Source: a virus
Lineage: Duplodnaviria > Caudoviricetes
Direction: 5' to 3' (one strand)
Length of the DNA: 57,517 bases
IMG/VR virus record: IMGVR_UViG_3300034375_010865
Span: 1-57,517 of that record
In this document: in pieces, positions 1 to 57,517 of the stretch
Position numbering within the stretch: position 1 is the first letter of the stretch
Layout: each line of letters opens with the position of its first letter
Program-made: the position numbers and the translations under genes
Notes under the pieces: model-generated
What the model was told of the DNA's origin: nothing
Database searches by the model: none
Seen by the model: the letters and a program-made list of their open reading frames with translations, nothing else

Positions 1-93
1 ACAGCGCTGGTATTCCTGGATATCTTCTTGAGTCCAGCCCTGTTGTACGCCGTCTTTTTTTACCTGTGCATTACCTAGATAGGTTTCGTTCAC
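1..93 (-). CDS. gp17: Terminase large subunit, N-terminal 31 codons (runs off window start)
   Basis: Manual translation from GTG at 93 gives MNETYLGNAQVKKDGVQQGWTQEDIQEYQRC, matching the YLGNxxxK...WT.E...EY.KC start of T4-like gp17; lies downstream of gp16. Confidence 0.85.
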   Translation of the reverse strand, partial: MNETYLGNAQVKKDGVQQGWTQEDIQEYQRC

Positions 94-323
94 TTAATAA
101 ATCTCTTTGCTACGAATTTGTGTAGTACATAGAACCATACGCCATTGATGATTGGTTCAATCAATGCAGTCAGCCCTGCGTCAAACCAACTAGCTCCCGT
201 GATCAGTCTAACCGTCGTAATGGCCACCAAGATATGACCAACCGTATAGATCACCGCTAGTAAGACTGAGTCTCCAACCAGCGATCTGATAATTTTAAAG
301 ATTCCGTTCGTTACTTCCGTCAT
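90..323 (-). CDS. Small membrane protein, DUF2061-like
   Basis: Two hydrophobic helices with TGASW..A...ALIEPIINGVWFYVLH pattern; ATG at 323 preceded by AAGGTG (ORF track starts at 329). Confidence 0.6.
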   Translation of the reverse strand: MTEVTNGIFKIIRSLVGDSVLLAVIYTVGHILVAITTVRLITGASWFDAGLTALIEPIINGVWFYVLHKFVAKRFIK

Positions 324-693
324 GTTCAATCACCTTTTCACTTTCACCACGCAGCATCTTTTGTAACTCTGCTGTGGATCCTACAAATACATTCTGTGTT
401 AAAGACTTGGTATCATCAGGCTGACCTTTAGCCTGAGTAACGTTGATGTCTTGGTTCTTCTTATGCATCGCCATCAATGCATGAGCGTTTTCTGCCTGTT
501 GTTTAATCATGCCAGTCAGGACTTCGATGGCGCGCGGGTGTTCTGATTCTTCCGCTACTCTCTGTGCCAACTGTAAACCCTCTTCACCAGAAAGAAGCAG
601 GGATCTAAGAGTCGAACGAATCAGATCTAGATCTTCATCATAACTAGAATGAACATTCTCAGGAATGTCTTTCTTTGGCACGATATCAGTCAT
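295..693 (-). CDS. gp16: Terminase small subunit
   Basis: EHPRAIEVL and NVFVGSTAELQKML motifs; position between gp15 and gp17. Confidence 0.85.
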   Translation of the reverse strand: MTDIVPKKDIPENVHSSYDEDLDLIRSTLRSLLLSGEEGLQLAQRVAEESEHPRAIEVLTGMIKQQAENAHALMAMHKKNQDINVTQAKGQPDDTKSLTQNVFVGSTAELQKMLRGESEKVIEHDGSNERNL

Positions 694-1493
694 TAGGTAC
701 TATCACCATTTCCAGGAATTAAATAAGTTGTGGTAAATCCATAATCGCTGTCCAGACTTACATTAAGAGGATCAGGAACAGTTGTAATTCTTTGCATTAG
801 GTTATCAGAATCCGTCAAGCTATTAGTATTACTAAAGCTACGGAAGTCAACAATAGACTTTCTAATAATAGAGTTATCAGAGATTGGACCAAAGAATGCA
901 GTCTTCATTTCAAAGTCTAAAGTATAGATAATAGTTCTTCTACTTTCTAATGCACCTTCATAATCATCGGTATACGAAATACCTATCAGAGAGATAGGAA
1001 TGTCTTCTGTGATATTCGGGTAATCACTAAACTGTTTCATTGTAACAGTATAAGCCGGATTAAAGAATGGCAGAATCTGTTCCACAATTTGAACAGCATC
1101 TTCATTAGTTTTTGCTAAAATATTTAGCTGAAAATTCATAATATATGGAACAGAAGTAAAAAACTTTGTCTTTTTAGTATTATCATCAGTAACAGTTTCA
1201 GTAAAGTTGCTGACTTTAGAAAGCTGTCTAACTGGATCGTAATACATCGAGGAGATCTCAAATGACATACGAGGGAGTTTAATTGCTACAAACCTGGCAT
1301 CAGTTTCCAGGTCTGCGTTTTCTCTAATTCTATCTAAGAATTTTTGTTTAGGAGCATACGCCAATGGAACTTTGATTTGACTAATCACAGCTCCAGCAGC
1401 ATCTTTTCTTAACAAATAGATGTTATTAAATATGGTACCAAATGTAGCCACACATTTTCTAATTTTTTCGTGGTAAAAATGCTGTCCAAACAT
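693..1493 (-). CDS. gp15: Tail sheath stabilizer / tail completion protein
   Basis: FYHEKIRKCVATFGTIFNNI, KVPLAYAPKQKF, LPRMSFE, QIVEQILPFFNP motifs; synteny 13-14-15-16-17. Confidence 0.92.
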   Translation of the reverse strand: MFGQHFYHEKIRKCVATFGTIFNNIYLLRKDAAGAVISQIKVPLAYAPKQKFLDRIRENADLETDARFVAIKLPRMSFEISSMYYDPVRQLSKVSNFTETVTDDNTKKTKFFTSVPYIMNFQLNILAKTNEDAVQIVEQILPFFNPAYTVTMKQFSDYPNITEDIPISLIGISYTDDYEGALESRRTIIYTLDFEMKTAFFGPISDNSIIRKSIVDFRSFSNTNSLTDSDNLMQRITTVPDPLNVSLDSDYGFTTTYLIPGNGDST

Positions 1494-2368
1494 TAGGTAG
1501 GATCTCCAAATGGGTTACCTTCACTGAAGTCTAAGAAATCGTCTCCGGCAGTTTCAAATACATCGTTTTGATTATTAATTTGAATTACATTATCCTCTGA
1601 TGTCGACAAAACGGTATGTGTGTTACTACTAGCATCAGTAATTGTTCCGGCCGTAAATAAGTGGAACTTACCGTCATCTGCTCCAACATGTACAAGCGTT
1701 AGTTTATCAGAACTATCATTCCAATTAGCAATTTCGCCTGTAATAGTGACACCATTTGCCAAACTTTGTGTAACAGAAGTACCTACTTCAAAAGCACCAC
1801 TAGAATAAGCAGAATCCGCTAACGTTAAGATATACTGATAAGCATAACTTCCTTCAATATCATCAATAGCTGCAATGTCTGTATCAAAGTCTTCATCATT
1901 GTATTCGAACAGCTCACATGTTAATCTGAAAACAGGAAGATTAGATAATTGGTAGAAAGGTCTTTCGTCTTCTACTCTAGTAATTTCAAAAATAGAATTC
2001 GACAGAGGAATAAAAATTAAATCACCTTCGTTTGGTCTTACCTGTGAAGATGAATGGCTGGCTGAAACTTCATCCCATCTTTTCTTAGCTACAATGAAGT
2101 TTGCTTGATCTCTTAGCTCTACACCAAATTTAGTGAATAGATCTCCATCACCACCATATCCATCAATGTTTTCCAAATACATTTCAATTTGATATGCATC
2201 TTCAAACTTGGAAACAACATCCTCACTAAACACTGTATCTTCAGCCACAATAGAACGAGGCATGTAGAACACGTCTTGTCCATACATCTTTAAAGATTCA
2301 ATGACTACATTTTCATATAAGTCTTGTTCAGACTTAACTTTTTGGCTGAAGTAAAGGTTAGTGGCCAT
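1493..2368 (-). CDS. gp14: Neck protein
   Basis: EQDLYENVVIESLKMYGQDVFYMPR, LFTKFGVELRD, RPNEGDLIF, PFYQL, DFSEGNPFG. Confidence 0.92.
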   Translation of the reverse strand: MATNLYFSQKVKSEQDLYENVVIESLKMYGQDVFYMPRSIVAEDTVFSEDVVSKFEDAYQIEMYLENIDGYGGDGDLFTKFGVELRDQANFIVAKKRWDEVSASHSSSQVRPNEGDLIFIPLSNSIFEITRVEDERPFYQLSNLPVFRLTCELFEYNDEDFDTDIAAIDDIEGSYAYQYILTLADSAYSSGAFEVGTSVTQSLANGVTITGEIANWNDSSDKLTLVHVGADDGKFHLFTAGTITDASSNTHTVLSTSEDNVIQINNQNDVFETAGDDFLDFSEGNPFGDPT

Positions 2369-2372
2369 TATG

Positions 2373-3128
2373 CTATCCTAAGAAAAAGTCAACAGGAAGC
2401 TCATAAGTCGTTCGCATTTTTTCATCTAGTCTTAACAGCTCTTGAGTTGCATCGTCATAAATTTGTCTACCGTTTAACTGCACACCACCTGGAAGTTGCA
2501 TGCCATCAAACTTAATCAGGTTTGATCCCCATTGCTGTTTAATTAATTGTGTCAAGTATTCTTTCAAGAAAATATCGTTATAAACGTCTGTATGTGTTTC
2601 AGGATCTACGATCTTAAAGGTCTCAAAGACTAAATAGTCGCCTTCTACGATATTCTGTTCAGAAAACTTACCGTGGATATGTACTCTGTTCTGATGCCGA
2701 TTAAAATCAATTTGAGGATACCCAGTCAATTGCATATCAATCAATGAAAGATATTGTTTGACCTGTTCATAATAAGCTAAATTACCGATAAAAGTATTTA
2801 AATCATAGATTTCATTAAGCGACATCTGATACTTAATATCAAACATTCCAGCAGAAGATCCACCGGTGGATCTAATCTGAAATAGTTTTTTGATAAAAGT
2901 AATACTATCGTCTACATCAATATATCCGTTTGTAATATCCGTAGAAGTAACTTGATGCTTTAGAAAAGTCCGGACTACTGCATCAGAATGATATTCCTGA
3001 TACATTTGGAGTGCATCGTCCGTTCTATCCTCAAGCTGATCAATATCAACATTGATTTCAATCACCGGTGCACCAAGTCTTCTTAGACAATGATCTATTA
3101 GTTGATCTCGAGTACTAGGCTTCGCCAT
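2373..3128 (-). CDS. gp13: Neck protein
   Basis: CLRRLGAPVIEINV, KQQWGSNLIKFDGMQLPGGVQLNG. Confidence 0.92.
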   Translation of the reverse strand: MAKPSTRDQLIDHCLRRLGAPVIEINVDIDQLEDRTDDALQMYQEYHSDAVVRTFLKHQVTSTDITNGYIDVDDSITFIKKLFQIRSTGGSSAGMFDIKYQMSLNEIYDLNTFIGNLAYYEQVKQYLSLIDMQLTGYPQIDFNRHQNRVHIHGKFSEQNIVEGDYLVFETFKIVDPETHTDVYNDIFLKEYLTQLIKQQWGSNLIKFDGMQLPGGVQLNGRQIYDDATQELLRLDEKMRTTYELPVDFFLG

Positions 3129-3159
3129 GGTTCTTCCTTACAAACAGATTTATATTATC

Positions 3160-3167
3160 TATTTATT
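3160..3167 (-). promoter_or_regulatory. T4-type late promoter variant (AATAAATA) upstream of gp13
   Basis: tatttatt on + strand about 32 nt upstream of the gp13 start. Confidence 0.55.
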
Positions 3168-3633
3168 AGCCCGAAGAATCCTGTGAGGAATCCTGTGAGG
3201 AATCTTCTGGATAGGTGAATCCCATTTCATCAAACCATTCTCTAGGATAACCTTGATTTTTAAAAGCCAATAGCGCTTCTAGTTCAGTTGGCAGATCTGC
3301 AGAATCCAGGCCCGGGTCAGGCTCCGCGCTATTCCTAGAATTTCTGATAAAGTCTCTATTATTATTTTTCGGTTTCCCAGTAATAAAAGCAATACCATCA
3401 TCTAAAGATGCGGAATCTAACATTGTATCATAATTTACAATAATCCATTTGTCACCAGCGCTGTCGGTTAAGTCTGATTTAAGATTATAAGTTCCACCAT
3501 AGTATGATTTAATGGATTCCTTTGCAGTCATTCCATCTTTCTTTTTTACAGCATACCCAAATTCATTTAGTTTACTGTTATTTTGACTTTCTCTGACATA
3601 CTCTGTCAAAGAATTTGTAATTGTGAGAGACAT
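3166..3633 (-). CDS. Hypothetical protein with DSSQ-repeat C-terminus
   Basis: 155-aa ORF with GGAG RBS; ends PEDSSQDSSQDSSG. Confidence 0.7.
   Translation of the reverse strand: MSLTITNSLTEYVRESQNNSKLNEFGYAVKKKDGMTAKESIKSYYGGTYNLKSDLTDSAGDKWIIVNYDTMLDSASLDDGIAFITGKPKNNNRDFIRNSRNSAEPDPGLDSADLPTELEALLAFKNQGYPREWFDEMGFTYPEDSSQDSSQDSSG
3176..3204. repeat. 12-bp tandem repeat (gaatcctgtgag x2.4) encoding DSSQ units
   Basis: Read directly from sequence. Confidence 0.9.
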
Positions 3634-3656
3634 TTTTGCACTCCTATTTCATATCT

Positions 3657-5495
3657 CTACGAAGACGCTTGGATAATATCACCCGGTCGACTTCTAATAA
3701 TGACCTGTTCAAGATCAGTTCCTGGTCCGTATCCTCTGTAATCGTTTGGATCTGATGGACCAATTGTTGTTCCTCCACTAGAATCCAAATATGGAGAATT
3801 AGTAATAGTAGCTTGTACAGCGGTACCAATAAAGTTGCTTACCACCGTAAAGAACGTTAATCTTCCTGTTCCAACCACAGGATCACTATCTAGTTGACCT
3901 AAAGCCGTTAACTCGTTAGAGTCTCCAGATCTATTTCCTAGGAAGTCAGGTCTAGATGCAGCACTGTCTGCGCTATCATGAATTACATCATATGGATTTT
4001 GAGCGATAAGCAAACTATTTATAGAATTATTGTAAATAGTTTGATAAAGCTGCAATCTATTACCAACTTCTGGAGCTCCTACCTCACCAAACGGGCCGGG
4101 AGGTTGTTGATACAGAATTTGACTAGCATATGAAAGCCCACTATCCGTAAAAGACAGATCTAGAGTAGGTGAGCTATCAAATAAGTTACTAGTAATAGCT
4201 TTATTAGAACCAACAAATAAAAGCCCTTTTGCATCAGAATCTGCGCTATCATGCACAATTTGTCCATAGGGGTTAATATTAAATCCGGCAAGATCGACTG
4301 CAGGTACACTACTAAGATTCATAGTAACAGTTAGATCAGTAGCAGCACCACCATCTGACTCTCCAGCGATTCCTAATTTTCCACCTGCTACACTAATAGA
4401 TTGAACGCTTAGATCTCCTTGTGCAACTGCGATATTGTTCAGGTATGCAAGACCCCCGCCTCCTCCACCGCCTCCGGCAGAAGTAGAATTAGAATAACCT
4501 GCAGCTCCACCTGCTCCGATAGCCATAATGCTAAACGAGTCTACTCCTTCAGGAATAGTCCATACTGTGGCCGAATCACCAACAGATGATTGTGTAGTAG
4601 TAGTAGTAGTACTAGTATTTGGAGGTAAAACTGTGTTTTGATAAGCATTAGAAGATGGTAATTCACCTTGAATTCCGGCTTTATGTGCTAAGTAACCATA
4701 AAGTTTTTCTTCTTCGGTTGAAGATAATGTTCCTTGGATAATAACAATATCTAGATAGCTAACATCTGCTCTTCGTGTATTAAGAACCTGATACCCAAAT
4801 GTAAGTAATTGACCAGCAGGAACTGCAGGAGTTGCATCTCCTCCACTATAACTAGCTCTTCCTCCATCAAATGTTGTTACATGCCCGTTAGTAGTACTGG
4901 CTTTGAAATCGAATAACGCCGTATTGCTGTGTAATGTTCTGTAGTTAACATTTTGACCATCGACATTAGTCCAATTATTATAGTTCCCGTATGAAGCAAA
5001 GTCGTCGTCACCTTTCCAGTATATATAAGCTCCCGGATCAGAGCCACCCGACGCCCATACTCCACTTACAATTGGACCATAAATATCACTACCTGATCTG
5101 CCATTAAGTCTGCCTACTATAAAGACGCGCCAATCATTTGCTTGATGAAGACTTGCAGTACCTGTTTCTTGAAGATAACTTCCTGCAAAAGTTCTTACAT
5201 AATCATTACCAATTGTAAGATAAGTGCCATTAAAAGAAAGATTGTTTTGTCCTGAAACTTTATTAGTCCATTGCGTTTCACTTCCAGTATTTGCTGAACC
5301 GTTAGCACTAATATCACTGCCATCAAACCACCCAACAAGAGTTGCAGATGAAATATCACTGGGTTCCCAGAAATCATAAGAAACTGAGTTGACATTACCT
5401 CCACCTCCACTACCTCCGCCCAGAATAATAACCTGGCTGTAGCCTGCTGCCGCTAAGTCTGCGGAATCTGCTGAATCTGGAAACTTTAAAACCAA
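3657..5495 (-). CDS. Tail accessory/adhesin protein: ConA/LamG-like domain plus N-terminal third of a polyglycine domain
   Basis: TTG start after AAGGA; W.PSD...GWFDGSD...KLYGYLAHK lectin-like pattern; WTIPEGVDSFSIMAIGAGG...GGGLAYLNNIAV. Confidence 0.65.
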   Translation of the reverse strand: MVLKFPDSADSADLAAAGYSQVIILGGGSGGGGNVNSVSYDFWEPSDISSATLVGWFDGSDISANGSANTGSETQWTNKVSGQNNLSFNGTYLTIGNDYVRTFAGSYLQETGTASLHQANDWRVFIVGRLNGRSGSDIYGPIVSGVWASGGSDPGAYIYWKGDDDFASYGNYNNWTNVDGQNVNYRTLHSNTALFDFKASTTNGHVTTFDGGRASYSGGDATPAVPAGQLLTFGYQVLNTRRADVSYLDIVIIQGTLSSTEEEKLYGYLAHKAGIQGELPSSNAYQNTVLPPNTSTTTTTTQSSVGDSATVWTIPEGVDSFSIMAIGAGGAAGYSNSTSAGGGGGGGGLAYLNNIAVAQGDLSVQSISVAGGKLGIAGESDGGAATDLTVTMNLSSVPAVDLAGFNINPYGQIVHDSADSDAKGLLFVGSNKAITSNLFDSSPTLDLSFTDSGLSYASQILYQQPPGPFGEVGAPEVGNRLQLYQTIYNNSINSLLIAQNPYDVIHDSADSAASRPDFLGNRSGDSNELTALGQLDSDPVVGTGRLTFFTVVSNFIGTAVQATITNSPYLDSSGGTTIGPSDPNDYRGYGPGTDLEQVIIRSRPGDIIQASS

Positions 5496-5520
5496 TTACT
5501 TATTCCTTAATTTAAACATT
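5496..5520. repeat. 25-bp direct repeat copy 1 (ttacttattccttaatttaaacatt), contains RBS
   Basis: Identical to 6800-6824; first 14 bp also at 7911-7924. Confidence 0.9.
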
Positions 5521-5892
5521 AATTAATTCCCAGTTAACAATTTCTTCATTCCATCCATATCTTTCATTAGAATCAGATTCTGGCATAGGGACTGGAGGTT
5601 CCCAGCAACAACTGGAATCATTTAGTACCCATGACTCAAAAGATGGTTTGGGTGCAATAAAAGCATCTCTATCAGAATCATAGGTATATCCTATACCTGC
5701 ATAATTTTTTCTAAAAGGAACTCCTCCTAGTAAATGCTTTCCTTCGGCTGTATTATAAGAAGTTCTTTTACAGGTTTGACCAAGCCTATTACCATAGTAA
5801 ACTTCCCAGTCAACTCCATCTGTATTCTCGTCTTTACCAACGATAACTTGAGTTACTATGTTATCTGAATTTAAGAATGCGTAATGTGCCAT
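5512..5892 (-). CDS. Small conserved partner of glycine-rich tail proteins (putative fibre assembly/accessory protein)
   Basis: MAHYAFL..DNIVTQVIVG, KRTSYNT, PFRKNYAGIGYTYD..RDAFI.PKP..SW motifs; ATG at 5892 directly follows the upstream stop. Confidence 0.75.
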   Translation of the reverse strand: MAHYAFLNSDNIVTQVIVGKDENTDGVDWEVYYGNRLGQTCKRTSYNTAEGKHLLGGVPFRKNYAGIGYTYDSDRDAFIAPKPSFESWVLNDSSCCWEPPVPMPESDSNERYGWNEEIVNWELINV

Positions 5893-5893
5893 A

Positions 5894-6799
5894 TTAGCTA
5901 AACGATATCGAATCGGTCCCTGCTGTGAATACTGTAACTTTATCTGTTCCAATAGTACTAGTTATAGATGTTAATCCTGATCCTACAGTTATTGTATATG
6001 TATTGGGGTATCTTAAAATAACTACTCCTGACCCACCAGAACCCGGATATCCATTAGCAGCATCTAGTGCTGTACCACCGCCGCCACCTCCACCAGTATT
6101 TACCATTCCTGGTGTAGCAGGAACAACTTTTCCTCTATCGCCAAAAGCATAACAAGCGCCATCACCACCGCCGCCTCGACCACCTACTCCAACGTCAAGA
6201 TTATAAGTACTGGCTGCACCACCGCCAGCTCTAAATACTGACTTTCCGGTAATAGTAGAAGCAAGACCGTTACCACCATCACCACCTATACCATATCCAG
6301 CTCCTATTTTACCTTCTTCACCGGCTCCACCTCCGCCTCCTGGCCTGGAAGCTAATGAGCTCCATTGATTTGCACCATCTCCACCATCAAATCCCTGGCC
6401 AGCACGACCCGCTCCTCCTGCATGGGTGACAGCTTGGGCTGAACCCCCTCCAGATCCGCTGCCTCCAGCGATACCTGCAGTTTGGCCGTTAGTTCCTCTA
6501 CCGCCACCAGTAGAAATAATTGTATGAAACTTGCTATAACTACCATTACTGCCAGCGGATCCTACAGTAGTTGCCCTAGCTCCTCCTCCGCCAACTGTAA
6601 CTGTATAATTTGTACCTGTTGATAAAGTAAAAGCCGATTCTATGGAACTATTTCGTCCAGAATAGGTGTCTCCAGAATAAGAATTTCTATATCCTCCTGC
6701 ACCTGCTCCGGATCCCCATTCTGAATAGGCGGCGCTCGGAGGTCTACCTCCTCCGCCGCCACCAGCAATGACCAAATAAGAAACTGTTAAACTAGACAT
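5894..6799 (-). CDS. Glycine-rich (polyglycine, gp38-adhesin-like) protein
   Basis: VSYLVIAGGGGGG...YTVTVGGGG...NTGGGGGG...GGSGVVILRYP complete domain. Confidence 0.75.
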   Translation of the reverse strand: MSSLTVSYLVIAGGGGGGRPPSAAYSEWGSGAGAGGYRNSYSGDTYSGRNSSIESAFTLSTGTNYTVTVGGGGARATTVGSAGSNGSYSKFHTIISTGGGRGTNGQTAGIAGGSGSGGGSAQAVTHAGGAGRAGQGFDGGDGANQWSSLASRPGGGGGAGEEGKIGAGYGIGGDGGNGLASTITGKSVFRAGGGAASTYNLDVGVGGRGGGGDGACYAFGDRGKVVPATPGMVNTGGGGGGGTALDAANGYPGSGGSGVVILRYPNTYTITVGSGLTSITSTIGTDKVTVFTAGTDSISFS

Positions 6800-6824
6800 T
6801 TACTTATTCCTTAATTTAAACATT
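6800..6824. repeat. 25-bp direct repeat copy 2
   Basis: Identical to 5496-5520. Confidence 0.9.
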
Positions 6825-6836
6825 TAATCGACGACG

Positions 6837-7907
6837 CTAGATAGCATATCGTATAACTACGATGCCAGAGCCACCAGCACCTCCGTTGTCCGCAGCTGCG
6901 TTTGATAATGTACCAGCACCACCGCCTCCAGTGTTGGCTGCACCATCACTTCCTGACCCAGTTCCAGCAGTATTTCTTCCATTTGTATCTCCGTCTCCCG
7001 CGCCACCGCCTTTACCACCAGTACCCATAGTTGCACCAGTGTAGTAGACACCAGCGCCGCCACCGCCATAATAATAGTCGTTCTGCTCAAAATCAGTTAT
7101 TAGAACACCGTCACCACCATTTCCAGCAGTGCCAGAGGCGGCATCAATACCATCGGCAGCAGCACCAGCACCACCGCCGGTAGAAATGGGGCCCCCCCAA
7201 TAGCTGCTACCACCATTATATCCAGCATAAACATTTCCTGTTATTCCCGCTGGAAAAGTCGGTGCAGTCCCAGAACCACCTGAAACGGTGATGCTGGCAT
7301 GTGCCCCAGCACCACCACCGTTTGCACCATCTCTACCTTCTTTTTGCAGTACTTCGTAGTAAGAACCACCCCCACCACCTCCGGTTGCAGTTATACCAAA
7401 AGCTGTGGTTGATCCGCCGTTGTTACCGAAAAGGTTGGCTCCACCATTTGTTCCACCAGCACCAACTGTAATGCTGTGAGTTCCGGTAGTAGTCAGAGTA
7501 ACGCCTGAACCACTATGAGTGGTGCTTGTGAGCATAACAGCCCCACCACCTCCACCACCAGAAATTCTCCCTCCGGCTTCACCACCACCACCGACTAGAA
7601 GAACGTCAAACGTCCCTGCTGTAGTTACGGTGAAAGTTCCGCTACTAGTAAACTCTCTAAACTGATATAGTTGACCATCAATAGTGGCTTGATAAGAGTT
7701 ATTACCGCCAGTACCTACGCCATAGGAGACAGGGACAGAGACAGAAGGCAATCCTCTATCAATAATAGTAGTAGTGTCACTCTGTCCACTTGGAGTAGGA
7801 TAAATGATTCTTACAGCACCACGCTGGCCGTGACCACCTTTACTACTAAAGGAAGCACTAGATGCGGCTGAACCGCCACCACCACCAAATTTACCTGCGT
7901 TAGACAT
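6837..7907 (-). CDS. Glycine-rich protein: C-terminal fragment of one polyglycine domain fused to a complete second polyglycine domain
   Basis: Starts GKFGGGGG...GAVRIIYP...RGLPS; then FTSSGTF...FDVLLVGGGG...GGSGIVVIRY. Confidence 0.7.
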   Translation of the reverse strand: MSNAGKFGGGGGSAASSASFSSKGGHGQRGAVRIIYPTPSGQSDTTTIIDRGLPSVSVPVSYGVGTGGNNSYQATIDGQLYQFREFTSSGTFTVTTAGTFDVLLVGGGGEAGGRISGGGGGGAVMLTSTTHSGSGVTLTTTGTHSITVGAGGTNGGANLFGNNGGSTTAFGITATGGGGGGSYYEVLQKEGRDGANGGGAGAHASITVSGGSGTAPTFPAGITGNVYAGYNGGSSYWGGPISTGGGAGAAADGIDAASGTAGNGGDGVLITDFEQNDYYYGGGGAGVYYTGATMGTGGKGGGAGDGDTNGRNTAGTGSGSDGAANTGGGGAGTLSNAAADNGGAGGSGIVVIRYAI

Positions 7908-7921
7908 TAATTACTTATTCC

Positions 7922-8212
7922 TTATACCGAGTCTACTAAAACCCATTCTTGTACTGCTGAATCAAAATTATATTCTACGCCGTCTAAATCTCTTTGAATA
8001 GTAAAAATCATTCCGGATCTAATATGATTGATTTGTTCTGGCCATGCACCACTATCAATCATTGGAGTATTATCAATAAACTGTTGAAGACTAATACTGT
8101 CATTATAATACTTATCATATTCATCTACTACTAGTGTTGCATATTGAGCAATATTAGTATTAGGATTATCTTTTTGCTCTACTGCATAAGGATAGTATAT
8201 ACTTTTAACCAT
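7922..8212 (-). CDS. Hypothetical small tail accessory protein
   Basis: 96-aa ORF in operon with AGGA RBS; C-terminal Y.FD..VQEW motif resembles the end of 5512-5892. Confidence 0.6.
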   Translation of the reverse strand: MVKSIYYPYAVEQKDNPNTNIAQYATLVVDEYDKYYNDSISLQQFIDNTPMIDSGAWPEQINHIRSGMIFTIQRDLDGVEYNFDSAVQEWVLVDSV

Positions 8213-8223
8213 TTATTCTGTTC

Positions 8224-9543
8224 CTATCTAATATACATCTCAAAGCGCATAGTTCTATTTACGCCATTATAAGTTGTACAACAACTGATCTGATCTCCAG
8301 CAGACATACTAACGGGAGTAGTATAGACATAACCTCCTACGCCAATACCACCCGCTACATCGTTTGTTCCCGGAGATGTTTCATTGTTCCAAGAGAATCC
8401 CCATCTAGCCCGGGACTGGCCAGTTCCTGTACCGTCATCGATGTTAAATCCATATCTTCTCCAACCTCCCTGCGAACTAAATGGTCCGCCGCTGTGTCCA
8501 TCCCAACTAGTTACAGCAGCATCTTGTAGAAGATAGGTATTGTCCGCTGTATTTGTAAAATGATTTAATAAGGTTGTTGCTTGTCCACTACTATAAAAGC
8601 TGTTTTCATGCCATGTCCATGCACCTAATCCAGTACCCAAAGTTCCCCCGGCTGTTACGTCTGGGAATCTTGCCATAATATCAGTCCCTTGGAAATAATT
8701 ATAGCTATTATATTTGGCATCGCCATCGTTCAGATTTATTGCTGTTGGATTAAGGGTATTGTTAGTTTCCCAGTAAGAGGACGTAAAATTAAATGTGGTG
8801 CCTCTGGTTGCCTTCATAGCCAACATCCAACCACCACCATAGTAACTACTATTCATTATACAATAAATCTGCGTAGGGCCAACAGTAGGAAGATCAATCC
8901 AATAAACTCCATCTGTCGAGCTAGGATAATTAGACAGGATTTGTAATGCACTGGTTGCGGCTTGACTTGAAGACAATCCTGTGGGGGGAGCAGGAGAAGA
9001 AGGAATAACATAAACCGGTTGTGCTCCGTTACTATCAAAGTATCCGTCAAATCCACCTTGTGCTGAATCTGAACCGCCAGGAGAACCTCCCCCTGCTGCA
9101 GCAGAAGCAGTACCAGCAGATCCTGGTGTTCCTTCGCCGAATAGGCCTACCCCACCGCCACCAAGTAACAGTTGATTAGTAGAAGCGCCACCGCCTCCTC
9201 CAGCTCCACCTGTTCCATCGGATCCAGCATCTCCACCTGCACCAGAGTATCCTGCAGCTCCACCACCTCCGGCTCCATTACCAAGAGCACCGCCACCAGT
9301 ACCACCATCTCCGCCAGAGTAAGAACCCCGAGAAGCACTATAGGTAGTATCTAAGGTTGTAACTGACCCACCTGTACCACCATCTCCAAGAGAAGTACCA
9401 CCTGCACCACCAGTAATAGTAATCATAGACGCCGCAGTAGTAGTAGTTTGTTCTACAGAAAGAGCTAGCGCAGCTGCAGCGGTGTAATTTTCATTAAATA
9501 CACCTCCATATGGAAAATTGTCGGAATCGAAGGGGTAGGCCAA
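8224..9543 (-). CDS. Middle fragment of polyglycine domain plus fibrinogen-like (YC..GGGW) domain
   Basis: TTG start; GGGGAAGYSG, GGGGVGLFGEG; C-half DGVYWIDLP...QIYCIMN...GGGWMLAMK. Confidence 0.7.
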   Translation of the reverse strand: MAYPFDSDNFPYGGVFNENYTAAAALALSVEQTTTTAASMITITGGAGGTSLGDGGTGGSVTTLDTTYSASRGSYSGGDGGTGGGALGNGAGGGGAAGYSGAGGDAGSDGTGGAGGGGGASTNQLLLGGGGVGLFGEGTPGSAGTASAAAGGGSPGGSDSAQGGFDGYFDSNGAQPVYVIPSSPAPPTGLSSSQAATSALQILSNYPSSTDGVYWIDLPTVGPTQIYCIMNSSYYGGGWMLAMKATRGTTFNFTSSYWETNNTLNPTAINLNDGDAKYNSYNYFQGTDIMARFPDVTAGGTLGTGLGAWTWHENSFYSSGQATTLLNHFTNTADNTYLLQDAAVTSWDGHSGGPFSSQGGWRRYGFNIDDGTGTGQSRARWGFSWNNETSPGTNDVAGGIGVGGYVYTTPVSMSAGDQISCCTTYNGVNRTMRFEMYIR

Positions 9544-9546
9544 CTT

Positions 9547-10314
9547 TTATTTCTCCAAATTAATTTTTTTTTCTACAGTATGTTCACGATACCATGAAAA
9601 GTTACCAGCAACAGCATCTTCATCTTTATTTTCTTCTATCCATTCTTGAACAGTTGCGCCTCTGACTTGAATCTTTCCGTAGGCTTCAGTACGTTTAAAC
9701 GGAATTACTTGAATAATTGGTTCGCCTCTTTTAATGAAAAACTCAAACTCTGATCTATTATCTGGGTTTAAAATCCTAAATGGAAAATTAACGATATTAT
9801 GATAATTATCTGTGTCCACTACTCCGGTAAAACATTCAAAATATTTATTACCGCTATTGATAGGAGATACAAATAAACATGAGTATCCTTTTCTAGTATT
9901 AATTTTCCATGGGTTAATAAACTTCAATACTGGTCCCCTAAAAGGACCTGTTCCCATCTGTCTTTCATCATGTGTCGATAACAATTCATGAGTTTTTCCT
10001 GCCAAATTAATTTGACTTCTTGTTTCTTTAATAAAGCTTTTTCCATAATCACCAACCTTAATATACATATCTGCAGGTGCAGGAATAGTATAACCAATCT
10101 TCATAGCATCAAGAAAAGGAACACACTTTCTAACAGTATCCAAGTGTCTTTCTAAAGCCATTGGATGAACACCCTCAGAAGTCTGTTCCTTCATTTTTTT
10201 AATCCAATCAGGCAAAAACTTTCTAGCATTATCTGGTTTTGCAACATAAGTATAAGCAGGATCAATCGATACAAATTCAATCAGAGGTTTTTGTTGTTTA
10301 AACAAATTCAACAT
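9547..10314 (-). CDS. DUF6065-like protein
   Basis: TVRKCVPFLDAM..GY, LKFINPW.I.T..GYSCLF..P, GVVDTD, IKRGEPIIQVIPFKR. Confidence 0.6.
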   Translation of the reverse strand: MLNLFKQQKPLIEFVSIDPAYTYVAKPDNARKFLPDWIKKMKEQTSEGVHPMALERHLDTVRKCVPFLDAMKIGYTIPAPADMYIKVGDYGKSFIKETRSQINLAGKTHELLSTHDERQMGTGPFRGPVLKFINPWKINTRKGYSCLFVSPINSGNKYFECFTGVVDTDNYHNIVNFPFRILNPDNRSEFEFFIKRGEPIIQVIPFKRTEAYGKIQVRGATVQEWIEENKDEDAVAGNFSWYREHTVEKKINLEK

Positions 10315-10343
10315 TATAATTCCTAATCATATATTCAGTTAAA

Positions 10344-13043
10344 TTATTTTTTAATCAAGATTGCGGCTTGTGTACAGTTCATTGGGAGAACCCAGTGAGC
10401 AACAGAATTCGACGGATTAACGGCATAGAATCCGTCATCATCCAGTTGAATAGAAACCTGGTCAAGATAGTTATACTTATGTGGTGAGTAAGGACCGAAA
10501 ATCTTCAACCCATATGTTCTGCCTAACATGGCAAAAGCAGATTGTTTCTTACTCGTTCCTCCTGGGTTACCAAACTCTCCATAAAAGTGATGATTAGTAG
10601 ACTGTGCATAAACATTTTGATTATTTACAAAAGTATACCCGGATCCGGCATCTTCGATATTCGCGGCCGGCGCTTCATGTTGATGGAGACCACCACCGTG
10701 AAGTCGCATTGTTCCAACAGAAATAATAGGCTCATATACAGAATATTGATTTAAATTTTCCGGTGTAGGATGGAATTCCTGCCAAGCTTCTCTATTAGCA
10801 TCTGCAGTGTCAATGCCATTTCCACTAGAAGAATCAATATATGCAGATACCATTGGAATACTTGCACCATATGTTGCCACGCGACCCGGAGCTCCAGGAT
10901 CTCCTGGAGTATGTTCAGACAGGGATCCAAGCACTGCCGCATCATCATCGCCGAATAATCCGTGTCTAGATCCAAAGAATAGTTCGTTAAGAGAGAAACA
11001 AGTATGTTTGTTTTGGTGTCCTACATATCCCAACCAACCCATATGCAATCTGGTGGCAGAAAGATATTCTCTACCTGAAGCCGGAGTGATATAACCATCG
11101 TATGTTTGAACCGATTCAGATCTATTGATAGTACCTCTGAGTGTAGATGATGTTCTAGTTGGATACTCAGTCAGGGCAAATTGCGCTCCATCGGCTCCGA
11201 GCCACATGCTTTCCCTACCGTGGACAGCTCCATGAGCTACAACATTAGATCCATTGGTTGCTGTGGTTAAATCCCAGTCTTGATAGGTTAGGGATCCGTA
11301 TTTTGCATTTTTATTTCCAGTTGCAGTTTCACCTACACCCAGGTTTTTATCTCTTTGATTAGATAATGAAGAGTTTTGAAGCAAACCAACCGTCTGAGCA
11401 TTTGTAAAGTCATCTCCCCAAACAGTATCATTTACATTAAAATATCTATTGACAAATCCCATTAGGATATTACCACCCGCCTCAGCAGTGACTGCATTTG
11501 CGCGGTTATTACCATTAGCAGTATCTTGATTAGTAGTTTTTTCAGCAGTTGAATTGTCATCGCGGTCTGTAAAATAATTGCCGCCATATCCAATGTTTGA
11601 ACCTGCCAATACATGATTCCTGGTTGGGCCCGTTCTTTGTTCACCGACTGCACCATTAGTATTAGCATTGACAGCATTTCCATCGACATAGGTTCCAAAA
11701 TATCTATGGCTATTATAGACATAGTTAGCCGGGGCCACGGCGGGTTGATATCTAACATTACCGCTAGTTTCGGTAGATGTTTTGGAGTTAGCTATGCCGA
11801 CGGTATTAGAGCTGTTATTGTTAAGACTAGTGTCATTATTTATGATAGGATCAACAGCATAAAAACTATTGGGAGTGGCCATTCCGTTATTCATTAACAA
11901 GCTGTGGAGATTAGTTCTAAATCCATTATGAATATACTCACCATCAGGAGCAGCTTCACCATATTCTTTCTTATACTCAGATGCAAATAGTGTAGTATTA
12001 TATTCAGATACTTTTTCAGGATCATCATCCTGGTGTTGAGTTGTATGCATAATAAGATATCTGGCATCGGCATTAGAGTCTACACCACGATATGTATCAG
12101 TACCATGAGCAGAGTCCACGTTAGCTGCGCTAGAGGCCTGATCACCAAACATCCATAGTGTAGAGTTTCCATCAATCAAAAACTTAAGTTCATTATACAT
12201 GTTTTTGACGGAAGTATCTTTATGACCAAACCCAGTCTGAGCATATCTATCATAGTAAATATCATACAACGTAGAGTTACCTCTAGTTCCATCTTTTCTG
12301 ATAATATTTCCTAGATTTCCAAGAGCGTTGTTAAATGAATTAGTATTATTATTATTGTACATGCGAGTAAAAACAGAAGTGGCAGTGTTACCAGAACCTG
12401 GATTATTTCCAAATCTACCAGCATTCCAGTACCAAGACTGCGCCTCGTAGGCCAATGAACCGTCCATTTTACCAAAACCATCAGCTTCAGCCATCGAACT
12501 ACCTGCAGCGATTGCAGAGTCCTTAGTCCATCCGCCCTGAGTTGTACTACCAGCCAACATGCTAGTCAACAATGAAGCCGGCCAGTCACCAAACATTTCA
12601 TATCTCAGAACCAGCGTTTTATTAGAACTTAAATATCTATTACTTCTAGCTTCATCATTATACTCATTATTTTCTAAATCTAGTGCTTCGTCTCTTTCAA
12701 ACAACTTAAGCTTTAAGTATTTGTAGTGGCCGGTAGTAGCATGGTCATAACATTTAGCTCTTAAGAAGCCAAAGGCAGCACTATCATCACCACCATGCAC
12801 AATATCTCCAGCGGAATCTGCACCATCAAATCTTTCCCAACCTAAATGATTACTGATTGGATTTGATGCAGTTTCATCAATTTCTGTAGAAATTGCTCGT
12901 TGAATAACATGCATTAGATCTTTTTTATCTTGCAAAGTTGCAGTACCTCTGACAATGCCGCTTGTTGCATCAGTGGTATCAACTTTAAAGTTAAGATACT
13001 TTGCATTATCACTAAGATTGAAAGTGGAAGATAAAACTGTCAT
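10344..13043 (-). CDS. Large hypothetical virion-associated protein (899 aa)
   Basis: Long ORF within late structural operon; N/G/T-rich; no family recognised. Confidence 0.6.
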   Translation of the reverse strand: MTVLSSTFNLSDNAKYLNFKVDTTDATSGIVRGTATLQDKKDLMHVIQRAISTEIDETASNPISNHLGWERFDGADSAGDIVHGGDDSAAFGFLRAKCYDHATTGHYKYLKLKLFERDEALDLENNEYNDEARSNRYLSSNKTLVLRYEMFGDWPASLLTSMLAGSTTQGGWTKDSAIAAGSSMAEADGFGKMDGSLAYEAQSWYWNAGRFGNNPGSGNTATSVFTRMYNNNNTNSFNNALGNLGNIIRKDGTRGNSTLYDIYYDRYAQTGFGHKDTSVKNMYNELKFLIDGNSTLWMFGDQASSAANVDSAHGTDTYRGVDSNADARYLIMHTTQHQDDDPEKVSEYNTTLFASEYKKEYGEAAPDGEYIHNGFRTNLHSLLMNNGMATPNSFYAVDPIINNDTSLNNNSSNTVGIANSKTSTETSGNVRYQPAVAPANYVYNSHRYFGTYVDGNAVNANTNGAVGEQRTGPTRNHVLAGSNIGYGGNYFTDRDDNSTAEKTTNQDTANGNNRANAVTAEAGGNILMGFVNRYFNVNDTVWGDDFTNAQTVGLLQNSSLSNQRDKNLGVGETATGNKNAKYGSLTYQDWDLTTATNGSNVVAHGAVHGRESMWLGADGAQFALTEYPTRTSSTLRGTINRSESVQTYDGYITPASGREYLSATRLHMGWLGYVGHQNKHTCFSLNELFFGSRHGLFGDDDAAVLGSLSEHTPGDPGAPGRVATYGASIPMVSAYIDSSSGNGIDTADANREAWQEFHPTPENLNQYSVYEPIISVGTMRLHGGGLHQHEAPAANIEDAGSGYTFVNNQNVYAQSTNHHFYGEFGNPGGTSKKQSAFAMLGRTYGLKIFGPYSPHKYNYLDQVSIQLDDDGFYAVNPSNSVAHWVLPMNCTQAAILIKK

Positions 13044-13057
13044 TATTTCTAACCTTT

Positions 13058-13651
13058 TTAATTTACGGTGTAGTTAACTTCTACTGTTAAATGGCTGTGC
13101 GTTGTACTACTATTAATAGCAACGATATCGAGTCTAACGTTATCGGTAGCACCAATCACTGTTTCTGTTAAAGATTGAGTTCCACCTAAAGACGTTTGAC
13201 CAGAGGATATTGTAAAACTCGAACCAATGTCCGTGGTTCCATTCTTAACAAGCTTGAACTCAATATCTGCATCTCCAGCTTCAGCCAGAGTTGCGTCGAT
13301 ACTTTTTAAAGTGATTGCTGATTGTGGGGTATAGGTAAGAGATCCCGTTCCGGCGGTAAAAGTAGAAAGCTGAACAATAGCAAATGCGTCTAATGGATTA
13401 AGGACTGGAATAAAAGACGCGCCATCCCAGACTTCCAATCGGCTTTCTGTTAAATCAAAGAAAAGCTCACCTGAGTCAGCACCAGCAGAAACACTAGGAG
13501 CGCCACCAGAGGAATCAATGGATGCTCTGAGTCTAGTTAAACCAGAACCAATACCAGTGATAATTCCCGATACGTTTAAATCAGAATCAAATGTAGCATC
13601 TTTTCCGACTTGTAGGCCATTTTTGACCTTAAAGTCCTTATCATTCGCCAA
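13058..13651 (-). CDS. Tail fibre-associated structural protein
   Basis: MANDKDFKVKNGL N-terminus typical of fibre-associated proteins; GELFFD...LEVWDG; TTG start. Confidence 0.6.
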   Translation of the reverse strand: MANDKDFKVKNGLQVGKDATFDSDLNVSGIITGIGSGLTRLRASIDSSGGAPSVSAGADSGELFFDLTESRLEVWDGASFIPVLNPLDAFAIVQLSTFTAGTGSLTYTPQSAITLKSIDATLAEAGDADIEFKLVKNGTTDIGSSFTISSGQTSLGGTQSLTETVIGATDNVRLDIVAINSSTTHSHLTVEVNYTVN

Positions 13652-13689
13652 GGTTCACTCTCCCCAATAGGCTACCTAAATTATATTTT

Positions 13690-13697
13690 TATTTATA
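13690..13697 (-). promoter_or_regulatory. T4-type late promoter TATAAATA
   Basis: tatttata on + strand in intergenic gap upstream of 13651. Confidence 0.75.
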
Positions 13698-13702
13698 CAA
13701 AA

Positions 13703-16700
13703 TCAATCCGTTAACAACATTTTCATAACCTTGAATATAGTAGGATTAGTCGAAGCTGGTGTAGCTAACAATCGGACATCCCCACCATTAATATCAACGT
13801 CATATGTGGCCAGCGTGGATCCTGTGGCTACCTGGCCATATTCTGTGGCAACTGCAGTACTACCATCGTGTGTAATAAGTAGCTCGCTGATATATCTGTT
13901 ATTTCCATCTTTTGCGGTAACAACAACCTTAGCACCTGAATACGTAGTGGCAGAGAATGTTGCAATTGCAGTTTGGCTAATCGATGTAGTTCTATCAGAG
14001 TCACCGCCAATATTAACTTTAGAATCAATGTCAATGTTATTTGCAAAGACTCTAGGTATGATTGGTTCAACAAAAGTCGCAACATCAGTTACAAGTCTAA
14101 AGTCACCGGTTAGAGGATTAAAGTTAATACTGTCAACCGTATCACCCAAGGATGCCTGTGCACCTACCAATCCGATACTATCTACAAAGCCAGAAGCATC
14201 AACTGTAATAACAGGAATCTTGGTAGATGTACCATATGTACCTGGAGAAGTTGATGCGGTACGTCTTGTAATTCTATTAGCAGAAAGACTGTCATCAATG
14301 AATACGTCACCTGCTACGTCAAGTGTAGCTTGAGGAGATGTTTCTCTAATACCGATTCTTTTTGCACTTCCATCAATAAATAACTGATCACTATCAAAAA
14401 GATTAATTACAAAATCTTTACTTGTAGAAGCGTCATTTAGATTTCTATCATTAATAGTAATTTTTCTATCAATATAACCAAATTTTGCTCTGGAATTAAA
14501 AATCAAATAGGCACTATCATCTAGACCGCCACCATTTCCGCTAACTATTATACCTCCAGATGCAGCGTCAGTAACTTGCAAAGTTCCGTTTGCAGTAACT
14601 GCGCCAACTGTGATATTATTAGTAGTCGTATTACCTTTAGTCGTAACAAAATCTAATGTATAAGCAGCTTCAGCAGAATCGATTTGTTGTTCAACCAATG
14701 CAGAGTCATGTAAAGTAAGAGCTGCAATCTGTGCGTCAACATACGACTTACTTGTTAGTGCACTATCAATAGAAGGAGTTAGTGTCGAGACTATAGCTTC
14801 ATCACTAATTTTAAGATTCCCGTTAATATCAACACTACTACTACTTGTAGTAAGTCTATCACTATTAGCAAATCTTAATATTGTAGATCCGCCTGGATTA
14901 ACATACATTGATTGTTGATTGTTAGCGGCATTGAAAACTTGGAATGAGCCGGCCGTGCCCATTCTTATATTTTTCTGAGATATAAAATTAGAAGCAAAAG
15001 CAGCTGAATCATGATAAATTTCGAGGCCTTCGTCTCCACCCAATTTAATCTTTGAGCGATCCGGCATAATAAGATCATCAGAATCACTGAAAGTAATGTC
15101 GCCATTAGTTGTGATACCAGCAACAGTAATAGTATTGGTTGTACTATTACCTCTATCTGTTACAACCTGTAGAGTAGAAGCACTTACACTATTGTCTACA
15201 TAAAATTTACTAGCTAAAGCGCTATCGGTAGACGGTGTTAATGTAGAGACTAAAGCTTCACCAGTTACGTCAATAGTTTTACTAAATTCCCACTTATCGC
15301 CTGCAGTACGGTATGTAATTTTAGGATTATCAGAATAAGATCCTACTGTAATCCCAGCACCATCTGCTTGAGAACTACTTGTAGCAGAGTCGGCAATAAT
15401 AATATTTTTATCTCTGATAGTAAGATCTACAGAGTTAATCGTAGTAGTTGTACCGTTGACCTGAAGATCGCCAAGAATAACAACTGTACCTGTACTATCA
15501 TTTAACGGCGCAGGATCAAGAATAAGATCGCCAGAACTAGTACCTACAGTATTATCAAGAATCCTGACATTATCCACGTCAATCTGAGTAAGACCTGCAA
15601 GCGTAGTAGTAGATCCACCCAGAACGATTGATGTAGTACCAATGGTTGAGGAATCGAATTCTAACTTGGCATTAGTGATACCACCATCTTTTACTCTGAC
15701 TGCGCCAGAGCCATCAACAGCAGATAATTCAATAGTAGAACCATCAACAGTAACTTCAATCTCATTTGAATTAGCAGTGATACCATCACCACCGACAACT
15801 GTGAAGGCACCTGTTCCACTGTCGTAAGTTAATCCATCCCCGCCGCTAAACATAGAACGAACATTAGCAGAGTCAATATCAATTGTGCGACTAGTAGTAA
15901 TATCACCACCACCAGTTAAACCTTTACCTGCATTGATATTAACGTTAGCGTGATTAATATGTTCATTAGCAACAAAACCAGAGGTGTTATCGTGATTAAT
16001 CGCTTTACTATAGTAAGTGGCGAGTTCAGATGAGTCAATATCAATATCATCAGGATTAACTCTAATGCCAACACCCGCTCCTACAGCCAGCGTGCGACTC
16101 GCAGTTATATCACCGCCGCCTGCAAGACCATCTCCAGCATCAATATCTACAGTAGAATGATCGATATGCTCGTTTGCTACAAAATTACTAAGAGCATCGT
16201 GATCAATTTCGGCATCGTTTGTGGATACTATGCCATTAGCTGAGTCATATGTAATTCCCGTACCTTCAACGATAGCGGCTCTAGCTAAAGGTTGAATAAA
16301 GTCAGAGTCAACTCTAACATCAATTGCAGAATCTACTCTCGCTGTAGTATAGTAGAGATTGGACGCTTCATTGACATCATCTGTCGTAAGCTGTGGGATT
16401 CTGGCGGAATCAAAAATTCCTGATGTAATATCAGCAGCCGCCAAAACAGGAATTACCGATGAGTCAAGGACTCCAGAAATATTGTCAGCTGTTAAAGCAG
16501 GGATTCTATCAGAATCAAATACACCAGAAGTGATATCAGAAGCAGACAGCGGCGGGATTAAATCAGAGTCAAAACTACTATCGATTAAAGAGTTAATATA
16601 ACCAAGTGTAACTTTATCGTCAATTGCAGAATCTACACGAGCAGTAGTATAATAAAGATTAGATCCTTCATTGACGTCATCTGTACTCAATTGTGGAATT

Positions 16701-19700
16701 CTAGCAGAATCAAGTACACCAGAAGTAATATCATCAGCAGCTAGAGGTGGAATTCTTGCTGAGTCAAAAATTCCAGATGTAATATCTACGGTAGATAATG
16801 GTGGAATTAAGTCAGAGTCAAAGCTACTGTCAATTAAAGAGTTAATATAACCGAGTGTAACTTTATCGTCGATTGCGGAATCTACTCTTGATGTGGTATA
16901 ATAAAGATTAGATCCTTCATTGACGCCATCTGTACTCAATTGTGGAATTCTAGCGGAATCAAAGATTCCGGAGGTAATATCAGCAGCAGCTAGAGATGGA
17001 ATTCTAGCAGAATCAAAGATTCCAGATGTGATATCTACAGCAGCCAGAGGTGGAATTAAATCAGAATCAAAATCACCGCCGGTAAAATCATTAATATAGT
17101 TAAGAGTAACAGTGTCGTTAATCTGACCAACAACTGCAGCAGAGTCATGCGTATCAAACGTGTCAATAAATTCTTGATTTATTTTACTTTGTATATGATC
17201 AGAGTCAACTGCAGAGTCCAAAGAAATAGTAACAGCCTGATTAGAAGCATTACCAATGAAGATTCGGTTTTCATTCAGATTTGGTGTAGCTGCGGTTCTA
17301 CCTGCACCAACGATCTTGATAGACCCGGCCGATGAATGTACTCTCGATACCTGACCAATATTCTGAATAAGAGATGATTCACCTGTAGGCTTAACATTAG
17401 TAAATGCTCCAGGTGTAGTCGAGACATAAAGAGTATCACCAACAGAATACGTCCCACTTGGAATGTTAAGATTGCCTAAAGTACCAAAAGTATAGACAAT
17501 AACTTCGGCATTATTATTGGCATTTTCTTTAACAACACCAAATGCTGGCATGGCTGCCGCATTATCAGCATCTGCCCGGTCTACGGTTGGTATATTACCG
17601 CTAATACCATTAATGTAAACAACTTCACCCTTGTTAAGAGTCGATCCAGAAGCATTTTTTGCTATAAACTCAACTGCTCCTTCCAGATCACCAATAAATC
17701 TAGGTGCAGTAATATTTCCGGTTGCAGAAATAGAATCCGCACTAACTGTTCCGGAGAATGTATCTGCAAATATAGTAGCAGCGTTAAAATCTGCTAATAC
17801 AAAAGAAGGATCACTCCTATCAATAATATTTGATCTAGGAGAAGAGTCTAAGGCAGAGTCTTGGTATTGAGCAAAGACGTAGTACTTATCGTCTGTAGCG
17901 TCTCTAAATAGACCTGTATGCTGTCTACCGCCTAATGCAGCATCAAAATAATGACCAACAAAACCAATATCAACTTCATCAGAAGACTCATTGGAATCTG
18001 CAAGGTGGATTAGTGGATCTCGAATCGATAGAGTAGATGCGTTAACTGTTGTTGTCGTACCTTGAACAGTAAAATCACCTAGGATTTCCATGTTACCGCC
18101 AACATTCAGCGCTCCACCAATACCAACACCACCCGTGACGACTAATGCGCCAGTTGTAGTATCTGTAGAAGCAGTAGAATTATTGACAGTTAACGTAGAT
18201 CCATCGTATGTTAGGTTAGCATCGTCTTCTAACTCTCCGTCCGTGCCGGCAACTACAAGTCTATCATTAGTTAGATCTTCAACATTTGCACTTGCTAATG
18301 TAGTTTGGCCGTCTACATCTAAGGTACCGACAATCTGAGTGTTACCTGTCGATTGTTGAACTGTAAAGTTGCTTGCACCAACGTTTAATTCTGTACCGTT
18401 AAAGGTCAGATTAGCATCATCTTCAAGTTCACCCGATGCACCAGCAATGACAATTCTATTGTCTGTTAAATCAGTGACACTAGCACTCGCCAATGTAGCA
18501 GTGCCCGAAACATCCAATTTTGTAATATCGGCAGAGTCAATTGTAAGGTTAGAGGAGCTATCACCCAAAGTAATAGTTGTATCACCAAGGGTAATAGTAG
18601 CATCTTGTAACTTGTCGGTGGTAATACCACCTGCTAATTGATCATTACTAACACCACCGGTCTTAATCTCAACAAAACCAGATGTAACACTAAAATCATC
18701 AGAGTCAAAGCTGGCAACACCTTTATTAGTAACTGTTGCCAGTTCACCTGCGATTGTAATAGTTCTGCCGGAAGCAGCAGTAGTAATTCCTTCACCGCCT
18801 GCAAGCTCTAAAGAAGAGTCTGCAAGATTTACAGATCCTGTTGTTGGACCATCAGCTGCGGTGTTTAAAGTAGTACTAACGGTAATTCCTGAAACGCCTA
18901 CGCTATCAATAAAACCAGAAGAATCAACAGTAATAACAGGAATTTGTGTAGTTGATCCATAAGTCCCAGCTGTTACTCCAGCTGGAGAAGTTCTAGCAAG
19001 ATTAGTGAATGTAGCAGAGTCTGCGTTGTAATGTCCGATGGCAGTTCCGTCAATAAATCCGCCGTCAACATTAACATTTCCAGAAGTAAGGTTATTGACA
19101 GTAATAGTATCAATTGTACCGCCTTCTACCTTATCGCCAGAGATTTGATCACTAGCAAGAGTCAGTGTTCCAGCAGAAACATCTAAAGTCTTACCTATCC
19201 CGACCGTGATATCTGAACTATCAATAGTGACGTTGTTAATAGTCCCGCCGTCAATATCTACGGTTGTTACTGTACCACCATCTGAAACTGTAGCACCACT
19301 AAAGTCGACTGTTCCAGATGAAGTAATATTTGTAAATGTTGCAGAGTCACCAGTAATACCAAAAATTCTCAAATCAGAATCTAACTTTAAAGGAGATCCT
19401 GCTAATCCGTCTCCTTCAAAGTTAGCATCTGTTGTTATAGCTGATGTAATATTAGAAATAGCTGAGTCAAGATTATCTAATACATCTGCAAGAGTAGTAC
19501 CTGCTGCATTAGCTAATCCAGTTGGATCAATAGTAAAGGTTGAAGCATCAGCACTAACACTGTCAGCACTTACTACAAACCCAGCATTAAACTTTAAAAA
19601 TAAACGAGTACCATCGGTTAAAGAAGCAAGAACATAGCGATCAGAGTCCGGTGCACCGAGATTTGGTTCAGCATTGTCTAAACTAATAAACGCAGAGCGT

Positions 19701-19771
19701 CTAGAATCCAGTTTAGATACTGGTTTTGTCTTAATACGACCGCTAAGAAGTCTTGATTCGGATTTAGCCAT
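13703..19771 (-). CDS. Long tail fibre protein (2022 aa)
   Basis: Fibre repeats (GALVVTGGVGIGGALNVGG, GDFTVQGTTTTVN, DITSGIFDSARIP, NLYYT) and C-terminal SELLITHDG...EYG domain. Confidence 0.8.
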   Translation of the reverse strand: MAKSESRLLSGRIKTKPVSKLDSRRSAFISLDNAEPNLGAPDSDRYVLASLTDGTRLFLKFNAGFVVSADSVSADASTFTIDPTGLANAAGTTLADVLDNLDSAISNITSAITTDANFEGDGLAGSPLKLDSDLRIFGITGDSATFTNITSSGTVDFSGATVSDGGTVTTVDIDGGTINNVTIDSSDITVGIGKTLDVSAGTLTLASDQISGDKVEGGTIDTITVNNLTSGNVNVDGGFIDGTAIGHYNADSATFTNLARTSPAGVTAGTYGSTTQIPVITVDSSGFIDSVGVSGITVSTTLNTAADGPTTGSVNLADSSLELAGGEGITTAASGRTITIAGELATVTNKGVASFDSDDFSVTSGFVEIKTGGVSNDQLAGGITTDKLQDATITLGDTTITLGDSSSNLTIDSADITKLDVSGTATLASASVTDLTDNRIVIAGASGELEDDANLTFNGTELNVGASNFTVQQSTGNTQIVGTLDVDGQTTLASANVEDLTNDRLVVAGTDGELEDDANLTYDGSTLTVNNSTASTDTTTGALVVTGGVGIGGALNVGGNMEILGDFTVQGTTTTVNASTLSIRDPLIHLADSNESSDEVDIGFVGHYFDAALGGRQHTGLFRDATDDKYYVFAQYQDSALDSSPRSNIIDRSDPSFVLADFNAATIFADTFSGTVSADSISATGNITAPRFIGDLEGAVEFIAKNASGSTLNKGEVVYINGISGNIPTVDRADADNAAAMPAFGVVKENANNNAEVIVYTFGTLGNLNIPSGTYSVGDTLYVSTTPGAFTNVKPTGESSLIQNIGQVSRVHSSAGSIKIVGAGRTAATPNLNENRIFIGNASNQAVTISLDSAVDSDHIQSKINQEFIDTFDTHDSAAVVGQINDTVTLNYINDFTGGDFDSDLIPPLAAVDITSGIFDSARIPSLAAADITSGIFDSARIPQLSTDGVNEGSNLYYTTSRVDSAIDDKVTLGYINSLIDSSFDSDLIPPLSTVDITSGIFDSARIPPLAADDITSGVLDSARIPQLSTDDVNEGSNLYYTTARVDSAIDDKVTLGYINSLIDSSFDSDLIPPLSASDITSGVFDSDRIPALTADNISGVLDSSVIPVLAAADITSGIFDSARIPQLTTDDVNEASNLYYTTARVDSAIDVRVDSDFIQPLARAAIVEGTGITYDSANGIVSTNDAEIDHDALSNFVANEHIDHSTVDIDAGDGLAGGGDITASRTLAVGAGVGIRVNPDDIDIDSSELATYYSKAINHDNTSGFVANEHINHANVNINAGKGLTGGGDITTSRTIDIDSANVRSMFSGGDGLTYDSGTGAFTVVGGDGITANSNEIEVTVDGSTIELSAVDGSGAVRVKDGGITNAKLEFDSSTIGTTSIVLGGSTTTLAGLTQIDVDNVRILDNTVGTSSGDLILDPAPLNDSTGTVVILGDLQVNGTTTTINSVDLTIRDKNIIIADSATSSSQADGAGITVGSYSDNPKITYRTAGDKWEFSKTIDVTGEALVSTLTPSTDSALASKFYVDNSVSASTLQVVTDRGNSTTNTITVAGITTNGDITFSDSDDLIMPDRSKIKLGGDEGLEIYHDSAAFASNFISQKNIRMGTAGSFQVFNAANNQQSMYVNPGGSTILRFANSDRLTTSSSSVDINGNLKISDEAIVSTLTPSIDSALTSKSYVDAQIAALTLHDSALVEQQIDSAEAAYTLDFVTTKGNTTTNNITVGAVTANGTLQVTDAASGGIIVSGNGGGLDDSAYLIFNSRAKFGYIDRKITINDRNLNDASTSKDFVINLFDSDQLFIDGSAKRIGIRETSPQATLDVAGDVFIDDSLSANRITRRTASTSPGTYGTSTKIPVITVDASGFVDSIGLVGAQASLGDTVDSINFNPLTGDFRLVTDVATFVEPIIPRVFANNIDIDSKVNIGGDSDRTTSISQTAIATFSATTYSGAKVVVTAKDGNNRYISELLITHDGSTAVATEYGQVATGSTLATYDVDINGGDVRLLATPASTNPTIFKVMKMLLTD
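16320..17110 (-). repeat. About three copies of an 83-aa (249-bp) fibre repeat built from 18-aa subrepeats
   Basis: Segments starting at 16585 and 16834 are near-identical DNA at 249-bp offset. Confidence 0.85.
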
Positions 19772-20099
19772 TGAGCGATTCCAATATACCCATTACTAGT
19801 TTGAGTTTATTATCTTTATTAGATTGCATTTTAAGTATAGCATCTGAAGTAATTACCAGTTTACCTACAGAACCATTTGCAGTATCTCTAGAAGGAACAT
19901 CAAACTGAGAAAGCAGCTCAATACCACTAGCACTTGCAGAGTCGTGATAGTTAAAAGTTACGGTGGCATCTGAATCCGATGCATTGGTAATTTGTGTCGA
20001 AAGCACAATCCCAGTATAATTACTAGGAGCAGTATAAACTGTTTGATTAGTAGTATCAATCGACTTTGTTATTGTTTTAAATACATTTAATTCTGCCAT
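19764..20099 (-). CDS. Small conserved structural protein
   Basis: LNVFKTIT...VYTAP..YTGIVLSTQITN...GKLVI; coupled to the fibre gene. Confidence 0.65.
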   Translation of the reverse strand: MAELNVFKTITKSIDTTNQTVYTAPSNYTGIVLSTQITNASDSDATVTFNYHDSASASGIELLSQFDVPSRDTANGSVGKLVITSDAILKMQSNKDNKLKLVMGILESLNG

Positions 20100-20101
20100 G
20101 T

Positions 20102-22543
20102 TTAATCCTCAAGGGCAAGAGAGAATGGAGTTACACGAGCAAACAGGCTTCGATCAAACGCCTGTCCCTCAATAGTTCCGGTTGATCTTTGGATAAGGAA
20201 GTCCTCACCGACTCTGAAATCACCTTTCTGATCCGTACTAGTGACAAAACAAAGACCCGCTCTATTAGAATCTTGTACGACTTCATCTGCCTGAGCAGGA
20301 ACGCCTCCGCGATATGGGAAAGCGGTACGAACATCCGTTCCAGTTCCGATCCATTCAAACGTATGACCGGAAGAGGATAGTGCACTTCTCTGGTGGAACG
20401 TAGCTGAATCACCATCGGAAAATGCAATGGTAGGATTTTCTAAAAGCTTAACTGTACCAAGTCTAGTATCAGAGTCATATGAAGAAGAGTCAATCGTGAA
20501 ATACTTAGGATCAGAAGAAAATTTAATGGCGTCGGAAATATTCGGCCGCTGTGTTAAATTCTTCAAAGAAATGATATTATCTAAAATGTCTTGATCGCTG
20601 TCAACCGCTGCTTCATACAGCTTAGGAGAAACGCCAGTTGCTTTTAATCCAATATTACCAAAAGAACTGTTGGAGTTGGTAATAGATGCAAATCCACCAT
20701 TTTCAGCTAAAAATCCTACATCACAGTATACGGTAAACACTGATACTAACTGACAGTAACCTCTGTTTTTCAGATAGATTCCCTTACCACCTTGGTTGAT
20801 CTGTGTAAAGGAGTCAACAACCATAGATCTGATTCCGCCAGCGTGGTTGCCGTCGTTTCTAATGCCATCGCCACCTTGTGCAGGTAATGTAGCATCAGAC
20901 GAATCTGGATACACATAAGTACCATCATCGTTTCTAGATAAATCTGGGCCAGTGATAGATGTACAGTTTCTGATGTAAGGGGAGTTTACGATAATATTTG
21001 ATGCAGAGTCTCCAGCCGGATCCCAGGCAAATACCGCAGCCGGCTGTAAATGATCTCTAAAAGTAAAATCAGAAACGTATGCGTTGTTGTTAACATAGAA
21101 TACGTCTCTAGTTTTATTCTTTGGGCGAATACTAGTATTCTTAAGATTGTCTCCAATAAGAGAAACGTTTTTAGGAATCTCTACGGGATTATTGACAATA
21201 TATTCACCTGTTTTTACATAGATAGTTGACGCAATCTCTGGCGCATCAAGAACATCTTGATATCTGTCGCCGATACCAAATAATAATGGGAATTCACTAT
21301 CAACTAAATCAATTACATCATTGATAATACCAGTCTTATTATCAGTGATATTATCAAAAGACGTCAAAAGTGCAGGCGCATCCAAACCATTACTATCAAA
21401 AGTAGTTCTAGTATCCAAATCAGGAGTAGTTCTAGAAGCCGGTAAAGACGTTGTACCGTTTCTGATTACATTACCGATCATTGTAGCAGAGGCTGCTAGT
21501 TCAGTAATTTTCATATTTCTAGGAGTTGAGCCAGTTGTATTCTGAGTAACTGTATAATTACCACCAGGACCTGATAAAGTTACGGCAGATCCTGTTAAAA
21601 TATCTTCTAAGATAGTTGCAAGTCTATCGTATGCTGCTGCAGTTTCAGTTTTTTGATATGCAGGAATTTGGGCGCCATTATGGAAGAAGAAGTTTGCGTT
21701 ATCATATGCACCGGCGTTACCAAGATATACTGCATCATAGGTTATTGCTTCTACAGCATACTCAATATCTCTTTTACATTTAGCACTATCATACTGAATA
21801 TTATAGTTTGCTTTTACAAACTCATTAACTTCTTCAGCCATGAATGTTTTGTTATTCAGTAGTCGCTGTTTAGATCTAGACGCATCGGTTTCAGTATCAG
21901 CCGAGTCATAATATGTTGCAACATTAATAGGTAACGGATATGCGTTTGAATCTAGGATAGTTGCATTATCTTTACCACTATCGATAATGTCTTTAAGCTC
22001 GGCCCAGTATACATTAGATCTAGTAAGAGAGGTTCCTGTGATAGCAGGAAGATCATTGATAAGATCTCTTGTCTTATCTAAGCTAAATAAAACTTCAGTA
22101 ATTCCTTTGGTATAAGATCCAGCTCTACCTTGGAAAACCTGATTAAACGTAGTTCCTAAAGCAATATCGTACTTAGATCCGTCAATGTAAAGACCCAGAT
22201 CTCTTCTAGTCTTATTTTCTAGTACAGATCCCTCAGCCCCGTCGGAATCAAGACCTGCAGTTCCTCTTCTTTTAGCTGCTTCTTCTAATGCTTTTTCGAT
22301 TGTCAAGTAGGCTTTGTCTAAGCTAGTACCAGCGTTACTATCGCTGCCGCTTTTAGAAACGTAGAAAACGTTTTCGGCTACTGCAGAAGCACCGACTTCC
22401 ACAATAGAAAGTTCACCATCTTTATCTCTTTTGAAAAACAAAGTACCATCATGGGTGTTGATGGCTACCTCGCCAAGATCTAGCTGCGCAGTAGTGGGTT
22501 TATTACCAGCAACAGCGCTGCGGCGTAACTTAATAGTTGACAT
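20102..22543 (-). CDS. Structural protein with Mtd_N-like N-terminus and beta-helix (pectin-lyase-like) domain
   Basis: IKLRRSAVAG.KP...GEVAINTHDG; VFYVSKSGSDSN.GTSLDKAYLTI; SPYIRNCTS, SMVVDSFTQINQGG. Confidence 0.7.
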   Translation of the reverse strand: MSTIKLRRSAVAGNKPTTAQLDLGEVAINTHDGTLFFKRDKDGELSIVEVGASAVAENVFYVSKSGSDSNAGTSLDKAYLTIEKALEEAAKRRGTAGLDSDGAEGSVLENKTRRDLGLYIDGSKYDIALGTTFNQVFQGRAGSYTKGITEVLFSLDKTRDLINDLPAITGTSLTRSNVYWAELKDIIDSGKDNATILDSNAYPLPINVATYYDSADTETDASRSKQRLLNNKTFMAEEVNEFVKANYNIQYDSAKCKRDIEYAVEAITYDAVYLGNAGAYDNANFFFHNGAQIPAYQKTETAAAYDRLATILEDILTGSAVTLSGPGGNYTVTQNTTGSTPRNMKITELAASATMIGNVIRNGTTSLPASRTTPDLDTRTTFDSNGLDAPALLTSFDNITDNKTGIINDVIDLVDSEFPLLFGIGDRYQDVLDAPEIASTIYVKTGEYIVNNPVEIPKNVSLIGDNLKNTSIRPKNKTRDVFYVNNNAYVSDFTFRDHLQPAAVFAWDPAGDSASNIIVNSPYIRNCTSITGPDLSRNDDGTYVYPDSSDATLPAQGGDGIRNDGNHAGGIRSMVVDSFTQINQGGKGIYLKNRGYCQLVSVFTVYCDVGFLAENGGFASITNSNSSFGNIGLKATGVSPKLYEAAVDSDQDILDNIISLKNLTQRPNISDAIKFSSDPKYFTIDSSSYDSDTRLGTVKLLENPTIAFSDGDSATFHQRSALSSSGHTFEWIGTGTDVRTAFPYRGGVPAQADEVVQDSNRAGLCFVTSTDQKGDFRVGEDFLIQRSTGTIEGQAFDRSLFARVTPFSLALED

Positions 22544-22564
22544 TACGTCTCCAAACCTACATTT

Positions 22565-22627
22565 GACTTATATAAGTCTAAAACTTTATATATTAGAGTG
22601 GCGACAACTATATAGCCTTACGCCACT
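22565..22627. promoter_or_regulatory. Structured 5' leader with three TATATA-looped inverted repeats
   Basis: GACTTATATAAGTC palindrome; TCTAA..TATATA.TTAGA; AGTGGCG..CTATATAG..CGCCACT. Confidence 0.45.
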
Positions 22628-22633
22628 TTCAAC

Positions 22634-22641
22634 TATTTATA
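22634..22641 (-). promoter_or_regulatory. T4-type late promoter TATAAATA
   Basis: tatttata in intergenic region upstream of 22543. Confidence 0.75.
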
Positions 22642-23664
22642 CTAGTAGGTTCCGCCGTCAACCGTATCGATGGTAACTAAACCACCTACAACATCAAAGT
22701 TATCACTGTCAAATTGTGCCACACCTACCTGAGCTATTGTAGCTGTTGGAACTTCAAAATCAATAGTTCCGTCTACATCTTGATAGGTTACCGAAATATT
22801 AGTTTCTGTATTTCCAGAAACCATTGCACCAACAACATCTTCAATGGCTTCTGCTTTAAGGCTAGCAATGCCACTATTAAAGACAAAATCATCACTATCT
22901 AAGAAACTCTTAAGAGCACTATCAGTAAAAGTAATGTCAGTAATATCAGCATTACTGATAATAGCAGAGTCTACATTAATCGCCCTACTAAAGTTCCATC
23001 GGTCATTAGTACCGTCATAGGTAATACTAGGAGATGTTGCACCGAATACTGAATTAGCATCTGCAGAGAAAACAATAATACCAGCGCCATCAAACTCTAA
23101 TGGAGCTGTACCGCCACTATCACCTACAATAATAGCTAGATCATTGATAGTAACTTCAGTTGAGTTAACTGTTGTTGTGGTACCGTCAACCCTCAGGTTA
23201 CCTTTAATAATTACGGTACCAGAGTCAGCTGACGGATATGGGTTAATAATTAATGTTTCGTTGCTTGAATTAGTTCTAATCTCATTAGCTTCAAATTCAA
23301 GCTGACCTACTGTAACAATGCCTGTAGATGGATTTAGGGAAAGATTTCCAGAGCTTGTGCTGATCTCTCCACTATCAACCGTAATGTTATCAACTTTTAA
23401 TTGATTGATTTTATTACTAGCATCTGTAATGATAGCAGAAGATGCTGTAAGAGTACCTGGAGTATGATCTAAATAATTGGTAAAGTATTCACCACCAATG
23501 ATTGCAGTTCTATTAGAACCACCATTGGGAACACCTACGAATAATCGCTGGCCTTCATTAGTAGAAGTACCAGTACCAAACGCATACGCAAGTTCACCGC
23601 GGGCTAGATTACCATCAGCTGGTTTACCGTCGCTATCCGAACGTTTAATAAGAATGACGGCCAT
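22642..23664 (-). CDS. Fibre-like structural protein with Mtd_N-like N-terminus
   Basis: ILIKRS...L.RGELAY; shares GNLRVDGTTTTVNS and GVAQFDSDNF motifs with the 2022-aa fibre; ends DGGTY. Confidence 0.7.
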   Translation of the reverse strand: MAVILIKRSDSDGKPADGNLARGELAYAFGTGTSTNEGQRLFVGVPNGGSNRTAIIGGEYFTNYLDHTPGTLTASSAIITDASNKINQLKVDNITVDSGEISTSSGNLSLNPSTGIVTVGQLEFEANEIRTNSSNETLIINPYPSADSGTVIIKGNLRVDGTTTTVNSTEVTINDLAIIVGDSGGTAPLEFDGAGIIVFSADANSVFGATSPSITYDGTNDRWNFSRAINVDSAIISNADITDITFTDSALKSFLDSDDFVFNSGIASLKAEAIEDVVGAMVSGNTETNISVTYQDVDGTIDFEVPTATIAQVGVAQFDSDNFDVVGGLVTIDTVDGGTY

Positions 23665-23982
23665 TTAGTATTCGCCCCCGTTAATCGTTTGTACTTGATT
23701 CGGCCTGTCAGTTCTTCCTAATGTTGTAGTAGTCTCGAATCTGTTTGTGTTTTTATTGAAAACCAAAAGGCTTCCATCTTGTACATTTGTCGTTATGCTG
23801 TTCAAAAGATTACCAGCGCTGTCAGCAACGTCACCTAAATCTCTAAGCAGATTACCTCTGGCGTCTGAAAGAGCTATCGGCTTTTTAACAACAATTTTTT
23901 CAACAATAGTTCCATTTTTATATGTAACTTTTATTTTCTTCGCGTCAGCATTCCTTCTGAGTTCACTTACATAGGTAGCCAT
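23665..23982 (-). CDS. Hypothetical structural protein
   Basis: L.DLGDV, DGSLLVFN, C-terminal INGGEY. Confidence 0.6.
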   Translation of the reverse strand: MATYVSELRRNADAKKIKVTYKNGTIVEKIVVKKPIALSDARGNLLRDLGDVADSAGNLLNSITTNVQDGSLLVFNKNTNRFETTTTLGRTDRPNQVQTINGGEY

Positions 23983-23993
23983 TTATAATCATC

Positions 23994-24344
23994 CTATTTA
24001 GTGACGGAAGGAGTGACATTAATTTTTCCTTCTAAAATTCGTTCAACAATAACATCATCATCACCGCTTAATAATTCAATATCATATACATATCTACCAG
24101 GCTTCATCGTATCTGTAGTAGTATTTGTTAGAGTAATCAAAGCAATTCCGTCAGAGGCCGGAGCACTTACTGTAGTAGTCCAATCAAAGATTTGATCGCT
24201 GTCAGTCGTATCATAATTCTTTTTAATCTTACCACGCAACGTATGACCAGTTAAGTTTTTTGCTGCACCATTTTCTTCTTTTAAATGCAGCTCAACCGTA
24301 ATGTCTGTACCCTGATCAATTGTCAAATCTCTATTCTGAGCCAT
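23994..24344 (-). CDS. BppU-like baseplate/fibre adaptor
   Basis: LTIDQGTD, NLTGHT, GRYVYDIEL, RILEGKINVTPSVT. Confidence 0.65.
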   Translation of the reverse strand: MAQNRDLTIDQGTDITVELHLKEENGAAKNLTGHTLRGKIKKNYDTTDSDQIFDWTTTVSAPASDGIALITLTNTTTDTMKPGRYVYDIELLSGDDDVIVERILEGKINVTPSVTK

Positions 24345-24369
24345 GATTTCCTCTAAAACTAGTTTGTTA

Positions 24370-24377
24370 TATTTATA
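24370..24377 (-). promoter_or_regulatory. T4-type late promoter TATAAATA
   Basis: tatttata upstream of 24344. Confidence 0.75.
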
Positions 24378-24386
24378 ATCAATGGA

Positions 24387-24590
24387 TTATTTAGATTTGA
24401 TCAGGTCTTGGATCAATGTCTTTAATTCTCTAACTTCACTTTTTAATTCATCAAACTCTTGTTTTTCTCTCTCTATCTTTTCTTTTCTTGCTTTTGCTCT
24501 TTCCAGAGCAGTCTTATTCATGTTAACAATTGCACCACTTTCATTGCGGTAGAGGTCCTTATGTCCCTCTACCTTTATCAAATTCTTCAT
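24387..24590 (-). CDS. Small coiled-coil protein following the VrlC-like gene
   Basis: KVEGHKDLYR..SGAIVN plus C-terminal heptads. Confidence 0.7.
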   Translation of the reverse strand: MKNLIKVEGHKDLYRNESGAIVNMNKTALERAKARKEKIEREKQEFDELKSEVRELKTLIQDLIKSK

Positions 24591-24591
24591 A

Positions 24592-27500
24592 TTAAGTACC
24601 TAATGCAATCGCTCTGATATCTCTGAGACGTGGAACCTTAGAAGAGTTACCAGATCTAAAGACCACCTTAATCTTAAAGGTATCGAACGGAGTCAGAGTT
24701 CCACTTTGACCACCGATCAAATACTCGTATTCTCTGAAGACCGCAGTATCATCATCAGAAGGATTATTACTTTCTTCTTCAATTAACACATAATTCAGCT
24801 CATTAATATCTGTATCATCACCTGCAGATACCAACTTATAGTACACATCAATGAAAGTATTTGATGGTCTGTTAGCACCAATCAGAATCTTCAGTCCTAC
24901 AGCCGGTTCTTCTAAGTTAATATTCTTAGAGACATACTTGGCAATAGACGTACCATCAACAGGATCTGTCTCTGCAACATAGTTGATAGGAACATTTGTC
25001 AGTGTAGTATCTACTCCAGCAGAGTCGACTTGGTTATCAATGATATTATTGAATAAGCCAAGTTCAGCAGTCTGCATATCAATCACTGGAGAAAGATATT
25101 TGTTAGTAGTCGTAAAAGTTGCTGTAATGTTAGCAGATCTAGTCGATGCTCCTAACTCAGCGATTTCAATCTTTCTACCGGCAATTACACCTGGAGCTGT
25201 CAGAATAATAGGTTCATTACCATTGAACGGATGATTCGTAGCAGACGAGCTATAAGCTACGTTACTAGCATCACCTGCAGTACTTAACGAAACACCATTT
25301 CTAAAGTTTCCTGTCATTGATAGACTGACTTCAGGACGGATGAATGTTTCAATATTAGGAATAACTCTATCAAACATAATATTTTGAGTAACAGTGATAT
25401 CATTGCTACCAGCTACCGTAGAAGCCGTAGCAGAAGAGTCTGCAGTAATAGTAAATCCATAACCATCTACATTTACCACAGTTCTATCACCCAGAATTGA
25501 GCTACCAGCAATACCACCAATATCATCGGAAGAATCAATACCTCCGATACTGATAACGTCACCTTTTACCAATCCGTGATTAGGATTTTTAAAGAACACT
25601 GTTGAAGATCCAGAGTCTACAAAAATTGGATTGTTTTCTAAGAGATCATCTTCCAGATCATCGTTTCTCAGATATGCAGTACCAGTCACACTAGTATCAA
25701 AGGATGCAGCAAAAAGCTGGAACATCATGTCACGTTCTTGATCCGGAGTCCAAGTTCTAGAGTTCTGCGACATGAACAAGGACCCGAGAACTGGTTGACG
25801 ACGGATACGTCTTTCAGTCGTGCCGATCTCAAAGTCTCCTGCCTTGGCTACATAAGCATTATAGTCATCAGACGAAGACAGCAGAACAAAGGCATATTCA
25901 GTTTCTGCCTGCAAGTATACAGGTTCCTCAAACACGAAACTTGTAGGAGCGGCAACAATATCCGACAAACTTTCCAGATTCGATGGAATTGTAACATCAT
26001 CTCTGTTTACAGATGTTTCTGCAATAAAGTCTTCAGATGGAACACCAGCAATCATTGGACGAATCTGCATTCTAACTGGAATATCTGTAGCAGGACGTGT
26101 TCTGAAGAATACGTTAATCTTACTAACAAATCCACCCGTCTCCATAGGAAGCTGGAACGATTGTGCCAATGGATCACGTCTTCTAGATCTTCTACGACGT
26201 CTTCTTGGACGTGGACGTGGAATGAATCTAGTGCTAATCTCTCTGGTAACAACTCTACCGTTACCGCTATAACTACTGCTAGCATGTGACAGGGCAGCAT
26301 CCTCATCATCAACGCTAATATCAATCAGCTTAAACTCTCTGTCACCGGTACGGAAGGTATTTGCCGGGATAAAGAACGAGCCAGTAATCTCACCCTTATC
26401 ATCTGTTGTTAGAGTAGTTGCACTATTGGGGTGAGCAGTAGAATTTCTATTGACTGCACCTTGAAGTAGTCTACGAGAATCTCTTCTTACAGCAGTTTCA
26501 CTTCTAACAAAATTTGTAACTGAAGTACCATCAAAGAAAGCAAAATGTCTACTGTTTGGTCTCAGACCTCTAGCCTTGAAGAAGACCAGTCTAGGACGAA
26601 TGAAATCTGAAAGTTCAGTTCTTTCTCTTGTAGTAGTAATGGTTGTGCCATTCTGAGCAGTTCTTCTTGTAGTAGTTACGTTCCACTGCAAGTTGGTATT
26701 TGGCAGAGGTCTGATTCTTCTTTGATTTCTTCTGTTGCTAAGAACCAGTCTTCTCATAGCAGCAGCAACTCTTCTGCGAAGTCTTGGTGTTACTCTACGG
26801 CCCCGAGTTAAACGAGCCCGCAAAGCAGCTGCACCGAAGACGTTTCGTTGTTGAACCTGTGCAGTTATAATTCTACCCGCACGTACCTCATTGACTTCAG
26901 TAAAGAAGTCTACCGAAGGAGTAAGTTCGATACTACCTACATGAGTAATAATGTTGTATGGGTTGACGTTTTCTGTCTCAGACGCTACCAATTGAGTAAT
27001 TACTGCAGAATCTTGGTAGTTCAACATTACCAGTTCACCCGCAACTTTAATATTAGTAGATGCAGCAGAATCGGCAAAAAGGTTTACATTTTTAGTTGTA
27101 AATAATGGTTGAATTAAATCTTGTTCTTCATCAAATGATGCAAAGAATTCACCTGTCTCGGTATCGATAAAATCAATATTTTTAAAGTTGTCTGCAAAGA
27201 AACCATTTTTAAATCTATTGTTTCCATTTGCATCCAGAACTTCAATGTTTGCAGTTTGTGTTTCTAACAAGCTGAGTGTCGTCGTTTCTTCGATGCGGTC
27301 GATTCTATCTTCCAGATTGGCAATATCGGCCATAGTATAGCGTCTATTACCTACAGGTTCAAAAGTAACATCGTCTTCATTATCAGTATATGGTTCTAAA
27401 TCGATGGCATAGATCTGCATTGCATCGTTTGGAACTGTAGGTGGAACTGGATTAAACGCCGAGGTACCCTCAATATACTTAATCTCATTATCAACGTTAA

Positions 27501-29724
27501 CAACAACAATATCTCTTCTAGGCTGATAGTAATCAACATCTAATTGAATAGTGTCGGTATTAATAGGCAGTTCATTGACAATTGCCGTACCAGCAGAGTA
27601 TTCTGCGTCATTGTCGCCTTTTCTTGGTCTAAAATCAAGAACATTACGTAGCTCAATGGTTTCGCCCAACTTATTAGTATACTTAGGAATGTCTTCTAAG
27701 TCCAGGTCGCTATAGGAAGCAGCAGCAAAAAATGCACCTGCACCATGAGCAAAATACTTATATCTCACAAAGATGTTATCAGTAGGAGTTCCAACGCCTG
27801 TGTTTAGAATCATTCTACCTTGTTGATAGAAGTTATCTCTTTGTCCATTATCAAGAGTAAACAATCCAGCAACATCTGTACCATCAGAATCCACGGTACT
27901 CACTCTCGATACAGAATAGATATCTGCTTTTGTGAGAGGCACAAACTTGACACCATTGCCGTCTGAGTCAATGGCTGCAGTAACTGTCGTTTCAGTTAAG
28001 GTTTTAGCACGGAAGTTACCAGTATTATTAGATCCACTAGGCGAAGTTTTGTTGACTAAAGCTAAAACTTCAATGTTCTGATTGATATATGCAGAGCCAA
28101 AATCCAGTGTGGCAGAGTTTGTTCCCGAACCAGAGATACCATTGGTTGGAGTGATAATACTACCATCAGAATCAAATGCTGCAATCCACTGACCTGTGCT
28201 AGTAAATGTTTCACCTGGGTTTGCAGATACATCCAGAGTAGCCTGTCCGTTTGTTCCGTCTGTGGTTGCAGTAAACCTTCTCTGTACGGTCAGGGAGATA
28301 TCACTGATTGCTTTAGGCCGGATCTTGGAAAGCGGAAAGAAAAGATTATTCTCGTCGGCTTCTTTAAGAACAGCTACACTATTTTCAAGGATTAAATTAC
28401 CATAGTTGGTAGAATCAACACCGATACTCTGAGTATCAGTGAACTTATTACTTCCGGTCATCGAAATATCAAACAGGTAGTACTTGTAGTCTGCGCCGTT
28501 TTCTTCTACCTGGCGAACTCTGGCTGTACCCAGAACAGATCCTCTGATTGAAGAGTCGCTGTATAAGTTAACCGGCTCTAATACATTAATATTAGGGAAT
28601 GCTTTGGCTGTTGTACCATCAATGTTTACATAATTGCCAAAGAAAGCAGATACGACATCATTCTCTACCGTTTCAAAGTCTCTGGCTTTATTGACTGTGA
28701 TAGGAAGAGTTGTATCTTGATTGAATCTGTATCCTTGAACGTATGCGACACCAGGACCTACTTCCGCAACAATCGTGGTTGTTGATCCTGCCGAGTCTGC
28801 AGTATAATCCAAATCAAGGCTTTCTACGATATAATTACCGGACTCTTCAAACGTACGAAGAGCAGTTTCCTCACCGATGATATTATAAGTGCTTCTATCA
28901 ATCTCTTTCAGAAACTCACCGTTTACCAAGCGATTTAAGTAGACAAAGTTATCATCTGCTTGAAGATCATCAGCAGTTACCAGAGTTAATTGAATTCTGT
29001 ATCTGTCAGCGCCTGGTGCAGTTTCGTTCGGAAGAACGTTTTGGTTATCATATAGTGCACTATTATCAGAGGCTGTAACAATATCTTCAGTGACTTTAAA
29101 ACCCACATCAACCGTAGGAGTGGCTGAGTACTTCGATACGAGGATCGTTTGTTGATTGCATTGTACAAAGTGCCCTAAGGCAAAAAAGCTACCGGTGGAC
29201 ACTGAGAGCGCCGTACCTGCGCCTACGGCAGGGTTCTCAATAGTGTTAGTCTGTTGTACCTGTACCGCATCGTTACTAGCATTTCTGATAGTGGCATTGG
29301 GAGTAAACCTGACAGGAGCAGATGTTGGAACTTGTGTTCCACTATCAATATAGGTTATATAAAATGTTGCAGGCTCAGAAGCACTGACATAAGATTCAAT
29401 TCTAATAATTCTTGCTTTGATGCCAGTAGTATCTTCAGTTAAAATATCTCCTACAGAGAAGTCTCCGACATTTGACGGAGTACCTTTTAACTTTACAAAC
29501 TCAATAGTATCAAGAGATAATCCACCTGGAATTACAAGTGATCCATCCTTAAAGATATGGCTGCCAAATCTCTTAAGTTCTTCTTGAATAATCGTTTGAA
29601 GCTGTGTAAGTTCACGAGCTTGCAGAGCTTTACCACTATTGAATAAGACGCGATGATAATTATCGGAGTCTTTAAAATCATCCTTATAAGTGGTTGCAAA
29701 CGTATTACTAGTAAATTCGGCCAT
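24592..29724 (-). CDS. VrlC/DUF4815-type large baseplate-associated virion protein
   Basis: YKDDF...YHRVLF..GKALQARELTQLQT, APGADRY, LDNGQRDNFY, RFKNGFFADNF, DPLAQSF, GSLFMSQNSRTWT, RDIRAIAL. Confidence 0.85.
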   Translation of the reverse strand: MAEFTSNTFATTYKDDFKDSDNYHRVLFNSGKALQARELTQLQTIIQEELKRFGSHIFKDGSLVIPGGLSLDTIEFVKLKGTPSNVGDFSVGDILTEDTTGIKARIIRIESYVSASEPATFYITYIDSGTQVPTSAPVRFTPNATIRNASNDAVQVQQTNTIENPAVGAGTALSVSTGSFFALGHFVQCNQQTILVSKYSATPTVDVGFKVTEDIVTASDNSALYDNQNVLPNETAPGADRYRIQLTLVTADDLQADDNFVYLNRLVNGEFLKEIDRSTYNIIGEETALRTFEESGNYIVESLDLDYTADSAGSTTTIVAEVGPGVAYVQGYRFNQDTTLPITVNKARDFETVENDVVSAFFGNYVNIDGTTAKAFPNINVLEPVNLYSDSSIRGSVLGTARVRQVEENGADYKYYLFDISMTGSNKFTDTQSIGVDSTNYGNLILENSVAVLKEADENNLFFPLSKIRPKAISDISLTVQRRFTATTDGTNGQATLDVSANPGETFTSTGQWIAAFDSDGSIITPTNGISGSGTNSATLDFGSAYINQNIEVLALVNKTSPSGSNNTGNFRAKTLTETTVTAAIDSDGNGVKFVPLTKADIYSVSRVSTVDSDGTDVAGLFTLDNGQRDNFYQQGRMILNTGVGTPTDNIFVRYKYFAHGAGAFFAAASYSDLDLEDIPKYTNKLGETIELRNVLDFRPRKGDNDAEYSAGTAIVNELPINTDTIQLDVDYYQPRRDIVVVNVDNEIKYIEGTSAFNPVPPTVPNDAMQIYAIDLEPYTDNEDDVTFEPVGNRRYTMADIANLEDRIDRIEETTTLSLLETQTANIEVLDANGNNRFKNGFFADNFKNIDFIDTETGEFFASFDEEQDLIQPLFTTKNVNLFADSAASTNIKVAGELVMLNYQDSAVITQLVASETENVNPYNIITHVGSIELTPSVDFFTEVNEVRAGRIITAQVQQRNVFGAAALRARLTRGRRVTPRLRRRVAAAMRRLVLSNRRNQRRIRPLPNTNLQWNVTTTRRTAQNGTTITTTRERTELSDFIRPRLVFFKARGLRPNSRHFAFFDGTSVTNFVRSETAVRRDSRRLLQGAVNRNSTAHPNSATTLTTDDKGEITGSFFIPANTFRTGDREFKLIDISVDDEDAALSHASSSYSGNGRVVTREISTRFIPRPRPRRRRRRSRRRDPLAQSFQLPMETGGFVSKINVFFRTRPATDIPVRMQIRPMIAGVPSEDFIAETSVNRDDVTIPSNLESLSDIVAAPTSFVFEEPVYLQAETEYAFVLLSSSDDYNAYVAKAGDFEIGTTERRIRRQPVLGSLFMSQNSRTWTPDQERDMMFQLFAASFDTSVTGTAYLRNDDLEDDLLENNPIFVDSGSSTVFFKNPNHGLVKGDVISIGGIDSSDDIGGIAGSSILGDRTVVNVDGYGFTITADSSATASTVAGSNDITVTQNIMFDRVIPNIETFIRPEVSLSMTGNFRNGVSLSTAGDASNVAYSSSATNHPFNGNEPIILTAPGVIAGRKIEIAELGASTRSANITATFTTTNKYLSPVIDMQTAELGLFNNIIDNQVDSAGVDTTLTNVPINYVAETDPVDGTSIAKYVSKNINLEEPAVGLKILIGANRPSNTFIDVYYKLVSAGDDTDINELNYVLIEEESNNPSDDDTAVFREYEYLIGGQSGTLTPFDTFKIKVVFRSGNSSKVPRLRDIRAIALGT

Positions 29725-29733
29725 GTTTATACC

Positions 29734-31080
29734 TTAAAGTTGGAATATTACTTTGACATCTTCAGTTTGAGCAGCGTCTCTAGTTACCGGACTCTTGTTT
29801 TCAATATAGATGATCTCACCGCTAAATGGATTTGCTTCACCATCAGAATCCAATGCATTTAATGTACCAAAGACTCCAGCATTATCAGAGTCGGTTACTA
29901 CCTCGCCGGAAGTAAACGGCTTGAATCCAGTACTAGCATTTTGATGGAAGAAAATAGTATTAGTAGAAGCATCAAACTTGTCAACAAATGCTGCCGCGTT
30001 AGAAATATTACCTCTAATCAAATCATCGGCACCAAACGTTCCTGTTACGCTATTAAGTCCAAACTTTCTAAGTACTAATCCAGTACCAGCAACAAAGTCA
30101 GAGTCGTTGTGTTTCTTAGGATTCTTAAGAATTCCAATCTGCCTAAAGTCTTGGCTGACTAAGAAGTCTCCTCCCTCTTCACCTGCAGGCTGAGAGTTCA
30201 TCATTAAGAATCTGGCGTTAATGTCATCTCTAGGGTCAGCACCGATGCCATTCATGGAGACAACCGGTTCAATCGTAGCAGCGCCGTTATTGGAATCCGT
30301 AATGCTTACAGATGCATAATCATATCCAGCTCCAAGAGCAAGATTACCGTCTGTAGAATCCGCAATAATTGCTTTTACGATACTACCGCCAGATACAGTC
30401 AATGTTACTGCACCGCCAGATCCATTTCCAACTACTGTACCAGTAACACTAGACGGATAATCAGTACCACCACTAACAATTCTGTATCCTACGATAGATC
30501 CTTTTACAGCAGCATTCTGGACGTTAAGTTGTTCTGTTTCAATTAAGTTTCCAGCTGTGGTGATTTTTGTTACAGGAAGAAAATTTGCAGAAAGAAACTT
30601 ATTGGTGTTTATGGCTGTCAGAGTAAACAGATACTTCCAAACATATCCATCAGAAGTTCTGGAAGGAATATTTCCTGTTCCAACAGTATCAGGATTGATA
30701 GTAGAGATTACTGGGTTACCAGAAGTGTCTTTACCTTGTTCCAGACAGATATAAACTCTTTGGGATTCCGTATAGACGTAATATGCTCCGAGAGAAGTCA
30801 AAGTTACAGCATCACTGAAAGCGTTGTAAATCGTACCAGAGGACCAGTTATATCTGGTTGCTACAAAGCTACCATCAGAAATTTTCTTAATTGACTGCAT
30901 ACTCGAGCGGAATTTTCTTTCCTCTTCCAGAGTATTAACAGTTGTAGGTACGGTTTCAGTAGTGTTCCACTGATCAGACTTACCAATCGCTAAGTAGTAA
31001 TTGCCTCCTGAGTCATCTAGATTATCAATAATCCTATCAATGACGGTCTTTTTAAATGAGTTTGTAGCAATGGCTGTCAT
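29734..31080 (-). CDS. gp8: Baseplate wedge subunit
   Basis: RYNWSSGTIY, VYICL, DGYVWKYLFT, DFRQIGILKNP, SGEIIYIEN..P.TR...QTEDVKVI. Confidence 0.88.
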   Translation of the reverse strand: MTAIATNSFKKTVIDRIIDNLDDSGGNYYLAIGKSDQWNTTETVPTTVNTLEEERKFRSSMQSIKKISDGSFVATRYNWSSGTIYNAFSDAVTLTSLGAYYVYTESQRVYICLEQGKDTSGNPVISTINPDTVGTGNIPSRTSDGYVWKYLFTLTAINTNKFLSANFLPVTKITTAGNLIETEQLNVQNAAVKGSIVGYRIVSGGTDYPSSVTGTVVGNGSGGAVTLTVSGGSIVKAIIADSTDGNLALGAGYDYASVSITDSNNGAATIEPVVSMNGIGADPRDDINARFLMMNSQPAGEEGGDFLVSQDFRQIGILKNPKKHNDSDFVAGTGLVLRKFGLNSVTGTFGADDLIRGNISNAAAFVDKFDASTNTIFFHQNASTGFKPFTSGEVVTDSDNAGVFGTLNALDSDGEANPFSGEIIYIENKSPVTRDAAQTEDVKVIFQL

Positions 31081-31092
31081 TTACTTAATCCA

Positions 31093-31533
31093 TTAAGTTA
31101 AAAACGTGATTCTTGAGTCTGAGTCTCTGTCCAGATGCCACTCGGTACCGTCCCATACCAGGTCGAAAGACATCTTGTTATTTATAGTCAATCCAGTAGA
31201 TCCGATAGGAAAAGCTAACCCACCGGTACCTGCTGTAATAGAGAGACTAACATCAGAATCAGACTTATTGATAATTCTTTTGATCTCACCATTGGAAGAT
31301 CCATTGGCAAGAGTAAAGCTACTATTGATAGTAGGAGTACTTGCTAAGTTAAAGATATAAAGAGTACTGGAATCCATGGAGGTAGAACTATCAGTAATAG
31401 ACTGAATACTACCTCCTGGCATGAAGGTATACAGCTCAGTGAAGTTGGCGTTAATCTTTACACCAGCATCTCTTAGGGTATCACCGGTACCGTCGTTAGC
31501 TGTCGTACCTGTAGAAATAATTTGTCGAACCAT
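31093..31533 (-). CDS. gp9/gp10-like N-terminal domain protein
   Basis: RQIISTGTTANDGTGDTLRDAGVKINANFTELY. Confidence 0.75.
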   Translation of the reverse strand: MVRQIISTGTTANDGTGDTLRDAGVKINANFTELYTFMPGGSIQSITDSSTSMDSSTLYIFNLASTPTINSSFTLANGSSNGEIKRIINKSDSDVSLSITAGTGGLAFPIGSTGLTINNKMSFDLVWDGTEWHLDRDSDSRITFLT

Positions 31534-31564
31534 ATTTCCTACTCTATATTGAATTCTTTGATTT

Positions 31565-31571
31565 TATTTAT
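31565..31571 (-). promoter_or_regulatory. Late promoter core ATAAATA
   Basis: tatttat upstream of 31533. Confidence 0.5.
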
Positions 31572-31657
31572 CATACTTATCATGTCGTATTAACTTTAAG
31601 GCGGATTATATTAAACCACAAAGACATCTCTATAACCGTCTTTTGTTAAACAATAAA

Positions 31658-32722
31658 TTAGCTCCGCCGGGCAGCCAATATAGTAATTGCAGCCAGACCG
31701 CCATTCCCAGTGTCCGGGGTAGTTGAGGTACTTGCACCATCACCTCGGCCATCTATATAATTTGGCTGGTCTGTACCACCCGGCTCAGCAAAAGCCGCAG
31801 CGCCATGCGACGCACTGCCTTTACCCCTCTCACCATTTTCTTGAAATGTATCAGTAGCATCGCCATGTGTATATCCTTGGCCACCCAATGAATAGTTATT
31901 GGTTTGTCTTTTTCCGCCGATGTAACCGCCACCGCCACCGCCGGTCATGGTGCTGCCAACTCCCTGGACAATACCTCCCCAACCACCTTGTCCTCGGCCA
32001 GCGCCATTTCCGCCATATAAACTAGCATCATTGTCGCCGCCTCCAGGAGCACGCTTTGTAGTGTGGCCTGAAGAGCTATTATTGTACCAACTGCTACCTC
32101 CAGCGCCTCCAGCGGCAATCAATAATGAAGTTGCTTGAGATTTAGTAAGTGTATCAAATAGACCGGTCATTCCGCCACCGCCCCCAGCCCAGCCGAGAGT
32201 GCTTGCTGCAAAACTAGTATTCTGACCACCATTGCCAAATGCCGTGCCATGTGTACCATTTACATAAGCAGAACCGTTGTACCCGGCAGCACCGCCGCCT
32301 CCTCCATAGCCGCCTCCGCCATAACTGTTCGAATAGTATGACACGGTACCGCCATTACCAAGCATAAGTGTATATTGACCTGGTTGTAATAAAAAAGTTG
32401 CATGTCTATATTCACCAGCGCCGCCGCCTTGGTTTTCACCTGAGTTGAGGGAATTACCGTTGCCGCCAGCGCCGCCCCACAGTTGTACTTTTACTTGAAC
32501 TGGTTTTTCAGTAACAGTTATAATATTATCTGCATTATTATGGCCTTGGCCTAGCACTGGCGAGAGCTGAGAAGTATAAGTTGGATTTGGCGATTCATAA
32601 CCTTCCCGAGTATAAATTTGATTAGTGCTATAAACTACACCATCAATATCAATAGTGCCAAAATTGGCACCACCGCCGATAACAGCTGGCATAGCTAAAG
32701 CAAAAGTACCAGGAAAAGCCAT
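31658..32722 (-). CDS. Glycine-rich adhesin-like protein
   Basis: VKVQLWGGAGG, LLIAAGGAGG, GGGGGGYIGG, GLAAIT. Confidence 0.7.
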   Translation of the reverse strand: MAFPGTFALAMPAVIGGGANFGTIDIDGVVYSTNQIYTREGYESPNPTYTSQLSPVLGQGHNNADNIITVTEKPVQVKVQLWGGAGGNGNSLNSGENQGGGAGEYRHATFLLQPGQYTLMLGNGGTVSYYSNSYGGGGYGGGGGAAGYNGSAYVNGTHGTAFGNGGQNTSFAASTLGWAGGGGGMTGLFDTLTKSQATSLLIAAGGAGGSSWYNNSSSGHTTKRAPGGGDNDASLYGGNGAGRGQGGWGGIVQGVGSTMTGGGGGGYIGGKRQTNNYSLGGQGYTHGDATDTFQENGERGKGSASHGAAAFAEPGGTDQPNYIDGRGDGASTSTTPDTGNGGLAAITILAARRS

Positions 32723-33357
32723 TAGACCGAACCTACCAAACCTGCACTAAGAATAAGGACGTTGGCAGAATCAAATACCATACCAGAAATAACCGTATGC
32801 TTATTTGGTCCGCCCCATGTAATGGTAGCCGAGTCACTATAGTGTACAGTAATACCAGTACCACCAGCAAAAGTGATAGAACGATCTGAGTCGTCATCAC
32901 CATTGAATGCCATGATGGTAAAGCCCATCCCATCAAGAGCCCCGCCGGATGTACCGTCGAGTGTCAATGTATTAGTTGCATCAACAGGAGATGAATCTCG
33001 ATTCCATTTAGCCACATTGCCGGTTGAAAGATCATAGGTTACTGCATTGCTGTTTGCAAGAGAAACCAGGCCGGCTTTAGCAATACCAGAAGCAGTAAAA
33101 TCATTCGAAACAGTCAAATCATTCGAAACAGTCAAATCATTGGCAATCGTAATGTCATTAGCAAGTTTAGCACCAGTTACAGCATCATCCGCGATTTTAT
33201 TCGTCGTAACAGCCAGATTTTGAATAGCTGCGGTATCAACAGCGTTATCTGACAAGATATCAGAATCTACCGAGTTATCAACTAGAGCAGCTGCATCAAC
33301 TGTGCCTGGCTCTAATCTAACTCTTGTTTTAATTAAATTTGTATTAAACCTTGCCAT
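32722..33357 (-). CDS. Short fibre protein
   Basis: AVTTNKIADDAVTGAKLA and NDLTVS repeats; C-terminal adaptor-like domain. Confidence 0.65.
   Translation of the reverse strand: MARFNTNLIKTRVRLEPGTVDAAALVDNSVDSDILSDNAVDTAAIQNLAVTTNKIADDAVTGAKLANDITIANDLTVSNDLTVSNDFTASGIAKAGLVSLANSNAVTYDLSTGNVAKWNRDSSPVDATNTLTLDGTSGGALDGMGFTIMAFNGDDDSDRSITFAGGTGITVHYSDSATITWGGPNKHTVISGMVFDSANVLILSAGLVGSV
33098..33141. repeat. 18-bp tandem repeat (aaatcattcgaaacagtc x2.4) encoding NDLTVS
   Basis: Read directly from sequence. Confidence 0.9.
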
Positions 33358-33387
33358 TTATATTTCCTCTATTGGCGCAATTTTTAA

Positions 33388-33395
33388 TATTTATA
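33388..33395 (-). promoter_or_regulatory. T4-type late promoter TATAAATA
   Basis: tatttata upstream of 33357. Confidence 0.75.
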
Positions 33396-33404
33396 AGCAA
33401 CTTA

Positions 33405-34841
33405 CTATTGTTCGTACCTAATTACTACAGCACCAGGAAATCCATTGCTAGTAGAACCGCTGCCAGTATTGCTACTAGGTCTATAACTAGGAGAGCCAGC
33501 CGGCGCGGTGCTGCTCCCCGCATTTGAAGCTAGCGTAGAAAAACCGTTAACATAATTTAGAGTAGTTTTTCCAAAACTAGATCCGCCACCGCCGCCATAT
33601 CCAAACTCCGTGCCTACAAATTGAACAGCGCCACCGCCGCCGCCATAATAGCCACTTCCGCCACCGCCACCGCCGGCAACGGTTATGCCACTACCTGTCC
33701 CAGCGCCACCTCCGCCTCGACCCCCAGCTCCAGAATTGCCCGTTGAATTAGCGTTACCACCAGTACTGGTTCCCCCGGCGTTTTGAGTTCCACCGGTAGC
33801 ACCTACATTTCCAGTAGACCCGTCTGCTAAAGCTGAACCGCCGGTATTTCCACCACCTACTCCTCCTTCTGGATCAACGTTAGAAGAAAAGTCATGGCCT
33901 CCCCCGCCACCGCCAGCTCCAGCCGCTAAAAGAATGTTACTCTGCGAAAGGCTGGTTTCAAAAAAGAAAGTGCCACCACCTCCTCCGCCGCCAGCAAGCT
34001 GTTGATCAGGTGAAGAAAAATTTCGTCCCGAGCCTCCAGCCGCAAAAGAAGAACCGTTGCCTCCATCAGATCCAGCTCCGCCAGCGCCTCCACCGCCCCA
34101 GCCGCCGTCTCCTGATATGGAATTATCAACATTATTATCAGGCTGATGAGCCTCAACGCCGCCATTGCCTACTCGAAGATAATACGTCTTAGTATCATCT
34201 AAAGTTATATCAGCATGGACCCACCCGGCGCCGCCTCCATGAGCATCGCCACCTCCTCCACCGCCTCCCCACATGTAAACTGAAATAGTAGGATTGCCTT
34301 GGGAAGTAATAGTGAGATTTGTACCAACGTTTCTTTGATTTCGTATAAACGGTTGGCCGTTAGCAATATCGGTATTATTTAAAGTTGACCTATATCCGCC
34401 AGCTCTAAATATAGTACCACTTGACATTGTTACTTCGAAATTATTATAAGTGACTGCACTGGTACCAAAATCTCCAGTGTTACTATATGAAGTTCCATTA
34501 ATAATAATTTTATTTTCATTTACGTCTGAAATTGTTATAGTAATAGTTCTGTCTGCAAATCCATATGTATTGGTAGCTCGTACGTCAACAACATAGGTAT
34601 TATTAGATCCAGTATCAGTTGGATTTTCAAAATCAGGAGCAGTTATAAATTCTAAAACACCATTACTGATTTGAAATTTACTTTGATCATCGCCACCAAC
34701 AATAGAAAATGATGGGTTATTAGTAGCGGATAGCGTAGCTACAGTAGTAGTGTTTTCTTGAATAGTAATTGATTCGTTTGTAGCCCAAACAGGAGTAAAG
34801 TCCTGTGAATTCATTACTACTCCTGGATTAAAAATTGGCAT
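33405..34841 (-). CDS. Cadherin-like domain plus glycine-rich adhesin-like domain
   Basis: ITIQENTTTVATL...GGDDQSKF...APDFENPTD...NTYVVDVRAT; then VYMWGGGGG...GAVVIRY. Confidence 0.72.
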   Translation of the reverse strand: MPIFNPGVVMNSQDFTPVWATNESITIQENTTTVATLSATNNPSFSIVGGDDQSKFQISNGVLEFITAPDFENPTDTGSNNTYVVDVRATNTYGFADRTITITISDVNENKIIINGTSYSNTGDFGTSAVTYNNFEVTMSSGTIFRAGGYRSTLNNTDIANGQPFIRNQRNVGTNLTITSQGNPTISVYMWGGGGGGGDAHGGGAGWVHADITLDDTKTYYLRVGNGGVEAHQPDNNVDNSISGDGGWGGGGAGGAGSDGGNGSSFAAGGSGRNFSSPDQQLAGGGGGGGTFFFETSLSQSNILLAAGAGGGGGGHDFSSNVDPEGGVGGGNTGGSALADGSTGNVGATGGTQNAGGTSTGGNANSTGNSGAGGRGGGGAGTGSGITVAGGGGGGSGYYGGGGGAVQFVGTEFGYGGGGGSSFGKTTLNYVNGFSTLASNAGSSTAPAGSPSYRPSSNTGSGSTSNGFPGAVVIRYEQ

Positions 34842-34855
34842 GATAAACTCCTATC

Positions 34856-36370
34856 TTATGTAAATGCCTGAATGCCACCTACAATAATTTTCGCACTATC
34901 ATTTTCTACAGGGTCAATCACAAATCCATTCCATACGACAAATCTGTTTGCTGTACCTACCGGCTCAACTTCAATACCGCCCGGCCAATAATCCCTTAAC
35001 ACATAATTACCATCACTCGCTAAAGTAACATCTGTTACTACACCATCTTCTCTTAATACAATGGTAAACGGTGTCATATTTCTAACTTTATCAGCCTTAG
35101 CCAAGGTTAATGTAGAACCATCTGCAAGATTCCAAATGTGATTATTAGACTTGGATATATCAAAAGTTGTACCTGTAGTAACATTACCTGCAGCAACACC
35201 ACTGTCCATAGAGATGTTATTATTAAACGTACTAGTACCACTTACTGTTAGATCTGTCCCAACCGATAAAGTTGTTCCTGCACTAACTGATGTTCCTGCT
35301 GTAAGACTAGTATCAGATACAAGTGCATTAGCTTGAATAAGCCCACCGGAAGTGATATCACGAGTTACTCCAATACTATCTAATGACACAGTTGTCATAG
35401 TTGTTGTTAAAGTTACATCTAAAGTGCCACTAATATCTGCATTGGTGCCTACATTTAAATCACCTCCAATATTAAGATTTTCAGCAATTCCTGTTCCGCC
35501 ATCTACTATCAATGCACCAGTTGCAGTATTTGTTGAAGTAGTTGTATCATTAATGTTAACAACTCCAGTAAAATCGCCGTTGCCGCTTACTGAAGAGTTT
35601 CCTGCTATATTTAAATTTCCGCTGCCTGTAATATTTCCACTAAAGTTTCCACCAACAGTAGTAATACCTGTAGACTTGAATGTCGCTGCAGTTACGCCAC
35701 CGGTAGCAATTTTTAATGCGTCATCCGAATCTGTAAATAATCCCGTATTTTCGTCAGTTTCAACTTTTGGATCAGGAGCTGTAGCAGAAGTTCCTTTAAT
35801 CAAAGTTTCTAATTCACTAGCAAATACTTGTGCTTCGGAAATGTTCAAATCGATCGTATTAGAATCTAAAGCATAATACAATAATTGATATGTGTTTATA
35901 TTCTGCGTTGTAACTGGAAAGGTTCCAGCAGAATCTGGGATATAGTAATATCTATTTGGAGACAAGTTATTAAAATTTTGGCCATCAGACTCTAGTTCAA
36001 AAACTCCGGTTTGAGCCAAATCAAATGTAAGCGGTTTAGTAGATACAATAATGTGTGATGCTACATTATCTGAATCTTCGAATGCACCTGTCCAGAGGCC
36101 GAGTGTACTATTATAAAATACAGCTTTACCTACACTTAATGATGCATTTAAAAAAGTGCCGGCTCTTCCTGGAGAGTCTAAAAGCGATTTATCGACCGAA
36201 AATCTAGAAGACTTGTTTGCATTAATATTAACAAGATTTAAATTTGAATCTAAATTTTCAAAATTCGTGTTAATTTTAAGTGCAGCGGCCCTTAGCGTAT
36301 CACCTGTATTATCATTTGGCAAAGTGCCACGATTCAATATATTATCTGAGTCTAAGTAAATTAAAGGCAT
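34856..36370 (-). CDS. Baseplate-anchored fibre with gp9/gp10-like N-terminus
   Basis: PNDNTGDTLRAAALKINTNFENL; TGALIVDGGTGIAENLNIGG fibre repeat. Confidence 0.7.
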   Translation of the reverse strand: MPLIYLDSDNILNRGTLPNDNTGDTLRAAALKINTNFENLDSNLNLVNINANKSSRFSVDKSLLDSPGRAGTFLNASLSVGKAVFYNSTLGLWTGAFEDSDNVASHIIVSTKPLTFDLAQTGVFELESDGQNFNNLSPNRYYYIPDSAGTFPVTTQNINTYQLLYYALDSNTIDLNISEAQVFASELETLIKGTSATAPDPKVETDENTGLFTDSDDALKIATGGVTAATFKSTGITTVGGNFSGNITGSGNLNIAGNSSVSGNGDFTGVVNINDTTTSTNTATGALIVDGGTGIAENLNIGGDLNVGTNADISGTLDVTLTTTMTTVSLDSIGVTRDITSGGLIQANALVSDTSLTAGTSVSAGTTLSVGTDLTVSGTSTFNNNISMDSGVAAGNVTTGTTFDISKSNNHIWNLADGSTLTLAKADKVRNMTPFTIVLREDGVVTDVTLASDGNYVLRDYWPGGIEVEPVGTANRFVVWNGFVIDPVENDSAKIIVGGIQAFT

Positions 36371-36402
36371 GTTCTAGAAACCTTTTGTGAGCAGTTTACA
36401 TT

Positions 36403-36410
36403 TATTTATA
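36403..36410 (-). promoter_or_regulatory. T4-type late promoter TATAAATA
   Basis: tatttata upstream of 36370. Confidence 0.75.
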
Positions 36411-36415
36411 ATGTC

Positions 36416-37489
36416 TTACGGTGTATCAGCACCGGAATCTGGATAATAATCAAATTCAGACTCATCCATTGTTTCAATAATATTGGAGAAGTCAATAGTC
36501 TTAAAGACGTCAAGTCTATCAAGTGTAAAGATAGTACCAGCAGAGTCATCATCCAGTGTATGTGTACCATCAGAGTTACTGAGGTTAAACTTAATACTAG
36601 TTACATCATCAGTAGAGCTGAATAGACGAGAATTTGTTTCCAACGGACCAACTAAAGTACTGTATTGATTATATGGAGAGTCGTCTAGAATGGATTCACT
36701 AGTATTGTAGTAGCTGTATTCTCCAGGTGCATACATACGTGTACTGATTGCAGAATCAACAATTGTAACATTAGCTTTAGACGAAACTGTTCCAATTTCA
36801 ACTGCCAAAATATTGGCCAGAATAATAGGAGCAGAGTCATCAATGGAAAGTGGCATTGAGGCGGCCAGAGATGTATTAGTAGTCAGGCCTTCAATTACCA
36901 ATTCAGAAAAGAGTTCCCACCCTGCAGGGTGAATATATGTTTTATAAAGATTTTTCCAAGTTGCAATTGGAATAGCAGATGTGACGAGAACAGAATAAAT
37001 CTGATAGTAATAGGAATCTTGTAAAAACTTAACAGACTCAGCACCAATCTGAGACTCACCTACAATAAAAGTCTGGTCTTTAGGATAAGACAGCTGTACG
37101 TTTTCGCCATATAAAAACTTAAGAAAGCCTTCAGCTGAAACTTGAGTTCCTCGAGTTTTATAGAAAAATGGTAGGAGCTTAATAAAAAATCTAGATGTGG
37201 ATTCTGGAAAAGCATCGGGTCCAATACCAGATGACAATTCATCAAAGATAAACTCCAAGAATCTTTCTGGAGTAAGTTCTCTGTCTTTTAAATATGCAAT
37301 GTCTTCCAACTCACCGATAGGATTTCTACCGTCAGAATCTGTATAGTCTTGAAGCCAGTCGTAGTATTTTTTAAGAAGTGTTACAAACGTAGGGTATTGC
37401 TCTTGGAAATGACTAGGTAATACCGTATCGACATCCGGCTGATTAAAAATCAGATCATTTCGGTTAAGATCAACTAAAGTATGAGGCAT
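36416..37489 (-). CDS. gp7: Compact baseplate wedge initiator (gp7-like)
   Basis: YPTFVTLLKKYYDWL, FYKTRGT, QDSYYYQIYS, HPAGW; follows gp6. Confidence 0.65.
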   Translation of the reverse strand: MPHTLVDLNRNDLIFNQPDVDTVLPSHFQEQYPTFVTLLKKYYDWLQDYTDSDGRNPIGELEDIAYLKDRELTPERFLEFIFDELSSGIGPDAFPESTSRFFIKLLPFFYKTRGTQVSAEGFLKFLYGENVQLSYPKDQTFIVGESQIGAESVKFLQDSYYYQIYSVLVTSAIPIATWKNLYKTYIHPAGWELFSELVIEGLTTNTSLAASMPLSIDDSAPIILANILAVEIGTVSSKANVTIVDSAISTRMYAPGEYSYYNTSESILDDSPYNQYSTLVGPLETNSRLFSSTDDVTSIKFNLSNSDGTHTLDDDSAGTIFTLDRLDVFKTIDFSNIIETMDESEFDYYPDSGADTP

Positions 37490-39363
37490 TAGTTAGTTGT
37501 ACCTACGACAGAATTAGCAAGGTTGACATCAGGAGTTGCAGTGACTAAGTTTGATCCAATAGTCACGACGTTATTTCTTAATGGTTTTACAACGGATCCA
37601 TTCTTAGGTACCGCTTTAAGAAGAAGATACGTATTACCACTGGCAATACTCGTTGGTTTAAATCCTACCAGATTTACTTTACCTGTGGAAGGAATATATT
37701 CACCTACATTATCCTGTGCAATATTTCCAGCTTGTGTTAGAATTCTCAGTTTAGTAGAATCTAGTTTATTAGAAATATTACACAAAGTTCCGTTAAATGT
37801 AAAGAAGTCACTAGTAATAACCGCATTTGTGCCATTGGGTTCAGCGAGTTCATTAGTATAAGAAATTTCATAGTCGGCTGACACAATCTGACTTGTATTA
37901 GTATTCACAATAGGAGTAAATCTAGACTCTAATTGAATAGTTACATCAGAAGATAAGATAGCAGGATCAGCATCATCAATAACTGTGGTTAATTTAGATT
38001 TTCTAAACACGTCATTGAATTTACCCAGATTATTAGTAAAGAACTCTGAAATTCTACTTTTAACTACATTTTCCAAGCTTTGAGGAGTTCTGTTTGTCAA
38101 AGATTCATCGTATCTAATATCAGTGGTAACATTAACATATGTAAATGTTGGATCTACAAACTCCATTCCGACAGAGATAACCGATAGATTATCAGTAATG
38201 TCATCTCGAATAGTATTTTGAATCAAAGTCTTCTGTGTAGTTTCAACATCATCTTCAAAGATCAATGATACCATTACTTTACCGTATTTGGCAGGAACGT
38301 TATCCTCACCGCCCCAGGCGTTTACTGATTTAATACCAGGAACTCTGGACTGAATGATTGTTCTGTAATCACTTGATGTTACCAGTCTAGAACCAGTCAG
38401 CAGATTCAAAGGTGCATTATTTCTGATAGACTCGATTGATTCTTTCTCAGCACCAAAAGCAGCTCTAGATACGGTTGTAACAATCAATGGATAAGACTGT
38501 GCGTTTACTTCAATCTGGTTTGTAGGAGTAAATACGTTGGCTGTGTTTGCAGCCACACCACTGGCCGCCAGGTATTGTGCTCTGATGATATTTCCTGGTA
38601 CAGGTGCTGTACCCGTAGACTGACCATCACTAAAACTAATCTCATAAAAACCATTGTATGTTTCTACAGGTAAGAATAGTTTTGTATCATCATTATACTC
38701 TTTAATGTCGCTGCTTCTCTCGTAGATCTCAAACTCGGTGGAACTGATAGAGTCAAAAACTGTAACAACGAGTGTCGACAAGTCCAGGTTTTTATCTGGA
38801 ATTACATAGACTTGTCTTTCTTGAGCATCGGCGCATCTGAAGTTTCTGGTCTTGAGTACACCTTCAGAGATGCTAATATCTTTATCACCTGACTTTACCT
38901 CAAAGGTATAGATTCCTGTACCTGTTCTATCATAACCGATGTACTCATCTAACGTATAGAAGGTATAGGACACGCCATCAACTACAGATGTAAATGAGGA
39001 AAACTGTGGAAGTGTAATTGTTGAAGGCTTGGGAGAAACACTAGCCAGATTTACCGAAAGATTAACCGTTGCCTTTGCACCTGTCTTAGAACGTGGAATA
39101 TAGCCCAAGTTCAACGCGTGATTAATCATACTGGATCTTGTCTGAGCTGTCGACAAGAAAGACTCATTCAAACCAAAGTTTGCCAACAAAGCATTTTTAT
39201 GTGAGTTATAGGCAAGCAGATCCATTAATACGGAAAGTCCGGATCCGTCAAAGTCAAAGTCAGCAAACTCAGTTTGACCAGCCAGATAATTCTTCATACT
39301 AGTTTTTAGATTATTAAAATCCAGTGTGCTAGTATGGATAGTTTGCTTTGTTGTAGATGGCAT
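37489..39363 (-). CDS. gp6: Baseplate wedge subunit
   Basis: LDFNNLK, DFDFDGSGLSVLMDLLAYN, NESFLSTAQTRSS, ESIESIR.NAP, AWGGEDN.P.KYGKV. Confidence 0.92.
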   Translation of the reverse strand: MPSTTKQTIHTSTLDFNNLKTSMKNYLAGQTEFADFDFDGSGLSVLMDLLAYNSHKNALLANFGLNESFLSTAQTRSSMINHALNLGYIPRSKTGAKATVNLSVNLASVSPKPSTITLPQFSSFTSVVDGVSYTFYTLDEYIGYDRTGTGIYTFEVKSGDKDISISEGVLKTRNFRCADAQERQVYVIPDKNLDLSTLVVTVFDSISSTEFEIYERSSDIKEYNDDTKLFLPVETYNGFYEISFSDGQSTGTAPVPGNIIRAQYLAASGVAANTANVFTPTNQIEVNAQSYPLIVTTVSRAAFGAEKESIESIRNNAPLNLLTGSRLVTSSDYRTIIQSRVPGIKSVNAWGGEDNVPAKYGKVMVSLIFEDDVETTQKTLIQNTIRDDITDNLSVISVGMEFVDPTFTYVNVTTDIRYDESLTNRTPQSLENVVKSRISEFFTNNLGKFNDVFRKSKLTTVIDDADPAILSSDVTIQLESRFTPIVNTNTSQIVSADYEISYTNELAEPNGTNAVITSDFFTFNGTLCNISNKLDSTKLRILTQAGNIAQDNVGEYIPSTGKVNLVGFKPTSIASGNTYLLLKAVPKNGSVVKPLRNNVVTIGSNLVTATPDVNLANSVVGTTN

Positions 39364-39365
39364 CG

Positions 39366-39815
39366 TTATTTAATCCTCGTAAGAGAGGTCGTGAGTACAA
39401 CAACCTCTTCTGTAGAAATTATTCTAAATTGTACCGTTATCTTTAAATCATTTGCATCTATATTATTATTAACCTGAACGTCTAATACTTCGGCTCTGGG
39501 CTCATAGTTTTGAATCGCAAGCTTAACATCTTTTTGAATCTCCTTTGTATATGAAGGATCATTCAATTCAAAAAGATATGAGTTTAGATTGGCACCAAAG
39601 AAAAAGTCGAACGGTTTCTCACCATAGTTAGTTAACAGAATAGTACGAATGGACTGTTTGACGGCCGCAGCATCAGTTTTCTTGAAAATATCTCCTGACG
39701 GTTTAGTATCTAACGTTAGATCTATATCAGAATAATTTTCAGGTTTGCTAGCAACAATAGTGGAAGTACTATTGATGTTCTTATCTTCGATTGCAAAACT
39801 ACGTCTGACTGCCAT
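39366..39815 (-). CDS. gp25: Baseplate wedge / sheath initiator
   Basis: YSDIDL, AVKQSIRTILLTNYGEKPF, IQNYEPRA. Confidence 0.9.
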   Translation of the reverse strand: MAVRRSFAIEDKNINSTSTIVASKPENYSDIDLTLDTKPSGDIFKKTDAAAVKQSIRTILLTNYGEKPFDFFFGANLNSYLFELNDPSYTKEIQKDVKLAIQNYEPRAEVLDVQVNNNIDANDLKITVQFRIISTEEVVVLTTSLTRIK

Positions 39816-39841
39816 TGTACTTTTTTACCTTATTTAAAATT

Positions 39842-39849
39842 TATTTATA
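39842..39849 (-). promoter_or_regulatory. T4-type late promoter TATAAATA
   Basis: tatttata upstream of gp25. Confidence 0.75.
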
Positions 39850-40693
39850 CGCTACATTCAGCTATAGCGTTATCAATCAGTAGTTTAAAGTTAAATTCGG
39901 TTGAAACTTTACGAGCAAATGATCCAGTAAAGTTCTCAGCAATCTCAGGCATGGTTACTACGATTTGAGCCGTAAAGTCTACACTCGGATCCACTGTATC
40001 ATAGCTCATAATAAGCTTATTAAACAAGTGATTGTCTTTCCAGTAAGCGGCTAACTCAAATGTTTTCTCAGGAGCATTATTACCTGCCTGATCAATAACC
40101 TCAAAGACGCAGGCTCTGCCTTTTGAAGCCAGCTCTTTGATTCCACCGGATGTTAAGGTCTCGGTTGTTTCTGGCAGATACAAACCTTCGGTCACTGAGA
40201 TGGAATAGTCAGTACCGAATCGATCTCTTAGATTCATAAAGCCGGTCATCATCAGACCAAACATATAGTAATGACGGGCCAATCTTTTTCTGTCATCTAG
40301 ATTGGGAAAATCATTTAACGTAGCTTGAGCAAGAGATTGCGTAGCTACAAACCTACCAAGAGGAATCCCTCTCCCGAGTTTCGTACCTGAACCAATATCA
40401 GTCTTATTCATCGGGTTGAACTGTTTCTCAGGTAAAACCCTGGAGATTTGTAAGCTCTCTTTGTATTTGCTCTTAGGCGCAGAACCCTGGCCAAACTGTC
40501 TTGTGCCAAATTTAGCTTTGGGTTCAGAGTTGATGATTCTCTTGATATCACCCGGCTGTGTGGTTTTAAAGTTAGAATTAAGAACTCCCAATGAAATACA
40601 GAACGAGACGAACAAATCATCTTGCCTGTTATTGGGCTCTCTTAATTTAGAACGAGCCTCTCTGGCTGTAATACTGTCTCTACGAATAATCAT
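39845..40693 (-). CDS. Hub-associated protein, possibly degenerate peptidase M15 fold
   Basis: SVTEGLY / GRACVF / YWKDNHLFNKLIMSY resemble ITSGYR / GQAAD / WI..NL.FDQLILEY; Zn ligands not seen. Confidence 0.45.
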   Translation of the reverse strand: MIIRRDSITAREARSKLREPNNRQDDLFVSFCISLGVLNSNFKTTQPGDIKRIINSEPKAKFGTRQFGQGSAPKSKYKESLQISRVLPEKQFNPMNKTDIGSGTKLGRGIPLGRFVATQSLAQATLNDFPNLDDRKRLARHYYMFGLMMTGFMNLRDRFGTDYSISVTEGLYLPETTETLTSGGIKELASKGRACVFEVIDQAGNNAPEKTFELAAYWKDNHLFNKLIMSYDTVDPSVDFTAQIVVTMPEIAENFTGSFARKVSTEFNFKLLIDNAIAECSV

Positions 40694-42447
40694 TATGGCA
40701 CCAGATCATATGCGCTAGCAGTTGAAGTTGTCGATTTGTTTTCACCGAGTATTTCCAGTTCTCTCAGATCGATATTTTGTAAAATCTTATTATCTGGATC
40801 AACGTCTACATTCAGAATGCCTTTGTCGGATCTTTCTAGAGTATCCTTGACCATTGCAGACGTGGCAGAAGTCAGGGACTGTGGCGTTCCTACAGTACCT
40901 GTGGGAGACGTTCCTCCAGTTCCTCCAGCTCCAGGATACGAGGCAGCTGACACAGCTTGTTGTGCGTTAACTGCTGTTTCTGATTTTACTGCTTCTGCTG
41001 AAATTCCAGTAAAGAAGTCACCGTCAAAAGCTCTGCCTTTGTAAGTGTCACCAGTATACATCATATTGACACCACCAATCTGTCCCTCAGGTGCAATAAT
41101 AGCCAAGTCCTCTGCGGTTGCATTCAGTTCAGGAGCTGCGATATCGATTCTGGTTTTAGATGATAGGTGTGTGGACTCTGACGTAGCGTATTCTGCTTTA
41201 CCATCTGTTAATACCGCCAAATCTCCCTTAGTAATAATATTGGCGCTTTCCAGTGAGATTCTACTGGAGTTTTTAGTAATAGACTCAGATAAGTTTCCAA
41301 CGATGGTACTGATCTTATCAGCCTCAACGGTCTCATGTTTACCTTGGCCAATTGTTTCAATGTACTTACCATCTACTTCCAGAATAAAGTTTTTGTCAAC
41401 TCTCAGTTTGTAATCACCGGTAACGTGCATTTTCAAGTCACCTTCATATGTGATATCACCATTACCTCTGACATAGACAGTAAAGTCATCACCAACAACC
41501 TGAACCATCTTATCATGCGCATTCAAGACGACTAATCCATCTGCATGGAATTCCATACCGGATCCTACTGTATGGACGACAGATACTCGTTCCTCGCCTG
41601 GAGTATCATCCAGTTCGATTCTATGGCCGCTGGAGGTCTCTGTAACTTTATTGTATGGATACTGTGGGTTTGCTTCGGTTGGGAACAATGAACCGCCTTT
41701 AACGGATCCACCACCCATTTTCAACTTTGGTTCCCATTCACCTCTAGCTGCTTTGTTTGTGGTTGCCTGATTGAAGTATTCTTTTCTAGGGTAGTTCTTG
41801 AAAGGATCTTTGAATCCTGTTGTATCAGGAGTTACTAACTGATCGTTTCTTTGTGACGTGGTACCTTCAGTTCTATTATCCGTGGTGGAGTTTACATCGT
41901 CCTCACCCTCTTCTGCCAACTCAGCTCTTCTAACAGCCTCAGCCAAATCAGCACGATCTCCATCATTGACCAAAGCCAAGATATCATCGGAAACTTCAGA
42001 CTCTTTGGTAATCATAATTCTAATCAGTTGTTCTTGATCGGAAGATGATAAATCACTGATTCTATCGCTTAAGGTAAACCCGGCTGCTTTTACATAGCCT
42101 GGGTAACTGGCATTAGTACCGTATGGATCGTTATCGGCTCCAGGAGGTGCATACTTGCTGAGCATTTCTGAAATGGTATAGTTACCATATTCTTTTAGAA
42201 CTAATTGCTTTTGAGCATTAAAACCAGCCTGCATCGATGGAAAGATATAGTTGCCATCATAGTCAACACCCAAAGCACCTTGTTCAATCGCAGCCTTAGC
42301 AGTTCCCGTCAGGTTGCCAGGGTTATTGTTACGGAATGCTCTGTCACCGGTAAACGTCTTGGTTGTACCGTCAGAAAGAACTACTGTTGTACTTCTGTTT
42401 TTACCACTGGATGAAACGATACTGGTATATGCAAGATTTCCTGCCAT
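40693..42447 (-). CDS. gp5: gp5 spike C-terminal part (beta-helix) with N-terminal lysozyme-like RNNNPGN domain
   Basis: RAFRNNNPGNL...YAPP; YPYNKVTETSSGHRIELDDTPGEERV...H..GS.ME gp5 motif followed by VxG repeats. Confidence 0.8.
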   Translation of the reverse strand: MAGNLAYTSIVSSSGKNRSTTVVLSDGTTKTFTGDRAFRNNNPGNLTGTAKAAIEQGALGVDYDGNYIFPSMQAGFNAQKQLVLKEYGNYTISEMLSKYAPPGADNDPYGTNASYPGYVKAAGFTLSDRISDLSSSDQEQLIRIMITKESEVSDDILALVNDGDRADLAEAVRRAELAEEGEDDVNSTTDNRTEGTTSQRNDQLVTPDTTGFKDPFKNYPRKEYFNQATTNKAARGEWEPKLKMGGGSVKGGSLFPTEANPQYPYNKVTETSSGHRIELDDTPGEERVSVVHTVGSGMEFHADGLVVLNAHDKMVQVVGDDFTVYVRGNGDITYEGDLKMHVTGDYKLRVDKNFILEVDGKYIETIGQGKHETVEADKISTIVGNLSESITKNSSRISLESANIITKGDLAVLTDGKAEYATSESTHLSSKTRIDIAAPELNATAEDLAIIAPEGQIGGVNMMYTGDTYKGRAFDGDFFTGISAEAVKSETAVNAQQAVSAASYPGAGGTGGTSPTGTVGTPQSLTSATSAMVKDTLERSDKGILNVDVDPDNKILQNIDLRELEILGENKSTTSTASAYDLVP

Positions 42448-42448
42448 G

Positions 42449-43729
42449 TTATTGTCTCTCTAAAATCTCATCAATTGATAAGGCACCTGAGGATCTGGTT
42501 TCCTCAACGGTTTGAATGTTTTCTTTACCGAAGCTTTTTCTAACATATCTAACCACGTCGAAGTTAGGGTCGGATCTTCTATCAGGATCTATATCATTGT
42601 GACCAAAGGCTTGTCCACCAGGATGTACCGTATAGAAAGCTCTCATGAAAGCCTTAAAAGTATTCCATTGCTCAGGTCTAAACGTAGTCGAACTCCTTTG
42701 TGTGCCTCTTCTGGCAGATGAACCCACCAGACCACCGACAAAGGCAATACCGATTGAAAACGGATTATGTCCTTTCAAGACATGTGCACCTTGTACGGAT
42801 ATTGGTCGGGCAACCTGTAAATCGCCGTTTCTTAAAATCAATAGATGATATCCAACATCCTTAAAGCCTCTGTCGGTTACATGCCATTTATAAATGTCAT
42901 CGTAATCAACTGGTTGGTTTTCATAGGTATCTGTATGATGCACCACGACCTCAGTGATCTCTCTAGTACAAGATCTGATATAAGCTTCCATTTCTTCATA
43001 TGTTTTGAGAATAGTTTTACTAGGTACATTTTTCATGTCGATAGTTTCTACCGTGGAAAGTCCAAACAGATCCGACTTGGAGTCTAGAACAATATTATCT
43101 TCTAACTTTTCAGTATCTGTCAGATCTCCAAGAATCGTTCCGGTGTTAACTTTCTTTGAAGCTATGTTAGCCTCTAGTCTTTTCTCTGCTTCATCAATAC
43201 TAGAAGTAGCATCATTTAACAATCCTTTTAGTGTAGATCTGTCGGAAGTGCCGTCAAAAACTTTTTCTGAAAAATCAGTGATATTATCCCTGAACACTTT
43301 ATTGGTAAAATTCTTATCTGGATCTTGGTTAACAGCTCTAGTTACTGCAGCCTTGGCGCCATCGGTTGTCACTGCTGTAACGATTCTATTCAGGTTAGCT
43401 GAAGATCTAGGAGTTTTATAGAAAGTATTTGCATCTGAGTTGAGTGGGGATTTTACAAAACTACCAAAGTTAGTAACATTAGATCCTACTGTACCAATAC
43501 TAAATCTTCTAACAAGGTCTCCTTGACTATTATATCGTTCGTCTGCCACAAACTCAACGTCAATACCTTCTTTGTTTTTTCCTCGAATAGCATCAAGCGA
43601 TGAGTTTCTAAGTCTATCAAACTGAGATTTAGCAAACCCTACAGCAGAGTTTACTTTATTAACAAAGCTACTAATACCTCGTGCAACCGATATTGCCGTT
43701 GTTGCTAACTGTAAAGCAGTAAGAATCAT
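42449..43729 (-). CDS. N-acetylmuramoyl-L-alanine amidase (Amidase_2, T7 lysozyme-like) with long N-terminal extension
   Basis: VVVHHT, WH...GFKDVGYHLLI, GAH...N..SIGIAFVGG, GHND. Confidence 0.8.
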   Translation of the reverse strand: MILTALQLATTAISVARGISSFVNKVNSAVGFAKSQFDRLRNSSLDAIRGKNKEGIDVEFVADERYNSQGDLVRRFSIGTVGSNVTNFGSFVKSPLNSDANTFYKTPRSSANLNRIVTAVTTDGAKAAVTRAVNQDPDKNFTNKVFRDNITDFSEKVFDGTSDRSTLKGLLNDATSSIDEAEKRLEANIASKKVNTGTILGDLTDTEKLEDNIVLDSKSDLFGLSTVETIDMKNVPSKTILKTYEEMEAYIRSCTREITEVVVHHTDTYENQPVDYDDIYKWHVTDRGFKDVGYHLLILRNGDLQVARPISVQGAHVLKGHNPFSIGIAFVGGLVGSSARRGTQRSSTTFRPEQWNTFKAFMRAFYTVHPGGQAFGHNDIDPDRRSDPNFDVVRYVRKSFGKENIQTVEETRSSGALSIDEILERQ

Positions 43730-44025
43730 TGACCAAACCTCTCTAAAGCATCATATGAATAAGACTTTTTAATCTTGGCAAGATCTTGTGAATCCGATTT
43801 GCGCAGATACTCTTTGGTAAAAATATCAATGGCCTCCTCAATAGACTTTGCCTTGGCCAGCTTTCCAGAGTTTAATTCAGGCTTGGTCTTCAGTTCGTGA
43901 AGAACATATAGAATCTGTGTGTTGATCTTATAAGGATCTAATTTGTTTGCAGAACAATACTCAAAAAACTGCTGTAGTCTCTCACCTGACCAACCAACGA
44001 TTCCAAACTTTTGTGTTTGTGCCAT
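43726..44025 (-). CDS. C-terminal half of a phage tail lysozyme (Phage_lysozyme2-like) domain
   Basis: FGIVGW.GERL...DP..INTQILYVLHEL...A..F..EYLR; own GGAGG RBS. Confidence 0.6.
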   Translation of the reverse strand: MAQTQKFGIVGWSGERLQQFFEYCSANKLDPYKINTQILYVLHELKTKPELNSGKLAKAKSIEEAIDIFTKEYLRKSDSQDLAKIKKSYSYDALERFGQ

Positions 44026-44573
44026 TACGAAAGTCCCTCCACGTCAGATTCTAAAAATGTTTGTAAATCCGGATTTAAGTTTAGATTAGACTCAATTGCC
44101 AGTGAACCAACTACGGCAGCTGCTACGGTATCATTGAATCCATTGTCAACAAATCCGTTGAAAGTCTTCTCGGCGTTACTTGCACCTCTAAGCTCTTGAC
44201 CAAACTCCACGTCGCCGTGTACGGCGCCAGGTAAAGTCTGTAAAGGATTAATGTTTTCCTGAGGAAGTTCCATCTTGGGAAGCGTTCCCATGATTAAAGG
44301 ATTCTGAGAAGTCTCACCATCCATAAATACACCAAAAACCCAAGCTCCCTGCTCGATGCCGGTTGGAGATCTGCCAACACCAGATATACCTCCCTCGGTG
44401 GCTGATACCATAATGGTTGCCCATGGAAGATCATCTGTTGGAATATCTGTTAAGAAAGGTGAATGAATACCAAAGGCTCTGACCCTAACTCTCCCAAGTT
44501 TAAGAGGGTCATTCATATTATCTTCGACGATTCCAATGAACCATCTAATGTTATCTCCGTAAAAGACGCTCAT
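44025..44573 (-). CDS. gp5: gp5 N-terminal OB-fold plus N-terminal half of tail lysozyme domain
   Basis: WFIGIVED..DPLKLGRVRVR.FG.H, LPWA, WVFGVFMDG...Q.P.IMG; then NAEKTF..F...G.....AAAVVGSL..ES..NP. Confidence 0.82.
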   Translation of the reverse strand: MSVFYGDNIRWFIGIVEDNMNDPLKLGRVRVRAFGIHSPFLTDIPTDDLPWATIMVSATEGGISGVGRSPTGIEQGAWVFGVFMDGETSQNPLIMGTLPKMELPQENINPLQTLPGAVHGDVEFGQELRGASNAEKTFNGFVDNGFNDTVAAAVVGSLAIESNLNLNPDLQTFLESDVEGLS

Positions 44574-45901
44574 TAGATTACATTGATCCTTTCATTACTT
44601 AAACTTTTCTTATTATCATATTTAGTAACATTCATAGTGACATGATATTGGTCGGATTTAAATGTGTGTCTTATACCAAATACTAGATATTGGCCGGTCA
44701 ATTTCTTGTCAGCAAGAGTATTCAAATTGACCCCAGCTTCATTCATTGGTGTGATATTCTTAGGAACATAAACATTAATCTTCTTACCTAGCACTCTACC
44801 AGCGGTCATAAAGTAAAATCCAGGAATTGTCATATCAAACTGAGATTTGGTAAGTAGCGCTTTTAAGGAACGAGATTCTGCTTTTTTCATATGATTGTCA
44901 ATTACTATTTCTTCATTTAAACTATTAATGTTATTGAATATGTTTGTAGTGGTAATCTGTGAGTTTAAAGAAGAAACACCTTCATGATACTGTTTGGAAT
45001 TGGCTGTGAAATTATCATCATAGTTTAGTGTTCCGTTTGGTGTAGGCATTTTAGGAACACTTTCAGTAAATCTATATCTGAGCTCAGTGGGAATATCTTT
45101 ATTAGTATCCAACCACAGATATTGTGATCCAAATACATCATTCCTCATGAGATTAATAATATCTTCATTGTTTGACATTGACATTGTGACGATTTGTTTT
45201 GCTGCATCAAACATATCACCTCTGGTATCGGCACTGACATTTAGGTATTTAAACTCTACATTTGAAAGAGCCATAGTACTTAACATTGTTTCCAAAGATT
45301 CCAGTCTTAAGGAATCTTCATATAGTGTTGAATACAGATAAAATGGAGATCCATTTGAAGTCGACATTCTTCTTGTTAAAGTTCGTGCAGCTTCCAATGG
45401 ACTCTGTGTATATGGCATCAAATAACGAATAGCATCTTGTGAAGAGGTCTCAGTAATTAACTCTTTTGATAACTGATCCGTAATAATATTAGAAACAATA
45501 CTCTCTAGTTTACCTTCATACGACTTACTAATCCTGGTCATTTCTGAAGTAACGGCGTGCTCTTCAGTGAAATTCAGCATAATGACTGCTGAAGCATCAT
45601 TACCTTTGGAGTATCTGTCAACGCCGGTGATAATAAAGCTTTTCTTGAGAAATTCGGTTTTATCAACATTATATAATGTAAATGAAATGATTTCCTGCCC
45701 CAAGAAATTAATATGATTGAATATATTACTTGAGTCGGCAATAAGAATACTGCCGGTGATAAAAGGCGAGGCTAGATTTTCATAGAAAACCGTTTCAATC
45801 ATTCGATTGCCAACGTTAATCTCTCGGAACCGGCCTGAATTACAACTAATAATTACTTTTTGAACTCCACCGTGATCGTATGGAGATGTAAAGTCTACCA
45901 T
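44573..45901 (-). CDS. Baseplate hub protein (gp27-like)
   Basis: FYENL..PFITG.I.I.D, GQE.I, RISKSY.G, PFYLY, LTGQYL...IRHTF; adjacent to gp5. Confidence 0.65.
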   Translation of the reverse strand: MVDFTSPYDHGGVQKVIISCNSGRFREINVGNRMIETVFYENLASPFITGSILIADSSNIFNHINFLGQEIISFTLYNVDKTEFLKKSFIITGVDRYSKGNDASAVIMLNFTEEHAVTSEMTRISKSYEGKLESIVSNIITDQLSKELITETSSQDAIRYLMPYTQSPLEAARTLTRRMSTSNGSPFYLYSTLYEDSLRLESLETMLSTMALSNVEFKYLNVSADTRGDMFDAAKQIVTMSMSNNEDIINLMRNDVFGSQYLWLDTNKDIPTELRYRFTESVPKMPTPNGTLNYDDNFTANSKQYHEGVSSLNSQITTTNIFNNINSLNEEIVIDNHMKKAESRSLKALLTKSQFDMTIPGFYFMTAGRVLGKKINVYVPKNITPMNEAGVNLNTLADKKLTGQYLVFGIRHTFKSDQYHVTMNVTKYDNKKSLSNERINVI

Positions 45902-45902
45902 A

Positions 45903-47084
45903 TTACGAGCTCGCAGTTGTGGATGTATACGATCCTAAACCTTGCTGACCACTACTAACAGCGACCACTGGTTCTTCAGCTTCAGTATCTAAGATAATAG
46001 AGTTGAACGCATCGATAACGTCTTCAATAACACTTGGCTTGATGACTTTTAACTGAAGCTTTCTATCATTCTCTTCTTTGACTCTTTCCAAGAATGTAAC
46101 TGGAGTCAGAATAGAAGGAGCCACAGTGTTAAAGTTTTCTGTGATATAATCATCGAACTCAGTTGTATAAAAGTCTTGAGCGGCTTTTTCAGTCGTGAAT
46201 GTGTCTGTAGCATCAAAAGTACTGACGCCGTCTGTGATGGATCCTGCTGACTCATACGCGGTTATATTGTGATAAAGCTGATATTCTGCAGCGCTGGTAT
46301 TATAGTAGTACAAACCAATAATAGTATTTGCAATTCTATCGCCATCAGTATCAATAAGTCTATACAGCTTTACCTCACGAACTTCTTCATTCAATCCCTT
46401 TGCTGCATTGGCCAAAGATTGGGTGTCATAGATATCATCTAGATTATACGCTGTTGTAGATGTATTGTACAACAAAAACTTTGTCTGAGTACTAACTACA
46501 TCTGCAAACAACGAGTTGACATTGAAATACTCACCAGCTGCGTTCTCAAAGTGGTGTGTGGCATTATATTCTTTTGTTGTACTAGTTTTGATAATTTGAT
46601 TATTATCAGCATCAAGCAGTACTTCGCCTGCAATAAAATCCGCAGCACTAGTTTTATCGTAAATTAGCTGGTTAAGATCTAATCTTTTTTCTTGTACTAA
46701 ACCGGTAGCACCTGAGGTCAATCCTCTAAAGGTTGTGCCTTTTTTAAAGACATTACTCAGATTACTACTTGTGACAATAACGTCATGCGAGTAATCGTAT
46801 TTTGCTTTTTCTTCGACTTCTCTACTACTTAACGGCCAGCCATGAAGTCTAATGTCGTCATTTAGAAGATAGAATGTCCAGTAATAATCTGTAGTTCCAT
46901 ATAAGTCATGCGAAACCTGATCCGGTCTATCTCCGTCTTGAATATTATAATAGGTATAAGAAGCAATATCGTCTTTTACTTGATCTAAGATATCAATATA
47001 GACGTTTAAATTTGTAAACTGTACAGGTCTTACCTTGTTCCCAAAGTAATAATCGATCTGAGGAAAGTTCTTAAAATAAGACAT
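45903..47084 (-). CDS. gp53: Baseplate wedge subunit (extended)
   Basis: MSYFKNFP...Y, IQDGDRPDQVSHDLYG..DYYWTF..LN, WPLS, END.K..LKVIKP. Confidence 0.85.
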   Translation of the reverse strand: MSYFKNFPQIDYYFGNKVRPVQFTNLNVYIDILDQVKDDIASYTYYNIQDGDRPDQVSHDLYGTTDYYWTFYLLNDDIRLHGWPLSSREVEEKAKYDYSHDVIVTSSNLSNVFKKGTTFRGLTSGATGLVQEKRLDLNQLIYDKTSAADFIAGEVLLDADNNQIIKTSTTKEYNATHHFENAAGEYFNVNSLFADVVSTQTKFLLYNTSTTAYNLDDIYDTQSLANAAKGLNEEVREVKLYRLIDTDGDRIANTIIGLYYYNTSAAEYQLYHNITAYESAGSITDGVSTFDATDTFTTEKAAQDFYTTEFDDYITENFNTVAPSILTPVTFLERVKEENDRKLQLKVIKPSVIEDVIDAFNSIILDTEAEEPVVAVSSGQQGLGSYTSTTASS

Positions 47085-48007
47085 TAGAATCCCTTCTCAA
47101 TATCATCTCTAACAAGGTTGTGTTCTTCCTGATACGACATTGAAATAGAAGTCTGAGTAAACTTTCCATCGTGATGGAATGATGTGGTTTCTCCATTATA
47201 TGTCGTATTGAATGATGTCAGATAGCACGGTAAGATTTTGGGAGCAACCTCTGTATTTCCATAAAATAATTCAATTTCGAAAATTGTAGGAAATTTAAAT
47301 GCACTAATAATATCTCCACCTAAAGTAGCCGGATACATGTGGTATCTAAAAAACTTTACGATCTTTTCAATTTCAGAAGCTTCGGCCGATGACGTCGGAA
47401 GCATATTAAAATTAAAGTTAAAACCTCTAAGATTTACATTTCTGAACATTGAGTAAGTATGAGTCCTCGGAACTTGAGCGGTGCCGATCATTGCACCAAA
47501 TTTAGTTCCAGTTACAGTTCCTAATGCTTTAGCGAATGTTCCAGCAGCCAATTCACCGGCATCCGCACGACCAGCTCCAAACTCTTCAGAAACAGATCCG
47601 CTGACGGCCCGTAAAAGTGTTTGTATTTTTTGACCTATACCACCGTTAACTTGTGTAAACGCTTGTGCGCCTCCTTTAACTGCAAAATTGGCAGCATTTA
47701 GTTCGGCATTTTCATACTGCATCTCATCAGCAAAATTAAGTCCAGGAGGTAAAGCCAATTCTACTGTTGCGAGTCTACGTACTTTTGGAGTAATTTTTTT
47801 AATTTCTTGTGAAATATCTTCAATATCACCAAAAACATCTGGCCCCGTCGAGGCCGGTGAAGGCGGAGTATCAATTGTTCTTTCAAGTGCAGTAAATGTT
47901 ATTTTTCCTGGATATTTTTCAGACGCCAATCCATTATTATCTTCATATGGATAGCGGTATATATTGCGCTTATTTCTGGAAGATGACCTTATTGTAGCTT
48001 GAGGCAT
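47084..48007 (-). CDS. gp48: Baseplate tail-tube cap
   Basis: YRYP, L.LP, F....LR.F.FNF.M.P.S..EA..I..IVKFFR..M.P, FP..FEI, CYLT. Confidence 0.75.
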   Translation of the reverse strand: MPQATIRSSSRNKRNIYRYPYEDNNGLASEKYPGKITFTALERTIDTPPSPASTGPDVFGDIEDISQEIKKITPKVRRLATVELALPPGLNFADEMQYENAELNAANFAVKGGAQAFTQVNGGIGQKIQTLLRAVSGSVSEEFGAGRADAGELAAGTFAKALGTVTGTKFGAMIGTAQVPRTHTYSMFRNVNLRGFNFNFNMLPTSSAEASEIEKIVKFFRYHMYPATLGGDIISAFKFPTIFEIELFYGNTEVAPKILPCYLTSFNTTYNGETTSFHHDGKFTQTSISMSYQEEHNLVRDDIEKGF

Positions 48008-48019
48008 GTACTGTTCCTG

Positions 48020-48027
48020 AATAAATA
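48020..48027 (+). promoter_or_regulatory. Late promoter variant AATAAATA for the gp4 operon
   Basis: About 22 nt upstream of gp4 start in divergent intergenic region. Confidence 0.6.
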
Positions 48028-48042
48028 CATATTGGTTTAAAT

Positions 48043-48050
48043 TATTTATA
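48043..48050 (-). promoter_or_regulatory. T4-type late promoter TATAAATA for the gp48 operon
   Basis: tatttata upstream of 48007. Confidence 0.7.
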
Positions 48051-48496
48051 TGGCTTTCATGAAAACTTACAAAGGTAGATACAAGATAAAAAAACCAGAG
48101 AAGTATTCAGGAGATCATACTCAGGTTATTTATCGATCATATTGGGAAAAGTTTGCATTTATGTGGTGCGAGAATCAGAGTCAAATCAAATCATGGTGCT
48201 CTGAAGAAACTGTTATCCCGTACATCAGTGCGGTTGACAACAAAGCACATAGATACTTTGTGGACTTGAAGATCAAGACTTCGGATAATAGAACTATCCT
48301 GGTTGAGATCAAACCAAAGAAACAAACCAAGCCTCCGGCTGGTAAAAGAAAAACAAAACGGTATATTACCGAGTCATTAGAGTATGTTCGTAATCAATGC
48401 AAGTGGAAAGCAGCCCAAGAATACTGTCTGGACCGAGGCTGGGAGTTTCAAATCTGGACAGAGGATACATTAAGACAAATGGGAATGAAGGTATAA
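48050..48496 (+). CDS. gp4: Head completion nuclease
   Basis: YKGRY...PEKY.GD...IYRSYWE, W.SEE..IPY, HRYFVD, VEIKPKKQT, N..KWKAA. Confidence 0.92.
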   Translation: MAFMKTYKGRYKIKKPEKYSGDHTQVIYRSYWEKFAFMWCENQSQIKSWCSEETVIPYISAVDNKAHRYFVDLKIKTSDNRTILVEIKPKKQTKPPAGKRKTKRYITESLEYVRNQCKWKAAQEYCLDRGWEFQIWTEDTLRQMGMKV

Positions 48497-49084
48497 ATGG
48501 CAAGCTTATTCGATAAGTTAGAACTGGAAGCGTTTCGTGCCGGTATTACACCACGATCACGCCAATCCATGGCATGGTTTCGTAGAAAAGCATCCCAATT
48601 AAAACCAAGTCGATCAGGACTTCTCAAAGATCCGTCACTGACTTTGGCTAATAGACCTGCTATTGGCGGCATGTTTATGTATTTCTATGATCCAAAGACT
48701 AAAGACACATTGCCTTATTACGACAGGTTTCCATTAACTATTATGGTAGGACCTGCTCCAAAAGGATTCTATGGTTTAAACCTGCACTATTTGCCATTAG
48801 ATATTAGAGCAAGATTCTTAGATTCGCTGCTTGACACTATAAATAATAAACGATATGATGAGACTACAAGATTTAGAGTATCATACGACATGTTGAACAG
48901 AGCATCTAAGCTTAGAGCGTTTAAACCTTGTTTCAAGAGATATTTGACTTCTAATATTAGATCCAGACTTGCCCGTGTTGATGCTCCTGAGTGGGAGATT
49001 GCAACATTCTTACCGACTGCTGACTTTGAGAAAGCTTCGAGCAGAACAGTGTACAGAGATTCTAGAAGAAAGATGGTAGCTTAA
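48497..49084 (+). CDS. gp2: DNA end protector
   Basis: MYFYDPKTKDTLPYYDRFPL, GLNLHYLP, PCFKRYL. Confidence 0.92.
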   Translation: MASLFDKLELEAFRAGITPRSRQSMAWFRRKASQLKPSRSGLLKDPSLTLANRPAIGGMFMYFYDPKTKDTLPYYDRFPLTIMVGPAPKGFYGLNLHYLPLDIRARFLDSLLDTINNKRYDETTRFRVSYDMLNRASKLRAFKPCFKRYLTSNIRSRLARVDAPEWEIATFLPTADFEKASSRTVYRDSRRKMVA

Positions 49085-49887
49085 TGGCGAGTATTGAAAC
49101 ATTAAAATCAAACATTGCTAGAGGTTTTGCCAAAGCAAACCGGTTTGAAGTACAACTGCCACCTTTAAACAGCATTCCTAAAATTACAACTAGTAGTATC
49201 ATTGACTTTATTACAGGTGAACAAAACATTTCGTTCGATCTGGGTGGAGTAATCGACACCGTTGCAGATGTAGTTCCTGAGTTTTTGATTGATGCTGCAC
49301 TACAAAGAGTTGGCATTGAGAGAACTGCAGTTCCTCCTCAAGACCTTGGTACTATACCAGGCCTTTCGTTTGGACCTAGGATTGATCTGGATGAGTCTAG
49401 AAGAACTTCTTTGTTCTGTACGTCCGTCAACATGCCCGGTAGACAGATGACAACAACAGACAGAAGTATCGGCATGGTTACACAGGCGATGCCATACGGA
49501 TTTGTCAATGATGAAGTACAAATGGTCTTTAGACTTGATCAAGACTATACTGCATACAGATATTTTTGGGAATGGCAAACCAGAATTCTAAATCCCAATA
49601 ACTTTGAGATGGGATATAAAAAAGAATACGCCAGAGACGTGACAATCTCCCAGCTCAGTCAAGAAGATGATAGCACAGTCTATAAGGTAAAACTGAGGGA
49701 TGCTTTCCCCAGAACCGTTAATGCCATTCAGCTGGCAGACGCAAATAGTAACGTTATCACTGAATTGACCGTAGATATAGCATACACCTATTGGGAACCG
49801 GAAAACGTCAATCAGATTATTGGCGGCAAAAACACACCACAGATTCTTAGAACCTTGGGTGAAAGAGTAGTTGAAGCATTTAATTAA
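49084..49887 (+). CDS. gp54: Baseplate tail-tube junction/initiator (gp19/gp54 family)
   Basis: GFAKANRFEV, C.SV.MPG, PYG, F..WQ, L.DAFP. Confidence 0.7.
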   Translation: MASIETLKSNIARGFAKANRFEVQLPPLNSIPKITTSSIIDFITGEQNISFDLGGVIDTVADVVPEFLIDAALQRVGIERTAVPPQDLGTIPGLSFGPRIDLDESRRTSLFCTSVNMPGRQMTTTDRSIGMVTQAMPYGFVNDEVQMVFRLDQDYTAYRYFWEWQTRILNPNNFEMGYKKEYARDVTISQLSQEDDSTVYKVKLRDAFPRTVNAIQLADANSNVITELTVDIAYTYWEPENVNQIIGGKNTPQILRTLGERVVEAFN

Positions 49888-49906
49888 TATTATTTTGGAG
49901 TAAATT

Positions 49907-50641
49907 ATGTTACCAAAACTTAATGATACCATGCAATATACCATGGTAATTCCTTCACAGATGAAAGAAGTCAAATTCAGACCGTATCTTGTGAAGGAAG
50001 AAAAGACAATGATGTTGGCACTTGAGTCAAATGACGCCAGACTTGTCTTAGATACTATTGCATCTACGGTGGAAAGTTGTCTGATTGACTATGAAGGTAG
50101 TGTCAGAAAGCTGACGACCTTTGATATTGAATATATGTTCTTACAGATTCGTTCTAAGTCTGTCGGTGAATCTGTTGAGTTAAACGTTTCATGTCAGGAA
50201 TGTCAACATACTCAGCAGCACACCCTGGAGTTTGATAAGATCAAACCTCCTGTTGTAAACAAAAAGCTAAAGACCCTAATCGAGATCACTGATACGATTA
50301 AGATTCAGATGAAATATCCGTCATATGTGGATCTGATGAACAGTACCTCAGGTGAAGTCTCAGGATCTGAGAATGAAAAAGCGCTTTCGACTATATTCAG
50401 TGCAATCATCTCCTGTATCGACTATATCATGGTAAACGATGAGGAAAAGATCTCGGCTGAAGATTACACATATGATCAACTGGTGGAATTCATTGAACAG
50501 TTTACGTCCGCTCAGTTCAACAAACTAAAAGAGTTTATTGTTTCAGTTCCAAACCTAGAACATGCAGTTAAATGGAAATGCGGAAGCTGCGGTCATAATA
50601 ATGAAGTCGTAATGAGAGGAACTACTGATTTTTTTCAATAA
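49907..50641 (+). CDS. gp26: Baseplate hub assembly protein
   Basis: LPKL, KFRPYLVKEEK, FDIEYMFLQIRSKSVGE, two CxxC pairs, ends DFFQ. Confidence 0.88.
   Translation: MLPKLNDTMQYTMVIPSQMKEVKFRPYLVKEEKTMMLALESNDARLVLDTIASTVESCLIDYEGSVRKLTTFDIEYMFLQIRSKSVGESVELNVSCQECQHTQQHTLEFDKIKPPVVNKKLKTLIEITDTIKIQMKYPSYVDLMNSTSGEVSGSENEKALSTIFSAIISCIDYIMVNDEEKISAEDYTYDQLVEFIEQFTSAQFNKLKEFIVSVPNLEHAVKWKCGSCGHNNEVVMRGTTDFFQ
50629..50635 (+). other. Candidate -1 ribosomal frameshift heptamer T TTT TTT
   Basis: In gp26 frame GAT TTT TTT CAA TAA; -1 frame is open into gp51. Confidence 0.55.
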
Positions 50642-50658
50642 GTCTCTCCCATAATGAT

Positions 50659-50826
50659 ATGATTAATTATTTTAAAACCAATTTCCACCTGATGCAACAT
50701 CATAAATACTCTTTAGGCGAAATTGAAAATATGGTACCTTGGGAAAGAGACATCTATATCATGTTGTTAAACGACCATCTAGAACAAGAATTAGATAGAC
50801 AAAAGCAACAACAACAAAGAAGATAG
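50659..50826 (+). CDS. gp51: Baseplate hub assembly catalyst (gp51-like); absent from ORF track
   Basis: Manual translation MINYFKTNFHLMQHHKYSLGEIENMVPWERDIYIMLL... Confidence 0.85.
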   Translation: MINYFKTNFHLMQHHKYSLGEIENMVPWERDIYIMLLNDHLEQELDRQKQQQQRR

Positions 50827-50829
50827 CGA

Positions 50830-52797
50830 ATGACCACCTTAGAAGACGTCATTGTCCAGTTACAAACCAACTCAGATAATACAGTTGCAGCTACTGAAGC
50901 TTCGACTGAAAGTATCGTTGGTTCTTTTCAATCTAACTTTACCACGCTTATCGACACGATCAGGGGTGATAGTTTAGATAAACTGGAAGCTACACGAGAA
51001 GCCAATAGAGCTGCACGCCAAGGTGCACCTGGAGCAGGTGGACTGTTGGCCGGTGCTGGTGCTGGGGCAGGCGGACTTCTGGGTGGACTCGGAGGTCTTT
51101 TAGGAGGTTTGGGCGGTATTGGTGCAGGCGCTGGCGGTTTAGGTGCCGGTTTAGGTGTACTACTCGGTGGTGCTGGAATCGGTGGTGGAGCTTTACTTGC
51201 TGGAGGTGGTATTGGTTTAGCCGGTTTAGCAGCTCTTTTATTGTCTATTAATAATTTAGATGGTAAAAAAGTTCGTGCCAATGTCAATGAGATCCTTGCT
51301 ATTAAGGATGACGTTGATGGTGTAGGAGATGTTGCAGCTGTAGGAATTACACTTGGTGCTTTAGGTGCAGGATTAATTGCATTCTCCGCAGGTTCTGCAC
51401 TAGCTTCTGTTTCTTCTGGAATGGCCGAAGGTGTAGAACTATTCACTAAAAGCAATTGGGCTGAAACAGTAAAACAAAATGTATTGACTCTACTTTCTAT
51501 TGGCGATGAGTTTCGTTTAGGTGAATTACAAGTGTTAGCTGAAAGCGGTCCGCTCGCTTTAGCTCTAGGAGGCCTTGGAATAGGCCTCGCCGCGTTTGCT
51601 GTAGGTGAAGGACTAGCAGCTAGTTCCCAAGCTATTTCACATTCAGTTGAAATGTTTACTGGACAAAATTGGGCAGAGTCTGTCAAGAATAATGTATTGA
51701 CACTTTTATCGATCGGCGACTCTTTTAAAGGCGGTGAAGTTCAGGCTGCATTTGAAAGCGGAGCATTAGCAGTAGCATTAGGAGCTTTGGGAGCTGGATT
51801 AGTTGCTTTTTCCGTAGGTGAAGGAGCGGCTGCAGCTGCTGGGGCAATGTCGGGTGCTTTAGAATTATTCACTGGACAAAACTGGGCAGAGTCTGTAAAA
51901 CAAAATGTACTGACGCTTCTCTCTATTGATGATGCTTTAGGTGGCACACTCAATATGTTGGGTGAAACAGCGCTTTTCACCGGAGCAATGACAGCAATTT
52001 CTGCTGGCTTAGTAGCTTTTGCGGTCGGTCAGGGTGCCAATCAAATGACTCAAACCTTGGATTTATTTGGTGAAAATGGATTTGCTCAAACAATTAAAGA
52101 TAATGTAGTCACGCTTCTTTCAATTAACGAATTAGCAGATGAAGGTCAAGCTCTTGAGTTCTTGGAAGCAATGACATCGATGAGCGCAGGACTTGCTTTA
52201 TTTTCTGGGGCTCGGTTGTTTGAAGGTCTGGTCACTGCTGGTAAAAACATTTTAAACTTTTTTAGTGGCGGTGATAAAAGTGCTATTGGTCAAGTAATGA
52301 AGCTGGCTGAGTCATCAGATGATATTGAAAAGGCATCTGATGGATTACAATCGATGTCTGATGCTTTAACTAGGTTTGCTGCTATTGATTTCAATGTAAA
52401 AGATGCTGACTTTACAGGACTAACTAGAAACATTCAAAAAGCAGTACCGCTGATTCAAAGTCTAGCAACTGGTGAATCTAAGCTTTTGGGAAAAGACATT
52501 CCATCTATTTTTGACCCAAGTTTGCGTTTAGATGAAATGGTTGTTGAAATTGGTAAGATTCGTGCAATATTAGGTGCTTCTGTAGAAATTAGTACTGTGG
52601 CTCCAAACCAAGTTTCTATTCCTGCAGATCAATTGAATGCTACTCAGAATCGGACTATTCAAGCACAAGCAGCCAATGTATTTAACAATGTTATAACTGA
52701 TGCATCTGTTAATACTCAATCTACAAATACTATTGTTAATGGTTCTAGTCAAACAGCAAGCGTGTATGACGAGAGAATGAGAATAATGTCTGGTTGA
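50830..52797 (+). CDS. Tape-measure-like protein
   Basis: Ala/Gly-rich helical protein with repeated NWAESVKQNVLTLLSI units; position after gp26/gp51. Confidence 0.65.
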   Translation: MTTLEDVIVQLQTNSDNTVAATEASTESIVGSFQSNFTTLIDTIRGDSLDKLEATREANRAARQGAPGAGGLLAGAGAGAGGLLGGLGGLLGGLGGIGAGAGGLGAGLGVLLGGAGIGGGALLAGGGIGLAGLAALLLSINNLDGKKVRANVNEILAIKDDVDGVGDVAAVGITLGALGAGLIAFSAGSALASVSSGMAEGVELFTKSNWAETVKQNVLTLLSIGDEFRLGELQVLAESGPLALALGGLGIGLAAFAVGEGLAASSQAISHSVEMFTGQNWAESVKNNVLTLLSIGDSFKGGEVQAAFESGALAVALGALGAGLVAFSVGEGAAAAAGAMSGALELFTGQNWAESVKQNVLTLLSIDDALGGTLNMLGETALFTGAMTAISAGLVAFAVGQGANQMTQTLDLFGENGFAQTIKDNVVTLLSINELADEGQALEFLEAMTSMSAGLALFSGARLFEGLVTAGKNILNFFSGGDKSAIGQVMKLAESSDDIEKASDGLQSMSDALTRFAAIDFNVKDADFTGLTRNIQKAVPLIQSLATGESKLLGKDIPSIFDPSLRLDEMVVEIGKIRAILGASVEISTVAPNQVSIPADQLNATQNRTIQAQAANVFNNVITDASVNTQSTNTIVNGSSQTASVYDERMRIMSG

Positions 52798-52807
52798 GGC
52801 GGATACT

Positions 52808-52838
52808 AAAAAACCCCCTAACCGAAGCTAGGGGGTTT
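52808..52838 (-). terminator. Rho-independent terminator with C(UUCG)G loop between convergent genes
   Basis: Minus strand AAACCCCCTAGC TTCG GTTAGGGGGTTT followed by T-run. Confidence 0.85.
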
Positions 52839-52844
52839 GTGAAA

Positions 52845-53753
52845 TTAGTCTTCGTTAGCCAGCTTAGAGAAGTACGACATGGTGTCGTCATCGTCGTCAG
52901 AACCGCTTGTGTCTTGTTGTGGCGCCGCTGAGACGGCTTCAACAGTCTTCATTGGCGCTGACTCAGCTGTCATAGACAGGTCCTCACGTTGCTGAGTAGT
53001 CATTGACATATCATTACCCAGAACGGTATCCAGACGAGCCTTCAGTTCCTCATAGGACTTGAAGGTAGCTGGATCAGTAAACTCACCGAGAGGATGAGCC
53101 TGTGCGTAGATACGCTCCATCTCTTCGTCATCTGCCAGTGCACCAGGCGCGGCAAACTCAGAACGATCGTAGTTACGCCAACCACCAACGTTACGAATCT
53201 TCAGTTTGAAGTCAGCACCTTCCCAAAGATCAAATGGGTTTACTGGGTCTTCATCCTCAAACTCAGGCTGCATTGCAGACATAAGCTTCTCAAAGATTTT
53301 CTGACCGTACTGATACAGGAACACCTTGCCTTCATTGGCAGGGTTACCTGAGTCAGATACAATGTAAATGTTGGAGACATAATGGAGACGACGCTTTTGA
53401 TCACGTGCAATCTCTTTATCAGATTCTACACCGGAATTCCAGAGACGTGAATTAAGTTCACCTACTGGATCCTTTTGACCGATAGTGGTGAGAGACTTCT
53501 CAATGTACCACATACCGGTAGTTTTACCCTGGAAGCCATGGTCCCAGTAACGGACCCATGGAAGTTCCTCACCTTCGGGTGCAGGGAGGAAACGGATTAC
53601 AGCGTAACCATTACCTGACTTATCGACTGTTGGTTTCCAGATACGTTCATCTGGGCCTACACGCTGTTCGGAAGACTCATTGAGTTTTGCCGCTGCGTTG
53701 ACCAGTTTGTCAATGGAAGAGGTACGGGAGTTTTTAAGTGCTGCGAGTGTCAT
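52845..53753 (-). CDS. gp32: Single-stranded DNA-binding protein
   Basis: DERIWKP.VDKSGNGYAVIRFLP, WYIE.SLTT, NPFDLWEGADFKLKIR, NYD.SEF, acidic tail. Confidence 0.95.
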   Translation of the reverse strand: MTLAALKNSRTSSIDKLVNAAAKLNESSEQRVGPDERIWKPTVDKSGNGYAVIRFLPAPEGEELPWVRYWDHGFQGKTTGMWYIEKSLTTIGQKDPVGELNSRLWNSGVESDKEIARDQKRRLHYVSNIYIVSDSGNPANEGKVFLYQYGQKIFEKLMSAMQPEFEDEDPVNPFDLWEGADFKLKIRNVGGWRNYDRSEFAAPGALADDEEMERIYAQAHPLGEFTDPATFKSYEELKARLDTVLGNDMSMTTQQREDLSMTAESAPMKTVEAVSAAPQQDTSGSDDDDDTMSYFSKLANED

Positions 53754-53792
53754 ATTTGTATATCCTTGTATGTACTGAAATATAAGAAGTGT

Positions 53793-53822
53793 ATTGTACT
53801 ATATTTTTGTGTGTTTGTAAAC
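53793..53822 (-). promoter_or_regulatory. Early/sigma70-type promoter for gp32 (GTTTACA-17-TACAAT)
   Basis: -35 TTTACA at 53821-53816, 17-bp spacer, -10 TACAAT at 53798-53793. Confidence 0.75.
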
Positions 53823-53881
53823 CCTATTTTTTAGGAAAGGTAATCGATCCTTCCTCGACCTCCATGGGTTTAAGTGGAGGA

Positions 53882-54202
53882 CTATTCTTCGGACGTGCTG
53901 TCCAAATCTCCGGTGCTGCTATCTGGGCAGACACACTCTCCGATTCCTGGGATGGCATCTGTTGATAATGGTTCTTCTGTGGGTTCCACTTCCACGGCAT
54001 CAGCTGGTTCCTCTTCAATAGGCGTAATCTCTTCCATTGGTACTTCTGGTACCGGTTCAATAACTTCTTCGGTATCTTGTTTGAATGCATCTAAGAAGTT
54101 GTCCTTATAGATATAGCTACATGCACCAATGCCTAGAATAACTAAGACAAATGGAACATACATTCCAATTAAACGTAACATAAAATTCCTCAATTTTTTC
54201 AT
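53882..54202 (-). CDS. Membrane-anchored acidic hypothetical protein
   Basis: N-terminal TM helix, E/P-rich tail; ATGA overlap with gp33. Confidence 0.6.
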   Translation of the reverse strand: MKKLRNFMLRLIGMYVPFVLVILGIGACSYIYKDNFLDAFKQDTEEVIEPVPEVPMEEITPIEEEPADAVEVEPTEEPLSTDAIPGIGECVCPDSSTGDLDSTSEE

Positions 54203-54429
54203 AGTGGTAACTTATTAATCCTTTCTAGGAAATTAAGATCACGGGCCTCAGCCTCGATCTTATCCTTAATAGAGGTATTGATCAAATTAGGTATACGATC
54301 TGCTTCAATCTCGTGTTGATCCATCAAGTCAATAACTGCATCCATATAGGGTACATCCTTCATATAGATATACTCTTCGACCATATCACAGAAACGCTTT
54401 CGGCTTAGGATCTTGTATTCAATATCCAT
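54199..54429 (-). CDS. gp33: Late transcription coactivator
   Basis: F...VE......Y.DAVI......IE...I..LI...IKDKIE.EA..LNFL; start reassigned to MDIEYK. Confidence 0.82.
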   Translation of the reverse strand: MDIEYKILSRKRFCDMVEEYIYMKDVPYMDAVIDLMDQHEIEADRIPNLINTSIKDKIEAEARDLNFLERINKLPL

Positions 54430-54601
54430 TATTCTTCTCGTTAAGAAACTCTGCATATGCTTCGTTACCACGAAGGATTTCATTAATATCATGGTTGTGT
54501 GCATATTCCATATCGAAAGCAGCCAAATTATCCAAAGCTTTTTTCTTACGAAACTTAGTGTCGAAGTGTTTCTTACGTAGTTTGTTTTTAAGTGTAGCCA
54601 T
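54419..54601 (-). CDS. Hypothetical protein
   Basis: 60-aa ORF tiling the operon. Confidence 0.55.
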   Translation of the reverse strand: MATLKNKLRKKHFDTKFRKKKALDNLAAFDMEYAHNHDINEILRGNEAYAEFLNEKNNGY

Positions 54602-54603
54602 AT

Positions 54604-54993
54604 TTATATTCCTCCTGCTGGTGTATAATAGTCGTATATTTCCTGAGTATACCGAGTTGTTTCATTAAAGTCATCAATAGATTCATTGATCACTGAACAC
54701 GGAATACTTTTCATTCCATCATATTGTTCTATTAGTATTGCTAATTTCCATCCTTCAATGTCTTCTATCGTAATATTATAACCTTCTTCTTCTGCTTTTT
54801 CAAGCATAAAGGTATCAAAAATCACATTAAATCTCTTTATGGCTTCTTTATTAATTTTACCACATCCCAGAACTTCAGCAGCAGCTAAACTGGCGATGTC
54901 TTTATATTCCATAATCATATTTTCTTTAGTGATCACCTGACTCATAGCAATACTAGGAACCAAAGCAAACAGTATTGCTATGAGTGTTTTCAT
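54604..54993 (-). CDS. Hypothetical exported protein
   Basis: Signal peptide MKTLIAILFALVPSIAMS; two Cys. Confidence 0.65.
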   Translation of the reverse strand: MKTLIAILFALVPSIAMSQVITKENMIMEYKDIASLAAAEVLGCGKINKEAIKRFNVIFDTFMLEKAEEEGYNITIEDIEGWKLAILIEQYDGMKSIPCSVINESIDDFNETTRYTQEIYDYYTPAGGI

Positions 54994-54994
54994 T

Positions 54995-55804
54995 TTAACT
55001 CTCCCTAAACACTTTGTGTATATCTCTCAATAGATTTTTACCTTCGTCACGCTTACGCTGGAACACATTGCGTCCTACAATCATACCGTATCCACCATTC
55101 TTGGCAATTGCTTCTGCTTCCATTAGGATTGCTTCAGTACCACGCCTAGAGCCACCAGAGAAGACCACAGGAATACCACATGCCGCTTTAACAATACGGT
55201 CTACACGGATGCATAAGTCTGCAATGTTATCATACTCAGGAAGCTTGACCTTGATCACGTCTGGTTCCAACTGTGCAGCAATGTATGCTGCATGCATTAT
55301 AGTCTCAAACGAGATAGGATTGAATTCACCTCCACGTGGATATGACCAAAGAATAGTCTTAGCGGTCGGTGATGCATGTGTCTTAATCTTACCAAAGTAA
55401 TTGATCATTTCGTCTTGATCAAGCGATCCAGGATAAATTGTGTATCCAATGCCACCCATTCCTTGAGCTGCAGCTGTAGTTGCATAGACTGCTTGAGTCG
55501 GATCAAGCCAGTCATTCAGATTGTTACCATGATTTAGTTTCATAATGATATCCGGTGCTAAATGCGGATACCAAAACTTTAATAGGTTAGCAGTACGCTG
55601 TGGTAACGCCGTAGCACCAACCAAACCTTTTTCCAACAACTCAGCGATATAGTCAACCTGATAATCTACATCCAACATCTCAGGATGATCGGTGGCATAA
55701 AACGCAGAATGTGGTCCGTGTTCTACTCCTTGATCAATAGGAAGGATGATAGTGTAGTTACCTTTTTTACCGAAATCTGGTTCACATAAACGCTTGTGTT
55801 TCAT
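54995..55804 (-). CDS. fbaB: Class I fructose-bisphosphate aldolase (DhnA/FbaB family), auxiliary metabolic gene
   Basis: ILPIDQGVEHGP, GYTIYPGS, LWSYPRG, DVIKVK (Schiff-base Lys), VFSGG, GRNVFQR. Confidence 0.85.
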   Translation of the reverse strand: MKHKRLCEPDFGKKGNYTIILPIDQGVEHGPHSAFYATDHPEMLDVDYQVDYIAELLEKGLVGATALPQRTANLLKFWYPHLAPDIIMKLNHGNNLNDWLDPTQAVYATTAAAQGMGGIGYTIYPGSLDQDEMINYFGKIKTHASPTAKTILWSYPRGGEFNPISFETIMHAAYIAAQLEPDVIKVKLPEYDNIADLCIRVDRIVKAACGIPVVFSGGSRRGTEAILMEAEAIAKNGGYGMIVGRNVFQRKRDEGKNLLRDIHKVFRES

Positions 55805-55943
55805 TCTCTTCCCTCAATTTTTTAATACGATACTTACAATCCTGCTGTAGACTCTCCAGCTCCTCAATATTTTCATGACGTAGGATAATCTCCATCGCCC
55901 GAATATAATCGGTTGTTTGTTTGATTTCGTGATCAGTCAACAT
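55782..55943 (-). CDS. Small hypothetical protein (53 aa); absent from ORF track
   Basis: Manual translation MLTDHEIKQTTDYIRAMEIILRHENIEELESLQQDCKYRIKKLREENETQAFM fills the gap between neighbours. Confidence 0.5.
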   Translation of the reverse strand: MLTDHEIKQTTDYIRAMEIILRHENIEELESLQQDCKYRIKKLREENETQAFM

Positions 55944-56478
55944 TATAGCATTTCTCCCATACCATATAACCTAGAGTAACATCATCGTCAGAAAAGCCCT
56001 TCATGCCTTCTAGGATCGACATATACTTGGCGACACCAATAATACGATTGTCATCTACATCAATGACAAACTTGTCTTCATGAAGATCAGTGCTTCCAGC
56101 GACAAAGTCGATATAACGTTGAGTATCGTTTTCTACAGGTGGAGCCCACTTGTGGATAGCCTCACTGAGAGTGAGTCCAGTGTAAAGGCGGTCCAGAAGG
56201 TCAAACATAGCTGCATATCCCCATTCAGGAGCAGCGAACGACTCAAAGGCTGGGTCATTAGAAGTCTCGCCATAATAGGTTACTCCAGTCTTACGGATAT
56301 TGCCTGGATTATTGTTACGTGTAGGACGATTAGTAGATACATGGGTATAGTCATAGGTGCCAAAGTCAACCTCTGTACAATCAAGCTCATGTGCTTCCGT
56401 TTTGGGAGCAATAATGATAGCGTATATGGAAACAGTGACGATAGTAAAAACAAAAAGGGTCAATACCAAGCGGATCAT
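55933..56478 (-). CDS. Signal-anchored lysozyme-like protein (RNNNPGNI family)
   Basis: N-terminal TM helix; RNNNPGNIR, F..PEWGY.A, I.KWAPP.ENDT..Y..FV. Confidence 0.7.
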   Translation of the reverse strand: MIRLVLTLFVFTIVTVSIYAIIIAPKTEAHELDCTEVDFGTYDYTHVSTNRPTRNNNPGNIRKTGVTYYGETSNDPAFESFAAPEWGYAAMFDLLDRLYTGLTLSEAIHKWAPPVENDTQRYIDFVAGSTDLHEDKFVIDVDDNRIIGVAKYMSILEGMKGFSDDDVTLGYMVWEKCYNVD

Positions 56479-56510
56479 GTCAATAACCTATAAAATCAAT
56501 CAATACTACT

Positions 56511-56545
56511 TATATAACACAAAAAGGGGGCTTTGTAAACCCCCT
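56511..56545 (-). terminator. Terminator hairpin (AGGGGG/CCCCCT plus T-run) overlapping a GTTTACA-17-TATATA promoter-like site
   Basis: Read directly from intergenic sequence. Confidence 0.55.
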
Positions 56546-56558
56546 AATTTAACTTTTT

Positions 56559-56843
56559 TTATCCCGAAACCCAGCTAATAAGTTTACTGGGTTTAATAGT
56601 ACGCCAACCTTGATTGGTAACACTATAGACTCGGATATAGTCTTTATCCATAATAGTGTCAAAGCTCTCCAAAAGATCATCATACTCTGTTAGACCAACA
56701 CCTGGATGTTCTTCTGGAATATAGTCAGGATCAAGGGTTACCTTACGGTTGGTCTGGGTACCGTCCGCCTTTTCAAAGCGGACGTCAACAATACCCTTTT
56801 GGACTTTCTCAAGAAAGTTTTTCATCATATTTGCATCAGCCAT
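56559..56843 (-). CDS. DUF2693 / WYL_2 SH3-like protein
   Basis: V.F.KADGT...TL....IP...VY....GWR. Confidence 0.65.
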   Translation of the reverse strand: MADANMMKNFLEKVQKGIVDVRFEKADGTQTNRKVTLDPDYIPEEHPGVGLTEYDDLLESFDTIMDKDYIRVYSVTNQGWRTIKPSKLISWVSG

Positions 56844-56852
56844 TATTATCTC

Positions 56853-57517
56853 CTATGCTGCGACTGCAAGTTCAAGTGCCTTTTTCTTGACATTGGCGTT
56901 AGTGCCGTACCAAGAGGACTGAAGACGGTTATCGTTGTTGCGACCGAGAGTGTGGTCGGTCATGTAGGTGACAGTGTTGAACAGCTGCCAAAAAGTACCT
57001 TCACCAAGCTCTGCACCAGCCTGGGTGTGCATGACTTCCTGAGCTTCACGAGCCTTGTAGGAAGCTTTCTCACCAGCAGAAGGGAATACCTGGTTGAAGT
57101 AGTCGACCATCTGCTCAGAGGTGTAAGTCTTCTGGCAGAGGTACTCAGCCGCTTCCTTATAGGTTTCCAGCTTCTGGTGAGCCATGCCGAGGGTTTCCAT
57201 AGCAGTAGCTGCATCGAATGGAGTCTGGTGACCCATACGGACGTAGTTGTCTACTTGCTGGTCGATAGAGAGGGTGAGAGTGTTGTTGCACACCACACGG
57301 ATTGGAGTAAACCGTACGTCGATTGACTTACCGTATTGGTGTGGGTTGGAGAAGAGGAGGTAGGATTCTACAGTGTCTTCGCCTTGTGGAGTCTTGATGG
57401 TGAAACCATCGTTGATCTTAGCCAATGCCCAGACCATCTTACCACCTTTGAGGGAGCCAGCGGTGTGCATCTGCATGTCACCGGCATCCACAAACTGACG
57501 GAAGAAGTCAAAGGCTT
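56853..57517 (-). CDS. DUF932 family protein (5' end beyond window)
   Basis: AFDFF...TAGSL.GGK.VW.LA, YLL..N.H, FTPIRVVCNNTL, GT.W..FN.VT...DH; frame stays open to window edge. Confidence 0.85.
   Translation of the reverse strand, partial: AFDFFRQFVDAGDMQMHTAGSLKGGKMVWALAKINDGFTIKTPQGEDTVESYLLFSNPHQYGKSIDVRFTPIRVVCNNTLTLSIDQQVDNYVRMGHQTPFDAATAMETLGMAHQKLETYKEAAEYLCQKTYTSEQMVDYFNQVFPSAGEKASYKAREAQEVMHTQAGAELGEGTFWQLFNTVTYMTDHTLGRNNDNRLQSSWYGTNANVKKKALELAVAA

What the first reader, a model, noticed from the sequence alone, without database searches (positions are those of the whole stretch)
693..37489. Asp-Ser (DS[A/D/S]) motif saturates outer virion proteins: candidate virion-wide modification sequon
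Seen, with approximate manual counts: about 57 DS in the 2022-aa fibre versus about 10 DT although Thr is similarly abundant; about 16 in the 813-aa, 13 in the 612-aa, 10 in the 504-aa, 8 in the 340-aa, 6 in the 155-aa, 5 in the 146-aa and 4 in the 96-aa proteins. Inner hub/spike and non-virion proteins (gp5 parts, gp53, gp48, gp26, gp4, aldolase, DUF6065-like, gp32, gp6, tape measure) have only 0-2 each. The next residue is mostly A, D or S. DS is encoded by varied codons, so the signal is at protein level. Familiar fibre motifs seem rewritten to contain DS (ITSGIFDSARIP where I recall ITSGTFADARIP). Established: D-(S/T)-x is the Bacteroidota O-glycosylation sequon, staphylococcal Ser-Asp repeats are glycosylated by cytoplasmic SdgA/SdgB, and some mycobacteriophages glycosylate virion proteins. 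Inference: this phage has evolved many acceptor sites for a Ser modification (glycan shield or phosphorylation) over neck, baseplate periphery and fibres, probably written by a phage enzyme outside this window. Ca2+/mineral binding or Asx-turn capping are alternatives.
Basis: partly seen in the sequence, partly recalled or inferred. Interest (0 to 1): 0.88.

Follow-up and report, generated by a model that had tools for sequence, protein, structure and literature searches.

The report
Asp-Ser motif on phage tail fibres
An uncultured group of marine T4-like phages has written the three-residue motif Asp-Ser-(Ala/Asp/Ser) many times over into its baseplate-edge and tail-fibre proteins, which looks like a tag for a chemical modification (most plausibly sugar attachment) but could still be a purely structural quirk.

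Summary
In the 27 ORFs of 693-37489, DS is the most over-represented of 400 dipeptides (178 vs 89, z 9.6) and DT the most depleted. The excess survives repeat and paralogue collapse (116 vs 58.6) and is at protein level. The true motif is a tripeptide: DSA 9.4x, DSD 6.1x, DSS 3.7x; DTA, ESA, NSA and DGD are not enriched. It is specific to an uncultured marine T4-like clade, absent from T4, pelagiphages, S-SSM7 and Cr30, conserved in orthologues, and acquired where outgroup orthologues have ordinary loop residues. It is not virion-wide: head, sheath, tube, hub and Gly-rich proteins lack it. No writer lies in the window, but relatives 94% identical at its right end encode three GT25 and a GT42-like glycosyltransferase directly beyond the edge. 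Modification is unproven. A Ser-modification sequon (about 0.4) and a structural helix-start or turn idiom (about 0.3) remain open. No fold of a DS-rich protein was obtained.

The parts
13703..19771 (-). 2022-aa tail fibre; the richest carrier of the motif
   Evidence: DS 57/23.3, DT 9/25.1; DS[ADS] 46/7.2, p 4e-22; still 29/13.5 after repeat masking
16503..17072 (-). 249-nt x2.3 and 54-nt tandem repeats inside the fibre gene (aa about 850-1160), carrying the TSGIFDSARIP and VDSAIDD units
   Evidence: Tandem Repeats Finder; contexts; chunk BLAST
20102..22543 (-). 813-aa fibre/tailspike-like protein (weak pectate-lyase-like hit)
   Evidence: DS 16/6.3; DS[ADS] 9/1.7; sites kept in 25 orthologues and absent in 24 distant homologues; PHROG tail-fibre hits
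22642..23664 (-). 340-aa fibre-module protein, paralogous to parts of the 2022-aa fibre
   Evidence: DS 8/3.1; BLAST to the fibre
24592..29724 (-). 1710-aa DUF4815/VrlC-like baseplate protein; non-repetitive carrier
   Evidence: DS[ADS] 11/2.3, and 10, 7, 8, 10 in clade orthologues, against 1, 2, 3, 2 in C48C1, HTVC008M, Melnitz and Mosig; aligned columns
29734..31080 (-). 448-aa gp8-like baseplate wedge protein
   Evidence: PDB gp8 hit E 3.9e-4; DS sites kept in 18-25 of 26 orthologues; DS[ADS] 3-6 in the clade against 0-1 in outgroups
31093..31533 (-). 146-aa protein with a gp9/gp10 N-terminal domain
   Evidence: PF07880; DS 5/1.7; DS[ADS] 4/0.5
32722..33357 (-). 211-aa fibre-module protein
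   Evidence: DS 5/2.2; DS[ADS] 5/0.7
34856..36370 (-). 504-aa fibre-module protein
   Evidence: DS 10/3.6; paralogy to the fibre
36416..37489 (-). 357-aa baseplate wedge protein directly downstream of gp6; the first gene of the DS-rich block
   Evidence: PF23786; DS 7/3.3; conservation in DS sites D 0.70 / S 0.67 against 0.42 / 0.40 for other D/S in 28 orthologues
3657..5495 (-). 612-aa protein at the position of T4 wac (before gp13)
   Evidence: DS 13/5.2, DT 0/3.5; DS[ADS] 10/1.4; orthologues 12-13/5.4
3166..3633 (-). 155-aa protein next to gp13, with a C-terminal DSSQ tandem
   Evidence: DS 6/2.0; TRF 3176-3204; orthologues 5/1.4, 7/1.8, 11/3.0
7922..8212 (-). 96-aa protein between Gly-rich genes
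   Evidence: DS 4/0.7
5512..5952 (-). 146-aa protein (phrog_7759)
   Evidence: DS 3/0.6; DS[ADS] 2/0.1
10344..13043 (-). 899-aa protein; weak carrier
   Evidence: DS 6/4.9 but DS[ADS] 5/1.2
37489..39363 (-). gp6 baseplate wedge; the boundary, since enrichment starts immediately downstream of it
   Evidence: DS 2/3.9; the same switch in G001-G005
56853..57491 (-). DUF932 gene cut by the window end; marks where the glycan gene block begins in relatives
   Evidence: PF06067; L217 and L237 are 94% nt identical over window 55937-57517 and have the GT42-like gene directly upstream, preceded by 3x GT25

Best explanation
hydrophobic-Asp-Ser-(Ala/Asp/Ser) is a short linear motif. One uncultured marine T4-like phage lineage has acquired and conserved it in at least ten unrelated proteins that share only their place in the virion: the baseplate periphery downstream of gp6, the tail fibres, and the proteins at the wac/collar position. 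The most likely function is an acceptor site (sequon) for modification of the Ser hydroxyl. The best guess is O-glycosylation in the cytoplasm by the phage's own glycan machinery, whose genes (three GT25, a GT42-like transferase, a sugar nucleotidyltransferase and methyltransferases) begin directly beyond the window's right edge in near-identical relatives. Shown: the enrichment, its three-position specificity, its clade restriction, its positional conservation, its restriction to distal-tail proteins, and the presence of the enzyme block. Inferred, not shown: that the Ser is modified at all, that the modification is a glycan, and that these enzymes write it. The motif tends to sit where sequence statistics suggest a helix start (DSA) or a turn (DSD-Gly).
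For: (1) Specificity typical of a recognition site. In 22 non-Gly-rich ORFs (10,051 aa): DSA 58/6.2, DSD 41/6.7, DSS 27/7.2, against DTA 5/6.6, DTD 3/7.2, ESA 0/2.9, NSA 4/5.1, DAD 2/5.7, DGD 2/6.1 and ASD 6/6.2. (2) Convergent acquisition in non-homologous, non-repetitive proteins. VrlC-like DS[ADS] is 11, 10, 7, 8, 10 in the clade against 1, 2, 3, 2 in outgroups; gp8-like is 3-6 against 0-1. Aligned clade DS columns are ordinary polar loop residues in outgroups. The sites of p813 are absent from 24 distant homologues, whose DS o/e is at most about 1. (3) The trait is clade-wide. DS exceeds expectation downstream of gp6 in 31 of 31 loci examined (31 of 80 chosen for flank length). DSA is 5-15x and DSD 4-8x in G001-G005 post-gp6 blocks, about 1x in their other ORFs and in T4, HTVC008M, S-SSM7, Cr30, Melnitz and Mosig. 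It is graded with distance: G008 48/10.4, G006 22/9.7. (4) Purifying selection: residues in DS sites are more conserved than other D/S. (5) Amino-acid composition is like that of the controls, and there is no DNA-level signal. (6) Candidate writers exist. There are glycan blocks in G001, G002 and G008. A 204-208-aa family matches CstII GT42 sialyltransferases (7 PDB sequences, E 3.7e-4 to 3.2e-3); its only homologue among cultured phages is in C48C1, the one control with a partial signal. It is adjacent to DUF932 in L217 and L237, preceded by 3x GT25.
Against: There is no direct evidence of any modification. Sugar-gene blocks are common in marine myophages that lack the motif: Mosig has a GT8 72% identical to G002's and no signal, and S-SCSM2R has 13 glycosyltransferases that its authors read as host-surface or DNA modification (PMC12801897, passages read). 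No GT4, MptE/Maf-like, GT9 or Ser/Thr kinase domain was found in 0 of 5 relatives (those records are 34-54% complete). G006 and C48C1 carry the rSAM-SPASM and GT42-like genes but show only a weak or one-protein signal. GT42 and GT25 enzymes usually act on lipooligosaccharide. The GT42 match is borderline; the 4-sequence profile gave none and Pfam gave 1 of 56 members at E 0.008. High positional conservation, hydrophobic residues at -1/+4/+7/+8 and embedding in regular repeats fit a structural role equally well. The capsid, tube and Gly-rich proteins lack the motif.
Confidence: 0.4

Rival explanations
1. A purely structural idiom. D-S-A/D/S is this lineage's preferred helix N-cap (Asp cap with a hydrophobic staple) or Asx-turn, spread by duplication of fibre modules and drift. 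No modification is involved.
For: At 156 non-redundant DSA sites, hydrophobic residues are enriched at -1 (1.6x), +4 (1.5x), +7 (1.5x) and +8 (1.3x), with dips at +3, +6 and +10, and Pro is 0.2-0.4x at +3/+4. DSD sites have Gly 1.7x at +3. The motif is part of longer regular repeats in relatives' fibres (DTHDSAAV units), which weakly resemble the all-alpha MgtE_N repeat. DS sites are positionally conserved. Many fibre proteins share modules.
Against: Capping motifs normally tolerate S/T/N at the cap and many residues at N1. Here D, S and the third position are each nearly fixed and Thr is avoided. The same folds in outgroup phages (gp8, VrlC-like, p813 homologues) do without the motif. Ala replaces Ser in the homologous Kradal repeat, so the hydroxyl is not needed for that fold. 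Enrichment occurs in at least ten non-homologous proteins and survives paralogue masking.
Confidence: 0.3
2. Cation binding. Asp carboxylate and Ser hydroxyl, often with a second Asp (DSD-G/N), form Ca2+/Mg2+ sites that stiffen exposed tail parts in sea water or bridge to host polysaccharide.
For: DSD is 41/6.7; DSDG 7 and DSDN 6 resemble the first positions of DxDxDG-type loops (the loop consensus is recalled, not tested). Gly is enriched at +3 of DSD sites. The habitat is marine (Tara and other marine sources of homologues).
Against: The commonest form, DSA (58 sites), offers one carboxylate only. D-x-D with any x other than S is at or below expectation (DAD 0.4x, DGD 0.3x, DND 0.2x), which is unlike generic acidic Ca2+ loops. 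Other marine phages (HTVC008M, Mosig, Melnitz, S-SSM7) lack the motif.
Confidence: 0.1
3. Recognition by another trans-acting factor without glycosylation: a fibre/baseplate assembly chaperone, or a different enzyme such as the clade's radical-SAM/SPASM, 2OG-Fe(II)/JmjC oxygenases or DUF6065-like protein.
For: The motif is restricted to proteins that need assisted trimerisation or late assembly. An rSAM-SPASM gene is present in G001, G002, G008 and G006; among 50,697 phage records it has one close homologue, in C48C1, and one weak partial match. A 2OG oxygenase sits inside G004's fibre cluster, and DUF6065-like genes sit inside the window's and L090's.
Against: The DUF6065 homologue in halovirus HF2 is not accompanied by the motif. 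The rSAM-SPASM matches no characterised family above its cut-off, and C48C1's gp8 and VrlC orthologues lack the motif. gp8-like and VrlC-like proteins are not fibres. All co-occurrences are confounded by relatedness.
Confidence: 0.1
4. Artefact: composition, internal repeats, local D/S-rich patches or a DNA-level signal such as GANTC sites.
For: About half of the fibre's DS sites lie in repeats. GAY-TCN contains GANTC.
Against: DS is 116 vs 58.6 after repeat and paralogue masking. SD is near expectation, so there is no patch effect. GAYTCN occurs 124 times in frame against 10 and 12 out of frame, and AGY-coded DS is also 1.9x. Composition matches the controls.
Confidence: 0.01

Closest known systems
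Bacteroidota general protein O-glycosylation sequon D-(S/T)-(A/I/L/V/M/T)
   Same: A three-residue motif with a near-obligatory Asp before the acceptor, and Glu not accepted. The motif is enriched in the target class of proteins. Ala and Ser are allowed at +1 (PMC12871550 passages; PMC8550257 abstract).
   Different: Here Thr is avoided (DT 58 vs 95), Asp is the second commonest +1 residue, and L/I/V are not favoured. The Bacteroidota system modifies non-cytoplasmic proteins in the periplasm from a lipid-linked glycan, whereas phage tail proteins assemble in the cytoplasm (established knowledge). The host is unknown, and the nearest cultured relatives infect SAR11, OM43 and cyanobacteria.
Staphylococcal SdgA/SdgB glycosylation of Ser-Asp repeats (recalled; no paper read)
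   Same: Cytoplasmic O-GlcNAc on Ser flanked by Asp (D-S-D, D-S-A).
   Different: Those substrates are long tandem SD tracts. Here the sites are single and dispersed (median spacing 26-80 aa), apart from the DSSQ tandem of the 155-aa protein. No GT4 domain was found in 0 of 5 relatives.
Mycobacteriophage virion glycosylation (Freeman et al. 2023; seen only as a reference entry in PMC12801897 and PMC12582341; content recalled)
   Same: Phage-encoded glycosyltransferases decorate virion proteins.
   Different: There the capsid and tail tube are decorated. Here the major head protein and tube are not enriched, the motif-defined targets are the distal tail, and no defined tripeptide sequon is known to me for the mycobacteriophage case.
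Helix N-cap with hydrophobic staple / Asx-turn
   Same: Asp at the cap, small polar residues next, and hydrophobic residues at N' and N4.
   Different: General capping is degenerate. This motif is fixed at three positions, is lineage-specific, and is absent from orthologues of the same fold.
CstII/Cst-I GT42 sialyltransferases and Maf flagellin O-glycosyltransferases (for the 204-208-aa candidate writer)
   Same: A deep family profile aligns to CstII residues 1-158, including the GNGPS, CN and SG..A..G.D core. A CMP-sugar cytidylyltransferase lies 1.6 kb away in G001.
   Different: The protein is only about 205 aa, and clade members have GNGD/H instead of GNGPS. The E-values are borderline, the acceptor is unknown, and the Maf link rests on one faint Pfam hit (1 of 56) and an Atlas lead.

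Membership tests
Bacteroidota O-glycosylation sequon | Asp directly before the acceptor; Glu not tolerated | tested here: met
   DSA 58/6.2 against ESA 0/2.9 and NSA 4/5.1
Bacteroidota O-glycosylation sequon | Ser and Thr both used as acceptor (slight Ser preference) | tested here: not met
   DT 58 vs 95.1, the most depleted dipeptide; DTA 5/6.6, DTD 3/7.2
Bacteroidota O-glycosylation sequon | +1 residue L/I/V/T/A/S in about 90% of sites; Asp rare | tested here: not met
   +1 is A 59, D 42, S 27, G 13, N 12, I 7 of 178
Bacteroidota O-glycosylation sequon | Substrates are non-cytoplasmic proteins, modified in the periplasm | not testable with these tools
   By established knowledge, tail proteins fold and assemble in the cytoplasm; no signal-peptide tool was available
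SdgA/SdgB Ser-Asp repeat glycosylation | Long tandem SD dipeptide tracts as substrate | tested here: not met
   Sites are dispersed; the only tandem is DSSQ x3 at the C-terminus of the 155-aa protein
SdgA/SdgB Ser-Asp repeat glycosylation | GT4 (GT-B) glycosyltransferase encoded | tested here: inconclusive
   PF00534 in 0 of 5 relatives, but the records are 34-54% complete; none in the window
Phage virion glycosylation (mycobacteriophage type) | Phage-encoded glycosyltransferases | tested here: met
   Not in the window. GT25 x3 plus GT42-like lie directly beyond its edge in L237; GT8, GT25 and GT2 occur in G001, G002 and G008
Phage virion glycosylation (mycobacteriophage type) | Glycan demonstrated on virion proteins | not testable with these tools
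   Needs glycoproteomics or glycan staining of virions
Helix N-cap / hydrophobic staple | Hydrophobic residues at N' and N4 around an Asp/Ser/Thr/Asn cap | tested here: met
   -1 1.6x and +4 1.5x at 156 non-redundant DSA sites
Helix N-cap / hydrophobic staple | A helix actually starts at the motif | not testable with these tools
DxDxDG-type calcium loops | Acidic residues at positions 1, 3 and 5, whatever the residue at position 2 | tested here: not met
   D-x-D is enriched only for x = S (41/6.7); DAD 2/5.7, DGD 2/6.1, DND 1/5.1
GT42 sialyltransferase-like (204-208-aa protein of relatives) | Sequence-profile similarity to CstII/Cst-I over the nucleotide-sugar binding core | tested here: met
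   58-sequence profile: CstII E 3.7e-4 to 3.2e-3 (7 distinct sequences), Cst-I 0.015, 9c08 0.048; the 4-sequence profile found none
GT42 sialyltransferase-like (204-208-aa protein of relatives) | CMP-nonulosonate donor pathway in the same genome | tested here: inconclusive
   CTP_transf_3 in G001; not seen in the stretches of G002, G008 and L237 that were scanned

The most novel reading that the evidence does not exclude
A widespread, uncultured marine T4-like phage lineage uses a self-encoded, cytoplasmic, sequon-directed O-glycosylation system. The tripeptide D-S-(A/D/S) marks well over a hundred Ser residues (122 sites in this window's distal-tail ORFs) across the baseplate periphery and fibres. 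These are decorated by a conserved phage glycan block (GT25s, a GT42-like nonulosonate-type transferase, UDP-Galf mutase, methyl- and carbamoyl-transferases, an rSAM-SPASM enzyme), giving the host-contacting apparatus, but not the head, a sugar coat. This would be the first sequon-defined protein glycosylation system of a phage, and the second sequon-driven bacterial-world O-glycosylation after Bacteroidota.
Probability: 0.3. Interest if true: 0.9.

Novelty: new variant of a known kind. Interest (0 to 1): 0.72.

Why it matters
If the motif is a modification sequon, it gives a sequence-readable map of which phage proteins and which residues are decorated, in a lineage abundant in ocean metagenomes. 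It would also assign a function to sugar-gene blocks of marine myophages that are at present read as host-surface or DNA modification (PMC12801897, passages read). And it would make virion glycosylation of Gram-negative-type marine phages testable with one cultured handle (C48C1) or by heterologous co-expression. If it is structural, it is still a rare documented case of a three-residue idiom being fixed convergently in a dozen unrelated proteins of one virion compartment. That is useful for fibre annotation and structure prediction.

Tried and rejected
Composition, repeat and paralogue artefact: rejected. DNA-level motif or codon-pair effect: rejected. General property of T4-like fibres: rejected with T4, HTVC008M, Mosig, Melnitz, Cr30 and S-SSM7.

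DUF6065-like gene (9547-10314) as the writer. Its halovirus HF2 homologue is not accompanied by the motif. The AlphaFold model was poor (pLDDT 45.4, 8-sequence alignment). The Atlas gave only DUF6065 clusters, and no paper contains 'DUF6065'.

GT8 as sufficient writer: Mosig has a 72% identical copy and no motif. rSAM-B12: no homologue in cultured phages, so uninformative. rSAM-SPASM: no specific NCBIfam family above cut-off. Phylogenetic profiling of G001, G002 and G008 against the complete G006 left only a second rSAM-SPASM, which has no room at the syntenic place in the window.

PDB sequence searches for the fibre, p813 and its profile found nothing.

Literature searches for an Asp-Ser motif or glycosylated phage fibres found nothing relevant. 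'C48C1' gave no phage paper. Freeman 2023 is not held.

Full report
WHAT THE WINDOW IS. The 57.5-kb window is the whole record held. It is a fragment of a T4-like myovirus. From right to left on the minus strand it encodes gp32, gp26, gp48, gp53, gp5 in several pieces, gp25 and gp6. Then follows a 34-kb block of baseplate-periphery and fibre genes, then gp13, gp14, gp15 and the small terminase. The nearest cultured phages are distant: gp6 is 36% identical to Phage C48C1, 31-34% to the SAR11 and OM43 myophages HTVC008M, Mosig and Melnitz, and about 30% to cyanomyophages. IMG/VR holds many uncultured relatives: 143 gp6 matches, of which the best 80 were kept, at 47-100% identity. Homologues of the 813-aa protein come from marine collections, including Tara.

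With 300 within-protein shuffles over the 27 ORFs of 693-37489, DS (178 vs 89.0, z 9.6) is the most over-represented of all 400 dipeptides. DT (58 vs 95.1, z -4.0) is the most under-represented, and the reverse dipeptide SD is near expectation (103 vs 89.2). In the 24 ORFs outside the region DS is 15 vs 31.5. The SD result rules out D/S-rich patches.

The 2022-aa fibre does contain tandem repeats, and several fibre proteins share modules. I therefore masked every later copy of any BLAST-detectable repeat or paralogous stretch. DS remains 116 vs 58.6 (z 8.0; none of 2000 shuffles exceeded 84) and DT 39 vs 62.2.

The signal is in the protein, not the DNA. GAYTCN occurs 124 times in the Asp-Ser frame against 10 and 12 in the other two phases. 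Both serine codon families are enriched after Asp: TCN 124 vs 50.4, AGY 44 vs 22.7. This also disposes of a GANTC-site explanation.

THE MOTIF IS A TRIPEPTIDE WITH A HYDROPHOBIC RESIDUE IN FRONT. In the 22 non-Gly-rich ORFs (10,051 aa), DSA is 58 vs 6.2, DSD 41 vs 6.7, DSS 27 vs 7.2 and DSG 13 vs 6.6. None of the following is enriched: DTA (5/6.6), DTD (3/7.2), ESA (0/2.9), NSA (4/5.1), DAD (2/5.7), DGD (2/6.1), ASD (6/6.2). So Asp, Ser and a small third residue are each required. Position -1 is V/L/F/I.

At 156 non-redundant DSA sites pooled from the window and five relatives, hydrophobic residues peak at -1, +4, +7 and +8, and proline is avoided at +3/+4. This is the pattern of a helix start with a hydrophobic staple. 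DSD sites instead favour Gly at +3, which looks like a loop.

WHERE IT IS AND IS NOT. Enriched proteins by DS[ADS] observed/expected:
- fibre, 46/7.2
- p612, 10/1.4
- p813, 9/1.7
- VrlC/DUF4815-like p1710, 11/2.3
- p155, 6/0.5
- p340, p211 and p504, 5 each against 0.7-0.9
- gp9/10-N protein, 4/0.5
- p357 wedge, 4/0.8
- gp8-like, 3/0.7
- p899, 5/1.2

Not enriched: gp6 (0/0.9), gp13, the DUF6065-like protein, all hub and inner-baseplate proteins, and the five Gly-rich proteins.

In the 96-kb relative G001 the enrichment switches on at the first gene after gp6: 8/2.0, 8/2.7, 8/3.4, then fibres at 35/8.7 and 25/7.7. Of its other ORFs only gp15 reaches the flagging rule (4/1.5); none of the roughly 110 upstream of gp6 does. 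In G003 the following are at expectation (identities by PHROGs; counts): portal 2/2.2, protease 0/0.6, scaffold 1/2.3, major head protein 4/2.4, sheath 6/3.8, tube 0/0.9 and large terminase 1/2.2. 'Virion-wide' is therefore wrong. The motif marks the distal tail, meaning the baseplate periphery and fibres, plus the small proteins at the wac position. gp15 is weakly enriched in some relatives.

IT IS A TRAIT OF ONE CLADE. I examined 31 of the 80 gp6 loci, chosen for long flanks. DS exceeds expectation downstream of gp6 in 31 of 31 (o/e 1.25-2.4). It is below expectation upstream in all 19 loci with at least 1000 aa upstream.

Tripeptides in the post-gp6 blocks of G001-G005: DSA 39/3.2, 15/2.8, 38/5.4, 35/5.3, 88/5.8 and DSD 24/3.3, 24/3.0, 41/6.2, 26/5.6, 26/5.3. 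Both are about 1x in those genomes' other ORFs.

Controls are flat (DS observed/expected): T4 gp7-12+wac 19/17.3 and gp34-37 18/14.0, HTVC008M 44/43.1, Melnitz 33/32.1, S-SSM7 25/34.1, Cr30 15/22.9, Mosig 28/29.2. C48C1 is intermediate, and only through one 1568-aa protein (31/17.7).

The trait fades with distance. G008 (gp6 44%) has DS[ADS] 48/10.4. The complete genome G006 (gp6 39%) has 22/9.7 with no dipeptide excess. Amino-acid composition of clade and control fibre sets is alike.

IT WAS ACQUIRED AND IS KEPT. In 28 orthologues of the p357 wedge protein, residues in DS sites are conserved at 0.70/0.67, against 0.42/0.40 for other Asp/Ser. In 26 gp8-like orthologues the figures are 0.72/0.74 against 0.60/0.40, and single sites are kept in 28/28, 25/26 and 24/26.

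Orthologous, non-repetitive proteins show the contrast best. DS[ADS] in the VrlC-like protein is 11, 10, 7, 8, 10 in the clade (expected 2.2-2.6), against 1, 2, 3, 2 in C48C1, HTVC008M, Melnitz and Mosig. In gp8-like it is 3, 6, 4, 3, 4, 3 against 0, 1, 1, 0 and 1 in T4. In alignments, clade DS[D/A/S] columns face ordinary polar loop residues in the outgroups.

For p813, 25 orthologues keep the sites (685: DSA 22/25; 577: DSF 25/25). In contrast, 24 distant homologues have other residues there and DS o/e of at most about 1.

The 18-aa fibre repeat reads TSGIFDSARIP here and TSGTFDAARIP in the tailspike of Streptomyces phage Kradal. The version he recalled was not found.

LOOKING FOR A WRITER. 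The window has no glycosyltransferase or kinase. The one enzyme-like gene inside the fibre cluster is DUF6065-like (9547-10314). It has homologues next to the tail genes of haloarchaeal myoviruses, but HF2's tail proteins lack the motif, and its model was too poor to use.

Long relatives carry large sugar-gene blocks:
- G001: sulfotransferase, UDP-Glc/GDP-Man dehydrogenase, sugar nucleotidyl- and cytidylyl-transferases, GT8, 2x GT25, GT2, methyltransferases, B12-rSAM, rSAM-SPASM, 2OG/JmjC oxygenases.
- G002: similar genes.
- G008: carbamoyltransferase, rSAM-SPASM, GT8-like, UDP-galactopyranose mutase, 2x GT25.

Classical cytoplasmic protein-O-modifying families were not found: GT4, MptE/Maf-like, GT9 and Pkinase occur in 0 of 5 relatives, which are 34-54% complete. 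The GT8 is not sufficient, because Mosig has a 72% identical copy and no motif.

Two genes track the motif-bearing genomes: an rSAM-SPASM enzyme and a 204-208-aa protein. Each has its only close cultured-phage homologue in C48C1, and both are present in G001, G002, G008 and G006. This association is confounded by relatedness. It is also weakened by C48C1 and G006, which have the genes but little motif.

The 204-aa family (175 relatives) has the consensus GNGPS..GCN..NSGHxAxxY..HxWGxDS. Its deep profile matches the Campylobacter GT42 sialyltransferases CstII (7 distinct PDB sequences, E 3.7e-4 to 3.2e-3), Cst-I (0.015) and an LOS sialyltransferase (0.048). A shallow profile found none. The Maf/MptE link is only a faint lead.

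Contigs L217 and L237 are 94% identical in DNA to the window's last 1.6 kb. In them the GT42-like gene lies directly upstream of DUF932, the gene cut by the window's end. It is preceded by a 217-aa protein, three GT25 genes, two methyltransferases, a sugar nucleotidyltransferase and a RuBisCO-like protein.

WEIGHING. Several features are what one expects of a site read by a trans-acting factor, and are hard to get from fold constraints alone:
- a motif fixed at three positions
- convergent acquisition in a dozen unrelated proteins of one virion compartment
- conservation within the clade
- absence from orthologues of the same folds elsewhere

The analogy with the Bacteroidota sequon is real in logic: Asp is obligatory, Glu is excluded, and the motif is enriched in the target class (PMC12871550 passages; PMC8550257 abstract). 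Membership fails on Thr, on the +1 residue and on the compartment.

Against the sequon reading, there is no evidence of modification. Sugar blocks are common in marine myophages without the motif and are usually read otherwise (PMC12801897, passages). The initiating enzyme is unidentified. The helical periodicity and repeat embedding fit a structural cap.

I put a Ser-modification sequon (glycosylation most likely) at about 0.4, a purely structural idiom at about 0.3, cation binding at about 0.1, another trans-acting reader at about 0.1, and artefact at about 0.01.

The structural test could not be run.

NOVELTY. My searches found no description of this motif or of glycosylated fibres in marine T4-like phages. 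The library lacks most subscription journals, and I read no supplements. If a sequon, this is a new variant of known kinds: phage virion glycosylation and sequon-driven bacterial O-glycosylation. If structural, it is an unusual lineage-specific idiom.

Noticed in passing
window 9547-10314 (-): A 255-aa DUF6065-like gene (25.3 bits, just under Pfam's cut-off) with 0 DS sits among the fibre genes. Its homologues (32-35% identity) lie beside the tail genes of about 49 haloarchaeal myovirus records (HF2, HRTV, HSTV, HCTV), and more weakly in 13 cyanophage records. L090 has two tandem paralogues. Function unknown.
   Followed up: partly
window 5894-6799, 6837-7907, 8224-9543, 31658-32722, 33405-34841 (all -): Five paralogous Gly-rich proteins (20-29% Gly; GG enriched, 291 vs 196; GP depleted) are interleaved with the fibre genes. 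They carry no DS excess (0-3 each).
   Followed up: partly
window 48050-48496 (+): A TnsA-like endonuclease N-terminal domain gene lies between gp48 and the tube/gp26 genes. It is conserved at this place in G002-G006 and G008 (54-83% identity).
   Followed up: no
window 40693-44573 (-): gp5 is split into separate ORFs: OB-fold N part (44025-44573), a small lysozyme-like ORF (43726-44025), an amidase-containing ORF (42449-43729) and a C-terminal part (40693-42447). The C-terminal part has 0 DS, and its 11 orthologues have 0-1 against 1.9-3.5 expected.
   Followed up: partly
L103:16778-17999 (G002) and L237:1332-2387: Relatives carry a heme oxygenase plus a ferredoxin-dependent bilin reductase cassette, and a RuBisCO-like protein next to the sugar genes. 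The hemO-FDBR pair recalls the PcyX-type cassettes of uncultured marine phages (PMC11480375, passages read).
   Followed up: partly
L114:10428-14948 and L114:15079-19401 (G005 fibres): Fibres of 1506 and 1440 aa are built largely of a repeat of about 19-21 aa containing DTHDSAAV (32 and 18 DTH units). This gives DS 52/14.5 and, unusually, DT 42/22.9. There are weak hits to the all-alpha MgtE_N repeat.
   Followed up: partly
L109:12768-14084 (G004): A 438-aa PhyH / 2OG-Fe(II) oxygenase gene lies inside the fibre gene cluster.
   Followed up: no
L103:797-2494 (G002) and G001 44353-45993: A B12-binding radical-SAM enzyme of about 550 aa is conserved in G001 and G002. It has no homologue among 50,697 phage records apart from one weak partial match.
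   Followed up: partly
window 16637-17089 (-) vs L118 (Streptomyces phage Kradal tailspike): An 18-aa fibre repeat is shared at 65% identity between this marine T4-like phage and actinophage tailspikes. It appears to be a very widely travelled fibre module.
   Followed up: partly
window 54995-55804 (-): A DeoC/LacD-family aldolase auxiliary gene, 89% identical in G002. A scan of bacterial genomes gave no useful relative.
   Followed up: partly
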